Assembly (NCBI GenBank): GCA_031271905.1
Contig: JAISUT010000032.1
Span: forward strand, 13,887-77,886
Source: Acidobacteriota bacterium
GTDB lineage: Bacteria > Acidobacteriota > UBA6911
Reading direction: 5' to 3'
DNA length: 64,000 nt
The translations under genes and the position numbers were made by a program. How positions within the stretch are numbered: the stretch's first letter is position 1; each line of letters starts with the position of its first letter. Of the stretch, positions 1-64,000 are shown one piece after another. A model generated the notes under the pieces. It worked only from the letters and a program-made list of their open reading frames with translations, did not search any database and was not told where the DNA came from.

Positions 1-243
1 TCGCCGGTGAAGTTGAAGGATGTGCAGGCCATGTTCTCGCGCCCGGTCATGGGGGGCTTGGACCGGCTGGGGGTGATCGCCAAGGGGACTGTCGAGGAGA
101 TCAAGCCGGAGATCGACCGGGTGATGCGCGAGGCCGCGCAGAACTTCATCCTGGGCGCCGACTGCACGGTGGACGGCAAGACCTCGTGGGAGACGTTGCG
201 CGCCGCCATCGACTACGCGCACGACTGGCGCTCGACGCACTAG
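1..243 (+). CDS. Uroporphyrinogen decarboxylase (URO-D) family protein, C-terminal fragment; gene begins upstream of the window
   Basis: ORF open to the window edge, stop TAG at 241-243; the C-terminal sequence pattern resembles the URO-D/MtaA family; partial. Confidence 0.45.
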   Translation, partial: SPVKLKDVQAMFSRPVMGGLDRLGVIAKGTVEEIKPEIDRVMREAAQNFILGADCTVDGKTSWETLRAAIDYAHDWRSTH

Positions 244-244
244 C

Positions 245-364
245 GGGAGCCTATAAAACCTCGCAGGCAAGGCGTCGCCGCAGGTCGAAAAGCGGGGTTC
301 GCCGAGGCGAATGGGCATTTTCGACCAAGGCGCGACGCGGCGCCGGGGTTTTCAGAGGCTCCCC
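245..364 (-). repeat. MITE/REP-like palindromic intergenic element, long form, reverse orientation (copy A)
   Basis: cctataaaacctcgcagGcaaggcg...ggggttttcagagg; about 120 bp; matches the other nine copies; sits between a stop codon and the next gene start. Confidence 0.85.
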
Positions 365-372
365 GGCGTCGT

Positions 373-1965
373 TTGCCGCCGGTTGTCGCAGGGGCGCATG
401 GGGGGCGTGGCGGGATGTTGAGCCTGGGGGAGTTGCAACGCGCGGCGCGTCTGGCGGCGGCGCTTCTTGAGGGGGCGCGCCTGAAACGCATCGACCAGCC
501 GGAGCCGTGCGCCTTGGTGTTCACCTTCGATCCCGGTTCGGGCAAGGCGTCGGGCCGCTTCCCGCTGCTGGTCTCCTGCCGCCCGGGATACGCCCGCATC
601 TGCCTCGCGCAACAGCCCGTGGCGCAGGCGTCCGATGCGCCCTCATCCTCTTTCCACCAGCGCCTGCGCGCCAACTGGGCGGGCAGCCGCCTGCGCGGCA
701 TCGGCGCCGCAGACGGCGACCGGAGCGTGACATTGTCCCTGGAGTCGCGCGAAGGTGCGTGCAAGGTCGTGTTCTCCATCATGGGGGCGGGCGGGGCGCG
801 CAGCAACATCTACCTGTTGGACGGGGCGGGGCGCCTGCTCCACGCCCTGCGCCCGCTTGGGGAGACGCGCAAGGAACTCGCCGTCGGCGAGGCGTGGATG
901 CCTCCGCAGGGCGGGGCGCCGTCCGCAGGGGGGGATCGGTGGGCGACGACCCCCGACGCGGAATACCTCCGCGAGGTCGCAAGGCACTATCGGGCGGCGG
1001 AGAGGCGCGGGGACGCGGAAGACCTCGCCCGGCGCATCCTGCAGGCGCTCAAAAAGGAACACGCCTTCTTAGACCGCAAGCGGCTCAACCTGCAGGAAGA
1101 CCTCGGCAGGGCGCGGCAGGCGGAGACCGACCGCCGGCGCGGGGAGCTCCTGAAAAACGTGCTCCACCTGGTGAAGCCGGGCGACGGCGAGGTCGAGGCG
1201 GTGGACTATGCGTCGGGGGAGCGGGTCGCGATCCCGCTCGACGCCCGGCTTTCGCCCGTGGAAAACCTGGAGTCCTATTTCGCCCGCTATCAGAAGGAGC
1301 AGCGCGGGGAGCGGCGCATCTTGGAGCAGTTGCGGGATGTGGACGCCTCGCGCCTGGCATTGGACGCGCTCCGGGAAAAGACGGAGGCGGCGCTGGGGCT
1401 GGAGCCCCCCGACCTCGGCGCGCTGGGCGAGGTCGCGGCGTCCCCGGCGGTGCGGCGCAGCCTGAGGCAACCCCCGCCCGCGCAAAAGCCCCCCTCCGCG
1501 CCGGGCGGGGCTTCTCCCGCCCGCGCCGCCCATGTCGCGGGCGGGGCGGGGAAGAAGGATCTGCCCGCCAAGCTGCGCCCCAAGCGCTACCGCACGGAGG
1601 AGGGGTTGGAGGTCTGGGTGGGGCGCAACGACGAGGGGAACGACTATCTGACGACGCGCCTCGCACGCGGGAACGACCTGTTCCTCCACTTGGAGGGCTA
1701 TCCGGGCAGCCACGTCATCCTGCGCACGGAGGGGCGCGCCGACCCGTCGCCCAAGGCGCTCGTGGACGCCTGCGAGCTGGCCGTGCATTACTCCAAGATG
1801 AAAAACGCCGGAAGCGCCGACGTGCATGTCGCGCCGGTCAAGGACGTCAAAAAGCCCAAAGGGGCGAAGCCGGGCCTGGTCTACGTTCGCGGCGGCAGGA
1901 GCGTCCGCCTGAAGCGCGACCCCAAGCGGCTGGAGAGGCTGCTGGCGTCGCGCCTGGACGATTGA
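373..1965 (+). CDS. NFACT-family protein (FbpA/RqcH-like ribosome quality-control homolog)
   Basis: N-terminal NFACT-N-like pattern (LGELQRAARLAAALLEGARLKRIDQPEP...) and a C-terminal NFACT-R/DUF814 signature (VWVGRNDEGNDYLTTRLARGNDLFLHLEGYPGSHVIL); start could be downstream (GTG or the Met near 415). Confidence 0.7.
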   Translation: MPPVVAGAHGGRGGMLSLGELQRAARLAAALLEGARLKRIDQPEPCALVFTFDPGSGKASGRFPLLVSCRPGYARICLAQQPVAQASDAPSSSFHQRLRANWAGSRLRGIGAADGDRSVTLSLESREGACKVVFSIMGAGGARSNIYLLDGAGRLLHALRPLGETRKELAVGEAWMPPQGGAPSAGGDRWATTPDAEYLREVARHYRAAERRGDAEDLARRILQALKKEHAFLDRKRLNLQEDLGRARQAETDRRRGELLKNVLHLVKPGDGEVEAVDYASGERVAIPLDARLSPVENLESYFARYQKEQRGERRILEQLRDVDASRLALDALREKTEAALGLEPPDLGALGEVAASPAVRRSLRQPPPAQKPPSAPGGASPARAAHVAGGAGKKDLPAKLRPKRYRTEEGLEVWVGRNDEGNDYLTTRLARGNDLFLHLEGYPGSHVILRTEGRADPSPKALVDACELAVHYSKMKNAGSADVHVAPVKDVKKPKGAKPGLVYVRGGRSVRLKRDPKRLERLLASRLDD

Positions 1966-2001
1966 CCCCGCCGGATCCGGGACGCGCCCCGTCGCGCCGG
2001 G

Positions 2002-2916
2002 TCAGGGGTGCTGCCGCCAGTGCGCCGGGACGGAGTTCTCGCTGGCGAAGCGCTCCAGCTTGTCGTAGAGCTTTTCCGCCTCCGAATATTGGTGTCGCGC
2101 CAACTTTTTGCGCTGTTCAAAACCGGCGCCGGTTTTCGCACCGTTTTCGTTCTCGATCAGGAACCGGCGCCAAGCTTCCTTCATGCCCGCGATCCTGTGG
2201 AAGTTGGAGCGCCACCAGATCTCGTCGTGCCCGCCGGGCATGTTCTGCTGCATCGGCAGCTCGTCGAACACCAGGACGTTGCGGCTGGTGTCGATGCTGA
2301 TGCGATAGCCTGCGAGGAAGTCCATCCCGACCAGCCCTTCGAAGTGCTCCGAGTTTATCGGGGTGATGGTGGCGGGGAGGAATTCCGCATAGGCGGCCCC
2401 GACCTGTATCGAATCGACCGCCGTGAGCGTGGCGGGCACCTCGCCGCCGACGCCCCCCGTCGTGACGATGAGCCCACCCTCCTCCGGGTCTATCAACCCC
2501 AGCCGTTCGGCGAGGTGCGGCGCGATGACCAGGCCCGGGGCGCCGGTGTCCAGCAGCAACGTGGTCGTGACCGATTTGTTGATGGTGACCGGGATTATGA
2601 TGCGCCGCGCCATGCCTTCATAGCCCGCATAGGGGACTTCGAAATGCCTCAACCCGTCTTCGGAAAACGTCACGGCGACGCCAGGGTCGGCAAGGTCCGC
2701 CAAGAGGGACGCGCGCGTGTCGGTGGAAAGCGCCCTGGAGCGGGTCTCGTCGCGGTATTCGGGCGGGATGCTCGAAGGGTCTTCCGTTATGTGGATGGTG
2801 CCTTCCGCGTCCTTCCAGCGGTAGAGGTCTCCGAAAGAGAAGGGTTGAAACAACGCCAGCGCGATTGCCGCCGCAAGCATGGCGCGGAGTGTAAAACTCA
2901 CCGTCCGGATTCCCAT
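2002..2916 (-). CDS. Secreted retropepsin-like (clan AA) aspartic protease
   Basis: Signal-peptide-like N-terminus; LLLDTGA aspartyl protease motif; domain context of TIGR02281-like proteins. Confidence 0.6.
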   Translation of the reverse strand: MGIRTVSFTLRAMLAAAIALALFQPFSFGDLYRWKDAEGTIHITEDPSSIPPEYRDETRSRALSTDTRASLLADLADPGVAVTFSEDGLRHFEVPYAGYEGMARRIIIPVTINKSVTTTLLLDTGAPGLVIAPHLAERLGLIDPEEGGLIVTTGGVGGEVPATLTAVDSIQVGAAYAEFLPATITPINSEHFEGLVGMDFLAGYRISIDTSRNVLVFDELPMQQNMPGGHDEIWWRSNFHRIAGMKEAWRRFLIENENGAKTGAGFEQRKKLARHQYSEAEKLYDKLERFASENSVPAHWRQHP

Positions 2917-3157
2917 AAAATCTCCAATGCTCGTTCTCGGAAACCTTGTCGGAAGAAGCGGGGAATAAATGTAGGGAAAAATGCGCGCCGCCGGCGCGCG
3001 GGGGCGCGCAGCCCCTTATGGGTGCGCGGGGCTTTCGGTGGAGGGCGCGCACCGGCGAGGTCTCCGGCGAGGCCGGTGTTGCAATCCGGCGCAGTTTCCT
3101 GTTTATAATATGGAGGCTTAGGTTCGCTTTCGACGGTTTTCTACAGGAGGATGGCAC

Positions 3158-4453
3158 ATGAGGTATCGAGTTCCCAAGGTGGTGTTTCTCGTTGTTTTCG
3201 CAACGGCGGCGACGGTCGCGATGGCGGAGGACAAGTGGGTCGCGACATGGGCGGCTTCGCCCCAGGCGGCGTCTTTCGGCTTCGCCCCGTCCAAGCCGGC
3301 GGCGGGGGCACCCAAGCCGGCACCCGCCCCGGACGCCGCGGCCAAACCGGCGGCGAAGGAGGTCGCCTCGTTTTTCGCCGTCCCCGGTCCGCTTGACGAC
3401 CAGACCGTGCGCCAGGTGGTGCGGGTGAGCGTCGGCGGCAAGAGCCTCCGCGTGAAGGTCTCCAACGCCCATGGCGCCATCCCCCTGGTCGTCGGCGCGG
3501 CGCGCGTCGCCCTGCGCGACAAGGGTTCGGCGATCAAGCCGGGCACAGACCACGCGCTGACGTTTGGCGGCAAGGCGTCGTTTTCGATCCCCCCGGGCGC
3601 GCTGGCGGTCAGCGACCCGGTGGCGCTGGCCGTCGAGCCGCTCGCGGATCTCGCCATCAGCCTGTTCGTCACCGGCGAAGAGCCGTCGCCCACGGTGCAT
3701 CTGACGGGGCTGCACACCACCTACGTCACCAAGGCGGGGGACTTCACCAAGGCGGCGGAGCTTTCGGACGTGACGACGCTCCAGGCGTGGTACTGGATTG
3801 CGGAGGTGGACGTGCTCGCCCCCGCCGATGCGGCGACGATCGTGGCGTTCGGCGACTCCATCACCGACGGCGCGACCTCCACGCCCGACAAGGATCAGAG
3901 CTGGCCGAGCCAACTGGCCGTCCGTCTGGCTGCGAACAAGGAGACCGCCCACGTCGGGATCGTGAACCACGGGATCTCGGGGAACCAGCTCTTGAGCGAC
4001 GGCGCGGGCTATTCCGCGCTGGCGCGCTTCGACCGCGACGTGCTCGCCACGCCGGGGGTGAAGTGGCTGGTGGTCCTGGAGGGGATCAACGACATCGGGA
4101 TGTCCTCCATGATGGGGGGCGAGGTCGTCAGCGCCGACGCGATCATCGGGGCGCAAAGGCAGCTCATCGACCGGGCGCACCTGCACGGCGTCAAGGTCGT
4201 CGGGGCGACGCTCCTGCCCTACGGCGGCGCGAGCTATCACAGCGAGAAGGGGGAGGCGGTGCGGCAGGCGGTCAACCAATGGATCCGCACCGGCGGCGCG
4301 TATGACGCCGTGGTCGACTTCGACGCGAAGTTGCGCGACCCCCGGAACCCGGGCGAGATGGATCCGGCGTACTACATCAACGACCACCTGCATCCGAACG
4401 ACGCCGGATACAAGCTGATGGCGGACGCCTTCGACTTGGCGATCTTCAAATAG
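3158..4453 (+). CDS. Secreted SGNH/GDSL-family hydrolase (lipase/acylhydrolase-like)
   Basis: Signal peptide; GDSxT block IVAFGDSITDG; C-terminal DxxH-like block (NDHLHPN); GGAGG-type Shine-Dalgarno sequence upstream. Confidence 0.7.
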   Translation: MRYRVPKVVFLVVFATAATVAMAEDKWVATWAASPQAASFGFAPSKPAAGAPKPAPAPDAAAKPAAKEVASFFAVPGPLDDQTVRQVVRVSVGGKSLRVKVSNAHGAIPLVVGAARVALRDKGSAIKPGTDHALTFGGKASFSIPPGALAVSDPVALAVEPLADLAISLFVTGEEPSPTVHLTGLHTTYVTKAGDFTKAAELSDVTTLQAWYWIAEVDVLAPADAATIVAFGDSITDGATSTPDKDQSWPSQLAVRLAANKETAHVGIVNHGISGNQLLSDGAGYSALARFDRDVLATPGVKWLVVLEGINDIGMSSMMGGEVVSADAIIGAQRQLIDRAHLHGVKVVGATLLPYGGASYHSEKGEAVRQAVNQWIRTGGAYDAVVDFDAKLRDPRNPGEMDPAYYINDHLHPNDAGYKLMADAFDLAIFK

Positions 4454-4515
4454 GAGACCTCTAAAAACCCCGGACGCTGCGTTGCGCCTTGTCTGCGAGC
4501 TTTTTAGAGGTCCCC
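4453..4515 (+). repeat. MITE/REP-like element, short form (copy B)
   Basis: ggagaCCTCTAAAAACCCCGGACGCTGCGTTGCGCCTTGTCTGCGAGCTTTTTAGAGGtcccc; between convergent genes. Confidence 0.9.
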
Positions 4516-4646
4516 GATAGAGACGTCCGTTTGCGGCGCGGAGCGTCTTCGGGGTGCGACGGCTTGCCACCGCGCCCCGAAGTTTCTAAAGCGTTCGCGC
4601 CGCGGATGCCGCGAAAACGGCTGTTGGCGCGCCAGTTCGGCGCCGG

Positions 4647-5048
4647 CTAGAACTTCACGACGCGCGGCTCGGGGTTCGCGAACGAGGAGAAGGTCGCCGT
4701 CGCGTCCTTGAGGTACAGCACCTGCGTGTTGGGATCGTCCACGCTGTAGCGGTCCTTCAGCATCGGATAGGCTTCCAGCATGTGCGCCTTGGCTGCGGCG
4801 CTGTCGTCGTTGACCGCCAGCGCCGCGATGCGGACCCAGGTGCCGGTCGAGGGGTCGAACGCGCTGATCTCGACCTTGGGGTTCGCCGCCATCTGCTTGG
4901 AGACCGGCTTCGACTTGCCCGTCTGGATGTAGAGCTTGCCCTCGAACAGGTCGATGGTGCCGAAAGGACGCACGCGGGGCTGGTCCCCCTCCGCCGTCGC
5001 CAACCAGTATGTGCCGACCTTCTTCACAAAATCATAGACTTCCTGCAT
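4647..5048 (-). CDS. Pyridoxamine 5'-phosphate oxidase-like FMN-binding split-barrel protein
   Basis: 133 aa; pattern typical of the PNPOx/general-stress-protein-26 family (YWLATAEGDQPRVRPF...). Confidence 0.55.
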   Translation of the reverse strand: MQEVYDFVKKVGTYWLATAEGDQPRVRPFGTIDLFEGKLYIQTGKSKPVSKQMAANPKVEISAFDPSTGTWVRIAALAVNDDSAAAKAHMLEAYPMLKDRYSVDDPNTQVLYLKDATATFSSFANPEPRVVKF

Positions 5049-5082
5049 AATGCTTCCTCCTTGGGTTATTAAACAAGTTAAA

Positions 5083-5145
5083 GGGAACCTCTAAAAACCC
5101 CGGATACTGCGTTGCGCCTTGTCTGCGAGCTTTTTAGAGGCTCTC
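5083..5145 (+). repeat. MITE/REP-like element, short form (copy C)
   Basis: Near-identical to copy B (one substitution, gacg to gata); lies between the PNPOx-like gene start and the leuS stop. Confidence 0.9.
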
Positions 5146-5186
5146 GATAAAGATCCCCTGAAAACAAAAACCGTCCGCGCCCCCCC

Positions 5187-8030
<2,844 letters not shown>

Positions 8031-8156
8031 GGTTCCCGATTCCTCCCGGCCCCGCAAGGGCGTCATGTGAAACAGCGAATGTGAATCGTAAATCGCCGGG
8101 GGGAAATCGTCAATTCAATAAGAACGCATGGACGCGACGCAGGGTGCGGCGCCGCG

Positions 8157-9200
8157 TCAGTCGAGGCGGCCTACGGCGACGAATTTGCCCGGGGTGGGAG
8201 TCCTGGCGGCTTCCGCCTCGCCACCGGGCTCGACCGACACGATGACGTTCACCACGCCCCTCGGCAGTTGGGGCGGCACATCCAGCGTGACGGCGACGCG
8301 CCCGCCCGCGTTGACGGGAACGGTTCCGACCAGGACGCGCCCTGTCGCCGCAGAGAACCATAGCCGGTAGTCCTGTCCCGCCGGCGGTCGCGAGAACGAG
8401 CCGACGACGGTGCATTCCCCCGCCTCCACGTCCCAGAGGACCAAGCCGGTGTTGTCCGGCGCCCCCGCCTCCCGTCTCAACTGCGCCACCCTCACCCCCG
8501 GTTTTCCCGCCAGGCGGGGCACCGTCCCCAGCGCCTTGATGTCGTCCAAATCAGACTGTTGCCGCTCCGACAGCCTCTCCGCATCGGCGAGCTCGGCCTG
8601 CACGGCGACGACTTGGTTCTTCAGCCTGCGGTTCTCGTCCTTCGCCGCCTCCCACGCATAGAGCGCGAATGCCGCCAACAGGGCGAATAGGACTAGGAAT
8701 ATCCAGGCGAACACGGTGGCGAGGGAGCGCCCCCGGCCGCTGGCGCCGAGGGACTGCGTGAAAAGCGGCGGGGCGACCGTGGAAGGCGCCTGCCTTTCCG
8801 CCGGTGCGGACGCAGGCTCGGAGCCGGGCTGCGGTTCCGTCGCGACGGGCGCGTCGGAGGTTTCCGGCGGCGGCGCCGATGCGGCGGGCGCCGCGCCTGA
8901 TGCGCAATCCGCCCCTGCGGCGTCCGCCGCTTCCGCCGGCTCGCCGGCGTCCTCGCCTTCCTCGCCCGCAGTCGCGATGGCGGCGAGCAATGCGGCCTTG
9001 AGCCCTTCCGGCGGCGCCACCTCCTCGGTCGCCAAGCCGATCTTCGCGACCGCGTGCTCGATCTTCTCCAACTCCGTCCTGCAAGTCGGGCACTCCCCGA
9101 GATGGAATCCGAAGCTGCTCGCCTCGTGCTGGGTCAGGAGGCCGAGGGCGTAAAGCGACGCCTGTTGCCGGACGTCTTCCGTCGCGCGTTCGTGTCTCAA
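8157..9200 (-). CDS. Zinc-finger (ZAS) anti-sigma factor, RskA-like, single-pass membrane
   Basis: HxxxCxxC motif (HLGECPTCRTE); one TM segment; RskA-like C-terminal domain; overlaps the stop of the upstream ECF sigma gene. Confidence 0.65.
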   Translation of the reverse strand: MRHERATEDVRQQASLYALGLLTQHEASSFGFHLGECPTCRTELEKIEHAVAKIGLATEEVAPPEGLKAALLAAIATAGEEGEDAGEPAEAADAAGADCASGAAPAASAPPPETSDAPVATEPQPGSEPASAPAERQAPSTVAPPLFTQSLGASGRGRSLATVFAWIFLVLFALLAAFALYAWEAAKDENRRLKNQVVAVQAELADAERLSERQQSDLDDIKALGTVPRLAGKPGVRVAQLRREAGAPDNTGLVLWDVEAGECTVVGSFSRPPAGQDYRLWFSAATGRVLVGTVPVNAGGRVAVTLDVPPQLPRGVVNVIVSVEPGGEAEAARTPTPGKFVAVGRLD

Positions 9201-9778
9201 GATGCCGCTCCTTCGTCGCCGGTCGCCGGTTCATGGATTTCGGGCGTCTTGCCCAGGCGGTTCAGCCCCATCCTGACGTGCGCCCTGACCGCTCCGACGG
9301 GCGTCCCGATGCGTCCGGCGATCTCGTCCGCGCTCAACCCGGAGAAGTATGCCCAATTCAAGACCTCGCGTTGCATGGGGGCGAGGGCTTCGAGTTGGAA
9401 GCGGGCGACTTTTTGCTCGGCGGGGGCGACGGTTCCAGGGGCGTCCAAGGACGGCGTCGCCGGCGGTTGTCGCCGGCGGCGGCTGGAGACCAACCGGGCG
9501 ACGGCGTAGGTGCGGGCGGTCTTGACCAGCCAGTCCAGCGGCTGGACCGGGGCGTCGGGGGCGGTTGACGCAGGGGAGTGCCTCCAGATGTGCGTGTAGG
9601 TGTCGAGCAGGGCTTGCGCGGCGGCTTCGGCGTCATCGAGGACTTTCGACGCCAGGCCGAACAGCAACCTGCCGGTACGGTCGTAGAGCTCGGCGAGCGC
9701 CTCCTGTTCTTTTTTCCCGATCCGCTCCAACAGCCCTGCAAGACCTTCCACGCCCGACTGACTCGAAGTTCCCGCCAT
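9197..9778 (-). CDS. ECF (extracytoplasmic function) RNA polymerase sigma-70 factor
   Basis: Sigma-70 region 2 and region 4 patterns (EALAELYDRTGRLLFGLA...; LSADEIAGRIGTPVGAVRAHVRMGLNRL); internal Met start chosen (the ORF track extends to 9913). Confidence 0.8.
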   Translation of the reverse strand: MAGTSSQSGVEGLAGLLERIGKKEQEALAELYDRTGRLLFGLASKVLDDAEAAAQALLDTYTHIWRHSPASTAPDAPVQPLDWLVKTARTYAVARLVSSRRRRQPPATPSLDAPGTVAPAEQKVARFQLEALAPMQREVLNWAYFSGLSADEIAGRIGTPVGAVRAHVRMGLNRLGKTPEIHEPATGDEGAAS

Positions 9779-9984
9779 CCCGACTTCCCCTTCCCGAACA
9801 CCCGAACAAATGAAAGGTCGTATATTACACCATTGGGATTCAAACCGCACGGGCGGCGCCGCGCCCCGGCGAAATATTGTCGGGGCGGGCGCGACATCGC
9901 CGGGGACGCCCACGCCCCTGTGCGTGTGCAGGCGAGGCGGAATCCCGGGGTGCTCGCGGGATGAAACGGACTGGCCGGAACCCG

Positions 9985-10803
9985 CTAACGGCGCGCTTTC
10001 GCCTTTTGGACCGGGGGGGGCGTCTTCTTCTTCGGCGGCGCCGGCCGCTTGGGCGAGGCCTTCGCCGGTTTTGCCGCCGTTTTGCCCGAAGGCGGCGCCG
10101 GCTTCGACGGCTTCCCCGACGCTTGCTTGCCCGCCGGTTTTGCCGCAGCCTGCTTGGCGACGGACGGCTTTGCCGCAACCGCCTTAGTTGCCGTCGCGTT
10201 GGCGGCGGCAGGTTTGGTTGTCGCAAGCTTGGCCGTCGCACCCGCCGCCTTTGGCTTCTTGGAGGCTTGGCTGGCGGCCTTGACCTCTTCCGGGTCGGGC
10301 TCTTGGACCTCCTTTTCCAAGCCTTGCAGGAGCATCCGCGCGCGCCGGATCAGGGTCGGATCACCCGCGAACGACTCTGTGATGCGCACGATGCGCGCCG
10401 CATGCGCCTTCACCAAGATGTAGAAGTCGAGCGACTGGTCGGTGACCGGCGAGCTTCGCAAAAGCCGGACGATGCGGGCGTAGATTTTCAAGATCACCGG
10501 CTCCGAGCTTTGCAGCGTCAGCTCGAAACTCTCCCGCAGGGAGACCGACTCCGTGTCGGCGGCGACCGGGCGATGCCCCTTGACCGCAGCCTCCAGCCGG
10601 TCGTCCGGCGCCTTTTTGAGCTGGTTCCAAAAGGAGTTCGGAAGTGATTTGAGCCCCTGGATTTGCAATGACACATCTTCCGACATGTCGCGCCACAGAG
10701 CCCTGATGACGCCGTTTTCCGCGAAGCGGTCCGCCAGCTTCTGGTACATCCGCTGCAGCGAGTGCTGATGCTCTGCTATGGATCCCGACAGGTTCATAAC
10801 CAA
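9985..10803 (-). CDS. Hypothetical protein with a C-terminal histone-H1-like Lys/Ala/Pro repeat tail (PhaF/AlgP-like)
   Basis: C-terminal ~90 aa of KPAAK/AKP repeats; globular N-terminal domain of unknown family. Confidence 0.5.
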   Translation of the reverse strand: MVMNLSGSIAEHQHSLQRMYQKLADRFAENGVIRALWRDMSEDVSLQIQGLKSLPNSFWNQLKKAPDDRLEAAVKGHRPVAADTESVSLRESFELTLQSSEPVILKIYARIVRLLRSSPVTDQSLDFYILVKAHAARIVRITESFAGDPTLIRRARMLLQGLEKEVQEPDPEEVKAASQASKKPKAAGATAKLATTKPAAANATATKAVAAKPSVAKQAAAKPAGKQASGKPSKPAPPSGKTAAKPAKASPKRPAPPKKKTPPPVQKAKARR

Positions 10804-10816
10804 TGTTCTCGTATCG

Positions 10817-10865
10817 GTGTCAAGGTCAACTTCTAGGGTTCAAACTTCAGGTGTTCAACTTCGGC
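10817..10865 (-). promoter_or_regulatory. Three direct repeats GAAGTT(T)GAMC upstream of the KAP-tail gene
   Basis: Minus-strand reading gaagttgaac-acct-gaagtttgaac-cctA-gaagttgacc, repeats spaced 14-15 bp, located 15-60 bp upstream of the 10803 start. Confidence 0.35.
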
Positions 10866-11070
10866 TAATTAAGAGGAGCCTTCAAGTTCGGAACTGTAGC
10901 AGACTATCTCTAGGAATGTAAAGGGTTTTCTCGCCCCCCCGGGGCTCCCCTTTGAATCCCCGGCCCTTTCCCGGGGTTTCCGGGGGGATATTCCCTTTTG
11001 CCGAAGGGGGGAGACCTGTGGCGGATGGGCGCGGGCGCCTCTGCCGGGGGCGTTCGGCCCGCATCGGGCG

Positions 11071-12027
11071 CTAGGGGGCGTCTGCGACCGCAGGTTCAAG
11101 CAATTGAATCATTTGTGCGGTTGCATCTAGGCGCACGCGCACCCCGAGCGGCAAGGTCCAGTTGTCCCCGGCGTGTCCGGCGGGGAAGTTCGCCAGAATC
11201 GGGACGCCTAGCCCCGCCAAGGCGTCTCGCACCACGTCGGTCACGGAGTACCCCCCGCCCTCCTGCTCGCAATCATGGAACCGCCCCAGCAGGATGCCCG
11301 CCACCCCGTCCAATTTCCCCGCCAGGCGCAAATGGGTGAGCATCCGGTCGATGCGGTAGGGGGGCTCGCCCACGTCCTCCAAAAACAACACCCTGCCTTC
11401 CGTCTCGACCTCGTATGCCGTGCCGAGGCTCGCCGCGACCAGCGACAGGCAACCGCCGGTCAACACCCCTTCCACCGCCCCCCGTCCCGCCGCCCAAGCC
11501 TCCGTCTCCGCGAAGCGCAGGGTCGGGAGGTAGCCGGGGTCGGTCCAGAGCGAGAGCAGGTGCCGCGCCTGCGCCTCCGGCAGGTTTCCCAGCGCGGGGC
11601 TGGCGACCATGGGGCCGTGGAAGGCGACCCATCCCCGCCGGAGGAGGAGGAGGTGCAGGGTGGTGATGTCGGAAAAGCCCATGAACACCTTGGGGCGGAT
11701 GTCGCGCAACCTTTCGTCCAGCAGGGGGACGATGCGCGCCGAGCCGTAGCCGCCGCGCAGCGCCACGACCGCCTGGACGGAGGGGTCTTCGAGCGCGCGC
11801 ACCAACCCCCCGGCCCGTTCCCCGTCGCTTCCGGCAAGGTAGCGCAGCGACTGGAAGATGCGCTCGTCGAAACGCACGCGGAACCCCAGGCGTTCCAAGG
11901 TCTCGACCCCGCGGTGGAAGGGGGCTCGCGAGGAGACCGGTCCGGCGGGGGCGACGACGGCCACGGCGTCGCCGAGCCGTAGCGCCGGGGGTTTGGTTGC
12001 GGGAACGTCCGTCCTTGGCGTTTTCAT
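11071..12027 (-). CDS. LD-carboxypeptidase (peptidase S66, LdcA-like muramoyltetrapeptide carboxypeptidase)
   Basis: S66 family pattern (VAPAGPV...LRGGYGSARIVPLLD...GFSDITTLH). Confidence 0.75.
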   Translation of the reverse strand: MKTPRTDVPATKPPALRLGDAVAVVAPAGPVSSRAPFHRGVETLERLGFRVRFDERIFQSLRYLAGSDGERAGGLVRALEDPSVQAVVALRGGYGSARIVPLLDERLRDIRPKVFMGFSDITTLHLLLLRRGWVAFHGPMVASPALGNLPEAQARHLLSLWTDPGYLPTLRFAETEAWAAGRGAVEGVLTGGCLSLVAASLGTAYEVETEGRVLFLEDVGEPPYRIDRMLTHLRLAGKLDGVAGILLGRFHDCEQEGGGYSVTDVVRDALAGLGVPILANFPAGHAGDNWTLPLGVRVRLDATAQMIQLLEPAVADAP

Positions 12028-12119
12028 CAGTGGTAAGATACGTCTTGGCTCGCGAAAATGCTAGGATTTAGCTCTGCCGGGAGCTTTGCCGGGAACCGGA
12101 TTGGAAAGGAAACGCAGAC

Positions 12120-12770
12120 ATGCTGAACTACATCTGGCTGGCGATGGTGGTCTTGGCCGTCGTGCTGGGCGGCATCAACGGGCGCATCGAGGAGGTGACC
12201 AAGGCCGCCATCGACGCGGCGGGGGGCGCGGTGACGATCGCCATCGGCCTTATCGGCGTGATGGCGCTGTGGCTGGGGGTGGTCAAGGTCGCCGAGGACT
12301 CCGGCCTCATGAAGCTGCTTTCCCGCGCCATCGCCCCCGTATTGAAATGGCTGTTCCCGGACGTGCCGCCCGGGCATCCGGCGATGGGGAGCATGACGAT
12401 GAACATCGCCGCCAACCTGCTCGGGCTCAGCAACGCCGCCACCCCGCTCGGACTGAAGGCGATGCAGGATTTGGAGTCGCTCAACAAGGCGCCCGGGGTC
12501 GCCACCAACGCCATGTGCACGTTCCTGACGATCAACACCGGCAGCGTGCAGTTGATACCGGCGACGATGATCGGCGTGATGGCGGCGGCGGGTTCCAAGG
12601 CGCCGACGGAGATCATCGGCACGACGCTCGCCGCAGGCGTCGCCGCCCTCGCCGTCGGGGTGGCGGTGGCGCGGCTGTTGCAAAACCTGCCGCTGTTCGC
12701 GGTGCGACGGCAGGAGCCGGAGGCGCGACCTGGGCCGCCGGCTTCCGAAAAGCCGGGGGAGGGGGCGTGA
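12120..12770 (+). CDS. Nucleoside-recognition (Gate) domain membrane protein, SpmA-like
   Basis: Hydrophobic; MLNYIWLAMVVLAVVLGGINGRIEEVTKAAIDAA N-terminus typical of SpmA. Confidence 0.65.
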   Translation: MLNYIWLAMVVLAVVLGGINGRIEEVTKAAIDAAGGAVTIAIGLIGVMALWLGVVKVAEDSGLMKLLSRAIAPVLKWLFPDVPPGHPAMGSMTMNIAANLLGLSNAATPLGLKAMQDLESLNKAPGVATNAMCTFLTINTGSVQLIPATMIGVMAAAGSKAPTEIIGTTLAAGVAALAVGVAVARLLQNLPLFAVRRQEPEARPGPPASEKPGEGA

Positions 12771-13306
12771 TGGCATCCCGTCTGATCGATGTCGTCTCCA
12801 CCTGGGCCGTCCCCCTCTTCCTGGTCGCCGTCCCCGTCTACGGCGCGATAAAGAAGGTGAAGGTGTACGAGAGCTTCGTGGAGGGCGCAAAGGGAGGGGT
12901 GCAGACGGCGGTGCGCATCATCCCGTATCTTGTCGCCATGCTGGTCGCGGTGGGGATGTTGCGTGCGGCGGGGGCGATAGACTTGATGGCGTCGGCGCTC
13001 GACCCGCTGCTCAGCCGGATCCGCTTCCCCTCGGAGATACTGCCGCTGGCGATCATGCGCCCCCTGTCGGGGAGCGGCTCGCTAGGCATCGTGACGGAGC
13101 TGGTGAGCACCTACGGGCCGGACTCGTTCATCGGGCGGCTGGCGGCATCGGCATACGGCAGCACCGAGACCACCTTTTACGTGCTGGCGGTCTATTTCGG
13201 CGCGGTGGGCGTGCGCAAGACCCGCCATGCGGTCGTCGCCGGGCTGACGGCGGACGTGGTGAGCCTGCTCGTCGCCTTCCTCGTCTGCCGCCTCGCCTTC
13301 ATGTAA
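12770..13306 (+). CDS. Nucleoside-recognition domain membrane protein, SpmB-like
   Basis: ATGA start/stop overlap with the upstream gene; SpmB-like hydrophobic profile. Confidence 0.65.
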   Translation: MASRLIDVVSTWAVPLFLVAVPVYGAIKKVKVYESFVEGAKGGVQTAVRIIPYLVAMLVAVGMLRAAGAIDLMASALDPLLSRIRFPSEILPLAIMRPLSGSGSLGIVTELVSTYGPDSFIGRLAASAYGSTETTFYVLAVYFGAVGVRKTRHAVVAGLTADVVSLLVAFLVCRLAFM

Positions 13307-13332
13307 GGGGGGCGGGAACCGGGTCCGCCCTT

Positions 13333-13398
13333 GAGGGAACCTCTAACAACCCCGGACAACGGCGCCAGCGCCTTGCATGCGAGCTTTTTAGACGCCCC
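13333..13398 (+). repeat. MITE/REP-like element, short form, degenerate (copy D)
   Basis: gagggaaCCTCTAACAACCCCGGACAACGGCGCCAGCGCCTTGCATGCGAGCTTTTTAGACGccccc; between convergent genes. Confidence 0.75.
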
Positions 13399-13399
13399 C

Positions 13400-14179
13400 T
13401 TAAGATTGCCTGGCGCCGGGGCGGTTCAGCTCGAACAGCGTCTTCAAGCCTTCCAAGGCGAGCCATGGCTCCACGATGTCGATCGCGCAGGTCTCCCCGG
13501 CGATCTGCTCCGCCAGCGCGCCCGTGGCGACGGTCTTCATCTCGGGGCCTAGCTCCGCGCGGAAGCGCGCGACCATCCCCTCCACCAGCCCCACGTAGCC
13601 GTACAGGAGCCCCGATTGCAGAGAGTGCACGGTGTTGCGCCCGATGGCGGACGGGGGGCGCAGCAGCTCCACTCGGGGGAGCTTGGCGGCGCGGCGGAAG
13701 AGCGCGTCGGCGGCGATGCCGACGCCGGGGGCGATGGCGCCGCCCAGGTACTCCCCGCTGGCGGAAAGGGCGTCGAAGGAGGTGGCGGTGCCGAAATCGA
13801 CGACGCAGACGGGGCCCTTGTAAAGCCGCCGCACGGCGACGGCGTTGACCACGCGGTCGGCACCGACCTGTTTGGGGTCTTCGTAGCGCAACGGGATCCC
13901 GGTGCGGGTCCCCGCGTCCACGACCAGGGGATCGGCGCGCAGATAGTCGCGGCAGGCGCGTTCCACGACGCCGGTCAGGGGCGGCACGACCGATGCGATC
14001 GCCACGCCCCGCACGCCGCCCCCGCCGCCGGCGCGCTCCAAGAGCTGCGTCACCAAGATGCCGTACTCGTCCGAAGTGCGCTCGTTGTCCGACGCCAGCC
14101 GCCAATGCGAGCCGAGCCGGTCGCCGTCGAACAGCCCCAGGGTGATGCCGGTGTTACCGATGTCGATGGCCAGCAACAT
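13400..14179 (-). CDS. coaX: Type III pantothenate kinase
   Basis: MLLAIDIGNTGITLGLF N-terminus; ASKHA fold motifs. Confidence 0.85.
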   Translation of the reverse strand: MLLAIDIGNTGITLGLFDGDRLGSHWRLASDNERTSDEYGILVTQLLERAGGGGGVRGVAIASVVPPLTGVVERACRDYLRADPLVVDAGTRTGIPLRYEDPKQVGADRVVNAVAVRRLYKGPVCVVDFGTATSFDALSASGEYLGGAIAPGVGIAADALFRRAAKLPRVELLRPPSAIGRNTVHSLQSGLLYGYVGLVEGMVARFRAELGPEMKTVATGALAEQIAGETCAIDIVEPWLALEGLKTLFELNRPGARQS

Positions 14180-14194
14180 GGCGTCCTCGCGTCC

Positions 14195-15025
14195 TCACAG
14201 AAGGATGTTGTCGATGAGCCGGGTCTCGCCGACGCAAGCGGCGAGGGAGAGGAGCGCGCCGGAGGCCGCCTCCGGGAGCTCCTCCAACGTGTCGGGGTCG
14301 GCGACCGAGACGTACTGCGCGGTCACGAGAGGCTCGGCGGCGATCATCTCGCCCACGGCGTCCCGCAACGCCTCCGCGCCCCGCTCGCCCGCGTCGAACC
14401 TCGCCTTTGCCGCCGAGAGCGCCCGGTAAAGGACTGTGGCGGCATTGCGCTCCTGGGGGCCGAGATAGGCGTTGCGGCTGCTCATCGCCAGCCCGTCCGG
14501 CTCGCGGACGATGGGACAGACCACCAACTCCACGGAGAAGTTCAGGTCGGCGACCATGCGCCGCAACACCGCCACTTGCTGGGCGTCCTTTTGCCCGAAG
14601 TAGGCCCGGTCGGGGGTGAAGGAATGCAGCAGCTTGGTCACGACGGTCGCCACGCCGCAGAAGTGCCCCGGCCTGTGCGCGCCCTCCAGCGGCCTCGACA
14701 CCTTGTCCACCGCGATCCACGTCTGGTAGCCGTCGGGATACATGACCTCCGGCGTCGGCGTCCAGACCGCATCGACGCCCAAACTCCCGAGCAACGCCAA
14801 GTCCTTTTCGATGGTGCGCGGGTATTTGGACAGATCCTCGCCGGGGACGAACTGCGTCGGGTTGACGAAGATGCTGACCCCGACGTGGTCGCATTCCAGG
14901 CGCGCCCGCCGGATGAGCGAGGCGTGCCCTTCGTGCAGCGCCCCCATGGTCGGGATCAGCCCGAAGACTCCCGGCAACGCCCGCCGGATGGTCCGCAGTT
15001 CAGAAAGATTCTCAGTCACACGCAT
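14195..15025 (-). CDS. panC: Pantoate--beta-alanine ligase
   Basis: PTMGALHEGHASLI HIGH-like motif; family length. Confidence 0.9.
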   Translation of the reverse strand: MRVTENLSELRTIRRALPGVFGLIPTMGALHEGHASLIRRARLECDHVGVSIFVNPTQFVPGEDLSKYPRTIEKDLALLGSLGVDAVWTPTPEVMYPDGYQTWIAVDKVSRPLEGAHRPGHFCGVATVVTKLLHSFTPDRAYFGQKDAQQVAVLRRMVADLNFSVELVVCPIVREPDGLAMSSRNAYLGPQERNAATVLYRALSAAKARFDAGERGAEALRDAVGEMIAAEPLVTAQYVSVADPDTLEELPEAASGALLSLAACVGETRLIDNILL

Positions 15026-15049
15026 GGTCGCCCCCGTACAACATGATTC

Positions 15050-15964
15050 CTATCCCCGTGCGGACGGATGCGCCAGCATCATCCGCCAAAGCGCCTCGTT
15101 GACCGGGACCGGGACGCCCAGCCGCCGCCCTTCCCGCGCCACCGCGCCGTTGATGGCGTCGCACTCGGTCTGTGCGCCCCGCGCCACGTCCTGGAGCATC
15201 GAGGAGCGGTTGCCCGCCGTGCGCCGCGCCACCGCGCGCACCGCCGCGGCCGCGTCGTCGAACGGCAGGGCGATCCCGCGGGCGCGGGCGACTGCGGCGC
15301 ATTCCGACGCCGCGCGCTCCATCAGCGCCGCCGAGGCGCGCCGGTGGAGGAGTTCGCCGTTGGTCGCGCCGCACAAGGCGGTCAGCGCGTTGATGCCGCA
15401 GTTGACGGCGAGCTTGCCCCAGACCAGGCCTTCGGCCCGCTCCGGGGAGCAGGCGCGGGCGGCGAACCCCGCGCGGCGAAACAACCCGGCCACGGCGTCC
15501 GCCGTCAACCCCGCATGGGATCCATCCGGTGCGGCGACGCAGGTCTCGCCCGCCCCCCGGTGGGCGACGACGCCCGGGGCGAGCGATGTCGCGCCTTCCG
15601 AGGTGACACCCGCCCAAGCCCGCACGCCGAGCGCCTCGACGTTGCCCAAGCCGTTCTGCAACGTGAGCGCCACGCCGCCAGGCTTGAGTTTCCCCCCCAA
15701 GCATCCGGCGACGCGCGGCGTCTGCCAGGACTTCACCAGCACCACCGCGAGATCCGCCCGTGGCACCGCCTCGTCCGGGAAGGCGGCGCGCACGCCGGCG
15801 ACGCGAACCCCCGAGGCGTCCTCGATGCGGATGCCATCCCGGCGCATGGCGGCGACCGCCTCCCCCCAAGTCCCGACCACCGACACCTCGGCGACCCCCG
15901 CGAGCGCGAAGCGCGCGGCGAATAGGCTTGCCATCGCCCCCGTCCCGAAGAAGGTGACGTTCAT
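15050..15964 (-). CDS. panE: 2-dehydropantoate 2-reductase (ApbA/PanE family)
   Basis: N-terminal Rossmann GxGxxG (FFGTGAMAS); lies within the pan cluster; internal Met start chosen. Confidence 0.7.
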   Translation of the reverse strand: MNVTFFGTGAMASLFAARFALAGVAEVSVVGTWGEAVAAMRRDGIRIEDASGVRVAGVRAAFPDEAVPRADLAVVLVKSWQTPRVAGCLGGKLKPGGVALTLQNGLGNVEALGVRAWAGVTSEGATSLAPGVVAHRGAGETCVAAPDGSHAGLTADAVAGLFRRAGFAARACSPERAEGLVWGKLAVNCGINALTALCGATNGELLHRRASAALMERAASECAAVARARGIALPFDDAAAAVRAVARRTAGNRSSMLQDVARGAQTECDAINGAVAREGRRLGVPVPVNEALWRMMLAHPSARG

Positions 15965-16072
15965 GGGAGCCTCCAAAAACCCCGGACGCTGCGTTGCGCC
16001 TTGGTTGAAAACGCCCCTTCGCCTCAGCGAACTCCGCTTTTCGACCTGCGTCTGCGAGCTTTTTAGAGGCCC
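15965..16072 (+). repeat. MITE/REP-like element, long form (copy E)
   Basis: gggagCCTCCAAAAACCCCGGACGCTGCGTTGCGCCTTGGTTGAAAACGCC...TCTGCGAGCTTTTTAGAGGccc; lies between panE and panB inside the cluster. Confidence 0.9.
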
Positions 16073-16094
16073 ACCCGCGTCCGTCCGCCCGCCC

Positions 16095-17015
16095 TTACTG
16101 CAACCGGTCGGGCGCAGTCCCCTCGGATTCGAGTTCGGCCTCCAGCATCTCGATCTCGCGCACCAGCTCGCGATACTCCTGCGCGTCCATCGCGTGGGAG
16201 TGCTCGGGGGCGGGGAAGCGGCGCGACCTCACGTCGTCGATGTAGGCGCCGAACGCCTCGCTCATGTGCGAGAAGATGTCGCCGTACCTTTTGACGAAAT
16301 GCGGCGTGAAGCGGTCGAAGAACCCGAGCACGTCGTGTACCACCAGGCATTGGCCGTCGCAGCCCGCGCCCGCGCCGACGCTGATGACCGGGACGGCGAG
16401 CCTCTGGGTGATGAGCGCCGCGAGCTCCTCGGGAACCGCCTCGATCAGGACGGAGAAACAGCCGGCGTCCTCCAGGATCAGCGCGTCCTCGATCAGGCGG
16501 CGCGCCGCGACCGCCGACTTCCCCTGCACCTTCCAGCCCCCCAGTTGGTGCACGCTCTGCGGCGTGAGGCCGATGTGCCCCATGACGGGGATGCCCGCCT
16601 CGACGATAGACCTGACGGCAGGGACGCGCTCGCGCCCCCCTTCGAGCTTCACGGCGTCCATCCCCCCTTTTTGCATGAGGCGTCCGGCGTTGCGCGTCGC
16701 CTCGGAGACCGACGCCTGGTAGGACATGAAGGGCAGGTCTCCCACCAGCAGGGCGCGCTTGGCGCCTCGGGCGACGGCGCGGCAGTGGTGGATCATGTCC
16801 TGCATGGTCACAGGCAGGGTGTTGTCATAGCCGAGCACGACCATGCCGAGGGAGTCGCCGACCAGGATGCCGTCGATGCCGGCGCGGTCGAGCGCCACGG
16901 CGGTCGGATAGTCGTAGCCGGTCAGCATCGTGATCGGCTCGCCGTGCACTTTCTTTGCCTGCCAGACGTGCGTGGTCATCTTGCGCGCGGCGTTCGGGGC
17001 GGAATCAGAGGGCAT
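16095..17015 (-). CDS. panB: 3-methyl-2-oxobutanoate hydroxymethyltransferase
   Basis: TMLTGYDYPTA motif; AAGGAGA Shine-Dalgarno sequence 8 nt upstream of the ATG at 17015. Confidence 0.9.
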   Translation of the reverse strand: MPSDSAPNAARKMTTHVWQAKKVHGEPITMLTGYDYPTAVALDRAGIDGILVGDSLGMVVLGYDNTLPVTMQDMIHHCRAVARGAKRALLVGDLPFMSYQASVSEATRNAGRLMQKGGMDAVKLEGGRERVPAVRSIVEAGIPVMGHIGLTPQSVHQLGGWKVQGKSAVAARRLIEDALILEDAGCFSVLIEAVPEELAALITQRLAVPVISVGAGAGCDGQCLVVHDVLGFFDRFTPHFVKRYGDIFSHMSEAFGAYIDDVRSRRFPAPEHSHAMDAQEYRELVREIEMLEAELESEGTAPDRLQ

Positions 17016-17306
17016 GGCTATCTTCTCCTTAAGAGTAAGATGCCTGTTCTGCAACCGGGGTGGAAACAAACAGGCTTGTACGGATGAAACATCCGGTCTC
17101 GCCGTCCCGGTCTACCATCGGATCCAGGCGGCAACGGGATATTTTAGCAGTCCGCGCCGAAAGTACAACGGACGACGTTTGCAGGGCGGTGTTCGCCCAC
17201 GCGAATCCCATGTGAATCAATGTGAATCAATCCTAGACTTCCCGTGCGCTCCGGTTCAGCATAAGATGTTCTCGATGAAACCTCATCGCCTCACGGCGCA
17301 TACGGT

Positions 17307-17873
17307 TTGATTGGAAGGGACATGAACCTCTACGGACAACTGCTCCTCACTTTCACGAAGATCGGGGCGTTCACCATCGGCGGCGGTTACGCCATGTTGC
17401 CGCTTATCGAGAAGGAGGTGGTCGAGCGGAAAAAATGGGCGGCGCCGAAGGAGTTCCTCGACATGGTCGCCATCGCCCAAGCCATGCCGGGGGTTTTCGC
17501 GGTGAACATCTCCATCCTCGCCGGGTACAAGTTGAAAAAGACGCCGGGCGGCGTCGTGGCGGCGCTGGGCGCAGTCCTCCCCGCCTTCCTGATAATCTTG
17601 GCGGTCGCCGCGTTCTTCCGGCATTTCAACGAGGACGGCCATGTCGCCGATGCGTTCAAAGCCATCCGCCCCGCCGTGGTCGCCTTGATCGCCGTGCCGG
17701 TTTTCAAGACGGCCAAGGAAGTCGGCGTCAACAGGAAGACCGTCGCCATCCCCGTCGCCGCCGCCTTGCTGATCTGGCGTTGGGGCGTCTCGCCGGTCTA
17801 TGTGGTCCTGGCTGCGGCGCTGGGAGGGATATGCTTCGCGCGCTGGCGCAACCGGAAGGGCGGGCGGCCATGA
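17307..17873 (+). CDS. chrA: Chromate transporter ChrA, short-chain half (N-terminal paralog)
   Basis: GGGYAMLPLIEKEVVERKKW motif; about 188 aa. Confidence 0.8.
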   Translation: MIGRDMNLYGQLLLTFTKIGAFTIGGGYAMLPLIEKEVVERKKWAAPKEFLDMVAIAQAMPGVFAVNISILAGYKLKKTPGGVVAALGAVLPAFLIILAVAAFFRHFNEDGHVADAFKAIRPAVVALIAVPVFKTAKEVGVNRKTVAIPVAAALLIWRWGVSPVYVVLAAALGGICFARWRNRKGGRP

Positions 17874-18394
17874 TCTACCTGGAACTGCTCTTGTCCTATC
17901 TCAAGATCGGGCTGTTCGGCTTCGGCGGCGGATATGCGATGCTGCCCCTCATCCGGCACGAGGTCGTGGAGAGGAACGGATGGTTGAACGGGGCGCAGTT
18001 CACGGACATCGTGGCGGTTTCGCAGATGACGCCCGGCCCCATCGGCATCAACTCGGCGACTTACATCGGCTACACGGTGACGGGCAACGTCTGGGGAGCG
18101 GTCATCGCCACCGTCGCCGTCTGCCTGCCGTCGTTCGCCCTGGTTTTGTGCGTCGCGCGCGTCTACGCCCGGTTCAGCGCCAACCGCCACGTCGCCGGCG
18201 CGCTCGCCGCCCTCCGCCCCGCGACGGTGGGGCTGATCGCCGCCGCGGCCCTCCTGCTGGTGAACTCCGAGAACTTCATCGACTGGAAAAGCGTCCTCGT
18301 ATTCATCGCCGCCTTTGTCCTGACCCAGCGCTTCAAGCTCCATCCCATCCTGACGATCCTGCTGGCGGGGGCGGCGGGCATGATGATCTACTGA
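17870..18394 (+). CDS. chrA: Chromate transporter ChrA, short-chain half (C-terminal paralog)
   Basis: GGGYAMLPLIRHEVVERNGW motif; ATGA overlap with the upstream half. Confidence 0.8.
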   Translation: MIYLELLLSYLKIGLFGFGGGYAMLPLIRHEVVERNGWLNGAQFTDIVAVSQMTPGPIGINSATYIGYTVTGNVWGAVIATVAVCLPSFALVLCVARVYARFSANRHVAGALAALRPATVGLIAAAALLLVNSENFIDWKSVLVFIAAFVLTQRFKLHPILTILLAGAAGMMIY

Positions 18395-18491
18395 GCGCGG
18401 CGCCGCCCGATTTTCTCATCCGCCCCCCCTTAAATTTAACGCGATTCATTGACAAGTCGCGGGGTTCCTGTTAGTTTATTGCGACCATTGC

Positions 18492-18566
<75 letters not shown>

Positions 18567-18644
18567 ACGCACGGTCCGGCACAGCCCCGACACCATCCCC
18601 ACGGCGTCCCGATCGCCGATAACCACGCGGGAACTCCTGCAGGG

Positions 18645-18710
18645 GGGACCTCTAAAAACCCCGGACGCTGCGTTGCACCCTTGATCAAAAACGCCCGTTT
18701 GCCTTGCGCC
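18645..18710 (+). repeat. MITE/REP-like element, truncated long form (left half only, copy F)
   Basis: ggggggaCCTCTAAAAACCCCGGACGCTGCGTTGCACCCTTGATCAAAAACGCCCGTTTGCC; no right terminal repeat. Confidence 0.75.
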
Positions 18711-18941
18711 AATGATCGCGTTAAATCGTTCGCTCCAATTCCCCGAAGTGCATCGCACCATAAGTTTTCAGTTGACAGCAGGCGGTGCCGTAAAAGCGGC
18801 GTGTTTGATTTCCTTGCCTTCAATCAAAAGCCGAGGCCAGAGGGGGAAATCACATGCGGCGAAGCCGCCTCCTGCAGAGGCTGACCACCGCCAACCGCCA
18901 ACTGTCAACTAAAGCAACCCGCCGTTTGGCGCGCCGACTTC

Positions 18942-19913
18942 TTACTCCCAGCCGGTCTGGGAGTTGTACGGCGCCATGAAGCCCATCGCCTCGATCTCGT
19001 GGATCTGGCCGCCCCAGATCTTGTAGATGTGCATCGCGGGCAGGTCGAACGGGTCGAACTGCATCGAGGTCGTCTGGCTGGCGGGGTTGTTGAGCACCGG
19101 GTACTCCTTCTCCTTCATGTCGTGGCGGAAGTGGGAGAAGCCCATCGCCAAGCCCGTCAACTCGTCGGCGACCTCCACGCGGCGGTGGTCGATGGTGTCG
19201 ATGTACAGGAACGTCTGCGAGTCGAGCTGCGCCTTGCAGTCCAGCATGCCGAGCAGGCTCGGGGGCGGGGCGGCCACGCCGGGGATGCCGGCGCCGCCCA
19301 GCGACGGGCCGCCGTAGGGCGCCGTGCGCATGCCGTTCTCGCGCCGCTCACAGTCGGAGGCGAACGGGGCGAGGCCGCCGTTGTTCAGGTCGAGCGCGTC
19401 ATAGTACGACTTGGCGATGTGTACGAGCCGGCCGCGCGAGTCACGGTACTCATACGGGATCTCCATCGGGATGGCCGGGCGCACCTTCTGCATGTTGTCC
19501 AGCGCCCCGCCGGTCGGCTCGGCCAGCATGTGCTCGGCCTCGACGATCTTGCCGCCGACCACCTTCAGCCGGAAGCCGACCTGGGTCGGCTTGTTGTCCG
19601 ACTGGATCATGAACATGCCGCCCACCTGTTGCGAGTATGTGTCGGGGATCGTGATCTTGAACTCGGTCGGGCCGGACGTGGTGGTCTTCCACAGCCCCTC
19701 GCCGGGCTTGATGCGCTTGGCGTTCTCGACCATTTTGACGTTGGCGTCGAGCGGGACTTTGTTGGGGGCGTGCGCGGCAAGCGCCGCGAAATAGTCGTCC
19801 GCCAGTTTGATGAGCGCCGCCCTGTCCAGGTCTGCGGCATGGGCGCCACTTGCCGCCACGAACAGCATGGCGGCGCACAACAACGCGGTGAATCTCGTTC
19901 GTTTCATAGTCAT
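18942..19913 (-). CDS. Hypothetical secreted protein
   Basis: Signal peptide (MKRTRFTALLCAAMLFVAASGAHA); no recognisable motifs; start chosen at MTMKRTRF. Confidence 0.45.
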   Translation of the reverse strand: MTMKRTRFTALLCAAMLFVAASGAHAADLDRAALIKLADDYFAALAAHAPNKVPLDANVKMVENAKRIKPGEGLWKTTTSGPTEFKITIPDTYSQQVGGMFMIQSDNKPTQVGFRLKVVGGKIVEAEHMLAEPTGGALDNMQKVRPAIPMEIPYEYRDSRGRLVHIAKSYYDALDLNNGGLAPFASDCERRENGMRTAPYGGPSLGGAGIPGVAAPPPSLLGMLDCKAQLDSQTFLYIDTIDHRRVEVADELTGLAMGFSHFRHDMKEKEYPVLNNPASQTTSMQFDPFDLPAMHIYKIWGGQIHEIEAMGFMAPYNSQTGWE

Positions 19914-20263
19914 CCTATCCTCGTAGAAAGCGCGCAGGGACGCCTCGACGATCACGCGGGGCGATCTTTGCGCGCACACCCAGCATCCAGTCATTATTCG
20001 AAAATCCGGGGGAGCCCCGGAATCCCAAACCGACAACGCACCGATTCTATCCCGACAATGCCCGCGGAAGCAAAGAAAATAGCGCACGGCGGGGGTGCCC
20101 CGCCGCATCGCAACCATTTGCAACCGTTATCGTTGTTTCCTATTGACCATCGTCGTCAATAAAGTACATGATATGTGCTTCATCCGCGCGGGAGGGGCGG
20201 CGGCGACGGAAGCCGCACGCGCCGGCGGCGGGTTCTCGACGAGGTCTGGGAAGCGGAACGAAC

Positions 20264-20926
20264 ATGATCCAGGACGCGCTCAAGCTGTCACTTCTGGTCG
20301 TAAGCGTCGCCACCGTCATCATCGCGCTGGCGGGGACGGCGTTGGGGTTCCTGCTCGCCAGGGGCCGCTTCTGGGGCAAGGAGCTTCTGGACGCCACGCT
20401 GACCCTGCCCATGGTGCTGCCGCCGACCGTGACCGGGTACTACCTGATCCTGCTTTTGGGGAGGCGCGGCTGGCTGGGCGCCCCCCTGTACGCGCTGACC
20501 GGGTGGTCGGTGACCTTCACCTGGATCGCCGCAGTCGTCGCCTCGACGGTCGTCGCCATCCCGTTGATGATAAAGTCCGCGCGCGCCGCGCTGGAAAGCG
20601 TGAACCCCGACTACGAGACGGCATCCCGCGTCATGGGCAAGGGAGAGTGGGAGACCTTCTTCCGCGTCACCCTGCCGCTGGCGGGGAAAGGCATCTTGGC
20701 GGGCGTCATCCTGAGCTTCGCGCGGGCGTTCGGGGAGTTCGGCGCGACCATGATGCTGGCGGGCAACATCCGGGGGAAGACGCAGACGATGCCGCTGGCC
20801 ATCTACGAGGCGATGGCGGCGGGGGAGGACGCGCAAGCCACCTGGCTGGCGCTCGTCCTGACAGGCATCTCCATCACAGTCGTCTACATCACCAACCGCC
20901 TCGCGCGCCCGGTCGGGGGGAGGTGA
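20264..20926 (+). CDS. modB: Molybdate ABC transporter permease
   Basis: ABC-2 permease EAA-like loop (ARAFGEFGATMMLAGN); polytopic; gene order with modC. Confidence 0.85.
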   Translation: MIQDALKLSLLVVSVATVIIALAGTALGFLLARGRFWGKELLDATLTLPMVLPPTVTGYYLILLLGRRGWLGAPLYALTGWSVTFTWIAAVVASTVVAIPLMIKSARAALESVNPDYETASRVMGKGEWETFFRVTLPLAGKGILAGVILSFARAFGEFGATMMLAGNIRGKTQTMPLAIYEAMAAGEDAQATWLALVLTGISITVVYITNRLARPVGGR

Positions 20927-20928
20927 CC

Positions 20929-22008
20929 ATGCTCGACGCGCGCATCAGGAAAAAGCTTGGCGGGGGCGACGCCCCCGTGCTGGACGTCCATGTCAAGGCG
21001 GCGGACGGCATCACCGTCCTTTTCGGCCCTTCCGGCGCCGGCAAGACCAGCATCCTGCGCGCGGTCGCGGGCATCCTGGTGCCGGACGAAGGGAGGATCG
21101 CCCTGGGCGAGACGGTGTTCTTCGACGCGTCGGCGAAGGTCAACATCCCCATACGGAGGCGCCGGGTCGGTTACGTGTTCCAAAACCACCTGTTGTTCCC
21201 CCACATGACGGCGGAGCAGAACGCCCTTTACGGCGCACGCGGCGATGCGCGCAAGAGCGCCTTGGAGCGGGTACGCGGGCTTTTCGCCATGATGGGCATC
21301 TCCAAGGTCGCCGCACGCCGCCCGCACGAGCTGTCGGGCGGGGAGCAGCAACGGGTCGCGCTGGCGCGGGCGCTCGCGACCGACCCGGCCATCATGCTCC
21401 TGGACGAGCCGCTCTCGGCGGTGGACGCGGCGACGCGCGGGCGCCTGACCGAAGAGATCGCGGAGATACAGCGCCAGGCCGGCGTCCCCTTCCTTTACGT
21501 CACCCACAACCACACGGAGGCGCTGCGGCTGGGGAAGGCGATGCTGGTCATCGACGAGGGAAGGGTCGCGCAGACGGGCGCCCCCGCGGAGATATTCAAC
21601 GCCCCGCGCACGGCTTCGGTCGCCCGCGTGGTCGGCGCGGAGAACATCTTCCACGGGCGGGTCTTGCGCCACCTGACGGACGAGGGCACCACCGTCGTCG
21701 ATATCGGCGGCTGCGCGGTTGAAACTTCCTACAACGGCATGGGCATCGGCAAAAGCGTCACCTTGGGCATCCGCTCGGAGGACGTCCTGGTCTCGCGCGA
21801 GCATGTCACGCAAACCAGCGCCCGGAACGTGCTGCGGGGCGAGGTGGTCAGCATATTCCGCGACATCGACCGGGCGGACCTGGTCGTCAACTGCGGCGTG
21901 GACTTCAAGGTCGGGGTCACGCCCGCCACCGTGCGCAACATGGAGCTGGCGGAGGGAAGCCGGGTGTTCCTCCTGGTCAAGGCCCGCGCCGTCCACGTCC
22001 TCGCCTGA
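20929..22008 (+). CDS. modC: Molybdate ABC transporter ATP-binding protein with a C-terminal TOBE domain
   Basis: Walker A (GPSGAGKTS); ABC signature (LSGGEQQRVALARAL); Walker B (LLDEPLSAVD); TOBE-like C-terminus. Confidence 0.85.
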   Translation: MLDARIRKKLGGGDAPVLDVHVKAADGITVLFGPSGAGKTSILRAVAGILVPDEGRIALGETVFFDASAKVNIPIRRRRVGYVFQNHLLFPHMTAEQNALYGARGDARKSALERVRGLFAMMGISKVAARRPHELSGGEQQRVALARALATDPAIMLLDEPLSAVDAATRGRLTEEIAEIQRQAGVPFLYVTHNHTEALRLGKAMLVIDEGRVAQTGAPAEIFNAPRTASVARVVGAENIFHGRVLRHLTDEGTTVVDIGGCAVETSYNGMGIGKSVTLGIRSEDVLVSREHVTQTSARNVLRGEVVSIFRDIDRADLVVNCGVDFKVGVTPATVRNMELAEGSRVFLLVKARAVHVLA

Positions 22009-22152
22009 CGCTCCGCGCCAGCCCCGGCGAAGGAAATCCGGTAACAAATCCCCCGCGTCACGTAAATAAGACGTGCGGCGTGACAAGCCGCCGTTTGACG
22101 CAGGGGCGCTTCACCTGTCTAAAATGCTTTTACTATAAAGGAGGGATCGCGT

Positions 22153-22701
22153 ATGAAGAACAGATTGTTGCTGTGCGGGGCGGCTTGCATCCTCGCCTTG
22201 GCGGCTTCCGCCGTGGCGGCGGACGTCACCGGGACATGGGTCGCGGAGCGGCAGGGGCCGCAGGGCTCCACGCAAATCATATTCACTTTCACCGCCGACG
22301 GCGAAACCCTGACCGGCACGGTCGGCGACGACCGCATGGGCGAGTCGGAGATCAGCGAAGGCGTCATCGACGGGGACGACATCTCCTTCGCCGTGACCCG
22401 GCAGTTCGGCGAAAGGGAGATGAAGCAGGTTTACAAAGGCAAGGTCTCGGGCGACGAAATCACCTTCACGATGGAGCGGCCCGGCGGCTTCGGCGGCCCG
22501 GGCGGACCGGGCGGCGGCCCCGGCTTTGGCGGCCCCGGCGGGGGTGAACCCGGATTCGGCGGCGGCCCCGGCGGCCCCGGCGGCCCGGAGTTCGGCGGTC
22601 CCGGACCGGGCGGCGGTCCCGGACCGGGCGGCGGTCCCGGCGGGCGCGGACCTGGCGGGATGCGCGGCCCGCAAGAGCTGGTCGCCAAGCGGGTGCAGTA
22701 G
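22153..22701 (+). CDS. Secreted hypothetical protein with a Gly/Pro-rich (GGPGG repeat) C-terminal tail
   Basis: Signal peptide; beta-rich N-terminal domain; about 75 aa of G/P low-complexity sequence encoded by a GC tandem repeat. Confidence 0.5.
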   Translation: MKNRLLLCGAACILALAASAVAADVTGTWVAERQGPQGSTQIIFTFTADGETLTGTVGDDRMGESEISEGVIDGDDISFAVTRQFGEREMKQVYKGKVSGDEITFTMERPGGFGGPGGPGGGPGFGGPGGGEPGFGGGPGGPGGPEFGGPGPGGGPGPGGGPGGRGPGGMRGPQELVAKRVQ

Positions 22702-22781
22702 CGCGCAGGGGGGGCGCCGATAGGGAGCGCCTTCGCCTTGGCTAGGCCTTAGTTAGACCTTGGCTTTGGCGTCCCACCGCG

Positions 22782-22805
22782 CCGGGGGCTCTGCGGAGCC
22801 CCCGG
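22782..22805. terminator. GC hairpin (ccgggggctc-tgcg-gagcccccgg) between convergent genes
   Basis: Perfect 10-bp stem with a 4-nt loop, lying between the 22701 stop and the 22825 stop. Confidence 0.5.
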
Positions 22806-22824
22806 TCACCGTCTCACGCGCGCC

Positions 22825-23868
22825 TCACGCGCCGCGCTCCAGCGCGAAGCCCACGATCTTCTTCAACATCTCGGAGAAGCCGTAGCCGGCCTGCTCCGCC
22901 GAGTCCATGAACGACACCCCCGCCGTGAGGTCCGGGTTCGGGTTCACTTCGAGCACGTAGGGGACGTCGTCCGCCCCCAGCCGCAAGTCGATGCGGGCGT
23001 AGTCCCGGCAGCAGGTGGCCTGGTAGGCGCGCACAGCCAACTCCTTCGCCCGTCGTTCGACCTCGGGGGGTAGCACGGCGGGGCAGATCGAGTGAACCTT
23101 GTGGTAGGCGGGCGCCAAGGGGTTCCATTTGATGTCATAGGTCAGCAGGGGCGGATGGCCCGCGGGCAGCTCCGAGAAGTTGAAGTCGATGATCGGCAAC
23201 GCCTCCGGCGGATTGTCGCCGAACACCGATATGTGCAGCTCCCGCCCTGCGAGGAATTCCTCGACCAGCATGGAACACTGGAACTCCTCGCCGGCCTGCG
23301 CCAGCCGCTTTTTGAGCTGCGCATAGTCGTAGACGACCGTGTGCGGCTCGACGCCCGCGCTCCCGTCCCCCCGGGACGGCTTCACGATCAAGGGGTAGTC
23401 GAGTCCATGTCCCGGGGGGACGTCGCCCCCCTTCACCGTCAGGAAGCGCGGCGTCGGGACGCCGCTTTGCAGGAATATCCGCTTGGTCAGATCCTTGCGC
23501 CGGCAGAGCGAGAGGCAGAACGGCGTCGCGCCGGTGTACGGGACGCCTGCGAGGTCGTACATGCCCGCCACCGCCCCTTCATGGTTCAGGTCGTTGTGGA
23601 AGAACTCCACCAGGTTGAACACCACGTCCGGCGGCTCCTGCGTGAGCAGGCGGCCGAGCAGATCGAAGTCGTCCTTGAGGTTGACCCCCTCGGCGTCGAA
23701 CCCCTCCGCGCGCAGGGCGTCCACGATGGCGTCGTACTCCTCCTGCGCCGTGGCGACGGCGATCCTGTACTTGGGCTCGAAGTCGAGCGTCGAGGGGTCT
23801 ATGTCGCGCAACGCCAGGTATTCGTCGGCCTCTTCGAGGTTGTTGAACAGCACCAGGACTTTTTTCAT
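22825..23868 (-). CDS. D-alanine--D-alanine ligase family ATP-grasp protein
   Basis: ATP-grasp patterns (YPLIVKPSRGDGSAGV; ARIDLRL...YVLEVNPNPDL); start at MKKVLVLFNN. Confidence 0.7.
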   Translation of the reverse strand: MKKVLVLFNNLEEADEYLALRDIDPSTLDFEPKYRIAVATAQEEYDAIVDALRAEGFDAEGVNLKDDFDLLGRLLTQEPPDVVFNLVEFFHNDLNHEGAVAGMYDLAGVPYTGATPFCLSLCRRKDLTKRIFLQSGVPTPRFLTVKGGDVPPGHGLDYPLIVKPSRGDGSAGVEPHTVVYDYAQLKKRLAQAGEEFQCSMLVEEFLAGRELHISVFGDNPPEALPIIDFNFSELPAGHPPLLTYDIKWNPLAPAYHKVHSICPAVLPPEVERRAKELAVRAYQATCCRDYARIDLRLGADDVPYVLEVNPNPDLTAGVSFMDSAEQAGYGFSEMLKKIVGFALERGA

Positions 23869-23924
23869 CGCGGACACAATAAAATTCCCTATACTCCCTT
23901 TCCCTTGACGGGCGGGTTTCATCG

Positions 23925-23987
23925 GGGAACCTCCAAAAGCCCCGGACGCCGCGTCGCGCCTTGTCTGCGAGCTTTTTAGAAGTCCCC
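23925..23987 (+). repeat. MITE/REP-like element, short form (copy G)
   Basis: ggggaaCCTCCAAAAGCCCCGGACGCCGCGTCGCGCCTTGTCTGCGAGCTTTTTAGAAGtcccc. Confidence 0.85.
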
Positions 23988-23988
23988 C

Positions 23989-25713
23989 TCATTCTTCGTA
24001 AAACACCAGCGTCCCGACCGGGATGGACTTGTCGTTGACGTCGTCCCCGCTCAGGATGCGACCGTCCGGGTAGCGGTAATAAGTCGAAGGGTAGTTCCAC
24101 TTCACGCCGGCGATGGCCGCGGGGGGGCGGCGCTGCTTGACCGAGCCCCCGTAGACGTATCCGACCAGGAGGCGCGTCCCCTTGGGCGGCTTCTGGAACA
24201 ACGAGCGGTACGACCTGCCCTTCTGCAACTCCGCCCCGGTGCGCACCATCCCGTTCGGGAAGAAGTAGATCGTCGTCTTGCTGGCGTAGGCTTTGCCCGC
24301 CAGGGCCCTGGGGGTGTTGCCGTCCTTGCCGATCTCCAGGAACCCCTCGAACGCGCCCTCGTCGTCGGCGTCGCCGAGGGTGACGCGGGTGCCGGACGGG
24401 ATGCGACCCCAGTCCTTGATCTGGCCGCCGTTGAACCGCCGCCCGTCGGGGAACTCGTAGATCGTGGACGGGGAGTCGTAACGCTCGCGCGCGATCTGCC
24501 ACGCCGTGTGCCGGCTGTCGATGAAGGGGGGCTCCGAGGGCATCTTCACCGTCGCGGGGTCGGTTTTCGCCGGTTTCTTCGCGGGTGCCGGAACCTTCTT
24601 CGCCGGCGTCGCGACCGGTTTCTTCGCGGGCGTCGCCGCAGGCTTCGCCGCCGGCGCCTCCCCGGCCGGCGCGGCGGGGGGCTCCTTAGTTTTCGGCATG
24701 GCGGGTTTAGCCACCGCCTCGGACGCGGGCGCGCCCCGTTCCGCCCCGCCCGCCGCAAGGGGCGCCGCCCCGGCCGAGTCCGGATTCCGCCGCGGGGTGG
24801 CGTTTGCCGCGACGACCGCGACGGGGGCGCCGTCCGTCGCGCCACCTGCGGCGACTGGGGCGTCGCCGACGCCCTCGGGCGGCTCCGAGGGCGCCTGCGA
24901 CGACGCGACCTCGACGGTTTCCACCGCAGGCTCGGCCGCCGACGCGACCTCCAGCCCGGCGTCCACGTCGGGCGGCGGTGGCGTCGTCTCATCGCCCTGC
25001 GCCAACAACGCGGGTTTCGCCTTCGCCGTAGCGAAAAGGAACTGGTACAGCTCCTTGTCGGCGACCTTCAGCCTGCCCGCCATCACATCTTCGTCATGGT
25101 CGGGCGCCGATTTCAACCCGAGCTTCGCCCGCACCTTGGGGTCGGCGAAGATCATGCCGCAACGTTTGCGCCCCCGGTGGTTCTCGTCGTGGAAGCGGTT
25201 CGGCACGCCGTATGCCACCATGGAGTGCGTCAACACCCTGTCGTCGGGGATGCCGTAGATGCTCTTCACCTGGCGGATCAGCTCCCTCAACGCCTCGTAC
25301 TGCGCGGCGGTTATGTCATGGTTGTGGTAGCCGGAGACCTCGATCCCGATGGAGTGGTTGTCGATGGTGCTCCGCCCCTCCCACATGCTCCTGCCCGCGT
25401 GCTTGGCGATCTTCGCCTTGTCGATGATGCGGTAGACCTTGCCGGAGAGCGCGACGAAGTAGTGCGCCTCGCCGTGCCGGACCAGCTTGTTGAGCGAGCC
25501 GACGTCCTTGCCTTCCGTGGTGTGCAGGACGATGTAGCGGGTGTGCGGGCGCACGGGGCGCGTGCGGTTGAGCGGGCTCAGTTGGTCGGCTATGTCCAGC
25601 TTCGAGGCGAGCAGACCTCCGAGGCCGCCTGCGGCCCCGACCGCGACCGCGCCGGCGGCGCACACGGCCATTCTCAAGACCTCCCGTCGTTCGAATGCCT
25701 TTTGCTGTTCCAT
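23989..25713 (-). CDS. N-acetylmuramoyl-L-alanine amidase (Amidase_2/PGRP domain) with an Ala/Pro/Lys linker and C-terminal MORN-like repeats
   Basis: Amidase_2 pattern (YIVLHTTEG...HSIGIEV); three C-terminal (S/T)TIYxFPDGR-type repeats; membrane anchor. Confidence 0.65.
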   Translation of the reverse strand: MEQQKAFERREVLRMAVCAAGAVAVGAAGGLGGLLASKLDIADQLSPLNRTRPVRPHTRYIVLHTTEGKDVGSLNKLVRHGEAHYFVALSGKVYRIIDKAKIAKHAGRSMWEGRSTIDNHSIGIEVSGYHNHDITAAQYEALRELIRQVKSIYGIPDDRVLTHSMVAYGVPNRFHDENHRGRKRCGMIFADPKVRAKLGLKSAPDHDEDVMAGRLKVADKELYQFLFATAKAKPALLAQGDETTPPPPDVDAGLEVASAAEPAVETVEVASSQAPSEPPEGVGDAPVAAGGATDGAPVAVVAANATPRRNPDSAGAAPLAAGGAERGAPASEAVAKPAMPKTKEPPAAPAGEAPAAKPAATPAKKPVATPAKKVPAPAKKPAKTDPATVKMPSEPPFIDSRHTAWQIARERYDSPSTIYEFPDGRRFNGGQIKDWGRIPSGTRVTLGDADDEGAFEGFLEIGKDGNTPRALAGKAYASKTTIYFFPNGMVRTGAELQKGRSYRSLFQKPPKGTRLLVGYVYGGSVKQRRPPAAIAGVKWNYPSTYYRYPDGRILSGDDVNDKSIPVGTLVFYEE

Positions 25714-26023
25714 GGCGCCGTGCCGTCCCCTCGAGAAAACAATTAGTTAATATACAGAGCCGCAACCGCAATAGGAAAGGGCTAACTGCAAAGTTAATTT
25801 GATCGAGCCCGGCCAAGTCCGATTGGCGCGGGAACGGCGCTTGCCGCCGGGAAATCCCCCGGGAATTCCTAAAAAATTCTGAGAAAACACAGCGGATTTG
25901 GTATCCTAATGTCCGTCATTTTGAATTTGTGGCACATTTAAAAAAACCGTAGGCGAAACGCTGGTGTTGCGTCCGGGCTTTTTGCAAGTGCCATCGGGGG
26001 GGCAGGTGAACGAGAGGGATGGA

Positions 26024-28480
26024 ATGACGATGTCCGCGCTTGGGCGCACGATGCTTTTCCTTTTGTGCGCCGTCCCGGTCGCCAGCGTCCCGATTTCAGT
26101 GGCGCAGACGACCCCCCCCTCGTTTCTAACGGGCGGCGCCGCCTCCAGCCAGGTCTCGCACCCGTCCGCAGGGACGGCATCCTCCGGCGCGTCATCCTCC
26201 CAGGCGGCGACCACGGATGTCCAATCACCCCCCGTCCAAGACGTGGTCTCCGCCGCCGCAGGGGCGCGGCGGCAGGATGCCGAGTTGGCGCAGCCCAGCG
26301 CGTTCCAGCGCTTCATCGCGACATCGACCGGGAGCCTGCTCCCCATATTCGGCGCCTCTTTCTTCGACCAGGCGCCTTCCACCTTCGCGCCGGTGACCAA
26401 CGTCCCGGTGACGGCGGATTACGTGGTCGGCCCCGAGGATGAAATCCGCCTGCGCGTCTGGGGCCAGCAGGATTTCGACCTGAGCCTGACGGTCGACCGG
26501 AACGGCGCCGTCTACATCCCGCAGGTCGGCAGCGTCGCCGTGGCGGGGTTGCAGTTCCGGCAACTCGCCGACCACCTGCGCCTCCAGCTCGAGCGCGTGT
26601 TCCGCAACTTCGACCTCAGCGTCAACATGGGGCGGTTGCGCTCCGTCCAAGTGTATGTCACGGGCAACGTCCGGCACACGGGGCTGTACACGGTGAGTTC
26701 GCTCAGCACGATGGTGAACGCGCTGTTCGCCGCCGGCGGGCCGTCGCCGCAAGGCTCCATGCGCACCGTCCAGTTGCGGCGCGGCGGCGCGTTGGTCACG
26801 GAGCTGGATCTGTACAGGCTCCTGATCGGCGGCGACAAGACCGGCGACGTGCGCCTGCAACCCGAGGACGTCATCTACGTCCCCCCGGTCGGTGCGCAGG
26901 TGGCGGTCGCAGGAAGCCTGAAGAACCCGGCGATCTACGAGGTCAAGGATGAAAAGACCGTCGGCGAGGTGATCCGGCTGGCGGGGGGGCTCTCCCCGTT
27001 GGCGAACTTGGAGCGCGCGACGATCGAACGCATCCGGCGGGGCGTCTCCCGCGAAGTGGTGGACGTGCGGCTCGACGGGGGGGGGATGGACGTGCCGGTC
27101 GCGGACGGCGACCTGTTGCAAGTGGCGGCGGTCGTGCCGCGTTTTGACGACACCGTCACCCTGCGCGGCAACGTGGCCAACCCCGGAAGGTTCGCCTGGA
27201 AGCCGGGGATGCGCCTGCGGGACGTCATCCCGAACAAGGAGGCGTTGCTCAGCCGCGACTACTGGCGCCTGCGCAACCAGGCGGGGAACGCCCCCGACGG
27301 GAAGTTGCAGTTGTGGAAAGGCGCCATCGGCGACGTCCCCGCCACGACCGGCGACGGGGACGACACGACGGAAGGCTATGCGACCGGGGCTGCCGCCGCG
27401 AACGACGCGCCGCTCGACAGGGACTACTTCGTCAAGCGCAACCTGCTCGCCACGCTGACGCCGGAGGAGCTGGCGAAGATCGAGATCGATGCGGAGTCCG
27501 CGACCAGGCCCCGGACGACCACCGTCGAGAACGACCTCCCGAACATCAACTGGTCTTACGCGGTGATCGAACGGCAGAACCCGACGGATCTTTTGACGAA
27601 CCTGCTCCCGTTCGACCTCGGCAAGCTGGTCATCGCCGGCGACGATGGCCAGAACCTGGAGTTGCTCCCGGGGGACGTCGTGACGGTTTTCTCCCAAACC
27701 GACATCCGGGTGCCGCAGATGCAGCAAACCCGGATAGTCCGGCTGGAAGGGGAGTTCAACGCCCCCGGCGTCTACACCGTGGCGCCGGGGGAGACGCTGG
27801 GGCATCTCATCGAGCGCGCCGGCGGGCTGACGGCGCAGGCGTACCTGTTCGGTTCCGAGTTCCTGCGCGAGTCGGTGCGCCGCGAACAGCAGGAGCGCCT
27901 GGATGACTACATCGCCAATTTGGAGGATGAGGCGGACGCCGCAGCCCAAGACCGCCTCGCCGGCGCCGTGACCGCAGAGGAGACGGCGCAACTGGCGACG
28001 GAGATCTCGACCCAGAAAAAATCGGCGCGGCGCTTGCGGCGCCTGCGCGCCACCGGCAGGATAGTCCTGAGCCTTGAGCCGGGGAGCAACGACATTTCCC
28101 GCATCGCCGGCTTGACGCTGGAAAACGGCGACCGCTTCGTCATCCCCGCGCGCCCATCCGTGGTCAACGTGCTCGGCGAGGTGTACAACTCGAACTCGTT
28201 CATCCATGTCACCGACCGCCGGGTCAAGGAATACTTGGAACTCACGGGTGGCGTCACCCGGAACGCGGACGGAGACCGGATGTACGTCGTGCGCGCCGAC
28301 GGCTCGGTGGTGCCCAAGCAGAACGTCTCGGGGTTCGAGAAGATGGCGTTGCACCCCGGCGACTCGGTCGTGGTGCCGGAGCGCCTGCTCAAGACGACGT
28401 TCCTGCGGGAGTTGCGTAGTTGGGCGCAGGTGTTCTCTGAATTCGGCCTTGGCGTCGCCGCCATCAACGTGTTGCGATAG
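26024..28480 (+). CDS. Polysaccharide export protein (Wza/KpsD-like, Poly_export plus multiple SLBB domains)
   Basis: PDYVVGPEDEIRLRVWGQ Poly_export motif; repeated SLBB-like segments; signal peptide. Confidence 0.75.
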   Translation: MTMSALGRTMLFLLCAVPVASVPISVAQTTPPSFLTGGAASSQVSHPSAGTASSGASSSQAATTDVQSPPVQDVVSAAAGARRQDAELAQPSAFQRFIATSTGSLLPIFGASFFDQAPSTFAPVTNVPVTADYVVGPEDEIRLRVWGQQDFDLSLTVDRNGAVYIPQVGSVAVAGLQFRQLADHLRLQLERVFRNFDLSVNMGRLRSVQVYVTGNVRHTGLYTVSSLSTMVNALFAAGGPSPQGSMRTVQLRRGGALVTELDLYRLLIGGDKTGDVRLQPEDVIYVPPVGAQVAVAGSLKNPAIYEVKDEKTVGEVIRLAGGLSPLANLERATIERIRRGVSREVVDVRLDGGGMDVPVADGDLLQVAAVVPRFDDTVTLRGNVANPGRFAWKPGMRLRDVIPNKEALLSRDYWRLRNQAGNAPDGKLQLWKGAIGDVPATTGDGDDTTEGYATGAAAANDAPLDRDYFVKRNLLATLTPEELAKIEIDAESATRPRTTTVENDLPNINWSYAVIERQNPTDLLTNLLPFDLGKLVIAGDDGQNLELLPGDVVTVFSQTDIRVPQMQQTRIVRLEGEFNAPGVYTVAPGETLGHLIERAGGLTAQAYLFGSEFLRESVRREQQERLDDYIANLEDEADAAAQDRLAGAVTAEETAQLATEISTQKKSARRLRRLRATGRIVLSLEPGSNDISRIAGLTLENGDRFVIPARPSVVNVLGEVYNSNSFIHVTDRRVKEYLELTGGVTRNADGDRMYVVRADGSVVPKQNVSGFEKMALHPGDSVVVPERLLKTTFLRELRSWAQVFSEFGLGVAAINVLR

Positions 28481-28522
28481 GGGAGGACGGCGCGACGCGC
28501 CACCATTCTTAAGGAGGAGGCA

Positions 28523-29752
28523 TTGGCGGACGGAACGGAAGACCGCACGCGCGACGAAAGCCGGGTTCAGGAGCCGGCGGGCGGGGACGAGGACGAGATA
28601 AGCATCTTGGATCTGCTCCTCGTGCTGGCGGGCGGGAAAAAGCTCATCATCGGGCTGACGCTCGCGTGCGGCGTCTTGGCGGGCGTCCTCGCCTTCATCA
28701 CGCCGAAATCGTACACGGCCTCGGCGTTGATCATGCCGCCGCAGCAGGGGACTTCGTCGGCAGCCGCCATGTTGGGGCAGTTGGGGGGCTTGGCAGGCGG
28801 CCTGCTCGGCGGCGCGGGCGTGTCCACCCCGGCGGACGCCTATATCGGCATCCTGAAAAGCCGGACGGTGTCGGACGAGGTGATCGGGAAGTTCAAATTG
28901 CAGGAGCTGTATAAGACCAAGACCCAGATGGCGACCCGGGGCGCATTGGCGCAGAGAACCAACTTCGAGACCACGGATGCGGGCTTGATACAGATCTCCT
29001 TCACGGACAGGACGCCGGAACGGGCGGCAGAGGTCGCCAACGCCTACGTGGAAATCCTGCGAGAGCAGAACAGCCGTCTGGCGCTGACGGAATCTTCGCA
29101 ACGCAGGTTGTTTTTCGAACGCCAGCTCGAGGAGGAGAAAGACAAGCTGGCGGCGGCGGAAGGCGAGCTCTTGCAGTTCCAGATGGAACAGGGGATCGTA
29201 CAGGCCGACAGCCAGATGGACGCCGTCTTTACGACGATGGTGGAGTTGCGAGCCCAGATCACGAAGGACGAAGCAGACTTGGAAAGCCTGCTGGCGGGCG
29301 CCACGCCGCAAAACCCGGAAGTGTTGCGGCAGCAGGCGTCTTTGCAGGCAAAGCGCGCGCGGCTCCGGCAGTTGGAGTCCAAGAACGCATCCCGCAGCAA
29401 AGACGACCCGTTGTTGCCGACCTCGATGATGCCCGAGGCGGGCATGGAATACGCCCGACGGCTCCGCGACGTCAAATACCGGGAGTCGCTGTACGAACTG
29501 CTCGCCAAGCAATACGAGGCGGCGCGAATGGACGAGGCGCAGGAGTCGCCGGTGATCCAGGTGGTGGACGTCGCCGTCCCCCCGGACTGGAAATCCGCAC
29601 CCAAAAGGAGTTTATATGTCTTGGCAGGATTGTTGTTCGGTTGTATGATGGGCGTGTTTGTCGTGTTTTTACGGCATGCTTTAAATGATCCCGCCCATGC
29701 GGGGCAGATCGCGGAACTGAAGGCGCTCCTGTGGTTCAAGGCGAAGAAATGA
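28523..29752 (+). CDS. Wzz/GumC-like polysaccharide chain-length determinant (no kinase domain)
   Basis: N-terminal and C-terminal TM segments flanking a coiled-coil periplasmic region; ISILDLLLVLAGGKKLIIGLTLAC Wzz-like N-terminus. Confidence 0.7.
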   Translation: MADGTEDRTRDESRVQEPAGGDEDEISILDLLLVLAGGKKLIIGLTLACGVLAGVLAFITPKSYTASALIMPPQQGTSSAAAMLGQLGGLAGGLLGGAGVSTPADAYIGILKSRTVSDEVIGKFKLQELYKTKTQMATRGALAQRTNFETTDAGLIQISFTDRTPERAAEVANAYVEILREQNSRLALTESSQRRLFFERQLEEEKDKLAAAEGELLQFQMEQGIVQADSQMDAVFTTMVELRAQITKDEADLESLLAGATPQNPEVLRQQASLQAKRARLRQLESKNASRSKDDPLLPTSMMPEAGMEYARRLRDVKYRESLYELLAKQYEAARMDEAQESPVIQVVDVAVPPDWKSAPKRSLYVLAGLLFGCMMGVFVVFLRHALNDPAHAGQIAELKALLWFKAKK

Positions 29753-29854
29753 GAAGATAGGCTGGGTCATAAGCTTCATTATCATGATGATGGAAGGTGT
29801 TTTGCACTCGCCGTCATCCGCTCGCTTTCGTATTTTTTATAGGATGTGTAGGGT

Positions 29855-31378
29855 ATGTGGTGGTTTTATCTGACATGCTTCGGCCTGGCGTTTGTCTGTT
29901 GTCTTCCGCTGGCTGCGACTGTTCGCCATTGGGGACGAAAGTTGCGGATATATGACATGCCTGACGCTCGGCATGTCAACAATCGGAGCATCCCCCGGTT
30001 GGGGGGGGTCGCCATCGCCGCAGCCAGCATCGTCATTTTAGGAGCCGTGTTCTTCGGCGACGACCTCTTTCAGTGGCGCCTGTTCCCCTCTGTGAACCAA
30101 TCGTTGTTGTTGCCGCTGCTGGGCGGCGCGACGAGCGTGTGGCTGCTGGGGTTGCTGGACGACGTCTGGCACCTGCGCGCGCGCTATAAGTTGCTGGTGC
30201 AGATCGCGATCGCCGTGTGCATGTATTCGGCGGGCTTGCAGGTCAATGCCATCCAGTTCCCCGTCTTGGGCGTCTGGGATTTGGGCGATTACGCCTTGCC
30301 GTTCACGGTGCTTTGGATAGTCGGGACGATGAACGCCATCAACTTCATCGACGGGGTGGACGGGCTCTGTTCCGGCGTGGCGTTGGGCGCGTTGCTGGGC
30401 ATACTCTCCTTCGCGTTCATTTTCAACAACCCTGCCGGGATGTCGATCTGTTACGTGCTGTTGGGGACGACGCTGGCGTTCTTCCTGTTTTTCAACGTCC
30501 CCCCAGCCTCGCTTTTCCTCGGGGATTCCGGGACGTACTTCCTAGGGTTCATGGTGGCGGCGCTGCCGGTGTTCATCGCATCCCAGCCCTCCGGCGACGC
30601 CGGTCTCCATATCTTCCATGCGCCGTTCGTCATGGTCGCCTTCGTCCCCACCATCGACGCCGGACTGGCGATCGTCCGGCGCATAATCATGGGCGTCCCG
30701 ATCTCGGCACCCGACCGGGGGCACCTTCACCACCGGTTGCTGGACAAGGGGTATACGCACAAAAAGACCGCAGCCGTCCTGTCGCTGTGCTCGCTGCTCC
30801 TCGTTGCATCCGGGATCGTCATGTTGCTCGGGAACGACTGGCAGGTGATGCTCGCCCTGCTGGCGGCGATGCTGGAAGTCTACGCACTGTTTCGCCTGTG
30901 CGCCATCAACTCCCTGCACGACCTCAAGCCGGTTCGCGGACTGAACAGCTCCAAGGCGATGGCGTTGCGGAAATACACTCCTTCGTTCCTGCACAACCTG
31001 TCCTTGGCGCCGAATTGGGCGCATGTGGGGAAGCTGCTGGACGAGTTCGTCCAAGACACGGAGATGCGCAAGGTGATCATCTCCTACTATGCGAGTTGCG
31101 ACAAAAGAGAGCGGGTGGTCTGGAGCTGGCATATGGAAAATCCCCGGTGCATGCGGCGGTCGTTGCGGCTGAACAAGACCTACGACGTGCTTTCTGGCGA
31201 CACCGGGGTGTACAAGTTCTATTTCTGCTGGGATTCGGAGCAAGACCGGGTGCAGAACGACACCGACGCGCTGCTTGAGGTGGTCGCGGAGGTCATCGGC
31301 AGGATCTGTCACGAAGTCGCCGTACCCGTGCATGTCGCCGTACCCATGCATGAAGAGGTCGAGTGCTACCAAGAGTAG
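29855..31378 (+). CDS. WecA/MraY-family polyprenyl-phosphate sugar-1-phosphate transferase (GT4) with a ~170-aa C-terminal soluble extension
   Basis: DDxxH block (LGLLDDVWHLR); polytopic region; a Cys-rich unknown C-terminal domain; lower local GC. Confidence 0.7.
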   Translation: MWWFYLTCFGLAFVCCLPLAATVRHWGRKLRIYDMPDARHVNNRSIPRLGGVAIAAASIVILGAVFFGDDLFQWRLFPSVNQSLLLPLLGGATSVWLLGLLDDVWHLRARYKLLVQIAIAVCMYSAGLQVNAIQFPVLGVWDLGDYALPFTVLWIVGTMNAINFIDGVDGLCSGVALGALLGILSFAFIFNNPAGMSICYVLLGTTLAFFLFFNVPPASLFLGDSGTYFLGFMVAALPVFIASQPSGDAGLHIFHAPFVMVAFVPTIDAGLAIVRRIIMGVPISAPDRGHLHHRLLDKGYTHKKTAAVLSLCSLLLVASGIVMLLGNDWQVMLALLAAMLEVYALFRLCAINSLHDLKPVRGLNSSKAMALRKYTPSFLHNLSLAPNWAHVGKLLDEFVQDTEMRKVIISYYASCDKRERVVWSWHMENPRCMRRSLRLNKTYDVLSGDTGVYKFYFCWDSEQDRVQNDTDALLEVVAEVIGRICHEVAVPVHVAVPMHEEVECYQE

Positions 31379-31514
31379 GAAAAGACTGCGGGCGCGGCTC
31401 GGCGCCTTCCCAATTTCTCCAAGGCGACGGGTGTTCGCAAAAAAGGGGGCGAATGTCCGCATCGCACCACAAGCCGCCAAGCCCTCGGCGCCATGCATCG
31501 ACATCAACCACAGC

Positions 31515-31632
31515 GAACCTCTAAAAACCCCGGATGCTGCGTTGCGCCTTGGTCGAGAATGCTCATTCGCCTCGGCGAACCCCGCTTTTCGACCTGCGGC
31601 GACGCCTTGTCTGCGAGCTTTCTAGGGGCGCC
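31515..31632 (+). repeat. MITE/REP-like element, long form (copy H)
   Basis: cgaaCCTCTAAAAACCCCGGATGCTGCGTTGCGCCTTGGTCGAGAATGCTCATTCGCCTCGGCGAACCCCGCTTTTCGACCTGCGGCGACGCCTTGTCTGCGAGCTTTCTAGGGG. Confidence 0.9.
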
Positions 31633-31678
31633 CCACAATGTGTTCGACTGACGGCTTGGCCTTCGCCGAGGTCGCGCC

Positions 31679-32074
31679 TCACTGCGCCACCGCAGCCTCG
31701 GCGAGGGCGGCGACGCGGTCGATCGCATCCACGAACTTCGGGACGTCTCCAGGCAGAGGCTTGGCGATGCGGAAGTCGTCGATGGAGCAGATGGACTGGA
31801 GCTCGTCGAAACGGAGCAGCGACGCCTCCAAGTCGTCGGGGAGCGGCGCGAAGGCGCGGCATTCCTCGACAAAGTCTCGCATGGTGTGGTTTTGCGGCAT
31901 CATCCCCCGACGTGTGAAAAAGGCCATGAAATATTTTTCAATTCCCATCGCCGCGATGTTCTGCACGATCTCGGGGGTGAACACCTGGGGGCGGCGCAAC
32001 GCGCCCCGCACGGTCTTGTGAAACCCCCGCCCTTCCTCAAGGAATTTTCGCCAAATTTCGCCCTCTCCGTCCAT
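31679..32074 (-). CDS. Hypothetical protein
   Basis: ORF with coherent composition; no recognisable motif; start chosen at MDGEGE. Confidence 0.35.
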   Translation of the reverse strand: MDGEGEIWRKFLEEGRGFHKTVRGALRRPQVFTPEIVQNIAAMGIEKYFMAFFTRRGMMPQNHTMRDFVEECRAFAPLPDDLEASLLRFDELQSICSIDDFRIAKPLPGDVPKFVDAIDRVAALAEAAVAQ

Positions 32075-32227
32075 CGTGCGCCCCACCCTTTCCAACCCGC
32101 CAGTCGTCCCCGCGCCTGCTCGGGCGCGCCGCACCCCCGGCTGATTTTAGCAACCGACATCATACCATATGCGCGCACGCCCCTTTTGCCGGCACATCCA
32201 GGATCGGTTCGAGACGAGGGAAGTTGT

Positions 32228-32276
32228 GGAAGTGAGCTCACTTGTTAAAAAGAAGTTAACAAATGAGCTCACTTCC
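32228..32276. promoter_or_regulatory. Near-perfect 21-bp inverted repeat with a 7-bp spacer (operator-like or RNA hairpin)
   Basis: ggaagtgagctcacttgttaa-aaagaag-ttaacaaatgagctcacttcc; one mismatch; each arm contains the palindrome agtgagctcact. Confidence 0.5.
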
Positions 32277-32647
32277 AGGGGTTCCCGGAAAAGCAACACC
32301 TTGCGCGTAAAAACCACATCTATTGCGACATCTATGCCTTACAAAGAATATTCGCGCGTTCGCGCCGATTGGCACGCTTCGTGCAATATATAAAAACGCA
32401 ACGTCGTCGCCGTCGGGAATCGGCTCGGGGTGAAGTAATTCGAGGGCATGGTCGGTTTCCGGCGGTCGGCGGCGTTGCACCAAGGCACACTACGCAAGCA
32501 AGCCTTTCACAAACGCCCCGTCATCACACCTGCCAACCCCACCGGGGCGGGTCGCCGCCGCACATACGGCACCCCGCCCCGCCCCACTATTTTTCAGATG
32601 GCGCGACCAGGCGTCCGCCCCCGTCTTTCGCGGCCTGGAAACCGGCG

Positions 32648-33250
32648 TCACGAACGGGGGCACCCGGCGAGGGGGATGCCCAGCCTGCGGCAGAGGCGGG
32701 CGAAGGACGAGACCGGGAACCCTACGACGTTGAAATAGCAGCCTTCGATGCGGTCGATGAAAAGCGAGGCGAAGCCTTGGATGCCGTAGCCCCCCGCCTT
32801 GTCGCGATACTCCCCCGTGTCCAGGTACCAGGAGATCTCGGCGGCGGACAGGCGCAGGAAATGGACGCGGGAGCAGGTGCAACAGGACGCCGTGCGCCGC
32901 GCCACAACGTCCGTCACGCACAAGCCGGTCAGGACTTCATGCCATCTGCCGCCCAGCTTGCGCATCATGGCTTCGGCTTCGGCGCGGTCGGCGGGCTTGC
33001 CCATGATCACGTCGTCCACGACCACGGCCGTGTCGGCGGCGACGACGCGGCTGTCAGGGTGACGCGCGACCACGCCCCCGGCCTTGGCGCGGGCAAGGCG
33101 GGTGACGTAACGGGCGGGGGTTTCGCGCGGCTTGCGCGGCGGTTCCGGGCCACGGCAGGGGTCGATGTCGAAATGCAGCCCCAGCCCCCGTAAAATCTCG
33201 TTGCGGCGCGGGGACGCCGAAGCCAGAACCCATGCTCCGTCTTTCGTCAC
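32648..33250 (-). CDS. maf: Maf-like nucleoside triphosphate pyrophosphatase
   Basis: VLASASPRRNEILRGLGL N-terminal motif; ~200 aa. Confidence 0.8.
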   Translation of the reverse strand: MTKDGAWVLASASPRRNEILRGLGLHFDIDPCRGPEPPRKPRETPARYVTRLARAKAGGVVARHPDSRVVAADTAVVVDDVIMGKPADRAEAEAMMRKLGGRWHEVLTGLCVTDVVARRTASCCTCSRVHFLRLSAAEISWYLDTGEYRDKAGGYGIQGFASLFIDRIEGCYFNVVGFPVSSFARLCRRLGIPLAGCPRS

Positions 33251-33386
33251 GACACATGCTCCGGGGTTTTGGGGCGCGACGGCTTGCCGACGCCCCCGCC
33301 TTTAAAAACAAGGGGGGGCCGCCCCGCATGAAAACAAAGGCGAGCCCCCGCACCGCTTCCAAGGACGCTTCGCGCCGCCCCGTGCG

Positions 33387-36300
33387 CTAGAACTGGTAGC
33401 GCACGGCGAACTGCAACTTGCGCGGGGTGCCCACGGTCGATGTGATGGTGCCGAACCCCGAGGAGCCCAGGTTCGCGTCGGGCAACCCGTAATGCGTCCT
33501 GTTCATGACGTTGTAAGCTTCCAACCTGACTTGTATGGCCTGGCTCTCCCGGACGCGGAAGCTCTTATGCATCGAGATGTCGATGTTGAAGTATCGCGGC
33601 CCGGCGAAGGCGTTCCTTTCCGACGTCCCGGAGACGCCCGCCTCGGGCGCGTTGAACTGGCTCCCGGTAGTCGGATCGATCCAGTAAAGGATGCCGGTCT
33701 GGCTGTCCCTGTACAGCTCCCCGATTTTCGCCTCGCTGGTCCGATCCAGGTCGGCAAGGCCGTTCACGCCGGCGAACTGGTTCTCCATGCCGGATGTGAC
33801 GCTGAACCGCGCGCCGCTTTCATAGGTGCCCAGCATCCCGATGGTCCAGTTGGCGAGGAAGGCGTTGACCCATCCGGGCTGGTCGGTCTCCTCGTCCAAG
33901 TCCCGTCCGAAGGGGAGGGCGTAGCGCCACGCGAACGTGAAGACGTGGTTGCGGTGGAAGTCGCTGTACCCCTTGCCGGCCCCGAGGTTGAAGCTGTCCG
34001 CAGGGGCGACGTAGGATGCGCTCGATCCCGAGACGGTGTCCTTGGAGCGGCTCCAGGTGTAGAACGCCTTGAAGCCGTAGTTGGCCCCGGTCTTGCGGGC
34101 GCCCACACGCACCGCGTCGTACCACGAGTCGGCGGCGTTGGTGCCGTAGATGAACTGGTCGAACTGCGGGAAGTGCCGGATGTAGAAGTTCGCCTCGGAG
34201 GCGGCGACCGGGGAGTTGTAGGTGCCCGTGTCGAACACATATTGGTTGGTGGCGGGGTTGTAGGCGCGATCCAAGGCGTCCACGACCGCGCCGTACCGGT
34301 TGGCGCTGAAGTTATCCCCCTCCAGCGCGTTCAGCGCGGCAAGCGGCGTCCCGAAGATGTCGAGCAGGGCGTTGTTGGGCGAAAAGTTGTTACATGCCGT
34401 GGACGGGATGACGGAGTAGTCGCACTCCCGGTAGGAGCGCAGCTCCTGGAACGCCGTCAGCAGCTCCCCCGCGCTCTCCGCCCGGTTCTGGTTGAGGTTC
34501 AGGTATTGGAACAGCTTCGTGCCGCGGGTGCGGGAGTAGCCGACCTCCCACTGCAAGCCCGCCCACCTCCGCTCCAGCGTCGCGTGCATCTGGTGTACGC
34601 GCGGCGTCTTGAGGTTGTCGTCCAAGATGGCGATGTTGCGGGCGCGCCGCCCCTCCGGGTCGCTCAAGACGGACGTCGAGGCGGCGGTCAGTTGCGTCGC
34701 CGTGACAGGGATGGAGTAGGCGGCGTCGAAAAGCTGCGGGGCGCCGCAATTCTCCGCCGCGTCGGTCGAGTACGGGAGGCAGGTGACGCTCTGTTCAAAG
34801 CCGTAGCTGTTGCGGTCGATGAAGTTCACGACGCCGCTGCCGAGCTGGTCGTAATAGATGCCGTAGGCGGCGCGCACTACGGTCGAGCCGTCCCCATAGG
34901 CGTCCCAAGCCAGCCCCACGCGCGGCGCGAAATTCAGCTTGTCGCTCTTGTACCAGACGCCCTTCACGACGCGGAAGTCGCCGATGTTCGCGATGCCGCC
35001 CAGGTCGCTTCCCGAACCGATGTCGCCCGCCTTGTCAAGCCGGCTCTGGTAGCCGTTGGACTCCTTGGGCGCGGTGAAAAGCTCGTAGCGCACGCCGAGG
35101 TTCAGGGTGACGTTCGGCTTGACCTTCCAGTCGTCCTGGACAAAGCCGCTCAACGCCCATGAGGTGAACCGCCGCTCGCGCGCCGAGCCGGCGGGGAGCC
35201 AGCCCGAACGGTCGGCGTTGGCGTAGAACGTCTGGCTCACGCTCTCCACGCGACCGGTCATGGTGTTGTAGAGGTGCTCGAAAAGCGTCCTGCCGTCGGC
35301 GGAGATCGGGAGGATGTCGTCGGCGGTGATGACGGTCCCGTTCGTGTTGACGCCGGTCGTGAGCGGCCCGATGTTCGCCGGAGCGGCGCCGTTCGAGTTG
35401 CCGAAGGTCACGGTCGGGTACGCGCCGCTGTAATCGGTGCTGCCGAACGTCGTCCGGCGCAGGGAGAAGCCGTATTTGAAGGCGTGGACGTTCCTCGAAT
35501 GGGAGAAGGTGTCCGAGACCTCGAACGCCGGGAAGCGGTACGACTTGGGGTACGACGGGTTCAACGGGTCGGTCCACACGGCGGAGTAAGGCATAGCGCT
35601 TGCGGCGCGGTCGGGACGTTCGTAGTCGGCGTCCGTCCGCACATAGCCCACGCGCAGCTCGTTGACCATGGTCGGGCTCAGGACGTAGTCCGAGCCGACG
35701 GTGATGCCGAAGTCGTTGGTCTTGAACAGGCCGGAGTTCAGCCCCGGATAAGCCGCGTCCGCGCCGTTCTGCGTGTCGGTGGCGTCGGTGCGGCTCCAGT
35801 TGACGCGGGCGAAGATGTGGTGCCTGGCGTCGATGTCGTGATCGACGCGGACGTCCGCCCTGTGCTGGTGATAGTGCGTGTCGCCGTTGAACTCGTATCC
35901 GGCCGTGTTGACGCCGTCGCCGATGCGGTAGTTGTTGGCGACCGGCATCAGGTCGATGACGCTTTGCGCCGCCGCGCCGACGGGGATGTTGAACTTCTGG
36001 ACCGTGTCGTCGTCGAAGGTCGTCTCGTTGGGCGCGTACCAGCGGAACACGCCCAGGCGGGCGACGTCGGTCTCGTCGGTGTCGCCGGTCAGCACCAGCC
36101 GGTTGCGGTAGACCTGCTGCTCGTTCCTCACGCCCTCATAGCTGCCGAATATGGCGGTCTTCGAGGTCAAGCGCCCGGAGACGACTCCGCCGAAGATGTT
36201 GCGCATCGCCTCCGGGCGGTCGAGGTCGCCCGTGTCGGCGAAATGCCCGGTGGCGTCCAGGTGGTGGGAGTTGAAGTAGTCGTAAAAGTTGCCCGTCCAC

Positions 36301-37004
36301 TTCGCCGCGCCCTGGCGGGAGGTCAAGACCACCTGCGCCCCCGCGCCGCCGTATGCCGCACCCGCGTTCGAGGTGATGACTTGCACGTCGGAAACCGCGT
36401 CGATGTTGATCGGGAGCAGGGAGCGCCCGATGCCGGGGGAGAGCGGGGCCGTCTCCGTCAGGCCGTCGCGCGTCAGGGTCGCCATGGTCGGCAGGGTGCC
36501 GTTCACGGCGGAGGCGGCCTCGTTGCCGCCGTCGATCTGCACGCCGGGCTGGACGGTCGCCAACGCCAGCGGGTTGCGATCCAGCAAGGGGTAGTCTTGC
36601 AGGTCGCGCCAGCCGAAGGCGTCCGCGAGGTCGGAGTCGAGCGTCCGGGGGCGTTCCACCGGGCCGACCTCGTTGTCGATGGCGGCGACCTCGAAGCTGA
36701 TGTTGAGCGCGGCGCCGCCGGGGACGAGGATGTGGACGTTCCGTTGCACGACATCCTTGAACCCTTGGGCTTTGGCGGTGACGGTGTAGGCGCCGGGCTG
36801 CAACACCATGAAGCGGTAGTAGCCGTCGCTGTCGCTAACGGTCTCGGCGCGCCGGCCGGTGGCGTCATCGACGGCGGAGAGCGCGACCCCCGGCAACGGG
36901 TTCCCGGCAGGATCCCACACGATCCCCTCCAAGTGCAACGAACCCGTCTGCGCCGCAAGCGGCATGCACGTCATGCCCCACAACACCGCCAATCCGACGG
37001 CCAT
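33387..37004 (-). CDS. TonB-dependent receptor-like outer-membrane protein with an N-terminal carboxypeptidase-regulatory-like domain
   Basis: Signal peptide; CarbopepD_reg-like N-terminus (GIVWDPAGNPLPGVALSAVDDATGRRAETVSDSDGYYRF); ~1200 aa; C-terminal ...AVRYQF ending in Phe. Confidence 0.7.
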   Translation of the reverse strand: MAVGLAVLWGMTCMPLAAQTGSLHLEGIVWDPAGNPLPGVALSAVDDATGRRAETVSDSDGYYRFMVLQPGAYTVTAKAQGFKDVVQRNVHILVPGGAALNISFEVAAIDNEVGPVERPRTLDSDLADAFGWRDLQDYPLLDRNPLALATVQPGVQIDGGNEAASAVNGTLPTMATLTRDGLTETAPLSPGIGRSLLPINIDAVSDVQVITSNAGAAYGGAGAQVVLTSRQGAAKWTGNFYDYFNSHHLDATGHFADTGDLDRPEAMRNIFGGVVSGRLTSKTAIFGSYEGVRNEQQVYRNRLVLTGDTDETDVARLGVFRWYAPNETTFDDDTVQKFNIPVGAAAQSVIDLMPVANNYRIGDGVNTAGYEFNGDTHYHQHRADVRVDHDIDARHHIFARVNWSRTDATDTQNGADAAYPGLNSGLFKTNDFGITVGSDYVLSPTMVNELRVGYVRTDADYERPDRAASAMPYSAVWTDPLNPSYPKSYRFPAFEVSDTFSHSRNVHAFKYGFSLRRTTFGSTDYSGAYPTVTFGNSNGAAPANIGPLTTGVNTNGTVITADDILPISADGRTLFEHLYNTMTGRVESVSQTFYANADRSGWLPAGSARERRFTSWALSGFVQDDWKVKPNVTLNLGVRYELFTAPKESNGYQSRLDKAGDIGSGSDLGGIANIGDFRVVKGVWYKSDKLNFAPRVGLAWDAYGDGSTVVRAAYGIYYDQLGSGVVNFIDRNSYGFEQSVTCLPYSTDAAENCGAPQLFDAAYSIPVTATQLTAASTSVLSDPEGRRARNIAILDDNLKTPRVHQMHATLERRWAGLQWEVGYSRTRGTKLFQYLNLNQNRAESAGELLTAFQELRSYRECDYSVIPSTACNNFSPNNALLDIFGTPLAALNALEGDNFSANRYGAVVDALDRAYNPATNQYVFDTGTYNSPVAASEANFYIRHFPQFDQFIYGTNAADSWYDAVRVGARKTGANYGFKAFYTWSRSKDTVSGSSASYVAPADSFNLGAGKGYSDFHRNHVFTFAWRYALPFGRDLDEETDQPGWVNAFLANWTIGMLGTYESGARFSVTSGMENQFAGVNGLADLDRTSEAKIGELYRDSQTGILYWIDPTTGSQFNAPEAGVSGTSERNAFAGPRYFNIDISMHKSFRVRESQAIQVRLEAYNVMNRTHYGLPDANLGSSGFGTITSTVGTPRKLQFAVRYQF

Positions 37005-37349
37005 GATGGAAACCCCGATGGGACAATGGATGAATCGGCTACCGGATCGGATCACCCCGCACCTCCTGAACCTGAAAGAATCAATCAACGCAAACCACGC
37101 AACCGACGCAGACCACATACGAACACCGCATCGGCGATGCGCCCGGATTCCCCGTGAGCACGTAATTGTACATTAACGCCCCCCATTGTCGATAGTTGCA
37201 ATTTATTGTCGCTGTGATGGCGGCCTTATCGCATCGGCGTCTTCCGGGATGGCGGGGATGTGCGCACGGCGGCGCTTGCCGCCCCTGTACGAAAAGCGGC
37301 GGCTCGCCCCTCGGCTCGCCGCCGCATCGGTGTCGTCACGCCACCGGCG

Positions 37350-37850
37350 TCACTGCCCCGGGTCCCGCCTCTGCTCCGGGTCCCGCCCCCCGCGCTGCTG
37401 CCAAGGCGGGGGCGGCGGGCCGAAGCCGCGTTCGCCGTGAGGGCCGGCGCCGCGCCCTTCCCCGCGCCCTTCCCCGCCCCGCCGTTTTTCCACGTCGACA
37501 AGGAAAGCATCCAGCTTCGCCTTTTGCGCATCGTCCAAGATGCCGTGTATCTTCTTGTTGGTCTCATCGATGACTGCATCGATCTTCGACCGCTGCTCCA
37601 GGCGCAGGGCGTCCAGCCGTTGCCTCGACTCCGCCATGATCGCCTCGAAACGGGACTCCTGTTCGGAGGACATGTCCAGCAACTCCGGCAGGCGCACCCT
37701 GGGCGGGGGCGGTTGCGGCGCGCCCAAGGAGGCAGGCGTCGAGCCTGCGGCGCGCCTGCCGTACCGGATCCAGGTGCCCGCCGCGCCGATCAGGCAACCC
37801 AATGCCAAGACCGCGACCAAGACGGCAATCGCCCGCGTCCGTTCCCTCAC
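37350..37850 (-). CDS. Periplasmic LTXXQ-motif (Spy/CpxP-like) protein
   Basis: TM/signal anchor followed by a helical region with RLDALRLEQRSKIDAV-type motifs; GTG start overlapping the anti-sigma stop (GTGA); the ORF-track N-terminal extension is rejected. Confidence 0.5.
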   Translation of the reverse strand: MRERTRAIAVLVAVLALGCLIGAAGTWIRYGRRAAGSTPASLGAPQPPPPRVRLPELLDMSSEQESRFEAIMAESRQRLDALRLEQRSKIDAVIDETNKKIHGILDDAQKAKLDAFLVDVEKRRGGEGRGEGRGAGPHGERGFGPPPPPWQQRGGRDPEQRRDPGQ

Positions 37851-38320
37851 CACACCCCTCCCCCTTGCACCAGGGTCAACGCGAACTCGGTGTCGCTGCT
37901 GGTCAGCAACGTCTCCGCCAGGTTGGCGGCATCGGCCTGGTTCAGCAATTTCTCGTATTCGTACTCCTTGGCCTGCCCGACGCCGGGGGCGAACCAGAGC
38001 AGGGCGCAAAGGACGAGCGTCGTGCCGAATGCGAGGAAGGCCAACCGGGGCCGGAACCAGGATGCCAGCAACCCGTCCCAAGAGGCGTCGGCCGCCAAGG
38101 CGGCGACCTGCCCGAACGCCCGCCGGGCGATGCGATCCGCCAAATCCACGGTTTGGACGGTCTCCCGCCGCAACGCCGAGACCACGTTGTCCAGCAACGC
38201 CATCCGCGTCCGGCAATATTCGCAAACGGCCAGATGGCGCTTGAAGCCCTCCCGTTGCGAGCCGTCCAGTTCCCCGTCGCGATAGCGATCCAGCAATTCA
38301 CATCCGTGGGTCTTGTCCAT
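37847..38320 (-). CDS. Zinc-finger (ZAS) anti-sigma factor
   Basis: HLAVCEYC HxxxCxxC motif; single TM; lies 7 bp downstream of the ECF sigma gene. Confidence 0.6.
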   Translation of the reverse strand: MDKTHGCELLDRYRDGELDGSQREGFKRHLAVCEYCRTRMALLDNVVSALRRETVQTVDLADRIARRAFGQVAALAADASWDGLLASWFRPRLAFLAFGTTLVLCALLWFAPGVGQAKEYEYEKLLNQADAANLAETLLTSSDTEFALTLVQGGGVW

Positions 38321-38327
38321 AGCCTTA

Positions 38328-38927
38328 TCAGCGCCCCCTTTCCCCGCGACCAGCCCGCCAAGCGTTGAACTTCTTCTGCAACTCGGATCGCGCCCGGGAG
38401 ACGCGTACCCTCGCGGTGACCTCCGACGTCCCCAGTATCTTTGCGACTTCGCCGTACTCCCGCTCCTCCACCTCCCGCAGGACGAACGCCGCCTTGTATT
38501 TCGGATTCAGCCCGTTCACCAGCGTCTGCGCGATTTCGGCATACCCGTCCACGTCCCTAGCCCCCGTCGAATCCCGGGCGTCCTCGCCGGAGAAGTCGCG
38601 CAACAGCCGCTCCTGCTCCAACTCCCCCAACTCCGACCACAAACGGGTCTTCATGTTTTTGCGCTTTCGCAACTGGTCGATGCAGTAGTTGGTCGCGATG
38701 CGCAAGACCCAGGGGCCGAAGGGATAGCGCGGGTCGAACTTCCCGAGCGCGGAGAACGCCCTGAGGAACGTCTCCTGCACGGCGTCCTCCCAATCGGGGG
38801 AGGCGCCCAGCAGGCGGCGCACCACCCCGCAGACCGCCCCCTGGTACCGGCGAACCAGTTCGGCGAAAGCCTGCTCGTCGCCTCCGAGCGCCTTTTCGAT
38901 CAGAACCGCATCCGTCGCATCCATCAT
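38328..38927 (-). CDS. ECF RNA polymerase sigma factor
   Basis: Sigma-70 region 2 (FAELVRRYQGAVCGVVRRLL...WEDAVQETFLRAF) and region 4 (YGEVAKILGTSEVTARVRVSRARSEL). Confidence 0.85.
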   Translation of the reverse strand: MMDATDAVLIEKALGGDEQAFAELVRRYQGAVCGVVRRLLGASPDWEDAVQETFLRAFSALGKFDPRYPFGPWVLRIATNYCIDQLRKRKNMKTRLWSELGELEQERLLRDFSGEDARDSTGARDVDGYAEIAQTLVNGLNPKYKAAFVLREVEEREYGEVAKILGTSEVTARVRVSRARSELQKKFNAWRAGRGERGR

Positions 38928-39020
38928 GCCCGTTATCTGTTACGGAAAAAATCGGAATTGTTACAAAGGCACCGAAAACCATTCCGAAAAAAGACTCCGG
39001 GCGCAAAGACCGGCAAAAGG

Positions 39021-39437
39021 TCAATAATGGGGGTGGAGATGTTTTTTGACGATGCCGCGGATGGGGCCCGAAAGATCCTTCCATTCGACGGTGCCGTTCT
39101 TCTTGACCATGATCAGCTCCGGTTGCAACGTGACCTCTTCCACCCCCGGCAACTCGAACAGGCTGCGCACCAACCCGTCGTCGGTGACGGGGATCTCGAG
39201 CCGGCTCCGGTACAGCCGCGTCGTCTCGGCGATGTGGAACCCCTCGAGGTAGTACACGGCGATGTTGTCGTTGGTGTTTTCCGAGGATATGCCCGGCTCG
39301 ACGACCTCGATGTCGTCCGCAGGCGCGGTGAGTTGGACATAGACGACCACGCAGATCGCGCCCAAGACGACGATCAGCCCGAGCAGGAACAGGAGGTTGG
39401 AGAATTCGTATCCCTTGAGGCTCTTTGCCTTGCCCAT
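39021..39437 (-). CDS. Membrane-anchored Nfu_N-domain protein
   Basis: N-terminal TM helix; C-terminal region resembling the Nfu/NifU N-terminal scaffold domain (SLFELPGVEEVTLQPELIMVKKNGTVEWKDL); strong GGGAGGTG Shine-Dalgarno sequence upstream of the 39437 ATG. Confidence 0.5.
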   Translation of the reverse strand: MGKAKSLKGYEFSNLLFLLGLIVVLGAICVVVYVQLTAPADDIEVVEPGISSENTNDNIAVYYLEGFHIAETTRLYRSRLEIPVTDDGLVRSLFELPGVEEVTLQPELIMVKKNGTVEWKDLSGPIRGIVKKHLHPHY

Positions 39438-39576
39438 CCCCACCTCCCTTTGCCCGCCTAGTTGAGCCTGTCTATAAAACATCGTCGGCTTGGTCCGACG
39501 GCGGTTTTTGGTCAAACCGCCGTTTGCCGCACCATATCCCGGAACCCGCACCTATGGGCAGGTTCCGGTTATGCCG

Positions 39577-40812
39577 CTATTCGTAACGCAAGCATTCGAT
39601 CGGGTCGAGGTTGGACGCCTGGATGGCCGGATAGATCCCGAAGATCAATCCGATGACCGAACTGACGCCGAAGGAGAGCACCACGGAGCTGGCGGTGACG
39701 ATCGTGCTCCAGCCGGAGAAGAACGACACCGCCTTGGATATGCCGTAGCCCAGCCCCACCCCGATGAGGCCGCCCGCGAAGCTGATGGCGATGGCCTCCG
39801 CCATGAACTGCACCCGGATGTCCATCTTCTTGGCCCCGATGGCGCGCCGCAGGCCGATCTCGTTCGTCCGTTCCAAGACCGACGCCAGCATGATGTTCAT
39901 GATGCCGATGCCGCCGACCAGCAGCGAGATGCTGGCGATGGCGCCCATGACGATGTTGAAGATGCCCTGCGTCTTCTGGTTCTGCTCCAGCAGCTTCTCC
40001 GGCACCACGATGGAGTAGTCGTCCACGTAGTTGTGCATCGCCGACATGAGGTTGGTGACCGTGGACGCCTGCTCCTTGATCTCGGCGTCGTCGCCGATCA
40101 TGATGACGATCTCGTTCAGCTCGTTCTCCACGTCCTCCGTGTCGAACTTGCGTATCGCCGTCGTGATGGGGATGTAGATGTCGTTGTTGGGGTTCTGCAC
40201 CTTGACCCCCTCGAACTCCTGCTTTTCCACCACCGCGTCGCCCAGAACGCCGACCACCGTCAGCCAGATGTCGTTCACCTTGATCTGCTTGCCCAGCACG
40301 TCGCCGAAGCCGAACAGCTTCTGCTTGGCGGTCATGCCGAGGACGCAGACCTGGGCGTTGTCGGTCTCGTCCTGCGCGGTGAAAAACGCCCCCTGCAATA
40401 TCTTCAGGTTCTGGATGACCGGGTAGGTGCTGCTGACGCCGAGCACGCGGCTGTCGCTGCGCGCCGTATCCGAGTTGATCTGGTAGGTCTTCAATATCCG
40501 CGAAGCGGTGATCGTCGGCTTCGGCTTCAGGACGTTCGACAGGGCCTCCACGTCGCGCATGCTGACCCCCAGCGACTCGGTGCGGATCTGCCGGAGCTCC
40601 TCCGTCTTGAAGTCCTTGGCCTGGATGATGATGTTGCGGATGCCGAAGCTGGCGATGGTGCGAAGGCTCTCCTCCTCAGCGCCCGCCCCGATCGAAAGCA
40701 TCGCGATCACGGCCCCGACCCCGAAGATCATGCCGAGCATCGTCAGGAAAGACCGCAGCTTGTGTCTGCCCAGGCTCGCCAGGGCGCCTACCATTGTCTC
40801 CATCGCTACCAT
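39577..40812 (-). CDS. ABC transporter permease, FtsX/MacB-type, with no fused ATPase
   Basis: MacB periplasmic core domain plus four-TM FtsX pattern; 411 aa, so permease only. Confidence 0.8.
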   Translation of the reverse strand: MVAMETMVGALASLGRHKLRSFLTMLGMIFGVGAVIAMLSIGAGAEEESLRTIASFGIRNIIIQAKDFKTEELRQIRTESLGVSMRDVEALSNVLKPKPTITASRILKTYQINSDTARSDSRVLGVSSTYPVIQNLKILQGAFFTAQDETDNAQVCVLGMTAKQKLFGFGDVLGKQIKVNDIWLTVVGVLGDAVVEKQEFEGVKVQNPNNDIYIPITTAIRKFDTEDVENELNEIVIMIGDDAEIKEQASTVTNLMSAMHNYVDDYSIVVPEKLLEQNQKTQGIFNIVMGAIASISLLVGGIGIMNIMLASVLERTNEIGLRRAIGAKKMDIRVQFMAEAIAISFAGGLIGVGLGYGISKAVSFFSGWSTIVTASSVVLSFGVSSVIGLIFGIYPAIQASNLDPIECLRYE

Positions 40813-40836
40813 AGAAAATCAGGCCTCGTCTCATTC

Positions 40837-40956
40837 GGGAACCTCTAAAAACCCCGGACGCTGCGTTGCGCCTTGATCGAAAATGCTCATTTACCCCGGT
40901 AAACTCCGCTTTTCGACCTGCGGCAGACGCATTGTCTGCGAGCTTTTTAGAGGTTC
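40837..40956 (+). repeat. MITE/REP-like element, long form (copy I)
   Basis: gggaaCCTCTAAAAACCCCGGACGCTGCGTTGCGCCTTGATCGAAAATGCTCATTTACCCCGGTAAACTCCGCTTTTCGACCTGCGGCAGACGCATTGTCTGCGAGCTTTTTAGAGGttctc; lies between HlyD gene 3 and the permease. Confidence 0.9.
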
Positions 40957-41111
40957 TCATTAATCAGAACAATCGCAAGGCAGGTTCGGAAACCGACCCG
41001 CCACCCGCTCGGCGCGGGCGGTCGGCGGGGGCGGCACCCGCCGGAACGAAGCGCCGCCCCCGCCTTCTTCACGACTTCACGACAACCGCAAGGCGCGGCG
41101 CGCCATCCGCG

Positions 41112-42506
41112 TCACCGCATCCGCATCATGCCCCCGCCGGGGGGGCCGCCGGGGCCGGGGCCGCGCATCTGCTGCTGGTTCCCCGTGCCACCCTTGTTGA
41201 AATCGGGAAGCGACAGCTTCCGGGTTCCGTTCGGGTCGGTCAGGGCGATGACCTCGCCGTCCTCCACGCCGCCGACGATGACCGCCTCGCCGTGGGAGCT
41301 GAGCCCCGTCTCGACCACCCGCGCCTCGAACCGGTCGCCGTTCTTCACGTACACGATGTTGCCCGACTGGTTGTCCTGCGTGGTGACGGCGGCGGAAGGA
41401 ACCACGAAGCACGATTCATACTCGTGCAGGATCACGTCGCCGCGCAGGTTCATCCCCGGCCTGATCTGCTTCAGGTCGCGGCCGGCGTCCGAAATCGTCA
41501 CGTCGCAGGTGAAGTAGCGCAGGGGGGAGTTCCGCTCCAATGCGGCCGCCACCGAGGAGACCGTGCGGATGGTGCCGTGGTAGACCTTGTCCGGCACGGC
41601 GTCCAGCTTGATGTTCACCGGCATGTTCTTTTCCAGGTGGCCGCCGTCCCTCTCCAAGACGTAGATGCGCGCCTGCAAGGCGTCGAGGTTGATGATCTCG
41701 ACGATCACCTGCCCCGGGAAGGAGCTGTTTCCGACCTCCGGCTCCTCCCGGCGGTCGCGGTGGTACAGGACCAGGCCGGACACCGGCGCGCGCAACTCCA
41801 AAGAGCTCAGCGTCCTTTGATAGGTGGCGACCTCGTTCTCGGCCTTGGTCTGGTCTATCATCAGCACCTGCATCTCGGAGCGGGCCGTCCGCTTCTGCGT
41901 CTTGGCCTTGCTCTTGAGGAACTCCAGGTTCTCCTTCTGGTAATGCACGTCCGACTGCTTGGTGATGATGTCCCACTTGGAGAAGATCGTCTCGTCCTCC
42001 GGCATCACCGTCACGGCGTATTGGTAGTCTTCTTCCGCGCTCTCCAGGTCGAGCTCCATGGTCTTGTCGTTCGTCCCCTGCTGGAGCGTCTTGATCTTGA
42101 TGTTCTGCTGGTTGGACTCCAGCGTGTTCTGGCGCTTCTCCAAGTTCAGCTTGGTGTCGGTGCTGTCGAAGCGCACCACCGGGTCGCCCTCGTTCACGAA
42201 GCTCCCTTCCTGGATGAGCCAGGAGATGGTCAACTGGCCGGAAGACGTGTTGGGCGTGGCCACCGATGTCGTCTCCAGGCCGACGACCTCCCCGTCGGCG
42301 GAAACCGTGAGTGAAAACGGCTGCTTCTCCAGCTTGGTCACCGGAATCGCTTCGCTGTCGGTGGAGGCGAACACCTTGGAGATGCGGCTCGATATGCTGC
42401 CCCGGAAATAGAGCAGCAGGGCACCGGCGGCGACGAGCACCACGCAGGTCACGAGCTTCCCGACCACCTTGGACTTTTTTTGGCTTTTTTCGTCGATGTT
42501 CATCAT
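41112..42506 (-). CDS. HlyD-family membrane-fusion (periplasmic adaptor) protein, paralog 3
   Basis: N-terminal TM; long coiled coil; beta-barrel/lipoyl-like C-terminal segments; Gly/Pro-rich C-terminal tail. Confidence 0.75.
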   Translation of the reverse strand: MMNIDEKSQKKSKVVGKLVTCVVLVAAGALLLYFRGSISSRISKVFASTDSEAIPVTKLEKQPFSLTVSADGEVVGLETTSVATPNTSSGQLTISWLIQEGSFVNEGDPVVRFDSTDTKLNLEKRQNTLESNQQNIKIKTLQQGTNDKTMELDLESAEEDYQYAVTVMPEDETIFSKWDIITKQSDVHYQKENLEFLKSKAKTQKRTARSEMQVLMIDQTKAENEVATYQRTLSSLELRAPVSGLVLYHRDRREEPEVGNSSFPGQVIVEIINLDALQARIYVLERDGGHLEKNMPVNIKLDAVPDKVYHGTIRTVSSVAAALERNSPLRYFTCDVTISDAGRDLKQIRPGMNLRGDVILHEYESCFVVPSAAVTTQDNQSGNIVYVKNGDRFEARVVETGLSSHGEAVIVGGVEDGEVIALTDPNGTRKLSLPDFNKGGTGNQQQMRGPGPGGPPGGGMMRMR

Positions 42507-42526
42507 TAACCTCGCAACAACTTAGC

Positions 42527-43756
42527 TTAGGACGCCTGCGGGCGCGTCCGGATTTTCTCTCCGGCGGCAAGGCCCGATTCCACCACCGCCGTCGTGCCGT
42601 CGTTCGACTTGAGCTGCACCTCGCGCCAGTCGGCCTTCTTGGTCTTGGCGTTGTAAACCTGCACAAACGACCGGCCGTTGCGCTCTGTGATGCTGGCGAG
42701 CGGGATCACGACCGCCTTGGGGTACTGGCCGACGCGGATCTGCGCCTTCAGGCTCATGCCGGGGCGCAGCACCTTGGTGTCCATGTTGGTGAGATCGACA
42801 TATATCTCGTTGATCTTCTGCGGACGGTCGTAAGTCGCCTGCTTCAAGATGGTGCCGACGCTGGTGATCTTGCCGGTGAAGGAGCGCCCCTGCACCGCGT
42901 CCACGGTGATGTTGGCCTCCTGCCCGATTTTGACCTTGCCCGAATCGAGCTCGTCTATCTGCACCTTGGCGCGCATCGTCGAAAGGTCGGGGATCTCCAT
43001 CACCTTGTCCATGCCGAAGATGTCGCTGCCCACCTCCTTGGCTTCGTTGTTCCAGTCGCGCTTGTAGATGACCACCCCCGAAACCGGGGCGCGCACCGTG
43101 TAAGAGTCGATGGCGTCCATCAGGTCGTCCATGCGGTCGCGGGAATAGCGCTCGGAGCTGCGCGATATCTGCAAGGACAACTGGCCGCTCTCGGTGACGT
43201 ACTGGACCTTCTTCTCCATCAGCTCCACCTTGGTCTTGGCCGCGTCCCGGTCGATGCGGGTCTCCTCGACCTGGATGCCGCTGAGCAGCTCGGCCTGCTC
43301 GCTCAACTTCACTTCGAGCTTTTCAAGGTCCGACTTCGCCTGCTCCAACTGGAGCTTCAACTGCTTCAGGTTCGTGTCGGCGGAGGCGCGGTTCTGCTGG
43401 CGCTGCTCCTGGACCTTCTGGAAGTTGGCGGTCTCGTCCCTCAGGCTGTTGTTGATGTCCGTGGTGTCGAACTCCATCAGGAAGTCGCCCTCGGACACCT
43501 GCGTCCCTTCGTCCACCATGCGCATCAGCTTGAACCGGCGCTGGCGGCGCACCTGGGGCGGTCCCACATCGACGCTCTGGCTCGCTTCCAACGTCCCGGT
43601 GGCGCTGATGATGACCGGGTAATCGACCTGTTGCACCGTCAGCAGGTCCTTGTCGCTGACGTTGGCCGAAGCGTCCCGGGAGCGGTACATCCAAAAGCCC
43701 AAGCCCGCCACGACCACCAGCGCCGCGACCAAGATAAGTTTCTTTCGGGAGTTCAT
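42527..43756 (-). CDS. HlyD-family membrane-fusion protein, paralog 2
   Basis: N-terminal TM; coiled coil; HlyD-like C-terminus. Confidence 0.75.
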   Translation of the reverse strand: MNSRKKLILVAALVVVAGLGFWMYRSRDASANVSDKDLLTVQQVDYPVIISATGTLEASQSVDVGPPQVRRQRRFKLMRMVDEGTQVSEGDFLMEFDTTDINNSLRDETANFQKVQEQRQQNRASADTNLKQLKLQLEQAKSDLEKLEVKLSEQAELLSGIQVEETRIDRDAAKTKVELMEKKVQYVTESGQLSLQISRSSERYSRDRMDDLMDAIDSYTVRAPVSGVVIYKRDWNNEAKEVGSDIFGMDKVMEIPDLSTMRAKVQIDELDSGKVKIGQEANITVDAVQGRSFTGKITSVGTILKQATYDRPQKINEIYVDLTNMDTKVLRPGMSLKAQIRVGQYPKAVVIPLASITERNGRSFVQVYNAKTKKADWREVQLKSNDGTTAVVESGLAAGEKIRTRPQAS

Positions 43757-45078
43757 TTTTTGGTCACCTCAGCAAGGAATTGAACGGGGAGCAGCTTGTC
43801 GCCGACCGAAACGCCGGACTTGACCTCCACCAGCTTGTCGCCCATGGAGCCGACCTCGACGAACTGGGTGTCGGCGTCTTTGGCGCTGGTGCCCTTGACC
43901 ACATAGGACTTCCCCTTGGAATCGGTGCCGACGTACTCGCGGGGCACCGTCGTGACGCCTTTGGCCAAGACCAGCGGGATGTTGATGCGCGCCGTCATCC
44001 CCGGCTTCAACTTCGAGGAATCCACCTTGTCGAGCCGGATCACGGTCTGGAACAGCTTCTTCTCCGAAGAGAACCCGCGCCGGCTGGCCACGCTGGTGAG
44101 CGATACCACCCGACCGCCGACCTCGTATCCGGGTAGCGCGTCGAGCGTCACGGTGCAGGGCATCTCGGCCTTGATCTTGCCGTATTCTGTGTCGTACACA
44201 TAGCCGACCACCTGCATGCTCTCAAGGTCGGGGATGCTCGCCACCTCCGCGCCGGGGAAGATGGTGTCGCCCGGCTGGACCTTCCGGTTGTTCTGCCAGT
44301 TGTCGCCGTAGATGAAGATGCCGTCCTGGGGGGCGTACATCTTCAGCAGCGTCATGTCGCTGTCGATCTTCTTGAGGTTGATCTCCGCCTGCGACTTGTC
44401 GATTTCCACCAGCGCCATCTGGGAGTCGTAGCTGTCTTCGAAGTTTTTCAGCGACTCCTTCGCTTTTTCCAAGGAGAGCTTGGCCTTCAGGAGGTCCAGT
44501 TGGTATTTCTGGTAGTCGTTCGCGGAAAGGAGGCTCTTGTCGATTTTGGCGTAGAGCTGGGCTTTTTTCAGCGTCGCCTCCGCCTGGGCGACGCTGTTCA
44601 ACTGGTCGCAACGGTCCGCCTCGAGGTCGGCCTTCTGCTTGGAGATCTTCAACTTGTTTTCGTCCAGCGTCTTTTCGGCGTCCGAACGGGAGCTGAGCAG
44701 CGTGGAGTCGTCGAATTCGACGACCAGCTCGCCCGCATGCACGACCGACCCCTCGTCGGCCATGTAGGTGAGCGTGTTGTTGAAGCTGCTCTGGATCCTG
44801 GGGGCGAGGATGCTTATAGACCGCTCGGCCTTCAGCTCTCCCGTGAGCACGACGTCCTGGAGCACTTCGCCCGCCTCCACGACATATCCCTTCGGCTTGC
44901 TGGAGGAGAAAGCCTCTTCCTGGACGATGGGCGGCTCGGCGGCGTTTTTTTTGCCGCCGCCGAGTCCGGGGTTCTGCGCGGAAACGCGCGCCGTCCCGGT
45001 CAGGGCCGCGCAAAGGACGACGCCCGCCGCAACCGCGGCGGCGCGCCGGAACCCGACCTCACGCATCCATGTCGACAT
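43753..45078 (-). CDS. HlyD-family membrane-fusion protein, paralog 1
   Basis: Signal/TM anchor; coiled coil; HlyD-like C-terminus; start uncertain (45066, 45078 or 45198). Confidence 0.7.
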   Translation of the reverse strand: MSTWMREVGFRRAAAVAAGVVLCAALTGTARVSAQNPGLGGGKKNAAEPPIVQEEAFSSSKPKGYVVEAGEVLQDVVLTGELKAERSISILAPRIQSSFNNTLTYMADEGSVVHAGELVVEFDDSTLLSSRSDAEKTLDENKLKISKQKADLEADRCDQLNSVAQAEATLKKAQLYAKIDKSLLSANDYQKYQLDLLKAKLSLEKAKESLKNFEDSYDSQMALVEIDKSQAEINLKKIDSDMTLLKMYAPQDGIFIYGDNWQNNRKVQPGDTIFPGAEVASIPDLESMQVVGYVYDTEYGKIKAEMPCTVTLDALPGYEVGGRVVSLTSVASRRGFSSEKKLFQTVIRLDKVDSSKLKPGMTARINIPLVLAKGVTTVPREYVGTDSKGKSYVVKGTSAKDADTQFVEVGSMGDKLVEVKSGVSVGDKLLPVQFLAEVTKK

Positions 45079-45098
45079 GGTCATCCTGTTCATAAAGC

Positions 45099-46346
45099 TT
45101 AACCCCGATTTCGATTGTTGGAATTGCCGGCGTTGTTGAATTTCGGTTTCGGCCTGGGATCCGCCGGCATGGGCTGTTCGTTGAGCCACGCGCTCCAATC
45201 CGATTCGATCTGCGCAAAATTGTCGCCCAGCACGTCGGGCTGGACGAGATATTCGCGGGTCTCCTTCCCTTGGCGCACGTACTGGATGAGCTGCTTCATC
45301 CCGCCGGCGCCGAACTTCTGCAGGAAAAACTCGAAGAAGGTGATGGCCTGTCCGTCGAAAAGCAACCGGTCCTGCTCGGCCTTGGACAGGACGCGCGGGG
45401 GCATCCCCTCGCCGCCGGCCTTGGGCTTGGTCCGCGTCCCCTGCCCTCCGGCGCCGCCGCCGGGGAAGCCGCCGCCCGGCATCCCGCCGCCCATGCCGCC
45501 ACCGGGGAAGCCTCCGCCCATCTGCCCCATGCCGCCGCCGGGGAAGCCTCCGCCCATCTCGCCCGCTCCGCCGCCGTCGGAGCCGCCGGAGCCGCCCTGC
45601 TGGTCGGAGGAGGTGCTGACGAAAGGCCGGGACATGCCGATGACATCTTCAATGGAGAAGGCTTGGTCGAGGTTCGCGCGCAGGTACCGGATCGCCTCCG
45701 TGTCGCCGCTGGCGTAGGCGGCGATGCCGACGTCCAGCCAGTCCGGCAGGGGGCTCTTGACCACATCCGTGACGCGGCTGGAGCGGTAGCGGAAATCCGC
45801 GCCGCCCAGCATCGACTGCAGCACGGCGAAAGCGATGTCGCGCGCCATCTCGCCGGCCGCCTGCTGCTCGGCGCCCGACGCCATGTCGCGCGGCGGGTTG
45901 CTCATCCGGCGGCGCATCTCCTCCGGCATGTTGTCGCCGATGCGCGAGCGGATGCGCGCCATGGTCTCCTGCATCCGCACCTCCGGCGTGACCGAGATCA
46001 GCACCCAACTATACCCTCGCTTGAGCACCACCGGCTCGTAGAGGGAATCCTTCTGCGCCAGGTTCGAGCAGATGAAGATCGCGCCCTTGGGCAGGTCTTC
46101 GTCGAACAGCCCCTTGAGCTTGGCCACGGCTTCCGCGGCGGCCTTCTCATAGGGGGCGATCACCTGCCGGCTGGAGGCGAAGAAGTCCACGCCGGGGACG
46201 ACGTTGTGGAACGTGTTGAAGTTCTTGAAGCTGACGGCCTGGGCGTGCGCACAGTCCGCGCCTGACAGGGCGGTCAGCGCGACCAGCGGCGCGACCAGCA
46301 ACCAGCCCAAGGATAGGATCCTGCTTGTTCGTGTCATTCTCAACAT
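45099..46346 (-). CDS. Secreted hypothetical protein with an internal Gly-rich tandem repeat (GGFPGGGMG)
   Basis: Signal peptide at MLRMTRTSRILSLGWLLVAPLVALTALS; about 60-aa Gly-rich repeat encoded by ~27-bp DNA tandem repeats; first gene of the exporter cluster. Confidence 0.5.
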   Translation of the reverse strand: MLRMTRTSRILSLGWLLVAPLVALTALSGADCAHAQAVSFKNFNTFHNVVPGVDFFASSRQVIAPYEKAAAEAVAKLKGLFDEDLPKGAIFICSNLAQKDSLYEPVVLKRGYSWVLISVTPEVRMQETMARIRSRIGDNMPEEMRRRMSNPPRDMASGAEQQAAGEMARDIAFAVLQSMLGGADFRYRSSRVTDVVKSPLPDWLDVGIAAYASGDTEAIRYLRANLDQAFSIEDVIGMSRPFVSTSSDQQGGSGGSDGGGAGEMGGGFPGGGMGQMGGGFPGGGMGGGMPGGGFPGGGAGGQGTRTKPKAGGEGMPPRVLSKAEQDRLLFDGQAITFFEFFLQKFGAGGMKQLIQYVRQGKETREYLVQPDVLGDNFAQIESDWSAWLNEQPMPADPRPKPKFNNAGNSNNRNRG

Positions 46347-46627
46347 GCGCGCGCTCCGTCCCCCGATGAAAAAAACCGCCACGGCCGCCCCGCTTCCCAA
46401 CGACCGGGCGCACACGCCCATCGCCCATCGCCCATGGGCGGCCATGGGCAGGTTCCCAGTTCGTTTTACGCTGGTTAACTACGTCCCGGGTGCGCGGCTT
46501 GTTACATCTTTAAACTTTAAACAAACGCCGGCGGCGGGCGGCCCCGCGTCGCGCCATGGGGAGGCGCGCAGGCGCGGCAAGCACGCATCGGCGACCGGCG
46601 ACGCGACGCCGAAACGCGACGCCGCGA

Positions 46628-47365
46628 CTAGGGGCGACGCCTCACCACCCCCTTGGACGACAGGTGGAAGGGCGGCGCGATGACCGCGTTCACCTCTTTT
46701 TGATGCCCTTTGACGTCCCACGCCTTCTCGCAGAAGCGGTCGAGGATGCCCCCGCGGACCCGGGGGCGGCCGTCGGCGGCGAGGTAGACCTGTATCAGCT
46801 TCTCCCGCACCGCCTCGTCCCCGTTGCGGACCAGGCAATCGACGGCGGCGACGCACACGTCGTCATCGTCGTCGTCGAGGAAGCGGCGCACCGTCTCGCC
46901 CGCATGGGGGAAGGCGTCGGCGCCGAGGTTCGCGATCAACACCGTCTTGGCCTCCGGCCAGCGGGCATAGCCGACCGAGAGCGCGTCCAAGACCCCTAGG
47001 AGCGCTTCGTAGAACGCTCCCGGCGGGAGGATGCGTTTCAGCGCCTGGACGGGGAAGGTGACGTCGGGCTCCGTCCGCAGGTAGTCGAGGATCGGCTTGA
47101 CGGCGACCTCGCCCATCCCCGCGAGGAGCTTCACCGCATACTGCTTCTCTTCGAGATCCATGCTCGCCTGCGGCGTCTGGACGGTGAAGCGGCGCAACAG
47201 CGCCGCCGCCGCCGGCGGCGTCCCCCAGCCCGCCAGGCGCTCCATGGCGGCGACCCGGGTGGCCGCCTCGCCGTGCAGTTGCGTGACCTGCTTCACCGCC
47301 CGCCGTATCTGCCCCTCGGAGGGCCCTGCGTCGTCCGAGGCGAAAAGTCTGCTGAAAATCCCCAT
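46628..47365 (-). CDS. HEAT-repeat-like hypothetical protein
   Basis: Repetitive helical pattern (LLRRF...AVKPILDYL...AVDCLVRNGDEAVREKLIQ). Confidence 0.4.
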   Translation of the reverse strand: MGIFSRLFASDDAGPSEGQIRRAVKQVTQLHGEAATRVAAMERLAGWGTPPAAAALLRRFTVQTPQASMDLEEKQYAVKLLAGMGEVAVKPILDYLRTEPDVTFPVQALKRILPPGAFYEALLGVLDALSVGYARWPEAKTVLIANLGADAFPHAGETVRRFLDDDDDDVCVAAVDCLVRNGDEAVREKLIQVYLAADGRPRVRGGILDRFCEKAWDVKGHQKEVNAVIAPPFHLSSKGVVRRRP

Positions 47366-47445
47366 AATTGTTTTTTCACCTTTTTCGCGTTCCGCGCGCA
47401 GGTTTCTGATGCGGAATCGGATATTGAAGCATATAATTCACCGAC

Positions 47446-47718
47446 ATGGAAGAACGTGATCTGTTTAACGAGAAGGACGAAACCGTTCCGGCGACGATCT
47501 ACTGCCCCAAGTGCCGGACATCCCAAGAATACTCCATCCGCTGGCGTCGGCGCACAAAGAAGGCCGCGTTGCCCCGGGGCGCCGACGAGCGCGACCGCGC
47601 CCGCTACGCCAAGGCGCGCGACTACCGCATACGCCTCGACGACAAGGTGCGTTGCAAGAACCCGCGTTGCGGCAAGACCATCGAGATCTCGTCGTTGCAG
47701 ACGGTCGTGTTCGACTGA
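47446..47718 (+). CDS. Small zinc-ribbon protein (CPxC...CxxxxC)
   Basis: 90 aa; CPKC and CKNPRC pairs. Confidence 0.4.
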   Translation: MEERDLFNEKDETVPATIYCPKCRTSQEYSIRWRRRTKKAALPRGADERDRARYAKARDYRIRLDDKVRCKNPRCGKTIEISSLQTVVFD

Positions 47719-47924
47719 GGGCCGGGGCGCGCCCCCGTGGACGCCGCGCCGCGCCCCGCCCGCAAGTCTTTCAGGGGCGCCTCGAATATTTTCGTAACGC
47801 ACGTCACAAATCCGCAAAGTTATCCCTGCGCATGACCGATACGGTCTATAGCCGATAAGGTTAGTTGCAGGGGGGGTGTCCCCCTTGCGCTGGGAGACAT
47901 TCGTGAGGTCCGGCGGCGCGCGTT

Positions 47925-49124
47925 ATGAACATGGCTTCATCCGGAGGCATCGCCTCCGCCCATTCCACCGTCCCGTTTGATGCGCTGTACGGCGTCACCG
48001 CCGCGCCCCCCCGCATATTGATCGTGGGCGGCAATGCGATAGAACGCGACGTGATGTCGCGCAAGTTCACCGGGCAGGGGTACGTCTGCGAGTGCCGCGA
48101 AACGGCGCAGGCGGCGCTGGAGTTGCTTGGCGACGAGGAGTTCGACCTGGTCTTGACCGACACGGCGACGCCGGAGGGCGGCATCGGCCCCTTCCTCTCG
48201 GAGGTGCTGCGCATCCGCCCTGACGCCGCCGTCATCCTGACCACATCGACCGAGGACATCGACGAGGCCGTGGCCGCCTTGAAAGACGGCGCCTACGACT
48301 GGTGCACCCGGCCCTTCGGCCCCGGCGAGATCGCCATGAGCGTCTCACGCGCGCTCGAAAAGCGGCAGTTGCGCATGGAAAACCGCAACTACCAGCGCAC
48401 GCTGGAGGAGCAGGTCTCGAGCCGCACCAGCCAGTTGCAAGAGGCGTTGAAGGTGCTAGACCTCACCTACCACTCCACGCTGGTCGCCCTCGGGCGGGCG
48501 CTCGACAGCCGCGACAAGGACTCCGCCGGCCGCGCCCCGCGCGTGGCGGCATACGCGCGTCGCCTCGCCCAGCAACTCGGGCTCGGGCAGAGGGAGGTGC
48601 GGGAGATCGAGCAAGGGGCGCTGCTGCACGACATCGGGAAGATCGGCATCCCCGACGCGCTGCTCGGCAAGCGCGAACTGACCGAGGAGGAGGAGCGCGT
48701 CATGCGCACCCACCCGGAGATCGGCTACAACATCCTCTCCGGCATCAAATTCCTCAAAGGCACCGCGTTGCTGACCCTGCAATCGCACGAGCGGTACGAC
48801 GGGAACGGGTTCCCGCAAGGGTTGCGGGGCGAGGAGATCTCGCTGGGCGCAAGGATATTGGCCGTCGCCGACGCATTCGAGGACCTCGCGTCAGAGGCGT
48901 CCGCCGCCACCCGGAACATCTCGGACATCCTCGACCCGTTGGACATGCTGGAGACCCCGCGCGCCGTCACAGAGGCGCTCGAAGGGTTGAAACGGCTCGC
49001 CGGCGGCAAGCTGGACCCCCGCCTGGTCGGGGAATTCGTCAGGATCCACGCCGACGAGTGGGCGCAAATCAGGGAGTCGGCGTCCGCCCGCTCCCGACGC
49101 CCCCGCCCGCCCCGGCTGACGTGA
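47925..49124 (+). CDS. Response regulator with an HD-GYP c-di-GMP phosphodiesterase domain
   Basis: REC domain (LVLTDTATP...); HD-GYP motifs (ALLHDIGKIGIPD; HERYDGNGFPQG). Confidence 0.8.
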   Translation: MNMASSGGIASAHSTVPFDALYGVTAAPPRILIVGGNAIERDVMSRKFTGQGYVCECRETAQAALELLGDEEFDLVLTDTATPEGGIGPFLSEVLRIRPDAAVILTTSTEDIDEAVAALKDGAYDWCTRPFGPGEIAMSVSRALEKRQLRMENRNYQRTLEEQVSSRTSQLQEALKVLDLTYHSTLVALGRALDSRDKDSAGRAPRVAAYARRLAQQLGLGQREVREIEQGALLHDIGKIGIPDALLGKRELTEEEERVMRTHPEIGYNILSGIKFLKGTALLTLQSHERYDGNGFPQGLRGEEISLGARILAVADAFEDLASEASAATRNISDILDPLDMLETPRAVTEALEGLKRLAGGKLDPRLVGEFVRIHADEWAQIRESASARSRRPRPPRLT

Positions 49125-49209
49125 CCGCCGCGACCCGCGCCCCCGCATCCAAGGTTTTCGCAATTTGCCCCTGCATTTCCCCCTCCCTTGCGGGCATAAT
49201 AGCTTCCTT

Positions 49210-50031
49210 ATGAAAGTTCCCGTCGCGCTCACCATCGCAGGCTCCGACCCCTCGGGAGGCGCCGGCGTCCAGGCCGACCTGAAGACCTTCCACCAACGCG
49301 GCGTGTACGGCGCATCGGCGGTCACCTTGTTGACCGTGCAAAACACGCAGCGGGTCGATGCCGTCCAAGTGCTCGCCCCCGAACTCGTGGAGGCGCAGGT
49401 GCGGGCGGTGATCGAGGACATCCCCCCCGCCGCCGCCAAGACCGGCGCGCTCGGGGACGAGCGGGTGGTCCGGCTGGTCGCGGAGTTGGCGGAGGGGTTC
49501 GACTTCCCGCTGGTGGTGGATCCGGTCATGGTCTCCAAGCACGGCCGCGCCCTCCTGACGGCACCGGCGAGACGCGCGCTCGGGGAGTTGCTGCTGCCCC
49601 GGGCGCACCTGGTGACGCCGAACCTGCCGGAGGCGGAGGAGCTGGCGGGGATGCCGGTGCGCGACCTGGACGGGATGAAGGCGGCGGCGGTGGCGATCGT
49701 GGCTCGCGGCGCGCGCGCCGCGCTGGTCAAGGGCGGGCACCTGGAAGGCGGCGGTCGCCCCGTGGACGTGCTCTACTCCGAGGCGACGGGGTTGATGTGC
49801 CTGGACGCGCCGCGCATCGAGACGCGGCACACGCATGGCACCGGGTGCACCTATTCCGCCTGCATCACCGCCGAACTCGCCAAGGGCGCGCCGCTGGCGG
49901 ACGCCGTGACGCTGGCGAAGGAGTTCATCACACGGGCAGTCGAGTCCGCCCCCGGCCTGGGGCGGGGTTCCGGGCCCGTCAACCATTTCGCCGACGTGCC
50001 GGACGCCCGATCCGGCCGCCGTCGCGGATGA
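49210..50031 (+). CDS. thiD: Hydroxymethylpyrimidine/phosphomethylpyrimidine kinase
   Basis: ALTIAGSDPSGGAGVQADLKTF N-terminus; ribokinase-like fold patterns. Confidence 0.85.
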   Translation: MKVPVALTIAGSDPSGGAGVQADLKTFHQRGVYGASAVTLLTVQNTQRVDAVQVLAPELVEAQVRAVIEDIPPAAAKTGALGDERVVRLVAELAEGFDFPLVVDPVMVSKHGRALLTAPARRALGELLLPRAHLVTPNLPEAEELAGMPVRDLDGMKAAAVAIVARGARAALVKGGHLEGGGRPVDVLYSEATGLMCLDAPRIETRHTHGTGCTYSACITAELAKGAPLADAVTLAKEFITRAVESAPGLGRGSGPVNHFADVPDARSGRRRG

Positions 50032-50043
50032 CATCGTATGGGA

Positions 50044-50164
50044 AGGGAGCCTCTGAAAACCTCGCAGACAAGGCGTCGCCGCAGGTCGAAAAGCGGAGTT
50101 CGCCGAGGCGAATGAGCATTTTCGACCAAGGCGCGACGCGGCGTCCGGGGTTTTCAGAGGTTCC
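50044..50164 (-). repeat. MITE/REP-like element, long form, reverse orientation (copy J)
   Basis: gggagCCTCTGAAAACCTCGCAGACAAGGCG...GGGGTTTTCAGAGGttccc; lies between thiD and the LOG gene. Confidence 0.9.
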
Positions 50165-50181
50165 CAGAAAGGGGACGATTC

Positions 50182-50994
50182 ATGGGCCGCACTCCGAAAC
50201 CACCTGTGAAGTCTTACAACAACACCGAGTTCCTGAACGGGCCGGACGCCCGGCTCATTCGGATCCTGAGCGAATACCTGGAGCCCGCCGCGCGCTTCGA
50301 GGCGGAGCGCATCGAGGACACCATCGTGTTCTTCGGCTCGGCGCGCATCCTCCCCCTCGCCGAAAGCACGCGGTGGCTGGAGGAGACGCGCCAGGGCCAA
50401 GACGCGGACGAGGCGGCGGTCACCCGCGCCGAACGGGCGGTCCGACTCTCCCGCTACTACGAGGACGCGGTGGAGCTGGCGCGCCTGGTCACGGAGTGGT
50501 CCATGGGGCTGGGGGGCGAGAAGAAGCGGATGGTGGTCTGCTCCGGCGGAGGGCCGGGCATCATGGAGGCCGCCAACCGCGGCGCCCAAGAGGCGGGCGG
50601 GCAGTCGATAGGGCTTTCGATCAGCCTCCCGATGGAGCAGGCCACCAACGCCCACGTCCCCGGGGAGCTGGCGTTCGAGTTCCATTACTTCTTCATGCGC
50701 AAGTTCTGGTTCGTCCACCTCGCCAAGGCGGTGGTGATCTTCCCCGGCGGCTTCGGCACCTTGGACGAGGCGTTCGAGGTGATGACGCTGGTGCAGACGG
50801 GGAAGACCGGGCGTCCCGTGCCGATCTTGTTCTACGGCGAGGAGTATTGGAGGGACATCCTGCACATCGACGCGCTGGCGCGCTGGGGGATGATCTCGCC
50901 CGGCGACGTCAAGCTGCTGCATTTCTGCAACGAGCCGCAGCAGGCGTTCGAGACGCTCAAGCGCGAACTGGCGAGGACCGGCAACATTTTCTAG
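50182..50994 (+). CDS. LOG-family protein (TIGR00730 Rossmann-fold, cytokinin riboside 5'-monophosphate phosphoribohydrolase-like), long type
   Basis: PGGxGTxxE motif (FPGGFGTLDEAFE); GGGPGIMEA motif. Confidence 0.8.
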   Translation: MGRTPKPPVKSYNNTEFLNGPDARLIRILSEYLEPAARFEAERIEDTIVFFGSARILPLAESTRWLEETRQGQDADEAAVTRAERAVRLSRYYEDAVELARLVTEWSMGLGGEKKRMVVCSGGGPGIMEAANRGAQEAGGQSIGLSISLPMEQATNAHVPGELAFEFHYFFMRKFWFVHLAKAVVIFPGGFGTLDEAFEVMTLVQTGKTGRPVPILFYGEEYWRDILHIDALARWGMISPGDVKLLHFCNEPQQAFETLKRELARTGNIF

Positions 50995-51030
50995 GCGCGG
51001 GGGGCGGCGCGCCGCGCAGCCCCATGCCCT

Positions 51031-52448
51031 TTGACATCGACGGCGCGGCCGGCGCGGCGCGCCCCACTGAAACGGATATGGACGACTTCCTCTTGGAACG
51101 GCATCACCCCGAACCCCCGGGTTCGCCCAAGGACCACAGGCATGCGACCGAGCGCGACCGCGACCGCATCCTGCACAGCTCCGCGTTCCGGCGGCTGCAA
51201 GGCAAGACGCAGGTCTTCGGCACCGGGCAGGCCGACTTCTACCGCACGCGCCTGACCCACAGCATCGAGACCTCGCAGATCGCCCGGGCGATCGCCCACA
51301 ACCTGTGCGCGGAGAACCCCGAGCTGGAACGCTGCGTCACGCCGGAGCTGGCGGAGGCCGTGGCGCTGGCGCACGACCTGGGGCACCCCCCGTTCGGGCA
51401 CACCGGGGAGCGGACGCTGGACGAGTGCATGAAGGAGGTGAGCCGGGGGGCGCGCCGCGACGGGGAGGAATGCCTGCGCTTCGAGGGGAACGCCCAGACG
51501 TTCCACATCCTGGTCGCCGCCGAGCCCAAGTCGCCCGCCTACCCCGGGCTGAACCTGACGCGGGCGACGTTGGCGGGGGTGATGAAGTACCCCTTCGAGC
51601 AGGACGTCCACGCCGACAAGTTCATCTTCGCCTCGGACGTCCCCATCGCCCGCTGGACGCTGCGCCGGGGCGGGAGGCTGGCGAAGGCGCGCCCGTCCGG
51701 GGACGCCGCCGGGGGCGGCAAGCCCCGGCCCGCCGCCCAGCCCAAGACCTCCATCGTCTGCCAGATCATGAACTGGGCGGACGACTGCGCCTATTCGATA
51801 CACGACGTGGAGGACGCGCTGCAGGCGCAGTTCCTGCATCCAGGCGACTTCGACCAGGCGCGCTTCGTGCGCCGCGTCTTCGCCCACTACGAGGAGACGC
51901 GCGTCAGCGAGGCGGTGCCGAAGTTGGGCGTCGAGGAGACGCGAGACCGGCTGATGGACTTGAAGCGGCGCATCATGCCCTCGGACGCGGGCGGGGACGA
52001 GCGGGCGCAGCGCAAGGCGGCGCTGCGCGACATCCTGAACAACCTCATCACCTCGGTCGCGCTCAAGCCGCGCAGGGGGGGGGGCCGCGCCGACTTCTCC
52101 TGGCGCCTCGACATCGACCCCGAGTCGCGCATCCTGGCCGTCCTTTGCAAGGCCGTCATCTGGGAGGCGGTCATCACCGACCCGCGCGTCGCCGCCGTGA
52201 ACACCAAGGGGCGGGAGATATTGCGCGACCTGTTCCACCTGTTCATGGAGGAGGCGCTGGAGAAGCGGAGCACGGCGCTGTTCCCCCGCTACTACCGCCC
52301 CGCCGTCGAGGAGAGCCTGGACGGCGGGCGGGACGCCGTGGCGAGGGCGGTCTGCAACTTCCTGGCGCTGATGACCGACATGGACGCCCTGCGCCTGCAC
52401 GACCTCCTGCGCGGCTCAAAGACCTCGTCCATCTTCGACTTCATCTGA
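51031..52448 (+). CDS. dgt: dGTP triphosphohydrolase-like HD-domain protein
   Basis: ILHSSAFRRLQGKTQVF and HSIETSQIAR HD motifs; the true start may be MDDF at 51085. Confidence 0.8.
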
Positions 52449-52478
52449 CCGCGTGACGGGCCGCACCCGTCCGGCGGG

Positions 52479-53261
52479 TCAGTTGATGAATATGGCGAGG
52501 GTCGGGAAGCGCATGACGACGTCCTGCACCCCGTAGCCGCTCACCGAGCTGCCTGCGGCGTAGACGATGCGCAGGTTGGGCATCGTGAGGAAGACGTCGA
52601 TGTCCTGGTCGTAGACGCTGCAACGCATCAGGTTCAGCTCGTTCAGCCGCGCCATCCCCCGCAGCTTCTGCAAGCCCGCGCCCGTGACCTGCGTGTCGGC
52701 GAGCGACAAGACCTCCAGCCCCTTGATGCCGGCGGCGTATTCCAGCGCGTCGTCCTTGACGGGGTTGCCGCTCAGGTTCAGCACCGTCAAGTTGGGCGCC
52801 TTGACGTTCTTCAGCACGGCGGCGCCGACGCCGGTGCGCTGGAGCGAGAGCGCCTCGAGCTTGTCGAGCCTGCCGAGCCATTCCAGCCCGTCGCCCCCCA
52901 AGGCGACGTCGTGGATGTAAAGCCGCTTGAGCGCCGTGCAGTCTTTCAGGTGCGCGACCCCGGCGGGGGTCACCTTGCCGCCGCCGACCTCCAGCCATTC
53001 CAACGCGGGCAATGAAGGCAGGAGCGCCATCGCCTCGTCGGTCAGCTCGCCGTTCACGGCTTCTATCCAGCGCACGGCCCCGGCGGGATCCTTGTGCATC
53101 GGCACGCCCAGCTTCGCCAGCGCGTCCGCGGCGGCGGACTCCTTGGCGGCGGGCGCGGCATGCGTTCCCGCGGTCGCGGACACGTCATCGGCGGCGAGCG
53201 GCGACGCCCCGCACACCGCCACGGCCGTCACGGCCATTAAAAACCTGATGAAAACCCTCAT
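52479..53261 (-). CDS. Secreted leucine-rich-repeat protein
   Basis: Signal peptide; repeated LxxLxLxxT/N segments. Confidence 0.55.
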   Translation of the reverse strand: MRVFIRFLMAVTAVAVCGASPLAADDVSATAGTHAAPAAKESAAADALAKLGVPMHKDPAGAVRWIEAVNGELTDEAMALLPSLPALEWLEVGGGKVTPAGVAHLKDCTALKRLYIHDVALGGDGLEWLGRLDKLEALSLQRTGVGAAVLKNVKAPNLTVLNLSGNPVKDDALEYAAGIKGLEVLSLADTQVTGAGLQKLRGMARLNELNLMRCSVYDQDIDVFLTMPNLRIVYAAGSSVSGYGVQDVVMRFPTLAIFIN

Positions 53262-53288
53262 GGAAGCCTCCTTCGCCCTGTGGGCGCA

Positions 53289-54812
53289 TTATTTCCTGAA
53301 GCGGGAGCAGTCGATGCCGTACTTCTTCACCTTGTAGTTGAGCACGCGCTCGGTCGTGCTCAGTAGGCGCGCGGCGCGGCTGCAGTTGCCCGTCGTGGTC
53401 TTGAGCGCGTCCACGATCAAATCTTTTTCGTAGGACGCCACCGAGTCGCCGAGGGAGACCTTGACGATCGTGCCGGACGCCTCGGCCGTCTGGAGCGTCG
53501 GCGGCAGGTGGTGCCCGTGGATGACGTTGCCGTCGCAGATCAGCACCGCCCGCTCGATGGCGTTCTCCAGCTCGCGCACGTTCCCCGGCCAATGGTAGCT
53601 CATCAGCATGTCGATGGCGGGCGTCGAGATGCGCTTGATGCTCTTGTTGTGCTCGCGCGTGTACTTGTCCAGGAAATAGTCGGTCAGCGCCATGATGTCG
53701 GGCTTGCGCTCGCGCAGGGGGGGGATGAAGATGCTGAAGACGTTGAGGCGGTAATAAAGATCTTCGCGGAACGTCCCCTCGGTGATGGCGTTTTCCAAGT
53801 CCTTGTTGGTCGCCGTGATCAGGCGCGCCTTGATCTTGATGGTCTCCGTGCCGCCCAGGCGCTCGAACTCCCGCTCCTGCAAGACGCGCAGGAGCTTCAC
53901 CTGCGTCGTCAGGTTCAGGTCGCCGATCTCGTCCAGGAAGATCGTCCCCCCCTCGGCCAGCTCGAAGCGCCCCATCTTGCGCGACTGCGCGCCGGTGAAC
54001 GCCCCCTTCTCGTAGCCGAACAGCTCCGACTCGATCAGCGTCTCGGGCAGGGCGGCGCAGCTCACCTTGACGAACGGCTTTTTCGAGCGCGACGAGCTGT
54101 AATGGATGGCGTGCGCGATGAGCTCCTTGCCGGTGCCCGACTCCCCCCGTATGAGCACCGAGGTGTTGGTCCCGGCGACCTGCGCGATCTGCTCGTAGAC
54201 CTGGCGCATCCCGCCGCTGCCGCCGATCATGTTGGAGAAGTCGTAGCGCTCGCGCAGCTCCTCGCGCAGTTGCGTGTTCTCCGCCTGCAGCTTCTTGGTC
54301 TCGGCCTGCACCAGCCGCTCGACGCGCACCGCCTGGCCGATGAACCCGGCGATCACGCGCAGGAACTTGACCGTCTGCTCGTAGTCGCGGTCCTTTTTGA
54401 AGCGCATGTCCACGCCGAGCGCCCCCACGGTCTTGCGCCCCTCCATGATCGGGACGCAGATGTAGCTCAGCTCGTCCTTCAGGTTCTTCCGCTGCACGGC
54501 GCGGTTCAGCAGGAGCGGCTCGCTGCTGGCGCGCGGCACGACTATCGGCTTGCCGCTCTCCACCACGCGCCCCGTTATCCCCTCGCCGATGCGGTACTGG
54601 GCGCGCTGCCCCTCGGGGCTGATGCCGTTGGACGCCTCGATGTGCAGCTCCGAGTCCTCGCGCAAAAGGGTCACGGCGCTGCGCACCATGCCGTGGCGCG
54701 CCTCCAGGATCTCCAACACCCGGTGCAACGAGTGCTTCAGGTTCAACGTCCCCGACAACGCCTGGCTCAGCTCCAAAAGCGTGGTCAACCGTTTGGATTC
54801 CCTGGACTCCAT
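53289..54812 (-). CDS. Sigma-54-dependent transcriptional activator (GAF-AAA+-HTH, NifA/Fis family)
   Basis: Walker A (GESGTGKE); GAFTGA motif; ESELFGYEKGAFTGA; C-terminal HTH; N-terminal GAF. Confidence 0.85.
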   Translation of the reverse strand: MESRESKRLTTLLELSQALSGTLNLKHSLHRVLEILEARHGMVRSAVTLLREDSELHIEASNGISPEGQRAQYRIGEGITGRVVESGKPIVVPRASSEPLLLNRAVQRKNLKDELSYICVPIMEGRKTVGALGVDMRFKKDRDYEQTVKFLRVIAGFIGQAVRVERLVQAETKKLQAENTQLREELRERYDFSNMIGGSGGMRQVYEQIAQVAGTNTSVLIRGESGTGKELIAHAIHYSSSRSKKPFVKVSCAALPETLIESELFGYEKGAFTGAQSRKMGRFELAEGGTIFLDEIGDLNLTTQVKLLRVLQEREFERLGGTETIKIKARLITATNKDLENAITEGTFREDLYYRLNVFSIFIPPLRERKPDIMALTDYFLDKYTREHNKSIKRISTPAIDMLMSYHWPGNVRELENAIERAVLICDGNVIHGHHLPPTLQTAEASGTIVKVSLGDSVASYEKDLIVDALKTTTGNCSRAARLLSTTERVLNYKVKKYGIDCSRFRK

Positions 54813-55042
54813 TACACGTCCCCCCTCCTGCGCGACGAGCCTATTACAAAATTGTCGATGCGACGGACTAGCCTACGGAATTGTTGTCCACAGGTCAAGA
54901 AATTTATTTCACCGGCCGTCCTCGCCCTTGAATTACCGCGCCGGGGCGGTATCTTATGAAACCGTAATTTATGGAAAATCCTGGGACGATTAAAAAAACT
55001 AATGAGGTAAACATGTCGTATCTAGTTGTAAAAAATACAGTT

Positions 55043-56839
55043 ATGTCGAAAATTGCGCCGAAGGCGGCGCGCGCGGCACTGCCGTTGCTGGCGCTCCTGA
55101 CGTCGGCGGCGGCCGTCGCCCAGCACCGGCTGCCCGCGGAGAGCGTGGTGGTGACGGCGAACGCCTCGCCCGTCCCCTTTGAAAACCTGGCGAAGACCGT
55201 GACGGTGCTCGACGGCGAGGACATCGCGGCCCTCCCGGCGCACTCCATCACCGACGTGCTGGCGCAGGCGGCATCGGTCGACCTGGAGTCGCGCGGCCCC
55301 TTCGGGGCGCAGGCCGACATCAAGCTGCGCGGCTCGGCGTATTCGCAGACGCTGGTGCTGATCGACGGGGTGCGGATGAACGACTCCCAGACGGGGCACC
55401 ACAACGCCGACTTCCCCGTCCCCCTGCAAGCCATCGAGCGGATCGAGGTGCTGCTGGGGCCGGGCTCGTCCATCTACGGTGCGGACGCCTTCGGCGGCAT
55501 CATCAACATCATCACCAAGCGAGAGACGGCCGCCACCCAGGCGTCGGTTTCGGGCGGGATGCACGGCTACGTGGCGGGTTCGTTCTCGGCGGGGTTCGGG
55601 AACGGGCGGATCGGCCAGTCGGTCAGCGTCGCGGGCGAGCGCTCGGGCGGATTCATGGAGGACCGCGACTTCCGCAACGTGACGGTCTCCTCGCGCACGA
55701 ACATCGGCGAGGACACGTCCCTCTTCGTGTCGCACGGCAACAAGGAGTTCGGCGCCTACGGCTTCTACGGCCCCTCCCCGTCGCGGGAGTGGACGAACCA
55801 GACGATGCTCTCCTTCGAGCGGAAGCACCGGACGAAGGGGGGCGCGGAGCTTTTCCTCCAAGGCTTCTACCGGACGCACGGCGACCACTTCCTTTACAAC
55901 CAGGACACGCCGGGGGTGAGCGAGAACCGCCACCGGACGCACGCGACGGGGGTGCTGGCGAAGGCGCGCCTCGCCTTGGGCGAGGCGGCGGCGCTCACCT
56001 TCGGCGCGGACTTCGGCGGCGACTGGATTTTCTCGAACAACCTCGGCGACCATGCCTTCGCCCGCCAGAGCGGCTTCGGCGAGCTGCAATGGAACCTGGG
56101 CGGGAAGGCGGCGGTCTACCCGGGCGTCCGCATCGACCGCTACTCCAATTTCGGCACTGCAGTGAGCCCGTCGCTGAGCGGGAGCTGGTGGGCGTCACCG
56201 CGCCTGCGCCTGCGCGCCGCCGTAGGCAAGGCGTTTCGCATCCCCACGTTCCAGGAGCGCTATTACTTCGACCCCAACAACGTGGGGAACCCCGACGTGA
56301 AGCCGGAGAAGGCGTGGTCGGCGGAGGTCGGCGCAGACGTCATCCCCGCCGAAGGCTGGTCGGGCGGCGTCACCGCCTTCACCCGGCGCGAGCGCGACGT
56401 GATCGACTGGATCCGCGTCACGGACGCCGAGAAATGGCGCACCGCCAACATCCACCGGCTCCGCACGGACGGCGTGGAGTTGAGCCTGGAGCGCGCGTTC
56501 GGGGACGAGGCGGCCGTCGGCGCGCGCTACAGCTACATATCGAGCGACGCCGGGGAGGTCTCCTACATCTCCAAATACGTGCTGGACTACGCCCGCCACA
56601 CCGTGGCATCCACCGCGCGCCTCCCGCTCTTTTTGAAGTTGCGCTACAGCCAGACGCTCAGCTACAAGCGGCGCTCGGACGGGCGCTCCTACTGGCTGTG
56701 GGACACCTCGCTGGAACGTCCTTTCCACAAGCTGGTCGTCGGGATCGACTTCGCCAACCTGCTCGACAGCCGATACCAGGAGATACAGGGCGTGGACATG
56801 CCGGGCCGCTGGCTGGCCGTCCGCATCGGCACCCGTTGA
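55043..56839 (+). CDS. TonB-dependent outer-membrane receptor (BtuB/CirA-size)
   Basis: Signal peptide; TonB box-like ESVVVTA; plug and barrel patterns; ~600 aa. Confidence 0.75.
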   Translation: MSKIAPKAARAALPLLALLTSAAAVAQHRLPAESVVVTANASPVPFENLAKTVTVLDGEDIAALPAHSITDVLAQAASVDLESRGPFGAQADIKLRGSAYSQTLVLIDGVRMNDSQTGHHNADFPVPLQAIERIEVLLGPGSSIYGADAFGGIINIITKRETAATQASVSGGMHGYVAGSFSAGFGNGRIGQSVSVAGERSGGFMEDRDFRNVTVSSRTNIGEDTSLFVSHGNKEFGAYGFYGPSPSREWTNQTMLSFERKHRTKGGAELFLQGFYRTHGDHFLYNQDTPGVSENRHRTHATGVLAKARLALGEAAALTFGADFGGDWIFSNNLGDHAFARQSGFGELQWNLGGKAAVYPGVRIDRYSNFGTAVSPSLSGSWWASPRLRLRAAVGKAFRIPTFQERYYFDPNNVGNPDVKPEKAWSAEVGADVIPAEGWSGGVTAFTRRERDVIDWIRVTDAEKWRTANIHRLRTDGVELSLERAFGDEAAVGARYSYISSDAGEVSYISKYVLDYARHTVASTARLPLFLKLRYSQTLSYKRRSDGRSYWLWDTSLERPFHKLVVGIDFANLLDSRYQEIQGVDMPGRWLAVRIGTR

Positions 56840-56971
56840 CCGACCCGAAGCGATGTTCTGCGTCCTTTCCGCAATCATCGCCTCCATCGCCTTCGTCTGA
56901 GAGGGTTTGGAGAGATGGCACCCCAAACGGCGGTTTGGCGGCCAGCGTCGAAAATGACGGGCAGGCGCCGA

Positions 56972-59179
56972 TCAGACGCGGCGGGCGGCACGCACCGAGG
57001 GGATTTCGCCGATGAGTTGCAACGCGCGCTGCATCTGCCCCACGCCGGCGACCTCCAAAGTGAACCGCAACCGCGCCGAGCCTTGGCGGGAGAGCGTGCT
57101 GACGGCGGTGACGTTGATCGACTCGCGCGACATGACCTCGGTGATGTCGCGCAAAAGGCCGGTGCGGTCGGCGCATTCCACCTCGATGTCCACGGCGTAG
57201 GAGCCGTTTTTCGTCCCCTCGCCCCACGTCGCCCCTATGACCCTTTCGGGGTTCAGCCGCGCCATGCCGACGAAGTTAGGGCATTGCACACGGTGGATGG
57301 AGACGCCCTTGCCGCGCGTGACATACCCCTGGATGGGGTCGGGCGGCGCGGGCTTGCAGCACCTGCCGAGCTGCGTCAACAGCTTGTCCATGCCGACGAC
57401 CAGCACGCCGTCGGGTTTTCCGTCCGTCTTGCTCTTGCGCGGCGTAAACGCCTCGGCGGGCGGCGGCGGCGCAGGCTCGCCGCGCAACGCCTGCTGGATG
57501 GCGCCCACCCCCAGCTCCCCGCGCCCGACGGCCAGGAACAGGGCGTCCGCGCCGTCCAGGCCGAGCTTCGCCGCCAGCTCCTCGATGTTGGCATGCGTCG
57601 CCCCCTCGCGCTGCAGCTCCCGCTGCACGGCGGCGCGGCCGTCGGCGGACGTCTGCGCCACGTCCAACGCGACGAAATACTGCTTGACCTTGTTGCGGGC
57701 GCGGGACGTCTTCAAATACCCCAACTGGGGGTTGAGCCAATCGCGCGACGGCCCGCCCTGCTTGGCGGTGACGACCTCCACCGTCTGCCCCGAACGGAGC
57801 GGGGTGTTCAGGGCGATGAGCGCCCCGTCCGCCTTCGCGCCCCGGCAGCGGTGCCCGACCTGCGTGTGGACGTGGTAGGCGAAGTCCACCGGCGTTGAGC
57901 CGCGCGGCAAGTCCACGACCCTCCCCTGCGGCGTCAGGACGTAGACCGTGTCGTCCAGCGCCGCGCGCTTGAACTGCTCGACCCAGTTCGAGGCGTCGGC
58001 GACGTCGTCGCGCCAGGAAAGGAGCTCGCGCAGGAGCGCCACCTTGTCGGCGTAGCCGTCCTTCTTGCCCGCGCCGCCCAACCCCTCTTTGTAGCGCCAG
58101 TGCGCCGCCACGCCCAGCTCCGCGTGCTCGTGCATCTCCCAAGTGCGGATCTGCACCTCCAGCGGCCGCCGGTCGGCGGCGACCACGGCGGTGTGCAGCG
58201 ACTGGTAGAGGTTCCCCTTGGGCTTGGTGATGTAGTCGTCGAACTCCTTCGCTATCGGCGCCCACATCTGGTGCACGATGCCCAAGACGGTGTAGCAGTC
58301 GTGGACGTGCTTGACGATGACGCGGATGGCGCGCAGGTCGTAGACTTCTTCGAGCGGGACCCGCTTGGCGCGCATCTTGCGCCAGATGCTGTAGATGTGC
58401 TTGGGCCGCCCGTAGACCTCCGCCTCGACGCCCGCCTCCGCGCACTTGCCCTTGAGCAGCGCCACGGACTCGGCGACGAAGCGCTCGCGCTCGACGCGCT
58501 TCTCGTCCAGTTGGCGGGCGATCTGCTTGTAGGCGTCCGGGTCGAGGTAGCGGAAGCTCAAGTCCTCGATCTCCCACTTGATCTCCCAGACCCCGAGGCG
58601 GTTGGCGAGGGGCGCGTAGATGTCCAGAGACTCGCGCGCGGTGTCGGCGCGCTCCGGGCCGGGGAGGTTCGCGTAATAGCGCAGGGTCTGCGTCCGGCTG
58701 GCCAGGCGCAGGAGGATGACGCGGATGTCGTCCGAAAGCGCCAGCACCATCTTGCGCAGGACTTCGGGCTGCGTCCGCACCTCGTGCAGGCTCGACGCGG
58801 GGCCGGGGGCGATGAGGCGCAGGCCGTTCAGGCGCTGCAACCCCCGCACCAGGCGCGCCACGTCAGCGCCGAAGTCTTTCTCGATCCGCGCGCCAGCGTC
58901 CTCCGGGCAGAACCCGTGCATCGCGAAAAGGAGGGCGGCGAGGCGGCTCGACGCATCCAGGCGCAGCGCGCCCGTGATCAACGCCATGCCGACGGCATGC
59001 GCGAAGACGTCCTCTCCCGTGGTCAGGCGTCCGCCCGCATAAAGCGGCTCGACCAGTTCCAGCGCGCGCCGGATGCGCGCGCCTTCCTCCGGCGGCAGTC
59101 CGGCGCCGAGCCGTTCCCAGGAAACGGCCTCCGGCGCGTCCGAGTTCAAAGAGTGCGGCACGTAAACCATGTTAGGCAT
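56972..59179 (-). CDS. relA: Bifunctional (p)ppGpp synthetase/hydrolase RelA/SpoT
   Basis: HD, RelA_SpoT, TGS and ACT patterns; 735 aa. Confidence 0.9.
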   Translation of the reverse strand: MPNMVYVPHSLNSDAPEAVSWERLGAGLPPEEGARIRRALELVEPLYAGGRLTTGEDVFAHAVGMALITGALRLDASSRLAALLFAMHGFCPEDAGARIEKDFGADVARLVRGLQRLNGLRLIAPGPASSLHEVRTQPEVLRKMVLALSDDIRVILLRLASRTQTLRYYANLPGPERADTARESLDIYAPLANRLGVWEIKWEIEDLSFRYLDPDAYKQIARQLDEKRVERERFVAESVALLKGKCAEAGVEAEVYGRPKHIYSIWRKMRAKRVPLEEVYDLRAIRVIVKHVHDCYTVLGIVHQMWAPIAKEFDDYITKPKGNLYQSLHTAVVAADRRPLEVQIRTWEMHEHAELGVAAHWRYKEGLGGAGKKDGYADKVALLRELLSWRDDVADASNWVEQFKRAALDDTVYVLTPQGRVVDLPRGSTPVDFAYHVHTQVGHRCRGAKADGALIALNTPLRSGQTVEVVTAKQGGPSRDWLNPQLGYLKTSRARNKVKQYFVALDVAQTSADGRAAVQRELQREGATHANIEELAAKLGLDGADALFLAVGRGELGVGAIQQALRGEPAPPPPAEAFTPRKSKTDGKPDGVLVVGMDKLLTQLGRCCKPAPPDPIQGYVTRGKGVSIHRVQCPNFVGMARLNPERVIGATWGEGTKNGSYAVDIEVECADRTGLLRDITEVMSRESINVTAVSTLSRQGSARLRFTLEVAGVGQMQRALQLIGEIPSVRAARRV

Positions 59180-59224
59180 TCCCGCCTTGTCCAGGGCGTC
59201 AATTTGTTCAAATCGTCCAAAACA

Positions 59225-60643
59225 TCAAAAGTAGATGTCGCGCTTGCCGGCGTCGATCTCGTCCAGCGCCCGCTTCATCCGACCCTTCAACGCCTCGTCG
59301 CCCAAGCCCGCGACCAGCTCCTTGACCAGCTTGCCGCCGCTCGCCTTGGTCGCGGGCGAGGCGAAGTCGTTCAGGTACTCCTCGAAGGTGAAGACCGCGT
59401 TCGGCATGCAGTACTGCTTGATGAGGCCGGGCTTCGCCAAGTCCATGAAGTCGTTGCCGACGCGCCCCATTCGGTAGCAACCGGTGCAGAACGAGGGGAT
59501 GTAGCCCTTGTCCACCACCGAGGCGATGACCTCGTCCAAGCTGCGGTGGTCGCCGAGTGCGAACTGGCTGCCGGTCGCCTCCGCCTCGTCGCCGTAGGCG
59601 CCGGGGTTGACGCGCGAGCCGGCCGAGATCTGGCTGACGCCGTAGTTGTAAAGCTCCGTGCGCATCTGCTCGTTCTCGCGCGTGCTCAGGATGATGCCGG
59701 TGTAGGGCATGGCGATGCGGACGATGGCGATGATCTTCTTGAAGTCGTCGTCGCCGACCGGGTGGGGGACGTGCGACGCCAGCGGCGCGTTCTCCGCCGG
59801 CTCGATGCGCGGGAAGCTCACCGTGTGCGGCCCGCAGCCGAACAGCGCCTCCAGGTGCGCCGCGTGCTCCATGATCGCCAGGGTCTCGAAACGGTAGTCG
59901 GCAAGGCCGAACAGCACGCCCAGCCCGACGTCGTTGACGCCCCCCTCCATCGCGCGGTCCATCACCGTCACGCGATACTCGTAGTCGGCCTTGGGCGTCC
60001 CCTTGGGATGATATTTCTTATACATTTCCGGGTCGTAGGTCTCCTGGAAACAGACGTAGGTGCCGATCTTCTCCGCCTTCAGCCTGGCGAAGTCGGCGAC
60101 CTCCATCGGCGCCAGCTCCAGGTTGATGCGTCGGACGTAATGCCCCCCCTCGCGGACGCGGTAGACGGTGCGGATGGCGTCGCACATGTAGTCGGTGTCG
60201 TTCTGCGCGGTCTCCCCGCAGATCAAAAGGACGCGCTTGTGCCCCTCGCGCAACAGCACGCGCGCCTCGCGCCCGATTTCGTCCATCGTGAGGATCTTGC
60301 GCCGCAGGGAGGTGTTGCTCTTGCGGAAGGCGCAGTAGACGCAGTTGTTGTCGCAGACGTTGCCCGTATAGACGGGCGCGAACAGCACGAGGCGCTTGCC
60401 GTAGATCTCCTCTTTCACATAATGGGCGCAATCCATGATCTTGCGGATCTGCGCCGTGTCCCCGACCGCGAGCAGCGAGGCGACATCGTCGAGGGACAAG
60501 CCCTTCAGCCGGCGGGCGCGGTTGAGTATCTCGTCCAGCCCGCCCTCTGTCGGCGCAGGCCGCTCCAACATGCCGTAGAGCTTGTCGCGGTCGATGAACC
60601 CCTTGCCTTTCTCATGCTGTCGCGCTGTTGCGATCATCTCCAT
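59225..60643 (-). CDS. hydG: [FeFe]-hydrogenase maturase HydG-type radical SAM tyrosine lyase
   Basis: CDNNCVYCAF radical SAM motif; C-terminal CTGC...C with exact CX2CX22C spacing, which is diagnostic of HydG rather than ThiH; start uncertain (60643 or 60571). Confidence 0.75.
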   Translation of the reverse strand: MEMIATARQHEKGKGFIDRDKLYGMLERPAPTEGGLDEILNRARRLKGLSLDDVASLLAVGDTAQIRKIMDCAHYVKEEIYGKRLVLFAPVYTGNVCDNNCVYCAFRKSNTSLRRKILTMDEIGREARVLLREGHKRVLLICGETAQNDTDYMCDAIRTVYRVREGGHYVRRINLELAPMEVADFARLKAEKIGTYVCFQETYDPEMYKKYHPKGTPKADYEYRVTVMDRAMEGGVNDVGLGVLFGLADYRFETLAIMEHAAHLEALFGCGPHTVSFPRIEPAENAPLASHVPHPVGDDDFKKIIAIVRIAMPYTGIILSTRENEQMRTELYNYGVSQISAGSRVNPGAYGDEAEATGSQFALGDHRSLDEVIASVVDKGYIPSFCTGCYRMGRVGNDFMDLAKPGLIKQYCMPNAVFTFEEYLNDFASPATKASGGKLVKELVAGLGDEALKGRMKRALDEIDAGKRDIYF

Positions 60644-60893
60644 CCTCCTTGTAGTTCGTGAGCACCGATTTCACCTGGACCCCCGGCAGGCGGCCGATCT
60701 TCCCGGTCGCGGCGCCGATCTGGTCGGTGGTCCCCTCGACGATGAGCGAGATGACGTTCACCCGCCGGTCGCGCAAAGGCATCCCCTGCCGCCCGAGCAC
60801 GATGTCGCAGTGGGACGAGATGATGGCGTTGAGTTTCGGTATGCTGGCCTTGTCTTGGACGAGTATCGCGATGACGCCGATTCTCTTTTCCAT
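60612..60893 (-). CDS. TM1266-like putative iron-only-hydrogenase system regulator (small ACT/NikR-C-like protein)
   Basis: 93 aa; MEKRIGVIAILVQD...LGRQGMP...VISLIVEGTTDQIGAATGKIG pattern; immediately upstream of hydG. Confidence 0.55.
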   Translation of the reverse strand: MEKRIGVIAILVQDKASIPKLNAIISSHCDIVLGRQGMPLRDRRVNVISLIVEGTTDQIGAATGKIGRLPGVQVKSVLTNYKEDGDDRNSATA

Positions 60894-61009
60894 CAGATCA
60901 CCTCTGGATCAGAAACTGGTTCGGAGTCCTTGAAAAGGATCAATCCGTTTCGCAGACGGATTAATATATAATCCAAAAACAACTTTATGCCAAGGGGGAG
61001 GACGGCGAT

Positions 61010-62701
61010 ATGGACAGGGGCACGGACGGACGCAAGGGAGGCGACGGGGCGATGCGGGGGCAGGCTGCGGGGCGGGGCTCTTCCCGCCGGACGTTCCTGG
61101 CCAAGGTGGGCGCGGGGGCGCTGGGCGTCGCCTCGTCCGGCGCGCTGGCCGCCCAGCGACCGGCGCGGGCCGAGGAGGGCGCGGGGCAGGCTGCGGTCGC
61201 GGAGACGCTGGACTGCGACGTGCTCGTCATCGGCGGGGGTGCCTCCGGCTGTTGCGCAGCCATCCGCGCCGCCGAGGAGGGCGCCAAGGTCATCCTCGTC
61301 GAGAAGGGGCGCACGCTCGGCGGTTGCTTCAACCTGTCTTTCGCCGCGACGACCTACGGCTCGCGGTTCGGCGCGGGGCAGCCTCCAAGCTTCGGCATCC
61401 CCGACTTGGAAGCCTACATATCCGCGTGGCTGGCGAACTCCCATTGGCGTTGCGACGCCGCCGCCGTCCGCCAACTGGTCGTGAACTCCGGCAAGGCTTA
61501 CGACTGGCTGGCGGACAAGGGGCTCGGGCTCACGCCGTTCGGCGGGGGGAGCGGCATGTTGATGCTGCCCGATTACGCGGTGCGGCCGGTGTTCTGGAAG
61601 GAGAAGACGACCGCCGCCGTCGAGAAAAGCGGCGGGCGCCTGATGCTCTCTGCGGCGGCGCAGTCGCTGGTCAAGGAGGGCGCAGCCGTCGTCGGCGCCG
61701 TCGTCCGGGAACGGGACGGCGGCACGACGCGCGACATCCGCGTCAACGCCAAGGCCGTCAGCATCTCCACCGGCGGCTACGCGGGCAACCCCGAGATGGT
61801 GCGCGAGGCCGTCGGCTTCGACGTCGTCAACGGCTCGTTGCCGCAGAACGTGGGCGAGGGGTTGCGGATGGCGTGGGAGGCGGGTGCCTGGAAGCCCCGC
61901 AACTTCGGCGGGCAGATGCTCCACCAGACGATCGTCCGGGCGACGAACTCCCTCGCGCAACATTTCGAGCCGTTCCCGGCGAAATACCCGCTGCTGCTGG
62001 CATACCTGCCCATGACCCTCAACGTGGGCACCTCCGGCCTGCGCTTCCGCGACGAGGCGCTGATCCTCGACCCGGTGGCGGCGTCGAACTCCAGCGCCTA
62101 CCAAGGCCCGCACCACTACGTGATCGCCTCGAAGCGTCTCCTGGACGCGCTCGCCGCCGGTGGGCTCGCCGCCGTCGGGCAGACGTCGCAACCGGGGCTG
62201 CCGCCCGAGATGCAGCCGCCCGGCTACACCCCCGCGACCCCGTGGAAGGGGGTCTACGACGTGTTCGACAAGGGCGCGCAACTCAAAGTGGTCTTCAAGG
62301 GGGACACCCCCGCGAAGCTGGCGGGCGCCGCAGGCATGGACGAAGCGGCGTTCGTGCGGACTTTCGGCGACTACCGGCGGTTCACCCTCGAAAAGAAGGA
62401 CGCGCAGTTCGGCAAGGCTCCGGCGTTCCTGCTGGACTACGGCGAGGAGGGGCCGCTGTACGCCGTCAAAGCCGAGGTGAACAACCTCGGCTCCTTCGGC
62501 GGCATCCAGACCTCGTTGCGCTACGAGGCGCTGACGGCGGCGCACCGTCCCGTCCCCGGCCTGTACGCGACCGGTTCCGAGGCGGGCAGCAACCTCTACA
62601 ACGACACCTACGTCGGCAGCGGCATCGGGCTGGCGAACGCCGTGACCTCCGGCTACCTGTGCGGCAAGGCGATGGCGGATTACGCCTTGGGGAGAAAATA
62701 G
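61010..62701 (+). CDS. Tat-exported FAD-dependent oxidoreductase (fumarate reductase/succinate dehydrogenase flavoprotein-like, FAD_binding_2)
   Basis: Twin-arginine signal (SRRTFLAKVGAGALGVA); GxGxxG (VIGGGASG); start may be at 61052. Confidence 0.75.
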   Translation: MDRGTDGRKGGDGAMRGQAAGRGSSRRTFLAKVGAGALGVASSGALAAQRPARAEEGAGQAAVAETLDCDVLVIGGGASGCCAAIRAAEEGAKVILVEKGRTLGGCFNLSFAATTYGSRFGAGQPPSFGIPDLEAYISAWLANSHWRCDAAAVRQLVVNSGKAYDWLADKGLGLTPFGGGSGMLMLPDYAVRPVFWKEKTTAAVEKSGGRLMLSAAAQSLVKEGAAVVGAVVRERDGGTTRDIRVNAKAVSISTGGYAGNPEMVREAVGFDVVNGSLPQNVGEGLRMAWEAGAWKPRNFGGQMLHQTIVRATNSLAQHFEPFPAKYPLLLAYLPMTLNVGTSGLRFRDEALILDPVAASNSSAYQGPHHYVIASKRLLDALAAGGLAAVGQTSQPGLPPEMQPPGYTPATPWKGVYDVFDKGAQLKVVFKGDTPAKLAGAAGMDEAAFVRTFGDYRRFTLEKKDAQFGKAPAFLLDYGEEGPLYAVKAEVNNLGSFGGIQTSLRYEALTAAHRPVPGLYATGSEAGSNLYNDTYVGSGIGLANAVTSGYLCGKAMADYALGRK

Positions 62702-62743
62702 GGGCGCACGAAAACGCGGAGCCTGCGCGGATACGAAACGAAG

Positions 62744-62781
62744 CCCAGGGTTGGCGGACGCGAAGCGTCGCCAACCCTGGG
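62744..62781. terminator. Long GC hairpin (17/18-bp stem, GAA loop) downstream of the flavoprotein gene
   Basis: cccagggttggcggacgc-gaa-gcgtcgccaaccctggg. Confidence 0.5.
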
Positions 62782-63070
62782 GACGGGGGATGGGAAATGA
62801 TCCAACCCTGTAAGGGTTGCGCAAAGGACAACCGTTTGGCGCGGGGCGCAACCGCTTCGTCTCTGGCCCGTGCCTGGTTTTGATTTTGATAAAGATTTCT
62901 TAACCTTTCACCCACCGCCATTTCTTTACGATAGATTGCGTTTGTCTGAGAAGGGAGGAGGCTTGGAGGCTTGACGCGCCGGAGACGGTTCACGCATATC
63001 GCTCTTCGCGGTGCGCCATGACGTTCAAGGTTTTGCAATTGGCTCAATAGAAAAGGGGAAACGTTAAGGA

Positions 63071-63610
63071 ATGAAAAAAGTCCTATGTACGATCTCTGTC
63101 CTATCACTGCTCTTTATCGGTATGCAGTCATGCACACCGACCGACACCGATGATGAGCCATCCGCCACCGGTACCGAGCAAACCGGCACGGACCCGATCG
63201 GCACGAACAGCCAGTATCCCTATCCCGAGACGACCACACTCATTGCCCGTCAGGAAGGGGATGTGATTGAATATCCGGCTACTCTGGCAATCAGCGAGAA
63301 AGGGTACGGCATCTACGTCCTCGAAGACTTCGAGCTTATCGAAAGCAGTGGGTACGACAACATCAAGCCGAAGGCTACTTCCGAAATCATGGAGACGATA
63401 CAGATATTCATCTATCCCGCCCAGGCGGGTTCCGCCGAACCGACACCGGAAGCCGATGAGACCGACGGCGTGGGTATCGAAGCCGATCGGAAGAGAATAG
63501 AGCTTGACGGCAATGTATTCGATATCAAATGGGAGTATCCCGTCGAAGCCTCGGACAATATCGGTATTCTGACGACGATGGTCAACTCTATCGTCGGACC
63601 GAAGTCCTGA
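63071..63610 (+). CDS. Hypothetical lipoprotein encoded in an AT-rich segment
   Basis: Signal peptide with a Cys lipobox (LFIGMQSC); acidic; GGGAAA Shine-Dalgarno-like sequence upstream; about 50 percent GC. Confidence 0.5.
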   Translation: MKKVLCTISVLSLLFIGMQSCTPTDTDDEPSATGTEQTGTDPIGTNSQYPYPETTTLIARQEGDVIEYPATLAISEKGYGIYVLEDFELIESSGYDNIKPKATSEIMETIQIFIYPAQAGSAEPTPEADETDGVGIEADRKRIELDGNVFDIKWEYPVEASDNIGILTTMVNSIVGPKS

Positions 63611-63634
63611 GAATTCTATTTGCATCATCCACGA

Positions 63635-63667
63635 CAAAGCCCTGCCACCTGAGTTGGCAGGGCTTTG
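63635..63667 (+). terminator. Hairpin caaagccctgcca-cctgagt-tggcagggctttg downstream of the lipoprotein gene
   Basis: 13-bp perfect stem, 7-nt loop, lying 25 bp after the stop codon. Confidence 0.5.
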
Positions 63668-64000
63668 TCTGCCCGTGAAGCAGTTTCACTGTACGCATCT
63701 CCTGCGAGATGGTCGAAATGGCTACATGGATTTTTTCAGATAGAACATGCTCATCTTCCAATACCAACATAGTCATAGTCTTGGGAAAGCCTAATCGGGG
63801 AACGCGAATCGGCTCTGTACATGACAATGGATAGGGCGAATAAGCTGCATTTTCCGGCTCGCCCCGTCCCGTCCCGGTTTTCGATAACGGCCATTGTGTC
63901 AACTTTTCCCGCCGCAGGGACGCTTGCCTGCCTGCCTGTCGGCAGACAGGTCGGGCAGGCCCCCACACCGACGGGAACCTCGGTTCTATCCCAAGGCTCC

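Follow-up and report, generated by a model that had tools for sequence, protein, structure and literature searches.

Correia elements (NEMIS) of Neisseria are foldback MITEs of 100-155 bp, very abundant and located beside or between genes. The definition of bacterial MITEs followed here is that of Delihas 2011 (PMC3184786). As cited in that source (PMC3184786), De Gregorio et al. (2005) describe an effect of ERIC on the stability of upstream mRNA that depends on orientation and operates via an RNase E site. REP units, 20-40 nt long, have a GTAG or CGTC head that is left unpaired. They insert without target duplication, a gene for a Y1 transposase is flanked by them, and mRNA stabilising or attenuating roles have been proposed for them (PMC3733652, PMC3116915).

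The window analysed here is a 64-kb stretch of a contig from the genome of an uncultured Acidobacteriota bacterium, with a GC content of 66%. Ten copies of a palindromic element had been listed in an earlier note, and all of them were recovered by a repeat finder and MAFFT alignment, with coordinates agreeing within 1-3 nt and with the same orientations. An eleventh copy, absent from that list, was detected with nhmmer as a degenerate short form at 25934-25995, giving a density of 11 per 64 kb. The eleven copies display 85-96% mutual identity and have 20-bp inverted ends in common. The 24-mer CCTCTAAAAACCCCGGACGCTGCG matched the window 8 times when up to 3 mismatches were allowed, and 0 times in 100 dinucleotide-preserving shuffles. 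Long forms of 108-122 nt (245, 15965, 31515, 40837 and 50044) could be distinguished from short forms of about 63 nt (4453, 5083, 13333 and 23925, besides the degenerate 25934). The strand given for each copy below is the one with the 3' arm ...GGGGTTTTCAGAGGCTCCCC, which at 245..364 is the mRNA-sense strand; the consensus in the earlier note had been written antisense to the strand transcribed with the flanking genes.

245..364, + strand: long-form copy of 120 nt, 1 nt past the hemE stop (243) and ahead of an NFACT-family gene
4453..4515, - strand: short-form copy of 63 nt in a convergent pair, overlapping the last base of the TAG stop of an SGNH hydrolase gene (+), 131 nt from the PNPOx (-) stop
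5083..5145, - strand: short-form copy of 63 nt in the leuS|PNPOx spacer (both genes -), 41 nt past the leuS stop and 34 nt ahead of the PNPOx ATG
13333..13398, - strand: more diverged short-form copy, 1 nt past the coaX stop (13400, -) and 26 nt past the stop of a Gate-domain gene (+)
15965..16072, - strand: long-form copy of 108 nt, lacking 12 nt, 22 nt past the panB stop, with GGAGGCTCCC as its 3' end immediately adjoining the panE ATG (15964)
18644..18710, - strand: truncated copy that retains model positions 61-120 alone (3' half of the long form), 78 nt past tRNA-Asn (18492-18566, +)
23925..23987, - strand: short-form copy occupying the entire amidase|ddl spacer, with the amidase TGA stop 1 nt upstream
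25934..25995, + strand: eleventh copy, a degenerate short form in a divergent amidase/wza-like spacer, 28 nt ahead of the ATG at 26024
31513..31634, - strand: long-form copy in a convergent pair, 44 nt past the stop of a hypothetical gene (31679, -) and 134 nt past a glycosyltransferase (+) stop
40837..40958, - strand: long-form copy in the HlyD|MacB-FtsX spacer (both -), 153 nt past the HlyD stop and 24 nt ahead of the permease ATG
50044..50165, + strand: long-form copy in the thiD|LOG spacer (both +), 12 nt past the thiD stop and 16 nt ahead of the LOG ATG

A GC3-based gene map with Pfam and NCBI names places every copy between genes, as had been claimed, and the neighbours named earlier (panB|panE, HlyD|MacB-FtsX, amidase|ddl, leuS|PNPOx and thiD|LOG) were found again. 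Further placements confirmed were the hemE|NFACT spacer, one copy after tRNA-Asn and three convergent pairs. The proposal that all copies lie within about 40 bp of a stop codon was too strict, since it fails for 40837 (153 nt from the HlyD stop) and for 18645, both of which are still intergenic. Integron attC sites, which follow gene cassettes beside an integrase, were considered and rejected: no RYYYAAC/GTTRRRY cores are present at the ends, and the neighbours are housekeeping genes (leuS, panB, ddl, pyrB).

The termini are complementary over 19-22 bp (GGSAACCTCYRAAAAC(C)... / ...GGGGTTTTYRGAGGTTSCC, the 3' end being also given as ...GTTTTYRGAGGTTSCC). Inverted termini had been noted earlier; they extend over about 20 bp and not over the 10-15 bp first proposed. 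The units start with paired bases, GGG or GGC, and a conserved GTAG or CGTC head was not seen. A nested hairpin is found in the long form (120 nt), and the segment missing from the short form is bounded by CAAGGCG direct repeats. To judge from the sequences, the 63-nt short form looks like the result of a deletion between these repeats of the long form, which would have taken place in at least two independent events. The parts of a representative copy are as follows.

50045..50064, + strand: 5' terminal inverted repeat, GGGAGCCTCTGAAAACCTCG
50085..50126, + strand: inner hairpin module, present in the long form only, GTCGAAAAGCGGAGTTCGCC-GAG-GCGAATGAGCATTTTCGAC
50146..50165, + strand: 3' terminal inverted repeat, CGGGGTTTTCAGAGGTTCCC, containing a Shine-Dalgarno-like AGAGG

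The earlier note had named an assembly artefact as an outcome that would overturn the element. The copies are not artefacts: independent Logan unitigs of run SRR14710912 reproduce positions 18650-31544 of the window at 100% identity and end exactly inside three copies, which is the behaviour expected of a multi-copy repeat. An origin in faulty assembly or binning, or as pieces of a protein-coding gene family, can in fact be regarded as refuted. Open reading frames do pass through the element in one frame per strand, and one public gene call extends into a copy. However, independent JGI, NCBI and Logan assemblies are identical base for base, covarying stems are found in copies from many unrelated data sets, stop codons occur in two of the three frames of each strand, and a protein search with all translated frames returned one weak match only, the PyrR tail of a read-through gene call. 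MITEs are short (less than about 500 bp) and have no coding capacity, and the same is true of the copies, at 63-122 nt.

Identical 4-mers were found at both junctions in 20 of 67 elements among the loci listed, compared with 0-2 in shifted controls, and in the wider family these 4-bp duplications are A/T-rich and variable in sequence. Identical 5-mers occurred at both junctions of a single element (1 of 67). Among the six in-window copies detected by the junction test (245, 4453, 5083, 23925, 40837 and 50044), no exact 4-bp duplication was seen, three copies agreeing at 3 of the 4 positions; mobility in the window genome therefore rests on family membership, empty sites and copy similarity. 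By inspection, copy 31515 displays TGTG(G) at both junctions if its 5' end is moved by one G. In eight relatives panB and panE are separated by an empty spacer of 7-12 nt, which is occupied in the window and in one relative, L006; the L006 insertion has ATAC to its left and ATGC to its right. No copy is present at this site in L003, the closest relative. The comparison of presence, absence and target-site duplications advised earlier has provided empty and filled orthologous sites, together with 4-bp duplications in the wider family. The proposal of a non-autonomous, MITE-type mobile element is borne out by these two observations, by the inverted termini and by the many dispersed copies.

Tn3-derived miniature elements (TIMEs), which have a 5-bp duplication and a 38-bp repeat GGGG...ACGYTAAG, do not agree with the junction counts (5-mers in 1 of 67 elements, 4-mers in 20 of 67). 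The repeat of the element bears a weak resemblance to Tn21-type ends. Neither the window nor about 1.1 Mb of loci yielded a transposase or autonomous element with these ends; a transposase acting in trans would recognise the ends of about 20 bp. In a genome of 66% GC, A/T-rich 4-mers would be expected mainly around stop and start codons, which would explain why the copies hug gene ends.

The family extends beyond the window. In L004, a 37.5-kb JGI contig that comes from the same organism or a very close one, three long forms lie within 20.6 kb in the pyrR|pyrB|pyrC region. One L004 copy (10560-10685) sits in the last codons of pyrR, so that the protein of the public gene call ends in about 30 residues encoded by the element. 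Related Acidobacteriota (PanB 74-82% identical) have a sibling family in which many of the differences are compensatory. A scan with CGGGGTTTTYRGAGGTTSCC revealed the same ends enclosing other interiors; the bins concerned bear labels such as Treponema, Spirochaetales, Oscillospiraceae, Eubacteriales and Bacteroidota, and some of them reach at least about 11 loci among the matches listed. The elements from other phyla were retrieved with the 3' terminal 20-mer, with three degenerate positions. The interiors between the common ends are lineage-specific in bins labelled Bacteroidota, Treponema, other Spirochaetota and Clostridia, many of them from termite guts. The taxon names are those of the record titles, with an independent check for one, the 'Tannerella' bin, which carries the same long form and is genuinely Bacteroidota (EF-G2 Bacteroidota model, 1353 bits). 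A minimal form of 41 nt, consisting of the two ends alone, is also flanked by duplications. Since related elements with the same 20-base ends occur in several other phyla, the repeats are a new family of a well-known element type. No publication on the element was found in the literature. In Rfam 15, the only match in the window was a tRNA, and none was obtained for seven element loci from other phyla at E values up to 1.

These data bear on the idea that the copies are host-evolved cis-regulatory hairpins, either bidirectional intrinsic terminators or structured regulatory RNA, never mobile and spread by descent and local duplication only. A hairpin followed by T5 on both strands, the many copies between convergent genes or just past stop codons, the strong covariation and the conserved unpaired motifs would all fit such an origin, which is nevertheless disfavoured and judged very improbable. 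The terminal 20-mer is near-identical in several phyla with a genome GC of 37% to 67%, so convergence cannot account for the ends. Target-site duplications, shown even by the 41-nt form, the orthologous sites that are empty in some relatives and filled in others, the copy inside the end of pyrR and the lack of an Rfam family match also speak against it.

Regarding the fold, eight sequences were compared with shuffles, and six of them proved far more stable (z -4.4 to -9.3); this was not so for 13333 and 23925, the two short copies with the greatest divergence, on the strand tested (z +0.1 and -1.7, respectively). Copy 50044 folds best (-80.6 kcal/mol), and 40837 has two compensatory pair changes in the apical stem (TTTACC...GGTAAA). 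Across 25 long forms of four lineages, 96.3% of cells pair, compared with 35-50% when the partners are slid, and 12 pairs are changed on both sides; the observed values were reached by none of 500 shuffles. The ratio of G·U to A·C cells was 103 to 15 in these long forms and 14 to 2 in the lineage consensuses. A transcription-linked C-to-T bias could lie behind part of this G·U excess. The sense strand is the more stable one by 3-14 kcal/mol in 9 of the 12 full copies of the window genome, the other three being within about 1 kcal/mol. Where the genes on both sides run in the same direction, the folding strand is the mRNA-sense one for 10 of 11 copies, a small count in which some gene starts are uncertain (e.g. 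ddl) and which includes two window copies that flip with the local gene direction. As double-stranded cut-and-paste movement does not itself predict asymmetry, the conservation of the fold on one strand alone probably reflects selection on RNA.

A strand-specific tolerance of G·T/G·U is also a prediction of the REP/REPIN type of movement, in which a domesticated Y1 transposase (RAYT/TIRYT) mobilises palindromic units in the form of single-stranded DNA, the choice of strand determining their orientation. The present units are palindromes at very high density in intergenic DNA, mostly downstream of genes, and a distinct group of TIR-associated Y1 transposases has been reported in Acidobacteria, one of them with a repeated TIR family (PMC3733652). 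This mechanism is considered unlikely, as Y1 enzymes leave no duplications and target a fixed tetra- or pentanucleotide, in contrast with the 4-bp duplications of variable sequence that bracket 20 of 67 elements. The unpaired GTAG/CGTC head is missing, as is any match to the GGGGWSAS motif quoted for TIRYT repeats, and a Y1 transposase is absent from the window and from 134 neighbouring ORFs scanned. Moreover, orientation tracks local gene direction within one 64-kb stretch and not a single replication direction. The suggestion of a REP-like mRNA or termination element survives in part: as a mode of action it is backed by the strand-specific fold and by the orientation following transcription, but membership of the REP family is not supported, given the missing head, the target-site duplications and the lack of a RAYT gene in what was seen.

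The stem on the sense strand ends with ...CCGGGG and is followed by a U5 tract. A simple terminator scan rates the copies as weak, with small sub-hairpins only, in 5 of 11 copies, and the total of terminator-like sites in the whole window is near chance. GGAGG or AGAGG was found close upstream of the start codon at panE, ddl, the panE of L006, L015 and L054. For the in-window panE and ddl, GGAGG lies 5-7 nt ahead of the start codon; that of copy 23925 is 7 nt ahead of the ATG at 23922, which is the start of the 365-aa ddl call, the NCBI start being 18 codons further in.

A stable, conserved hairpin ending in a U-run resembles a small-RNA terminator, and small-RNA genes had been among the options proposed. 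The option of free-standing genes, each copy being a transcription unit on a mobile element, is unsupported and carries little probability: no promoter-like site was evident in or adjoining the copies, some of them fill stop-to-start spacers of 63-130 nt that leave no room for a promoter, and the orientation shared with the flanking genes (10 of 11) fits cotranscription.

Taken as a whole, the most probable explanation is that of a foldback MITE, a non-coding DNA-transposon derivative of 63-122 nt, with a cotranscribed RNA hairpin that modulates the flanking genes. The element would be transcribed within the flanking mRNA and would fold into a hairpin in which U5 follows the basal helix of about 20 bp. 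Such a hairpin is proposed to act as a barrier to 3' exonucleases and as a partial terminator, and it may be an RNase III substrate; through these effects, upstream and downstream cistrons would no longer be present in linked amounts. For genes starting just after a copy, the 3' arm would provide an AGAGG/GGAGG ribosome-binding site masked by the stem. A modulation of flanking genes by the cotranscribed hairpin is suggested by analogy with ERIC or Correia elements.

In comparison with described systems, only the pyrR copy of L004, a single case, resembles the Rickettsia palindromic elements (RPE), all eleven window copies being intergenic. With REP/REPIN the family shares palindromic intergenic repeats, mostly past genes, that are able to form larger hairpins and reach a high density (PMC3733652, PMC3116915), but none of the REP hallmarks (unit of 20-40 nt, GTAG/CGTC head, absence of duplication, flanked Y1 gene) was seen. 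ERIC/IRU (RU-1) elements of enterobacteria and Yersinia are, like the present ones, imperfect palindromes, about 120-127 nt long, that lie in transcribed intergenic regions. The two are not similar in sequence, and the present family has a bias in the orientation itself (10 of 11). Correia/NEMIS elements are likewise foldback, abundant, located beside or between genes and cotranscribed, as is predicted for the present family; both can supply expression signals to neighbours, and in both an RNase III substrate is plausible in view of the long perfect basal helix. In sequence they are unrelated, no match having been obtained in a search of a plasmid collection in which Neisseria chromosomes are also included. 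The duplication is of 4 bp in the present family and of TA in Correia elements, which are restricted to a single genus. Like bacterial MITEs, the element is small and non-coding, with inverted termini, flanking target duplications and many intergenic copies, and it folds into a long RNA stem-loop, often at gene 3' ends and probably cotranscribed. Unlike MITEs in general, the family has a terminal repeat common to unrelated interiors in several phyla and a fold kept on one strand alone.

The earlier note had described ten copies of a palindromic repeat, and all of them were recovered by repeat finding and alignment, at the same places and in the same orientations. The 24-mer it had proposed matched eight times in the window at up to three mismatches, versus none in shuffled sequence, and the spurious ORF-track peptides it mentioned are accounted for by the element family. 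A profile search of the window revealed one further copy, a degenerate short form absent from that list.

25934-25995, + strand: eleventh copy, GGCACATTTAAAAAAACCGTAGGCGAAACGCTGGTGTTGCGTCCGGGCTTTTTGCAAGTGCC, in a divergent spacer, 28 nt upstream of the wza-like ATG at 26024

The window is taken from an uncultured Acidobacteriota genome, from a contig of 78,418 nt (NCBI proteins MDR17276xx) that is also present in JGI. Independent Logan unitigs of run SRR14710912 matched window positions 18650-31544 exactly, with ends inside three copies.

L001, Logan unitig: window 18650-23986, termini exactly within element copies
L002, Logan unitig: window 23958-31544, termini exactly within element copies

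This exact match, together with the position of the ends, excludes an assembly error and shows the behaviour of a multi-copy repeat; short-read assemblies of this organism will fragment at the copies. An artefact of assembly or binning, or a protein-coding family, can be dismissed with near certainty on the basis of the JGI, NCBI and Logan assemblies, the reading frames and the protein search with the translated element.

Two forms of the element were distinguished. The long form (108-122 nt, five copies in the window) folds as one long interrupted hairpin, in which the two ends make a basal helix of ~20 bp, followed by a middle helix and an apical hairpin. The short form (63 nt, four copies) lacks a 58-nt segment between two CAAGGCG direct repeats; the remaining copies are the degenerate one and a truncated long form. 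Since particular long and short copies have a two-base marker in common (GCAACGCAG versus GCGACGCGG), the short form would have been derived from long forms more than once, via deletion between the CAAGGCG repeats. When compared with shuffles, six out of eight sequences folded far better (z -4.4 to -9.3), but the two most diverged short copies, at 13333 and 23925, did not on the strand tested (z +0.1 and -1.7, respectively). The short copies at 4445-4523 and 5075-5153 are direct repeats on either side of a PNPOx-family gene (4647-5048) and have seven of eight bases in common past one element end (TCTYTATC, sense strand), which suggests a local duplication or a slightly longer element end.

RNAalifold returned a meaningless structure on a mixed alignment of both forms, and an alignment of long forms only was used instead (25 sequences, four lineages). 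It was observed that 96.3% of the cells were paired, versus 35-50% with the partners slid. Twelve pairs had changed on both sides, and none of 500 shuffles reached these values of pairing and covariation. The non-Watson-Crick cells comprised 103 G·U and 15 A·C (14 and 2 in the four lineage consensuses), and the G·U pairs of the sense strand, which carries the 3' arm, become mismatches if read on the opposite strand. The sense strand was more stable by 3-14 kcal/mol in nine of the 12 full copies of this genome, the other three being within ~1 kcal/mol. A C-to-T bias linked to transcription could contribute to the G·U excess, although a sevenfold excess is unlikely to come from such a bias. That the 3' arm appears more conserved across phyla is due in part to ascertainment, as this arm was the scan pattern, and no conclusion rests on it.

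The identities of the neighbouring genes in the earlier note held up against the GC3 gene map, Pfam and the source names. Six copies are located between same-strand genes (hemE/NFACT, leuS/PNPOx, panB/panE, amidase/ddl, HlyD/MacB-FtsX and thiD/LOG), three in convergent-gene spacers, one after the tRNA-Asn (18492-18566, the sole RNA gene in the window) and the eleventh in its divergent spacer. In all six same-strand spacers the consensus first written down is antisense to the flanking genes, and the two copies called reverse are exactly the two between plus-strand genes; the element is therefore described here on the opposite strand, ending ...GGGGTTTTYAGAGGTTCCC. The folding strand was the mRNA strand in 10 of 11 copies between same-strand genes, taken from the window, from L004 (a 37.5-kb JGI contig of the same or a very close organism) and from relatives, with the locus L130 as the exception. 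Within the window the orientation flips with local gene direction, which argues against a replication-strand effect. That the copies are free-standing small-RNA genes is highly improbable, given that no promoter is evident and that some copies have no room for one. Two secreted or membrane proteins are also encoded in the window (22153-22701, + strand; 45099-46445, - strand), whose extended low-complexity regions are rich in Gly/Pro or in Gly (GGPGGPGGGPGFGGPGGG and GGGFPGGGMG, for example). The tandem-like repeats seen in the DNA at 22492-22659 and 45448-45561 are explained by these regions. In Pfam, the first protein had no match and the second a weak match only.

In order to assess mobility, four bases on each side were compared for every element with both ends recognisable (n = 67). 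The 4-mers were identical at both junctions in 20 elements, against 0-2 with either flank shifted; for 5-mers the number was one. The duplicated 4-mers are A/T-rich (TTTA, TTAA, TTAT, ATAA, TAAA, TTCA, TGTA). Intact duplications flank the copies in the Bacteroidota bin Gsp477_bin28 (JAIRYD01). Exact duplications were found in none of the six in-window copies detected by this test, and three of four positions matched in three of them. By inspection, a one-G shift of the 5' end gives copy 31515 TGTG at both junctions. Such imperfect junctions fit older insertions.

The panB/panE spacer was empty in eight relatives, with 7-12 nt from stop to ATG. In the relative L006, a copy with ATAC and ATGC at its flanks lies right at the start codon of panE; the copy in the window abuts the same ATG. 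In the closest relative, L003 (82-95% identity at the nucleotide level), the spacer is unrelated, 56 nt long and contains two Ns, which lie between duplicated GGGGCTCGGCGGCA (2849-2900). A scaffolding overlap is the probable cause, and the site in L003 is therefore not empty beyond doubt. Within the apex of the L006 copy (5148-5288) there is an additional small hairpin, TAGGGGCGAATAATTATTCGCCCCTA. In L008 (~2060-2195) and L062 (~500-640) the spacer contains a different, unrelated foldback element (~135 nt, ends CATGGGAGCGCGGGCGTCCCCGCCGGCGTGTA), and in L020 yet another hairpin; palindromic elements appear to insert preferentially in the panB/panE spacer.

On account of the junction duplications and the empty and filled sites, the element fits the definition of a MITE given in PMC3184786. 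No transposase was found between end pairs 0.25-6 kb apart, beside solitary ends, in 134 neighbouring ORFs searched with Pfam or in the window. Among other candidates, CRISPR repeats were rejected as there is no array, and attC sites, Tn3-type TIMEs and IS200/IS605-type ends because the 4-bp duplications are variable. The same duplications are at odds with a REP/REPIN origin by means of a Y1 transposase. Such an origin would fit the strand asymmetry, and Acidobacteria carry Y1 enzymes with repeated ends (PMC3733652); the missing GTAG or CGTC head and the orientation pattern are further arguments against it, and it is considered unlikely.

The interior pattern CCCCGGAYRCYGCGTYGCGCCTTG gave no exact match in the genome-contig and metagenome-contig collections. 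Neither collection includes the home genome or sample 3300042602, since the L004 copies would otherwise have matched. When the element was translated in all six frames and compared with protein sequences, one weak match was obtained, a PyrR protein with an element-encoded tail, which led to L004, where three further long forms are present within 20.6 kb in the pyrR/pyrB/pyrC region. One full-length copy (L004 10560-10685) sits inside the last codons of pyrR with TCAA at both flanks, and the JGI gene call P0133 (pyrR) consequently ends in ~30 element-encoded residues, resembling the in-frame insertions of Rickettsia palindromic elements. Loci of PanB relatives (74-82% identity) carry a sibling long form with many paired differences, and the same contig series appear in bin titles of termite-gut genomes.

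Scanning for the 3' end CGGGGTTTTYRGAGGTTSCC retrieved at least 74 loci, while ~9 were expected by chance according to our own calculation from the collection size. Among the matches listed, many bins had 3-11 loci each, and these multi-locus bins are labelled as several Treponema, Zodletone Spirochaetales, Oscillospiraceae, Eubacteriales, Acidobacteriota and 'Tannerella'. A scan of viral contigs gave two solitary matches, about the chance expectation. The same two ends enclose lineage-specific interiors.

Element size by lineage
Treponema: 41 nt (two ends alone) and 143 nt
Zodletone bin: ~78 nt
Oscillospiraceae: ~150 nt

The Acidobacteriota long form was also found in the 'Tannerella' bin and in three low-GC Bacteroidota contigs. 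The 'Tannerella' contigs are truly Bacteroidota (EF-G2, Bacteroidota model, 1353 bits); the other host names are record titles. It is very improbable that the hairpins are terminators evolved by their hosts, which would leave unexplained the same 20-mer in several phyla as well as the duplications and empty sites.

The low-GC (37-38%) Bacteroidota-type contigs L103 (6879-7001), L114 (4061-4183) and L131 (5750-5872) have one long-form copy each at the same conserved locus with conserved flanks, and this looks like a single old insertion inherited vertically. One of the three was assigned to a Bifidobacterium breve bin, probably by mis-binning, given its 38% GC. At nine loci of the Zodletone Spirochaetales bin (L083, L086, L095, L121, L133, L141, L143, L146 and L148) the unit extends ~40 nt past the GGTTGCC end (CAGGATAAATCGATAGTTTT...), so that the hairpin is part of a somewhat larger repeat. 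These loci have no ORF in common downstream of it, and an insertion sequence was rejected because the repeat continues for only those ~40 nt.

From the observed ends, duplications, empty sites, one-strand fold and orientation bias, we infer the following mechanism. A DDE-type transposase acting in trans would insert the element at A/T-rich 4-mers, which in a genome of 66% GC would be concentrated at stop and start codons. A transposase of the IS5 group, IS701 or ISAzo13 would be compatible with duplications of 4 bp and with ends in GG. The element would then be transcribed by read-through within the flanking mRNA, and its ~20-bp basal helix followed by U5 could block 3' exonucleases and act as a partial terminator. 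By analogy with Correia elements, the basal helix may be an RNase III target. The 3' arm bears AGAGG, changed to GGAGG at panE and ddl, 5-7 nt before the ATG and with pairing kept via G·U. With this motif just before the ATG, the element would substitute for the displaced ribosome-binding site while keeping the replacement within the stem. As the upstream stop codons at hemE, coaX, amidase and thiD are 1-12 nt from the hairpin, it can be speculated that a terminating ribosome opens the stem, leading to coupled translation of both genes.

Acidobacteriota and Bacteroidota have in common the covarying hairpin, with G·U pairs conserved on one strand only, and the unpaired motifs CAAGGC, AAAAGCGGAGUUYRCC/GGYRAAUGAGCAUUUU and GYAACGCAG. 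On these grounds it is tentatively put forward, as a possibility and not as the expected outcome, that the long form is a portable structured cis-acting RNA module moved between phyla by a transposon vehicle. Alternatively, the element itself may require a single-stranded (RNA) stage for its propagation. If the RNA module were confirmed, the element would spread a ready-made post-transcriptional device, for example a terminator or stabiliser, a processing site or a masked ribosome-binding site.

The occurrence of the 20-bp end in bins labelled Acidobacteriota, Bacteroidota, Spirochaetota and Clostridia indicates a widespread, as yet unrecognised transposase, as well as gene flow within gut communities. 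With one copy every ~6 kb, the load of mini-transposons would rank among the heaviest known. If this density were genome-wide at a typical genome size, it would amount to several hundred copies, many of them within operons of essential pathways (pantothenate, pyrimidine and cell-wall synthesis). For annotation, the family explains why assemblies break and why at least one gene (pyrR, with its tail) was extended wrongly; genome bins of Acidobacteriota and from termite guts should have it masked. Specialists may find interest in one terminal repeat and one structured interior across phyla, in the selection for a one-strand fold and in the density in essential operons. With its fold conserved on one strand only, the family provides a clean and testable example of selection on a mobile element for the action of its RNA.

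Concerning known families, Rfam showed no match to the element (window at the gathering threshold; seven loci at E up to 1), and BLAST of three element versions against 72,556 plasmid records gave chance matches only; a possible resemblance to Correia elements was not confirmed by this search. Full-text literature searches with the end sequences retrieved unrelated primers only and no publication that contains these ends, and neither MITEs in termite-gut Treponema nor the sample accessions were the subject of any paper retrieved. No sequence relation to ERIC or Correia/NEMIS was found. By mode of action these are the closest known systems: they are foldback MITEs transcribed together with neighbouring genes, which they affect through their RNA hairpins, an effect that in ERIC depends on orientation.

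Follow-up and report, generated by a model that had tools for sequence, protein, structure and literature searches.

The window, as we call the whole 64-kb stretch of DNA analysed here, contains at 32075-32647 an intergenic region between two minus-strand genes, one for a 131-aa hypothetical protein and the other maf, which is itself preceded by a large outer-membrane beta-barrel gene. An earlier note on this DNA had named the same two neighbours and the same strand, correctly: Pfam identifies maf, and the public annotation has the hypothetical gene. Its description of the region as 513 bp of AT-rich DNA needs adjusting: because the public call starts the 131-aa gene at the ATG at 32074, the region measures 573 bp, and it is only mildly AT-rich overall. 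GC is 0.58 in the 513 bp first delimited against 0.66 in the window (66%, rather than the ~68 percent that had been claimed), and the AT-rich part is limited to about 32200-32400, where GC falls to 0.46. The features discussed below are as follows.

31679-32074, minus strand: gene for the 131-aa hypothetical protein (public annotation P0001)
32228-32276, no strand: inverted repeat with 21-nt arms and a 7-nt loop, holding both palindromes and an AT-rich 17-bp spacer
32230-32243, no strand: UAS1, candidate activator site, perfect 14-bp palindrome AAGTGAGCTCACTT with core GAGCTC
32261-32274, no strand: UAS2, candidate activator site, 14-bp palindrome AAATGAGCTCACTT with core GAGCTC
32329-32341, plus strand: putative IHF-like site CATCTATGCCTTA, read from alignments, in the AT-rich stretch between the candidate enhancer and the promoter
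32370-32385, plus strand: predicted sigma-54 (-24/-12) promoter TGGCACGcttcGTGCA, with GG at 32371-32372 and GC at 32383-32384
32396-32594, plus strand: predicted sigma-54-dependent small RNA, about 200 nt, with presumed ends
32398-32481, plus strand: conserved 5' hairpin of 84 nt, with a stem of ~25 bp, a conserved internal loop and a GNRA-type tetraloop
32543-32594, plus strand: terminator-like element, a GC-rich hairpin at 32543-32581 (or to 32585) followed by CCCCACUAUUUUU
32648-33250, minus strand: maf (Pfam Maf, E 1.6e-55)
53289-54812, minus strand: sigma-54 activator (a bacterial enhancer-binding protein, bEBP) with GAF, AAA+ (Sigma54_activat) and HTH_8 domains and a GAFTGA motif

The near-perfect 21-bp inverted repeat on which the earlier note centred is present as described. 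Its arms, ggaagtgagctcacttgttaa (32228-32248) and ttaacaaatgagctcacttcc (32256-32276), are complementary at 20/21 positions across the loop aaagaag, and a weaker extension brings them to 31 nt at 84% (32218-32248 / 32256-32286). Each arm is indeed palindromic around GAGCTC, which gives the two 14-bp palindromes listed above, with a centre-to-centre distance of 31 bp, or three helical turns. The stretch that had been pointed out further downstream, TATATAAAAA, was found at 32388-32397. The repeat is far beyond chance: no other in the window combines a loop of 3-20 nt with at least 20/21 complementary arm positions, and nothing of the same quality arose when the window was simulated 100 times with a first-order Markov model. 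A search for other copies, which had been proposed, returned nothing within 3 mismatches in the 64-kb window besides the two sites themselves; with no second copy of the palindrome there, a regulon is not demonstrable.

The 131-aa protein has no match in Pfam or NCBIfam. P0001 itself is attributed to an Acidobacteriota MAG, and its relatives, 51-82% identical, are where named mostly from Treponema, Spirochaetaceae and Planctomycetaceae MAGs, which may be termite-gut lineages; this distribution suggests that the protein has spread horizontally. In Treponema primitia (L003) and in a JGI contig (L002), the homologue lies directly upstream of an HMGL-like (homocitrate-synthase-type) gene, with radical-SAM/Nitro_FeMo-Co (nifB-type) genes nearby, and one homologue is labelled 'HEPN domain-containing' by one source. 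We looked for the palindrome upstream of the homologues in L001-L003, including the one that is 82% identical, and it was absent from all three, so that a tie between the repeat and the 131-aa gene was rejected. Synteny based on Maf, searched in one-genome-per-species contigs, yielded no close comparator: the best relatives are 63% and 57% identical and have a convergent gene directly after maf. The repeat therefore belongs to neither neighbour. One Logan contig (L005) is identical to the window at 100% across the whole intergenic region and is for that reason uninformative as a comparator.

The arrangement on other Acidobacteria contigs

Comparators came from two sources. A scan of metagenome contigs with the pattern GTGAGCTCAC-N19-23-TGAGCTCAC returned 68 loci, most of which were set aside as unrelated tandem or coding repeats containing GTGAGCTCAC. 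In three of them (L099, L129 and L142), AAGTGAGCTCACTT occurs twice, 31 bp apart, TGGCATGTTATGTGCA begins 94-96 bp past the second site, and the sequence after the promoter aligns to the hairpin of the window. Four more loci with the same arrangement (L154, L155, L158 and L161) were reached independently via Tex homologues, one of them, L154, being nearly identical to L099. The comparison set thus consists of the window and seven loci on other Acidobacteria contigs of about 50% GC, with six distinct sequences among the seven. A Treponema origin of these loci, guessed from their GC, was dropped, as the Tex protein beside the module in L142 is named as Acidobacteria.

All eight loci share one order: two palindromes, putative IHF-like site, promoter and hairpin. 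In the ~50% GC genomes the module is mostly flanked by convergent tex and divergent rimP-nusA-infB, another chromosomal position than in the window, where it is next to maf and the 131-aa gene; the palindromes, the promoter and the RNA stay together although the neighbouring genes differ between loci. The distance between the two sites is 30-31 bp in 8/8 loci, the T of TGGCA follows their centres at 99-102 and 130-133 bp, and TGGCAYG-N4-GTGCR is conserved in every locus (8/8). The module was absent near Tex homologues of 80-84% identity (L156, L157, L159 and L160).

Conservation is concentrated in the palindromes. Their identity to the window is 79-100% (86-100% for UAS1 in the seven other loci), against 12-53% for the 17-bp spacer and for the 50 bp that flank the pair of sites on either side. 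The spacer between the sites is AT-rich in every locus, while its sequence is unconserved. Written as pairs 30-31 bp apart, the activator-site motif takes the form AAGTGAGCTCAYTT. In L161 the second site is degenerate (AAAAGAGCTTAATT), and in L155 two symmetric substitutions turn the GAGCTC of the first site into GAATTC and leave its dyad intact. The alignments also show that the homologous loci lack the complementarity that extends the repeat outside the two palindromes. Comparison with relatives, which the earlier note had called for, thus finds the two palindromes conserved and the remainder of the repeat not; the extra complementarity that lengthens it to 21 nt (GG..CC and GTTAA..TTAAC) is peculiar to the window genome and probably incidental. 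Conserved dyads around an unconserved spacer would therefore be protein-binding sites rather than the two sides of an RNA stem.

The same comparison weighs against the idea, also raised in the earlier note, that the repeat is the remnant of a mobile element (a MITE or an insertion-sequence end), or else a chance palindrome in horizontally acquired AT-rich DNA. Such an origin would fit the local GC of 0.46 in a 66% GC genome, the adjacent 131-aa gene with its closest relatives in other phyla, and the presence in the window of a genuine and dense MITE-like family (described at the end). It leaves unexplained why sites and promoter keep a fixed distance in eight loci whose genomes differ in GC, and it sits poorly with the lack of any further copy within 3 mismatches in 64 kb and with the 0 such repeats in 100 simulations. 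Phage and plasmid collections gave no match either, and a pattern match in a viral contig (L004) proved to be a coding tandem repeat. The mobile-element claim is thus unsupported, and we hold a mobile or chance origin to be extremely unlikely.

Several tandem repeats were seen along the way. Arrays of ~30-bp units with GTGAGCTCAC occur at L116 2373-3183, L123 893-1733, L125 1022-1176 and L087 140-550; these long arrays, on metagenome contigs that the pattern scan had returned, are unrelated to the module. On the 1.3-Mb Acidobacteria-like contig L156, ~52-bp tandem units (GTCAAAGGCTCTCCGACAACGAACAAAGGGTCTTTGATCATT...) at 4790-5100, downstream of tex, stand in place of the module.

A candidate sigma-54 promoter and its upstream sites

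On the plus strand, 96 bp past the second palindrome, begins a sequence that agrees with the sigma-54 consensus TGGCACG-N4-TTGCW at 11/12 positions and has the exact GG-GC spacing, its -12 element being GTGCA rather than TTGCA. No sigma-54 match in the window scores higher, and only one, at 12667, equals it. That second 11/12 match, TGGCGCGGCTGTTGCA (12667-12682, plus strand), lies inside a coding ORF (12120-12770, plus strand) and was discarded as a promoter, being probably a chance occurrence. A promoter scan found no sigma-70 promoter overlapping the repeat, and no sigma-54 promoter scoring at least 10/12 faces the 131-aa gene.

The centres of UAS1 and UAS2 lie 133 and 102 bp upstream of the T of TGGCA, which places them at about -159 and -128 from the predicted start. 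The resulting distance between the sites and the -12 element, about 116-147 bp, fits the 100-140 bp that is usual for enhancers of this kind (PMC2709558), and this spacing supports the reading of the palindromes as an enhancer. Dyad sites of such activators generally lie some 80-200 bp upstream, mostly as two or more that face the same side of the helix, and the two palindromes agree with this. Between sites and promoter, the alignments reveal a block about 30-45 bp upstream of the promoter that may be an IHF-like site. In the window it is weak, with two mismatches to the consensus WATCAANNNNTTR at 9 specified positions; the match is perfect in L142 (TATCAATAACTTA) and L158 (TATCAACATGTTG), and the other loci have 1-2 mismatches.

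No rpoN gene was found in the 64-kb window, nor any RpoN-box signature. The domains of the protein encoded at 53289-54812 indicate that the genome uses sigma-54 activators. This protein is the only bEBP in the window and is NifA-like, scoring 517.9 bits against the NifA equivalog, under the cut-off of 528.85. The NifA motif TGT-N10-ACA is not present in the palindromes or their flanks. The activator gene is neighboured by genes for a leucine-rich-repeat protein and a TonB-dependent receptor.

The earlier note had also suggested an operator for a dimeric regulator. [quoted passage not shown] The repeat does lie about 155 bp upstream of the ATG of this gene, an extended -10-like element, TGgTATGAT, can be read on the minus strand at about 32159-32167, and the placement of both palindromes on one face of the DNA would also suit a tetrameric repressor. 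Yet, measured from the putative -10, the sites would lie about 65-115 bp upstream, which does not correspond to an operator position, and the distance that is conserved is the one to the sigma-54 promoter. Moreover, the palindrome is missing upstream of the homologues in L001-L003, even the 82%-identical one, and the divergent neighbour in the other seven loci is rimP, or else lies off the contig, and is never the 131-aa gene. We regard this arrangement as improbable. Of the three suggestions in the earlier note this one nevertheless comes closest, in that there are two conserved dyad sites; at about -128 and -159 from the predicted sigma-54 start, their position is that of an enhancer rather than an operator, and they are unlinked to either flanking gene.

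The conserved hairpin downstream

The sequence following the promoter is predicted to be transcribed into an RNA of about 200 nt. Transcription would start near 32396, ~12 nt past the GC of the -12 element and within the A-rich run TATATAAAAA, and the terminator-like hairpin (dG -27.7 kcal/mol, z -3.9) would set its end. As a terminator the element is imperfect, with a U run that begins 5-9 nt past the stem, and this late start is why a simple terminator scan missed it. The 3' parts of the RNA differ between loci and end in different hairpins, terminator-like ones being present in the window, L099 and L158. No ORF downstream of the promoter is conserved in frame across the loci, two of which have no start codon at the candidate position, and a small protein was accordingly rejected.

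The 5' part, in contrast to these variable 3' parts, is conserved as a hairpin (dG -52.2 kcal/mol, z -7.25 for 32398-32481). Seven distinct sequences were aligned across ~98 nt, giving a consensus structure of 29 pairs in which 95-96% of cells are paired, compared to 27-53% in controls with slid partners, and compensatory changes affect 4 pairs (8 cells) as against 0-1 when partners are slid by 1-3 columns; most stem pairs are invariant across the seven. The internal loop, GGCAAACGGGG / GAAGGCAAUG, is near-invariant. The tetraloop is GUAA, or GCAA in L099 and L161, so that its GNRA form is kept. Several U.G pairs occur in the hairpin, one of which (alignment columns 35/72) is found in all sequences, and one U.G closing pair is replaced by C-G in L161. 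A covariance model (R1) gives 81-115 bits for the plus strand, against no more than 26 bits for the opposite one, with the window match at 32388-32483 (81 bits). Since the G.U pairs fit the plus strand only and the model scores are asymmetric between strands, the RNA would be read from the plus strand.

An Rfam scan of the region, one of the checks proposed in the earlier note, brought no matching family at gathering or permissive thresholds. Rfam 15 at the gathering score found nothing in the window but one tRNA elsewhere, a scan of 32000-32750 at E<=10 gave only chance miRNA-type hairpin matches far below threshold, and a scan of L099 and L129 at E<=1 placed nothing on the RNA. The locus thus apparently encodes a small hairpin RNA that is conserved in Acidobacteriota and undescribed.

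The earlier note had considered a structured small RNA as well, and in one sense this was close: the region does hold a conserved hairpin, at 32398-32481. What does not hold is that the repeat itself forms it, its own complementarity being unconserved. If the repeat worked as a transcribed hairpin, whether as a structured sRNA, a processing site or a terminator, one could point to the stable folding of the 101-nt segments around it on the two strands (-43.9 and -45.6 kcal/mol, z -8.2 and -7.1) and to the 14-bp stem that is possible in every locus, which follows from both palindromes having nearly the same sequence. But the complementarity outside the palindromes is lost elsewhere, with a spacer only 12-53% identical, and the substitutions in L155 keep the site's own dyad and not the pairing between the sites. 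Neither strand has a U run after the repeat and the terminator scan is silent there, no Rfam family emerges beyond the chance miRNA-like matches far below threshold, and the one conserved promoter that can be recognised is located downstream of the repeat. A function of the repeat as RNA is therefore very improbable in our view.

Proposed mechanism and known systems

Taken together, these observations argue, at a probability that we put at roughly 80%, that the repeat is an upstream activating sequence (enhancer) through which a bEBP drives a sigma-54-dependent small-RNA gene on the plus strand. Dimers of the bEBP would bind the two 14-bp palindromes through a Fis-type helix-turn-helix. Three helical turns apart, the palindromes would be on one face of the DNA, which would help the active oligomer to assemble. 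Bending of the AT-rich stretch that separates the enhancer from the promoter, and that holds the putative IHF-like site, would let the activator reach RNA polymerase-sigma-54, which would wait in a closed complex at TGGCACG-N4-GTGCA (32370-32385) until the promoter was opened through ATP hydrolysis. Transcription from near 32396 would then yield an RNA of about 200 nt, the conserved part of which is the 84-nt 5' hairpin. Binding, looping, sigma-54 dependence, the ends of the transcript and any function of the RNA are what we infer from the sequence and its conservation. An AT-rich stretch in a GC-rich genome would here be promoter architecture, that is, bendable DNA between enhancer and promoter, and not foreign DNA.

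The strongly conserved internal loop and the GNRA tetraloop suggest that the hairpin may be a protein- or ligand-binding RNA or a trans-acting regulator. One could go further and assign it to a new class of regulatory RNAs that bind proteins or ligands, as the dedicated output of a single bEBP signalling pathway in Acidobacteriota, with enhancer, promoter and RNA moving together as one cassette. The cassette would then have travelled between genomes of very different GC and to different chromosomal positions, and the RNA may be tied to nitrogen status, a tie proposed because the only bEBP of the window is NifA-like and homologues of the 131-aa protein lie in nif-type clusters in Treponema. We consider this extension unlikely.

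The enhancer reading has close precedents. The enterobacterial sRNA genes glmY and glmZ have a sigma-54 promoter, dyad sites for a bEBP upstream and IHF sites in between (PMC3045617). The window resembles these GlrR/QseF-controlled genes of Enterobacteriaceae in its predicted stand-alone small-RNA gene, -24/-12 promoter, upstream dyads and putative IHF-like site. It belongs to a different phylum, and its RNA has no sequence or structural similarity to GlmY or GlmZ (no Rfam match). GlrR recognises three sites of the type TGTC-N10-GACA, whereas the window has two contiguous 14-bp palindromes, AAGTGAGCTCACTT. The Qrr RNAs of Vibrio are likewise short sRNAs; no promoter other than a sigma-54-dependent one is known for them, and LuxO sites lie about 100-150 bp upstream of it. 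The window shares this layout of short sRNA, sigma-54 promoter and upstream bEBP sites, as predicted from its sequence, and differs in its palindromes, the LuxO sites being TTGCA-N3-TGCAA. The Qrr RNAs are also Hfq-dependent and have multiple stem-loops with a single-stranded seed, unlike the one long hairpin with an internal loop seen here.

At E. coli glnAp2, two strong NtrC dyads, spaced by ~three helical turns, precede the sigma-54 promoter by slightly more than 100 bp. The paired dyads of the window have a similar spacing and a similar distance to the sigma-54 promoter; NtrC sites are of the TGCACC-N5-GGTGCA type, however, and glnAp2 is IHF-independent and drives a protein-coding operon. 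The NifA UAS comes to mind because the single bEBP of the window resembles NifA, at whose promoters IHF also acts, but the palindromes do not contain TGT-N10-ACA and no nif gene is adjacent in the window. Finally, a pair of perfect 14-bp dyads on one face of the DNA is reminiscent of LacI/GalR-type operators, from which the window differs in that its sites overlap no promoter and no repressor gene is linked to them.

As this design is already known from glmY/glmZ and Qrr, the locus extends a known kind and overturns nothing. Literature searches on the motif and on sigma-54 sRNAs in Acidobacteria or Treponema found nothing relevant, and both the activator motif and the RNA family appear undescribed. 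Hardly any work exists on regulatory RNAs or sigma-54 regulons in Acidobacteriota, and the locus provides a compact, testable unit, with a 14-bp activator motif, a promoter and a conserved RNA, that could be used to find the cognate enhancer-binding protein, the signal it responds to and the targets of the RNA.

A dispersed repeat of the window deserves a separate mention. This MITE/REP-like element of ~120 bp has terminal inverted repeats of ~15 bp (GGGAGCCTCTAAAAA ... TTTTTAGAGGCTCCC) and is present in at least 9 copies in the 64 kb, including internally deleted forms of about 55-60 bp. It has no match in Rfam at the gathering score and is unrelated to the inverted repeat, from which one copy lies about 600 bp away. 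The copies in the window are these.

31515-31633 (plus), 50045-50163 (minus), 40839-40953 (plus), 256-361 (minus) and 15967-16070 (plus): MITE-like copies
4457-4510, 5082-5141, 13334-13399 and 23927-23979: short forms
18648-18704: partial copy

A segment of L142 downstream of the RNA that resembles positions 31515-31587 of the window was considered as part of the RNA and rejected, as it belongs to this dispersed repeat. Related copies lie at L142 326-398 and L154 1178-1254, and another was noted by eye at L161 about 4820-4948; twice such copies lie just downstream of the small-RNA hairpin in other Acidobacteria contigs.

Follow-up and report, generated by a model that had tools for sequence, protein, structure and literature searches.

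Two described exporters are among the known systems closest to the locus reported here. MacAB-TolC (E. coli, A. baumannii, A. actinomycetemcomitans), whose PDB entries hold six MacA and two MacB chains each, expels the enterotoxin STII; in E. coli, tolC is unlinked from macAB. YknWXYZ of Bacillus, a system of SDP toxin resistance, combines an MFP with a separate FtsX-type permease, the ATPase YknY and a small accessory membrane protein, and its genes belong to the regulon of SigW, whose promoters read TGAAAC-N16-CGTA. Work on YknWXYZ has established that an MFP, an FtsX permease and an ATPase can depend on such an accessory membrane protein, which modulates assembly (PMC4887032). In a third system, TriABC, two different adaptors serve one pump (PMC8277102).

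The present locus lies in a stretch of 64,000 nucleotides from an Acidobacteriota bacterium, which was analysed as a whole (the window). With MacAB-TolC it shares the permease fold, the domain order MacB_PCD plus FtsX and a presumably unlinked outer-membrane factor, but its nucleotide-binding domain (NBD) is neither fused nor adjacent, three adaptors take the place of one, and conserved proteins of Nfu_N fold and of MA-peptidase likeness, together with an ECF-type promoter, are additional. Like YknWXYZ, it encodes MFPs, a separate FtsX-type permease and a small, putatively accessory membrane protein; the barrel domains of YknX are precomputed Pfam matches of the HlyD2 and HlyD3 orthologs, and the SigW promoter is close to the motif described below. 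In contrast, YknY is encoded within the Bacillus operon while no ATPase is encoded here, one adaptor there corresponds to three here, and the accessory protein is of the Yip1 family there but of Nfu_N fold here. Bacillus has one membrane, whereas Acidobacteriota are assumed to have two, which fits the outer-membrane barrel genes in the window. Membership in YknWXYZ was rejected, as the MFP and permease are present without an ATPase or a Yip1-family protein, and the resemblance is regarded as functional. TriABC-OpmH of Pseudomonas aeruginosa is alike in placing several kinds of adaptor in one operon with a single pump, but it has the trimeric RND protein TriC and two adaptors, against a putatively dimeric ABC-type permease and three adaptors here. 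The best explanation of the locus, which we hold with somewhat more confidence than doubt, is that it encodes a MacAB/YknWXYZ-like envelope exporter of the type VII ABC kind, whose genes are probably transcribed by the ECF sigma factor encoded next to them.

Organization and conservation of the cluster

All six ORFs of the cluster were confirmed at the stated coordinates on the minus strand (Table 1). They run in the order Gly-rich secreted protein, HlyD1, HlyD2, HlyD3, permease and Nfu_N protein, followed by an ECF sigma factor, a zinc-finger anti-sigma factor and a Spy-like protein. A matching gene order was found in more than 20 Acidobacteriota MAG loci, and across a set of 24 related loci (L001-L024, the clade) the order PepMA2-like gene, HlyD1, HlyD2, HlyD3, FtsX, Nfu_N is kept wherever the DNA reaches. 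The original prediction of an exporter-type cluster, in which three paralogous adaptors accompany a permease that lacks an ATPase, is supported, and the 4-bp overlap of HlyD1 and HlyD2, the repeat between HlyD3 and FtsX and the adjoining ECF sigma operon are all present as described there. The neighbourhood analysis that it proposed for the flanking genes found them co-occurring with the transporter: the Nfu_N gene lies beside it in all 24 loci and the Gly-rich protein gene in 21 of 24, the remaining three contigs beginning downstream of its position. The cluster is a conserved operon in one clade of uncultured Acidobacteriota.

Table 1. Positions in the window of the cluster genes, the sigma operon, the promoter motifs and the repeat
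Feature	Position	Strand	Basis
P_pep: ECF-type motif GTAACAAG-N16-ACGTAG, 133 nt upstream of first cluster gene	46479..46505	-	
Secreted/periplasmic protein, weakly Peptidase_MA_2-like	45099..46346	-	ORF, Pfam, AF2
HlyD1: periplasmic adaptor (MFP), cleavable Sec signal peptide (conserved cleavage ASAQ|NPGL), 122-aa hairpin insert	43753..45078	-	
HlyD2: adaptor most similar to MacA, anchored in the membrane at its N-terminus, hairpin insert of 121 aa	42527..43756	-	
HlyD3: adaptor anchored in the membrane at its N-terminus, hairpin insert of 121 aa, C-terminal tail Gly/Met-rich and poorly conserved	41112..42506	-	
Dispersed palindromic repeat, ~120 nt, GGGAACCTCTAAAAA...TTTTTAGAGGTTC, in HlyD3-FtsX spacer	40837..40956 (approx.)	.	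Copies in window
MacB-type (type VII ABC, MacB_PCD+FtsX) permease, 411 aa, no NBD	39577..40812	-	Pfam, PDB matches
Bitopic membrane protein, Nfu_N-fold, 138 aa	39021..39437	-	Pfam, alignment, AF2, Foldseek
P_sig: ECF-type promoter TGTAACAA-N14-CGTAA, ends 13 nt before sigma start codon	38940..38965	-	
ECF sigma factor (Sigma70_r2 + r4_2)	38328..38927	-	Pfam, NCBIfam
Membrane-spanning zinc-finger (HxxxCxxC, zf-HC2) anti-sigma factor	37847..38320	-	zf-HC2 30.5 bits, HLAVCEYC in translation
Spy/CpxP/Metal_resist-like protein, third sigma-operon gene	37350..37850	-	Weak PF13801 match

The repeat is present in at least nine copies in the window, folds as a long hairpin (-62.8 kcal/mol, z -4.9) and matched no Rfam family; it is specific to this genome and lies outside the conserved system. 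HlyD3 and FtsX lie about 305 nt apart here; in the related loci the ends of the tblastn matches are separated by about 75-320 nt, in most cases 150-250. The lower GC attributed to the K/N/D-rich HlyD genes is real (about 0.59-0.63, the mean of the window being 0.66). Since the GC3 of the cluster genes (0.81-0.94) is like that of their neighbours, the dip reflects a K/N/D/E-rich amino-acid composition and is not a sign of foreign origin.

Three adaptors and two putative accessory proteins

HlyD1, HlyD2 and HlyD3 all exceed the Pfam cut-offs for HlyD_D23 and HlyD_3; against TIGR01730 (cut-off 94.9), HlyD2 and HlyD3 pass with 98.3 and 112.6, while HlyD1 scores 78.2. The best PDB match of HlyD2 is MacA, and the start of HlyD1 at 45078 is backed by the lengths of called orthologous genes. 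Mutually, the three are only 22-27% identical, yet each has one-to-one orthologs at 52-73% identity, so that by sequence they are ancient paralogs; being intact as well, they do not answer to the pseudogenised duplicates that had been considered. In every one, lipoyl half-motifs flank the insert, whose length of 122, 121 or 121 aa is free of indels in any clade ortholog and identical even in relatives that are merely 25-34% identical (L025, L027, L028). Single-adaptor relatives differ, with inserts of 126 and 192 aa. The N-termini are differentiated and conserved, with a signal peptide on HlyD1 against transmembrane anchors on HlyD2 and HlyD3.

In the proposed exporter, the soluble HlyD1 and the anchored HlyD2 and HlyD3 would use their equal-length hairpins to form one hexameric ring, (1-2-3)x2, an arrangement that would fit the two-fold symmetry of the permease, each protomer facing three non-equivalent adaptor positions. 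Equal hairpin length would, it must be said, suit three separate homo-hexamers just as well, being needed whenever each spans the same periplasm, and the solved assemblies of MacA and other adaptors are homo-hexamers. Each adaptor might then build a ring of its own on the one permease, so that three alternative pumps would result, for example with different outer-membrane ducts or substrates. We consider this unlikely: the adaptors are co-transcribed and translationally coupled through the start of HlyD2, which overlaps the stop of HlyD1, their order and number are fixed across the distant relatives, and one of them, HlyD1, has no membrane anchor. By analogy with TriAB, this coupling, fixed order and number, and anchor difference suggest obligate, non-redundant subunits; at the level of genes, the locus sets three distinct, anciently diverged PAP genes in fixed order beside the hetero-oligomeric adaptors of the TriAB type.

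The last gene of the cluster encodes the membrane-anchored Nfu_N-domain protein that had been predicted (PF08712, 36.5 bits against a cut-off of 27), with a start codon at 39437 backed by an identical database protein. It consists of a conserved cytoplasmic N-terminus (SLKGYE..NLLFFL), one transmembrane helix, the Nfu_N-fold domain and an invariant C-terminal HLHxH; the AF2 model (pLDDT 82.8) has 2ffm, 1pqx and 2ltm (SAV1430, NFU1 N-domain) as its top Foldseek matches at probability 1.00. Because the N-terminus is lysine-rich and followed by a single transmembrane helix, the domain is predicted to lie outside the cytoplasm, in the periplasm. Nfu/NifU scaffolds are cytoplasmic and carry a C-terminal NifU domain with CxxC cluster ligands. 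An identity as an Fe-S scaffold was rejected, as this protein has no NifU domain, its single Cys lies inside the transmembrane helix and its domain is placed outside the cytoplasm; only the fold is shared.

The product of the first gene had been described as a Gly-repeat secreted protein. Its signal peptide stands, but the protein is better described as a two-part folded periplasmic protein, in which a conserved N-terminal domain and a conserved C-terminal helical domain are joined by a Gly/Met/Pro-rich linker (approximately residues 243-315) that is both disordered and variable. Its family comprises 180 proteins, and the organism names among the matches listed are all Acidobacteria or Acidobacteriota. 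A Peptidase_MA_2 or gluzincin identity was rejected: the PF13485 score of 22.8 is below the cut-off of 32.4, HExxH is absent throughout the family alignment, and Foldseek of the AF2 model gave no significant PDB fold match, M1 aminopeptidases matching at E >= 0.97. The resemblance to MA peptidases is weak and non-catalytic. As components of the exporter, this protein and the Nfu_N-fold protein may be clade-specific accessory subunits, comparable to YknW for YknXYZ.

Alternatively, the first-gene product could be the cargo of a dedicated secretion system, expelled from the periplasm through the adaptor/OMF channel in the manner of STII by MacAB-TolC. Its gene is always first in the operon and restricted to the clade with the cluster, it has a signal peptide, and the periplasmic domain of the permease shows the unusual degree of conservation that a single fixed substrate would lead one to expect. 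Yet at about 400 aa and two folded domains it is far bigger than the known peptide substrates of MacB, its conservation (43-58%) is below that of the machine genes, and relatives possess the same three adaptors and permease without this gene, which indicates that the core machine predates it. The cargo reading therefore appears quite improbable.

The ECF sigma module and its promoter motif

The sigma factor (Sigma70_r2 67.8 bits, r4_2 50.8 bits) has its best NCBIfam similarity to SigW and, with regions 2 and 4 and an adjacent HxxxCxxC anti-sigma factor, forms an ECF sigma/ZAS anti-sigma pair. The third protein of its operon is probably periplasmic, and its gene holds the equivalent position in 10 of 15 distinct related loci with the sigma gene. 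The original prediction had placed the cluster directly upstream of this operon, which is correct as to position; in addition, the cluster bears the promoter motif of the sigma gene itself.

A conserved ECF-type promoter motif, GTAAC-N15/17-CGTAA, precedes the sigma gene as well as the first gene of the cluster. P_sig is found at the equivalent position in all 15 related loci with the sigma gene. In the window, P_pep has one mismatch to GTAACAA-N15-CGTAA, its -10 element reading CGTAG, and with 0.76 occurrences expected by chance it is not significant alone. Among the 16 related loci with a full 330 nt of upstream sequence, a count that leaves out one contig with 59 nt upstream, 15 carry the exact motif 39-92 nt upstream of the orthologous first gene. 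In the related loci the -35 and -10 elements (GTAAC, CGTAA) are invariant, the spacers between them variable, and over the 20 distinct related loci scanned the motif occurs at these two places per locus only. It is present as well in L011, a locus whose 10 kb downstream of Nfu_N yielded no sigma gene. The presence of the motif before both genes makes the cluster probably part of the regulon of the neighbouring sigma factor. A different ECF sigma factor could nonetheless read P_pep, since its spacer between AAC and CGT is N17 against N15 in P_sig, a difference of 2 nt. In the proposed mechanism, envelope stress would inactivate the membrane zinc-finger anti-sigma factor, and the freed sigma factor, if it recognizes the observed motifs, would transcribe both its own operon, starting at P_sig, and the six genes of the cluster, starting at P_pep.

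The same gene context raises the possibility that the system is an exporter or handler for metal stress in the periplasm, controlled by an ECF281-like sigma factor. The main text of Casas-Pastor et al. 2021 (PMC7826278) describes ECF281 neighbourhoods by a sigma factor followed at +1 by a zinc-finger anti-sigma factor and at +2 by a heavy-metal-resistance protein (PF13801), and it links ECF281 to no MacB-type exporter. The present locus resembles this defining arrangement in its gene context, its +2 protein matching PF13801 below the cut-off (20.7 against 29.2 bits). Further points in favour are the invariant HLHxH at the end of the Nfu_N-fold domain, for which a periplasmic location is predicted, and Met/Gly-rich segments in the first protein and HlyD3, but these segments are unconserved. 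Weak matches to IhpB and CzcB amount to generic adaptor similarity, and a paper on RND-family exporters gave no confirmation that IhpABC is a MacB-type system. To our knowledge, no MacB-type metal exporter has been described, and we regard a role in metal stress as rather doubtful.

The permease and its putative motor

The permease has the type VII ABC layout, namely an N-terminal transmembrane helix, a MacB_PCD periplasmic domain (PF12704, 121 bits) and a C-terminal FtsX three-helix bundle (PF02687, 69.9 bits), and Pfam finds no ABC_tran domain in it. Its best PDB matches are MacB (E 1.6e-50), to which it aligns over its full length at residues 280-669, the part after the NBD; it also aligns to Spr0695. 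Membership in ADOP ('Acidobacterial duplicated orphan permease', TIGR03434) was rejected, as the protein is a single 411-aa module rather than a duplicated one of about 800 aa and scores 122.6 bits against a cut-off of 622.3.

No cognate ABC ATPase, fused or in-operon, was found; the only ABC ATPase in the window is of the TOBE-domain importer type and adjoins a BPD_transp_1 permease (about 20.9-22.0 kb). Nor did Pfam detect an OEP domain among the window genes scanned. Within about 10 kb, the 24 clade loci contain no ABC ATPase or TolC-like gene, and tblastn with the MacB-type NBD and OEP of the nearest relative (L025) revealed nothing further in the window or in L001-L024. The absence that had been claimed thus holds for the window and for about 10 kb around the 24 loci.

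That nearest relative, an uncharacterised metagenomic cluster (L025/L026), has orthologs of HlyD1-3 that keep both the order and the hairpin lengths seen here, and its permease is 55% identical to ours. Its genes run HlyD1-HlyD2-x-HlyD3-FtsX-ATPase; an NBD gene of the MacB/LolD type overlaps the stop of FtsX, and a divergent, adjacent OEP gene and an extra 782-aa protein are present. The Nfu_N gene, the PepMA2-like gene, the ECF module and the promoter motif are absent from it. In further relatives the NBD gene lies upstream of, or between, the transporter genes, so within the subfamily the NBD is a separate, movable gene. As the outgroup carries an ATPase and OEP beside the adaptor orthologs, loss of the ATPase from the operon is, judging by these comparisons, a derived state of the clade. 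The coupling helix after TM2, which contacts the NBD (ERT.EIG..RA.GA), is retained as SVLERTNEIGLRRAIGA; the window permease and its counterpart in the ATPase-linked outgroup share 96% identity over TM2 and 74% over the coupling helix, and residues 301-330 are 97% conserved within the clade. This preservation argues for an ATPase supplied in trans, which is more likely than an ATPase-less permease, and the original reading as 'ATPase-less' is not upheld. What had been called unusual is so in its three adaptors; a missing outer-membrane factor is not unusual, such genes being often unlinked in known systems (E. coli tolC among them), and the missing ATPase is the derived state just described.

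A truly ATPase-free machine would be an envelope-spanning scaffold or sensor, passive or energised in some other way, in which the Nfu_N protein replaces the ATPase as cytoplasmic-face partner. It would accord with the lack of an NBD gene within about 10 kb in the 24 loci and of a partner NBD in the window, with Nfu_N taking the place after FtsX that ABC_tran has in L025/L026, and with the nearly invariant cytoplasmic motif of the Nfu_N protein. It is nevertheless very unlikely: TM2 and the coupling helix have stayed essentially as they are in the ATPase-linked relative, Acidobacteria are described as having unlinked 'orphan' FtsX-type permease genes (the NCBIfam ADOP family being duplicated permeases), and no FtsX-family protein is known to act without an NBD. 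Equally improbable is that the clade has given up a dedicated ATPase entirely and that the permease dimer, the (HlyD1-HlyD2-HlyD3)x2 ring and the Nfu_N protein, which would have taken over the gene slot of the ATPase, constitute an ECF-controlled, non-ATP-driven envelope device; if true, it would be, for example, a periplasm-gated or metal-dependent conduit or sensor.

For the preferred MacAB/YknWXYZ-like exporter, an ABC ATPase encoded elsewhere in the genome would bind the coupling helix of the FtsX/MacB permease dimer and drive its periplasmic 'bellows', while the adaptor ring would dock to an unlinked TolC-like duct. The substrate may be a periplasmic or membrane-associated noxious compound or peptide. 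The system is an unusual variant of the MacAB/YknWXYZ-like pump and not a new kind of system. It is unusual in its apparent stress control, in having three different adaptors where one is normal, and in having its ATP motor and outer-membrane duct presumably encoded elsewhere; the ECF-type promoter shared by the cluster and the sigma gene is new here. The permease, periplasmic domain included, is the most conserved gene product of the cluster (80-87% identity across the clade), an unusual level for a drug pump induced by stress and one that hints at a role in housekeeping or in some more specific task.

Composition and conservation of the cluster

All six minus-strand ORFs of the original prediction are present, and the two compositional features it had attributed to them, a permease devoid of an ATPase domain and a GC content lower than that of the surroundings, are both real. 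HlyD_D23 and HlyD_3 (Pfam) score above cut-off in each of the three adaptors, HlyD1, HlyD2 and HlyD3, and TIGR01730 (NCBIfam) does so in HlyD2 and HlyD3. The 411-residue permease matches MacB_PCD and FtsX but not ABC_tran in searches with Pfam and NCBIfam. When compared with structures in the PDB, it aligns to residues 280-669 of MacB, the part that lies C-terminal to the ATPase domain (NBD), and along its entire length to Spr0695, a stand-alone permease; the best solved relative of HlyD2 is MacA. In the small protein that follows, Nfu_N scores 36.5 bits (cut-off 27). The match of the first gene to Peptidase_MA_2 is below threshold (22.8 against 32.4). Directly 3' of the cluster, Pfam and NCBIfam identify an ECF sigma factor and a zf-HC2 anti-sigma factor, and the third gene of this operon gives a weak Metal_resist/Spy-like match. 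The number of terminators found by scanning, 14 against 8.9 +/- 2.9 expected, is not above background.

GC content falls to 0.59-0.63 in the cluster, the mean of the window being 0.66. Since GC3 (0.81-0.94) equals that of the neighbouring genes, the dip is an effect of amino-acid composition and not of foreign DNA, and horizontal transfer was rejected as an explanation for it.

The Nfu_N protein is identical to one encoded by an Acidobacteriota MAG, and no database record matched the permease sequence exactly. Metagenomes contain many close homologs of the permease (84-92% identical), and all organism names attached to them are Acidobacteria or Acidobacteriota. Two permease-homolog look-ups, together with a scan of species-representative genomes using an Nfu_N alignment, yielded 24 related loci (L001-L024), all from uncultured Acidobacteriota. 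Wherever the DNA of a locus reaches, tblastn established the same order: (HEAT)...PepMA2-like, HlyD1, HlyD2, HlyD3, FtsX, Nfu_N, a gap of approximately 0-2 kb, ECF sigma, anti-sigma and Spy-like, with outer flanks that vary between loci. The co-occurrence of the Gly-rich and Nfu_N proteins with the transporter, which had been proposed as a check, is therefore upheld in these loci wherever the DNA reaches. The permease (80-87%, its periplasmic domain included) is far more conserved than its neighbours (39-73%), which is unusual for an efflux permease and may reflect many protein contacts or one fixed substrate.

Features of the window and, where available, identity of the related loci to the window
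Feature	Position (nt)	Strand	Identity
First cluster protein (PepMA2-like)	45099-46346	-	43-58%
First cluster protein, Gly-rich segment	45400-45620	-	
HlyD1		-	52-64%
HlyD2		-	59-73%
HlyD3		-	54-70%
HlyD3, Gly-rich tail	41112-41190	-	
FtsX/MacB permease	39577-40812	-	80-87%
Nfu_N protein		-	39-61%
ECF sigma factor	38328-38927	-	~65%
Spy-like protein, Gly-rich tail	37350-37480	-	
HEAT-repeat protein	46628-47365	-	64-68%
Outer-membrane barrel	33387-37118	-	
P_pep, promoter motif before first cluster gene	46505-46479	-	
P_sig, promoter motif before sigma gene	38940-38965	-	
P_sig to sigma start codon	38927-38965	-	
Third motif copy	22041-22065	+	
ORF of 182 aa	22153-22701	+	
ORF of 182 aa, Gly-rich segment	22490-22680	+	
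Second sigma-like gene	9197-9913	-	
ORF following second sigma-like gene	8157-9200		
Polysaccharide export/synthesis genes	25964-31378	+	
Repeat copies	255-352, 4452-4523, 5082-5153, 15964-16052, 18644-18690, 23922-23995, 31513-31633, 40837-40956, 50045-50168		
Repeat hairpin region	40815-40975		

Several features border or interrupt the cluster. A gene for a HEAT-repeat protein that lacks a signal peptide is found nearby in 17 of the 24 loci; it abuts P_pep in the window, is separated from the cluster by an opposite-strand hydrolase gene in L003 and L004, and is missing from L001 and L002, which have the same hydrolase. The gene for a 1243-aa outer-membrane barrel (CarboxypepD_reg and OMP_b-brl_4), directly 3' of the sigma operon, is non-syntenic in annotated relatives, where a MutY-like gene takes its position (L001-L004), and therefore probably has no connection with the cluster. 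The spacer between HlyD3 and FtsX holds one copy of a dispersed intergenic palindromic repeat of approximately 70-120 nt, which has terminal inverted repeats GGGAACCTCTAAAAA...TTTTTAGAGGTTCCC and occurs in long and short forms and in both orientations. The region around this copy folds into a hairpin of -62.8 kcal/mol (z -4.9); the repeat matches no Rfam family and looks REP- or MITE-like. Elsewhere in the window lies a polysaccharide export and synthesis region encoding a Wza-like Poly_export/SLBB protein, a Wzz/GNVR chain-length determinant and a Glycos_transf_4 initiating transferase.

Relatives of the permease and the possible source of its ATPase

In an exhaustive HMMER search against 1.84 billion representatives, the permease fell into a large family, whose nearest representatives are 56, 49, 48 and 44% identical. 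In the nearest outgroup loci, L025 and L026, the order is a divergent TolC-like outer-membrane factor (OEP), HlyD1-like, HlyD2-like, a 782-aa protein, HlyD3-like, FtsX and ABC_tran, the last of these overlapping the FtsX stop; in the clade of the window, the slot after FtsX is occupied by the Nfu_N gene. Among remoter relatives, the NBD gene is upstream of the adaptors in L032 and between adaptor and permease in L033, which also has an OEP gene. No NBD was found on the short contigs L027 and L029, nor on the downstream side of L028, whose contig breaks inside the first adaptor gene. The three-adaptor core thus predates the clade of the window, and the NBD is a separate, mobile gene in this permease subfamily.

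The 782-aa protein (L025 5769-8117, L026 2871-5216) has no Pfam match. The annotation of L026 merges the HlyD1-like and HlyD2-like genes into a single gene for an 825-aa protein (413-2890). This fusion was rejected as Rosetta-stone evidence for adaptor co-assembly because L025, which is nearly identical and comes from the same long-read assembly, has the two as overlapping genes and because the HlyD2 transmembrane anchor would sit mid-protein, in the wrong topology. A long-read indel error probably accounts for it.

The reported absence of an ATPase and an outer-membrane factor from the vicinity of the cluster withstood a motif scan and Pfam searches of the window and tblastn over the window and L001-L024. 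The one complete set of Walker A, signature and Walker B motifs in the window, at approximately 21 kb, was dismissed as a partner of the permease, its TOBE domain and the preceding BPD_transp_1 permease marking an importer. According to Pfam, the remaining GC3-supported genes of the window have ordinary housekeeping, polysaccharide-export, TonB-receptor and regulatory functions, with no OEP among them, and tblastn with MacB/LolD-type NBD and OEP queries from the nearest relative gave no further match in the window or the 24 loci. The lack of an outer-membrane factor gene is nothing exceptional: in Escherichia coli, too, tolC is not linked to macAB. As for the ATPase, its supply in trans is the favoured explanation, because the NBD-coupling region is preserved: identity to the ATPase-linked permease of L025 is 96% in TM2 and 74% in the coupling helix, and residues 301-330 are 97% conserved within the clade. 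Duplicated permeases of the NCBIfam family ADOP, an acronym that we take to stand for 'Acidobacterial duplicated orphan permease', are among the matches of the permease, and, as this family shows, unlinked genes for FtsX-type permeases are already familiar from Acidobacteria.

By analogy, the system would work most like MacAB-TolC, while in accessory-protein content and, by inference, in ECF control, it is nearest to Bacillus YknWXYZ (PMC4887032). Membership tests place it outside YknWXYZ, ADOP, the Nfu scaffolds and the MA peptidases. Literature searches on FtsX with HlyD and Nfu, and on orphan MacB permeases, found neither a three-adaptor MacB system nor this cluster described.

Three diverged adaptors

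Identity among the three adaptors is 22-27%, and 1:1 orthologs of each occur in all loci whose DNA includes the corresponding position. A recent or pseudogenised duplication was rejected on these grounds; the triplication is old and not in decay. HlyD1 orthologs all have a Sec signal peptide with the conserved end ASAQ|NPGL, and HlyD2 and HlyD3 have N-terminal membrane anchors. The insert between the lipoyl half-motifs, which forms the coiled-coil hairpin, measures 122, 121 and 121 aa in HlyD1, HlyD2 and HlyD3, respectively, is constant to the residue in every clade ortholog and is identical in length in the remote orthologous adaptors of L025, L027 and L028 (25-34% identical). Hairpins of single-adaptor relatives are 126 and 192 aa. 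Matches to the NCBIfam 'divalent metal exporter adaptor IhpB' are weak and were treated as generic adaptor similarity, because the one paper examined concerns RND-family exporters and did not show IhpABC to be of the MacB type.

More than one adaptor per pump has a precedent in TriABC (PMC8277102). Entries for MacAB-TolC in the PDB contain six MacA and two MacB chains and thus offer three non-equivalent adaptor positions per permease protomer. We infer that the three paralogs would fill these positions, yielding a mixed (1-2-3)x2 ring; three separate homo-hexamers, one per adaptor, are a possible alternative.

A pair of promoter motifs and the two clade-specific proteins

P_sig, which reads TGTAACAA-N14-CGTAA, occurs in the window and in each of the 15 loci with a sigma gene. 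It ends 13-15 nt before the sigma start codon, and this distance from -10 element to start codon holds in every locus (window, L001-L020), so that the sigma mRNA would be leaderless or nearly so. P_pep, GTAACAAG-N16-ACGTAA, shares both elements, -35 and -10, with P_sig, and its spacer exceeds that of P_sig by 2 nt (by 1 nt in L022). Of the 16 loci whose upstream DNA spans the full 330 nt, 15 have it 39-92 nt before the first cluster gene; the last base of the window copy is G. Spacer sequences vary between loci and the two elements are constant. Across 20 distinct related loci, the pattern occurs at no other place. It is kept in L011, where no sigma gene was found within 10 kb downstream of Nfu_N, and is absent from the outgroup loci, as are the sigma, Nfu_N and PepMA2-like genes. 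The motif resembles Bacillus SigW and SigX promoters, and SigW is the best NCBIfam match of the sigma factor. Its gene layout matches the part of the ECF281 description that concerns neighbourhoods, namely sigma, zinc-finger anti-sigma and a Metal_resist-like protein (PMC7826278). From these promoter sequences, the cluster appears to belong to the regulon of the neighbouring sigma factor, the 2-nt spacer difference between P_pep and P_sig being the main caveat.

Two further observations concern this regulon. A third exact copy of the motif in the window, GTAACAA-N13-CGTAA, with the spacing of P_sig, stands 88 nt upstream of an ORF whose 182-aa product is secreted, has a Gly/Pro-rich tail and lacks a Pfam match; this ORF is possibly a further regulon member. 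A second sigma-like gene, in which only region 4 (Sigma70_r4_2) was detected, and the ORF after it, which has no Pfam match, may form another sigma/anti-sigma pair, and this sigma-like protein could in principle read P_pep.

The Nfu_N protein consists of a near-invariant cytoplasmic N-terminus (SLKGYE..NLLFFL), one transmembrane helix and a C-terminal domain, and ends in an invariant HLHxH. The Nfu_N domain folds like SAV1430 and the N-domain of NFU1 (AF2 pLDDT 82.8; Foldseek probability 1.00). Lacking a NifU domain and cluster-binding cysteines, the protein shares a fold with Fe-S scaffolds without being one of them. The first protein has a signal peptide and conserved N-terminal and helical C-terminal domains, joined by a linker rich in Gly, Met and Pro, which varies in length and is predicted to be disordered. 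It contains no HExxH motif, has no significant structural match in the PDB and may be an accessory subunit or cargo. Gly-rich low-complexity segments (GGGFPGGGM, GPGPGGPPGGGMM, GEGRGEGRGAG and GGPGGPGGG) recur in several signal-peptide or membrane-anchored proteins of this genome, namely the first cluster protein, HlyD3, the Spy-like protein and the product of the 182-aa ORF, and vary widely in sequence and length.

Pumps of the MacB type pose a symmetry mismatch, with two permease protomers beneath six adaptors, and three anciently diverged adaptors of fixed order and constant hairpin length would provide a natural test case for specialization by adaptor position. A mixed ring would extend the TriAB precedent, two adaptors on a trimeric RND pump, to ABC pumps, with three on a dimer; confirmation of such a ring, or a genuine lack of any ATPase partner, would sharply raise interest in the system. 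The promoter pair supplies an uncharacterized ECF sigma factor of an uncultured lineage with a candidate regulon and a candidate recognition motif. Finally, the cluster is a concrete case in which to ask what a predicted periplasmic Nfu_N-fold domain does and how 'orphan' FtsX-type permeases, which are common in Acidobacteria, find their ATPase.

Follow-up and report, generated by a model that had tools for sequence, protein, structure and literature searches.

HydG is a radical-SAM tyrosine lyase that cleaves tyrosine and builds an Fe(CO)2(CN)-cysteine synthon on a C-terminal Fe-S cluster, for use in the H-cluster of [FeFe]-hydrogenase. In Thermotoga maritima, its gene forms the pair TM1266-TM1267(hydG), with hydF and the hydrogenase genes located far from the pair, such that dispersal is already a feature of the founding example. 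Members of the TM1266 family (TIGR03959/PF21699; PDB 2NZC) are small single-domain proteins encoded just upstream of hydG, and the locus described here follows the same plan. It differs from T. maritima in that, within its clade, a conserved leader RNA comes before the TM1266-like gene and this gene runs into hydG at its 3' end.

The DNA analyzed here, hereafter the window, is a 64-kb stretch of a 78,418-bp contig (Table 1). Every open reading frame named in a preliminary description of this DNA is present at its coordinates, including the TM1266-hydG pair directly upstream of relA on the same strand and the divergent FAD_binding_2 flavoprotein gene, whose Tat signal agrees with the twin-arginine motif SRRTFLAK read straight off the translation. 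The reported lack of hydA, hydE, and hydF in the window is also borne out: in tblastn searches with probes for HydA (5), HydE (5), and HydF (4), a representative subset confirmed by NCBIfam, the sole match was hydG, and Pfam scans of ≈40 further window genes returned housekeeping functions only. The placement of hydG in the window is lopsided, a point overlooked when the 64 kb was described as free of hyd genes; the view extends ≈59 kb to one side of hydG and only ≈3 kb to the other (the right end is 3.4 kb away), and up to 14 kb of the contig falls outside it.

Table 1. Features of the TM1266-hydG locus and its surroundings, in window coordinates.
Feature	Coordinates	Strand	Description
thiD	49120-50031		
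relA/spoT	56972-59179	(-)	Starts 45 nt downstream of hydG
hydG	59225..60643	(-)	472-aa ORF from first ATG; likely true start 60637, giving 470 aa
TM1266-family small protein gene	60612..60893	(-)	93 aa
Overlap of TM1266-like 3' end and hydG 5' end	60612..60643	(-)	26-32 nt, from coordinates
Hairpin P2	60889..60908	(-)	UCCAGAGGUGAUCUGAUGGA; holds ATG 60893-60891 and the purine-rich ribosome-binding stretch
Structured 5' leader RNA of the TM1266-hydG operon	60891..60964	(-)	Match to covariance model R1, 58.9 bits
Hairpin P1	60926..60957	(-)	GUCUGCGAAACGGAUUGAUCCUUUUCAAGGAC; CU[GA]G / C[RA]RG purine internal loop and GAAA/UUUC stem
Putative sigma-70 promoter	60965..60993	(-)	TTGGCA, 17-nt spacer, TATATA; read from sequence
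FAD_binding_2 flavoprotein gene	61010-62701	(+)	Divergent from TM1266-hydG

The best explanation of this arrangement, which we hold with a probability of roughly 80%, is a self-contained TM1266-hydG operon with its own promoter and a structured leader of ≈70 nt that gates translation, the hydrogenase genes and hydE/hydF being encoded elsewhere. The TM1266-like protein and HydG would be made together from one transcript, and the overlap between their genes, which measures 23 nt, 44 nt, and 26 nt in three relatives (L002, L003, and L171, respectively), is likely a site of translational coupling. The relA gene, the TonB-dependent receptor gene beyond it, and the Tat flavoprotein gene would be unrelated neighbors.

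The 93-aa protein had been likened to TM1266, and by its family scores it is a member of that family (TIGR03959, 94.5 bits with a cutoff of 60.8; PF21699, 90.6 bits with a cutoff of 27). Comparison with the TM1266 structure, a check put forward in the preliminary description, gave a full-length match to 2NZC by sequence (E = 4.6e-11), and 2NZC is also the best Foldseek match to an AlphaFold model of the protein (pLDDT 83). NikR metal-binding domains and ACT domains come next, with E values of 5e-5 to 1e-3 and TM scores of 0.65 to 0.75 for NikR C-terminal/ACT domains. The predicted fold is thus the beta-alpha-beta-beta-alpha-beta arrangement of ACT and NikR C-terminal domains. Unlike NikR, however, the protein does not carry a ribbon-helix-helix DNA-binding domain, and neither Pfam nor the fold search detected a DNA-binding domain of any kind in it. 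Binding of metal in the manner of NikR appears unlikely as well because, among close relatives, His28 is only partly conserved and Cys29 is not. The gene has a dN/dS of 0.06 to 0.18.

The ≈70 nt preceding the TM1266 start codon constitute a structured leader that is conserved, that covaries, and that is specific to this context. We find it at ≈100 loci labeled as four lineages: Acidobacteriota, Bacteroidota, Syntrophorhabdus-type bacteria, and Spirochaetota. With filters off, the covariance model R1 has one significant match in the 64-kb window (E = 6.6e-10), and the next-best match falls at this position on the other strand (19.9 bits, E = 0.031). Across 2.46 Mb of related loci, the model gives ≈100 matches with E < 0.01, at most one per locus and all at the start of a TM1266-like gene; at the TM1266-like genes of Firmicutes- or Geobacteraceae-type loci (L074, L078, L076, and L084), it gives none. 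Hairpin P1 is well supported in an alignment of 43 leaders, in which its covariation is 0.269 as compared with 0.148 in shuffled alignments (a value reached by 0 of 500 shuffles) and pairing extends to 78% of cells versus 34 to 58% in slid controls. RNAalifold predicts P1 as well, with compensatory changes at 6 of its 7 pairs. In a larger set of 82 distinct leaders, whose alignment was fitted to the model and is hence biased toward the structure, the helix is 95.3% paired and all 7 of its 7 pairs covary.

Hairpin P2 parses in 57 of 58 leaders and is recovered in the minimum free energy folds of several single leaders; in alignment A4, 98.6% of its cells are paired versus 23 to 53% in slid controls. 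Its covariation, which stems from one clade, comprises compensatory double changes at two pairs, including a C-G to U-A change where the start codon is ATA. Single leaders have folding energies no better than those of shuffled sequences (z of +0.2 to −1.5), and a proposed alternative pairing of the ribosome-binding stretch with the 3' strand of P1 does not exceed the level expected by chance. Because P2 pairs both the start codon and the ribosome-binding stretch, the leader is probably a translational control element, and expression of the pair would most likely be gated post-transcriptionally by a protein or small ligand that stabilizes or opens the hairpins. A transcript from the putative promoter would begin at or near the first nucleotide of P1. 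In L003 and L171 the aligned sequence is TTGACA-17-CAATACT or CATACT, and Bacteroidota relatives have a TAnnTTTG promoter motif at the same place; a consensus promoter scan did not call TTGGCA-17-TATATA because this sequence falls outside the −10 rule of the scan.

No family in Rfam 15 matched the window or seven related loci at gathering thresholds, and permissive scans yielded chance-level matches only. By its absence from Rfam 15 and from the papers searched, neither of which is exhaustive, the leader appears to be a new element. It can be likened to the NAD+-I nadA motif, the guanidine-II mini-ykkC motif, and autoregulatory mRNA leaders. As in the tandem-hairpin riboswitches, a conserved internal-loop module recurs in two short hairpins, of which the 3' one lies over the translation start. 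The module itself, CU[GA]N opposite N'[RA]RG, is distinct, however, and the leader resembles no Rfam 15 family in sequence or structure. We tentatively raise the possibility that the two hairpins represent an undescribed class of regulatory RNA that gates TM1266-hydG translation. Such an RNA may be a riboswitch for a metabolite of HydG chemistry (SAM, 5'-deoxyadenosine, tyrosine, cysteine, iron, or a redox cofactor). Alternatively, the TM1266-family protein may have this RNA as its target; it would then be an autoregulator that senses a ligand and binds RNA, not a regulator that binds DNA. It is the leader, and not the framing of hydG as an orphan, that could matter here: its presence at ≈100 loci offers a concrete experimental handle on the control of [FeFe]-hydrogenase maturation and on the role of the TM1266 family. 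With either a riboswitch or a TM1266 target, [FeFe]-hydrogenase maturation would have its first described case of post-transcriptional control, and TM1266, a structural-genomics orphan family, would gain a function.

The same nucleotides could instead be read as DNA, that is, as an inverted-repeat operator bound by a transcription factor upstream of the TM1266-like gene. We consider this unlikely, although P1 is nearly palindromic and close to the promoter and the single-sequence folding energies are unremarkable. The helices contain many G-U wobbles (GU:39 at one P1 pair and UG:12 at a second), each of which would read as a C-A mismatch on the complementary strand of DNA, and the R1 match is strand-specific by the scores given above. 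Moreover, in two phyla that use different types of promoter, the element is located downstream of the predicted −10 or −7 boxes, and the pairing of P2 with the start codon itself, together with the compensatory change at the ATA start, also speaks for RNA.

The identity of the larger protein bears on a further alternative, namely that it is ThiH, the tyrosine lyase of the thiamine pathway. ThiH shares the tyrosine-lyase radical-SAM core (≈residues 37-385), an identical protein and many relatives carry the JGI label "2-iminoacetate synthase," and thiD is present in the window. Family scores nevertheless separate the two clearly: the protein reaches 479.3 bits on the HydG equivalog model TIGR03955 (NCBIfam; cutoff 312.15, model positions 34-470 of 470) but 281.2 bits on the ThiH model TIGR02351, below its cutoff of 380. 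It matches the solved HydG structures of Thermoanaerobacter italicus (4WCX, E = 3.5e-132) and Carboxydothermus hydrogenoformans (4RTB, E = 1.6e-112) over its full length and shares their length, domain order, and both cysteine motifs, whereas the match to ThiH is weaker (7PD1, 2.7e-50) and stops at ≈residue 385. The ≈90 residues beyond this point form the C-terminal cluster domain, which ThiH does not have and which aligns to solved HydG. We located the two motifs named in the preliminary description at C97/C101/C104 (CX3CX2C, as CDNNCVYC) and at C386/C389/C412 (CX2CX22C, as CTGC-22-C). In the phylogeny that had been suggested as a check, the protein falls deep within the HydG clade, and true ThiH proteins from related loci form a distant branch. 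The scores and the C-terminal domain refute the ThiH identity, and the earlier preference for HydG stands. By sequence, then, the 472-aa ORF is a canonical HydG: it agrees with the consensus in every one of the 131 columns whose conservation across 123 other HydG proteins reaches 98% or more, its dN/dS is 0.06 to 0.09, and we see no sequence feature that sets it apart from HydG, the partner genes simply being out of view. The exact protein already carries a HydG annotation in an Acidobacteriota MAG, and NCBI entry MDR1727671.1 is 100% identical, with 470 aa and a start two codons later.

Whether the isolation of this hydG is unusual depends on what is common among its relatives. The gene immediately upstream of hydG is TM1266 in 108 of 160 loci, and hydA, hydE, and hydF are all absent from the fetched flanks, which extend to at most 10 kb, in 58 of 80 species-representative genomes with a related HydG, according to a tally of per-gene lists; across the 80 loci, the flanks contain hydA in 13, hydE in 16, and hydF in 9. 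Within the close clade, neither hydE nor hydF adjoins hydG in any of ≈25 contexts examined. On these gene orders, members of the clade usually have TM1266-hydG as a lone pair, and the oddity implied by the term orphan is not supported; the pair is an ordinary, dispersed one. Another Acidobacteriota MAG (L003/L006), whose HydG shares 80% identity and branches within the same clade, has the order TM1266-hydG-hydB-hydA-hydC, and the genes after the pair encode a trimeric [FeFe] hydrogenase (HydA, 795 bits on NF040763 with a cutoff of 765). Two explanations had been offered for the window, a hydrogenase encoded far away and a HydG product made for a different acceptor. Because a lone pair is the norm and a clade relative has hydB-hydA-hydC next to it, the evidence favors the former, and the latter has no positive support. 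We would expect hydA, hydE, and hydF elsewhere in this particular genome.

A genome with TM1266-hydG but no [FeFe] hydrogenase, HydE, or HydF, in which HydG serves another acceptor with a CO/CN-iron or tyrosine-derived product or is a remnant, seems quite unlikely to us. The 64 kb without hyd partners and the lack of hydE and hydF beside hydG in this clade would suit it, as would a search with the group A6 HydA of the relative, which returned four close homologs only and none from the MAG of the window or from a complete 6.89-Mb relative (OY761556.1). Both genomes thus appear to be without that particular hydrogenase, but the search spanned this one subtype, and hydrogenases of groups B and C or of other group A types would fall outside its best 120 matches. 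Fermentative Acidobacteria MAGs have [FeFe] hydrogenases of groups A3, B, and C (PMC9599518). The score above the HydG equivalog cutoff and the intact near-invariant residues, including those of both clusters, also argue against a HydG with another role, and the dN/dS excludes a decaying remnant, with purifying selection on the pair matching in strength that seen in the relative with hydrogenase genes beside hydG. Lone hydG genes are the rule in Bacteroidales, for example, a lineage in which other loci have trimeric hydrogenases and hydE close by, and HydG was found in 179 of 180 genomes chosen for HydF in a phylogenetic profiling study from 2011 (PMC3226654). The framing of an orphan HydG with a new acceptor is therefore of little consequence; this is a correctly annotated, dispersed maturase gene.

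The neighboring genes had also been presented as part of the oddity, and hydG could in principle be tied to them, either by co-transcription with relA and a link to the stringent response or by service to the Tat-exported flavoprotein. The spacing invites the idea: relA begins 45 nt past hydG on the same strand with no terminator-like site found between them on that strand, and the divergent flavoprotein gene is 116 nt from the TM1266-like start codon. We judge such a tie highly improbable, however, as homologs of relA and of the flavoprotein adjoin hydG only in L001, a contig of the same organism, and in no other fetched locus. In L171, an 84% identical relative, hydG is followed directly by a sigma-54 activator gene (90% identical) and an LRR gene. 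In the window, relA and the TonB-dependent receptor gene separate hydG from these same two genes and are thus inserted relative to the L171 order. The order hydG, sigma-54 activator, LRR is likely ancestral, and the adjacency of relA to hydG is, by this comparison, a local rearrangement.

The hydG gene of the window and the 93-residue TM1266-like gene before it overlap and form a conserved unit; both belong to known families and are already annotated. The preliminary description had named these two ORFs together with relA and a divergent flavoprotein gene, and we find all of them where it had placed them. It had also assigned the radical SAM protein to HydG rather than ThiH, and this assignment is borne out. 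Against the HydG equivalog model, whose cutoff is 312 bits, the 472-aa protein reaches 479; on the ThiH model it obtains 281 bits, below the cutoff of 380. It carries both expected cysteine motifs (C97/C101/C104 and C386/C389/C412). The protein matches the solved HydG structures 4WCX (E = 3.5e-132) and 4RTB over its whole length; its alignment to ThiH ends ahead of the C-terminal cluster domain. When aligned with 123 other distinct HydG sequences (42–87% identity), it agrees with the consensus at each of the 131 columns with 98% conservation or more, and a neighbour-joining tree places it deep within the HydG clade, distant from true ThiH. An Acidobacteriota MAG in NCBI already includes an identical protein annotated as HydG, and the dN/dS of hydG, 0.06–0.09, indicates strong purifying selection. 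In searches meant to extend the contig of the window, the 472-aa product itself gave no exact record and a 470-aa form turned up only on a 5-kb Logan contig.

Genes and leader hairpins at the hydG locus (window coordinates)
Feature	Position	Strand	Remarks
relA/spoT	56972-59179	-	45 nt downstream of hydG
hydG	59225-60643	-	
TM1266-like gene	60612-60893	-	93 aa; overlaps hydG
Hairpin P2	60908-60889	-	UCCAGAGGUGAUCUGAUGGA
Hairpin P1	60957-60926	-	RNAalifold hairpin, leader alignment A1
FAD_binding_2 flavoprotein gene	61010-62701	+	divergent; twin-arginine motif SRRTFLAK, in agreement with the Tat signal described for it

The proposed resemblance of the smaller protein to TM1266 also holds, since it passes the family cutoffs and matches PDB entry 2NZC with E = 4.6e-11. 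Its predicted fold is beta-alpha-beta-beta-alpha-beta (pLDDT 83), for which 2NZC is the nearest known structure, followed by NikR metal-binding domains and ACT domains; no DNA-binding domain was found in it. The gene is under strong purifying selection (dN/dS 0.06–0.18). Our literature search on TM1266 function found nothing relevant, and HydX of Shewanella was ruled out as an equivalent on account of its size, 23.9 kDa. Among the fetched loci with related HydG genes (numbered L001 onward), a TM1266 gene lies immediately 5′ of hydG in 108 of 160. One subclade (L090-L103, L107 and L137, on JGI contigs, with L086 and L172) has neither a TM1266-like gene nor the leader described below before hydG, from which it follows that HydG can dispense with TM1266. 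HydG in this subclade is 80–86% identical to that of the window and GC is about 0.50; the names of the JGI contigs resemble those of what we take to be termite-gut samples.

Acidobacterial relatives share an almost identical stretch of approximately 75 nucleotides 5′ of the TM1266 start codon, although dS in the adjoining genes exceeds 1 and synonymous sites there are saturated. The element can also be recognised in Bacteroidota, Syntrophorhabdus-type bacteria and Spirochaetota. A covariance model of this leader, run over 2.46 Mb of related loci, gave about 100 matches with E < 0.01. No locus has more than one, and every match lies on the coding strand at the start position of a TM1266-like gene. 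No match occurred in these sequences before hydE, hydF or hydA, in loci where no TM1266-like gene was found directly upstream of hydG, or in Firmicutes- and Geobacteraceae-type loci. With filters off, the window holds a single significant match, of 58.9 bits, and the next one, on the opposite strand at the same spot, scores 19.9 bits. No family in Rfam 15 matches the leader and text searches for an RNA motif associated with hydG or TM1266 found none; its novelty rests on these negative database and text searches. As judged from comparative sequence analysis, the element is probably a new variant of structured cis-regulatory mRNA leader, and its conservation as a structure is well supported.

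The secondary structure of the leader is supported; it comprises two hairpins and takes in the start codon. For P1, RNAalifold on the alignment of 43 distinct leaders finds compensatory changes at six of seven pairs, with a covariation score of 0.269 compared with 0.148 in shuffles, none of 500 shuffles scoring as high. In the fuller structure 78% of cells are paired, against 69% in shuffles and 34–58% in slid controls; among 82 distinct matches, in an alignment that was itself fitted to the model, P1 is 95% paired and all seven pairs covary. The start codon and the purine-rich ribosome-binding stretch both lie within P2. Of 58 leaders, 57 can be parsed for this hairpin, which is 98.6% paired, versus 23–53% in slid controls; its covariation comes from a single clade. 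Eight Syntrophorhabdus-type loci begin the TM1266-like reading frame with ATA in place of ATG, and in all eight the P2 base that faces the third codon position has changed from C to U, so that the pair is retained. Folding energies of individual leader sequences are unremarkable. The two hairpins have in common a 2x2 purine internal loop, the module CU[GA]N facing N'[RA]RG, and promoter-like boxes of the type expected for each group lie ahead of P1 in two groups (TTGACA-17-CAATACT in Acidobacteria, TAnnTTTG in Bacteroidota). Pairing of the P1 3′ strand with the ribosome-binding stretch was no better than in shuffled controls and was rejected; so was a sigma-54 promoter before the TM1266-like gene, considered because a sigma-54 activator gene is syntenic, as no conserved match to TGGCAC-N5-TTGC was found.

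The ATA starts are found at L019:9733-9735, L062:9739-9741 and L009:9692-9694, and likewise in L010, L038, L104, L110 and L120. The frames that they open begin IEKRFG..., with an in-frame stop 4–6 codons upstream and no ATG, GTG or TTG between. These sequences suggest that ATA may be a conserved non-canonical start codon within the putative regulatory structure.

The preliminary description had further stated that the window holds no hydA, hydE or hydF, and had treated the lone hydG as unusual. The former statement stands: tblastn with HydA, HydE and HydF probes from related loci, a representative subset of which was confirmed by NCBIfam, matched hydG alone, in surroundings that are seen almost wholly on one side because only 3.4 kb separate hydG from the window's right end, in a source contig of 78,418 bp. 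The latter does not. In 80 loci from a scan of one genome per species, whose representatives do not include the window's MAG, with fetched flanks of up to 10 kb around hydG, hydA is present in 13, hydE in 16 and hydF in 9, and a tally of these lists leaves 58 loci with none of the three; metagenome loci agree. Apparent HydA matches in L002 and L005 were discarded as histidine-kinase domains matching a sensory-hydrogenase fusion probe. Neither hydE nor hydF lies beside hydG in about 25 contexts of close relatives, and gene contexts vary by genome within the window's own clade (HydG 75–87% identical). The "orphan" context is thus the normal state of the TM1266-hydG module.

We assign a low probability to the explanation that the window's genome is a true orphan, carrying TM1266-hydG but no hydA, hydE or hydF at all. 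The MAG CAYTYP01, with HydG 80% identical and nested in the window's clade, has the order TM1266-hydG-hydB-hydA-hydC, in which hydB-hydA-hydC encode a group A6 NADH-dependent [FeFe] hydrogenase. The HydG family is present in 179 of 180 genomes that carry HydF (PMC3226654), and fermentative Acidobacteria MAGs contain group A3, B and C [FeFe] hydrogenases (PMC9599518); this literature supports the prior that a lone hydG is ordinary. A literature search on orphan HydG itself found nothing relevant. Four close homologues of the CAYTYP01 HydA are among the matches listed, none from the window's MAG or from OY761556.1, which argues that both lack a HydA of this type, the one that the search covered. 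OY761556.1 (L002/L007), a closed 6.89-Mb Acidobacteriota chromosome, carries TM1266-hydG and has nothing closely orthologous to the group A6 HydA. A chimeric HydF+HydE query returned mainly Firmicutes-like sequences and natural fusion proteins. The single-chain HydF-HydE fusions (P0243-P0250, P0253 and P0257; 770–860 aa) come from several metagenomic lineages, including a Planctomycetota MAG, with the GTPase and HydF domains followed by the radical-SAM domain. A different fusion, in a Bacteroidales locus (L029:14583-16544), is a 653-aa sensory-type [FeFe] hydrogenase in which an H-cluster domain is joined to a histidine-kinase domain; its gene, about 3 kb downstream of hydG, adjoins an operon for a trimeric hydrogenase and recurs in L036, L040, L043, L048 and L063.

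We propose that HydG acts as in the established pathway and would feed an [FeFe] hydrogenase encoded elsewhere. Formation of P2 would block initiation, and the level of TM1266 and, via coupling, that of HydG could be set by a factor binding to the repeated purine-loop module. Either a small ligand or a protein may play this part; the TM1266-like protein is an obvious candidate, as it is basic and encoded directly downstream of every leader found.

Between loci labelled Acidobacteriota, Spirochaetota, Syntrophorhabdus-type and Bacteroidales, HydG divergence is only 27–30% (tree and identities). The leader and the TM1266-like gene are common to most loci of these four labels, and the genomic contexts vary. 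Such a distribution suggests that the leader-TM1266-hydG module may move horizontally between anaerobes.

The relA and flavoprotein genes are not conserved neighbours of hydG. Homologues of the two were found beside hydG solely in L001, a contig from the same organism, and in none of the other fetched loci. In L171, where HydG is 84% identical, hydG is followed directly by a sigma-54 activator gene (90% identical to that of the window, above HydG itself) and an LRR-protein gene, whereas in the window relA and a TonB-dependent receptor gene separate hydG from this GAF-sigma-54 activator and LRR pair (52479-59179 against L171:2171-4497), and we therefore interpret the hydG-relA adjacency as a local insertion. 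About 40 further genes of the window, scanned against Pfam, showed housekeeping functions only, among them LeuRS, pantothenate genes, polysaccharide export, an ECF sigma/anti-sigma pair, MacB/HlyD efflux, ThiD, the TonB-dependent receptor and the GAF-sigma-54 activator. The efflux cluster (39577-46478, minus strand) is unusually repetitive, with three HlyD-family membrane-fusion paralogues in tandem after a MacB-type permease gene, and then a 459-aa ORF that has no annotation.

At the end of the window, across 62900-64000, GC falls to about 0.55–0.60. An ORF there (63071-63610, plus strand) encodes a predicted 179-aa lipoprotein with a signal peptide ending ...IGMQSC; it has no Pfam match and no confirmed peptide-pattern match in the JGI metagenome collection, was otherwise located on a 1.2-kb contig, and could be an orphan or a recent acquisition. 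The window as a whole has a GC content of 66% (GC3 about 0.9), against 50–58% in the contigs with the most similar HydG genes (L002, L003, L086, L087 and L171), so that protein identity of 80–87% persists despite a large shift in base composition.
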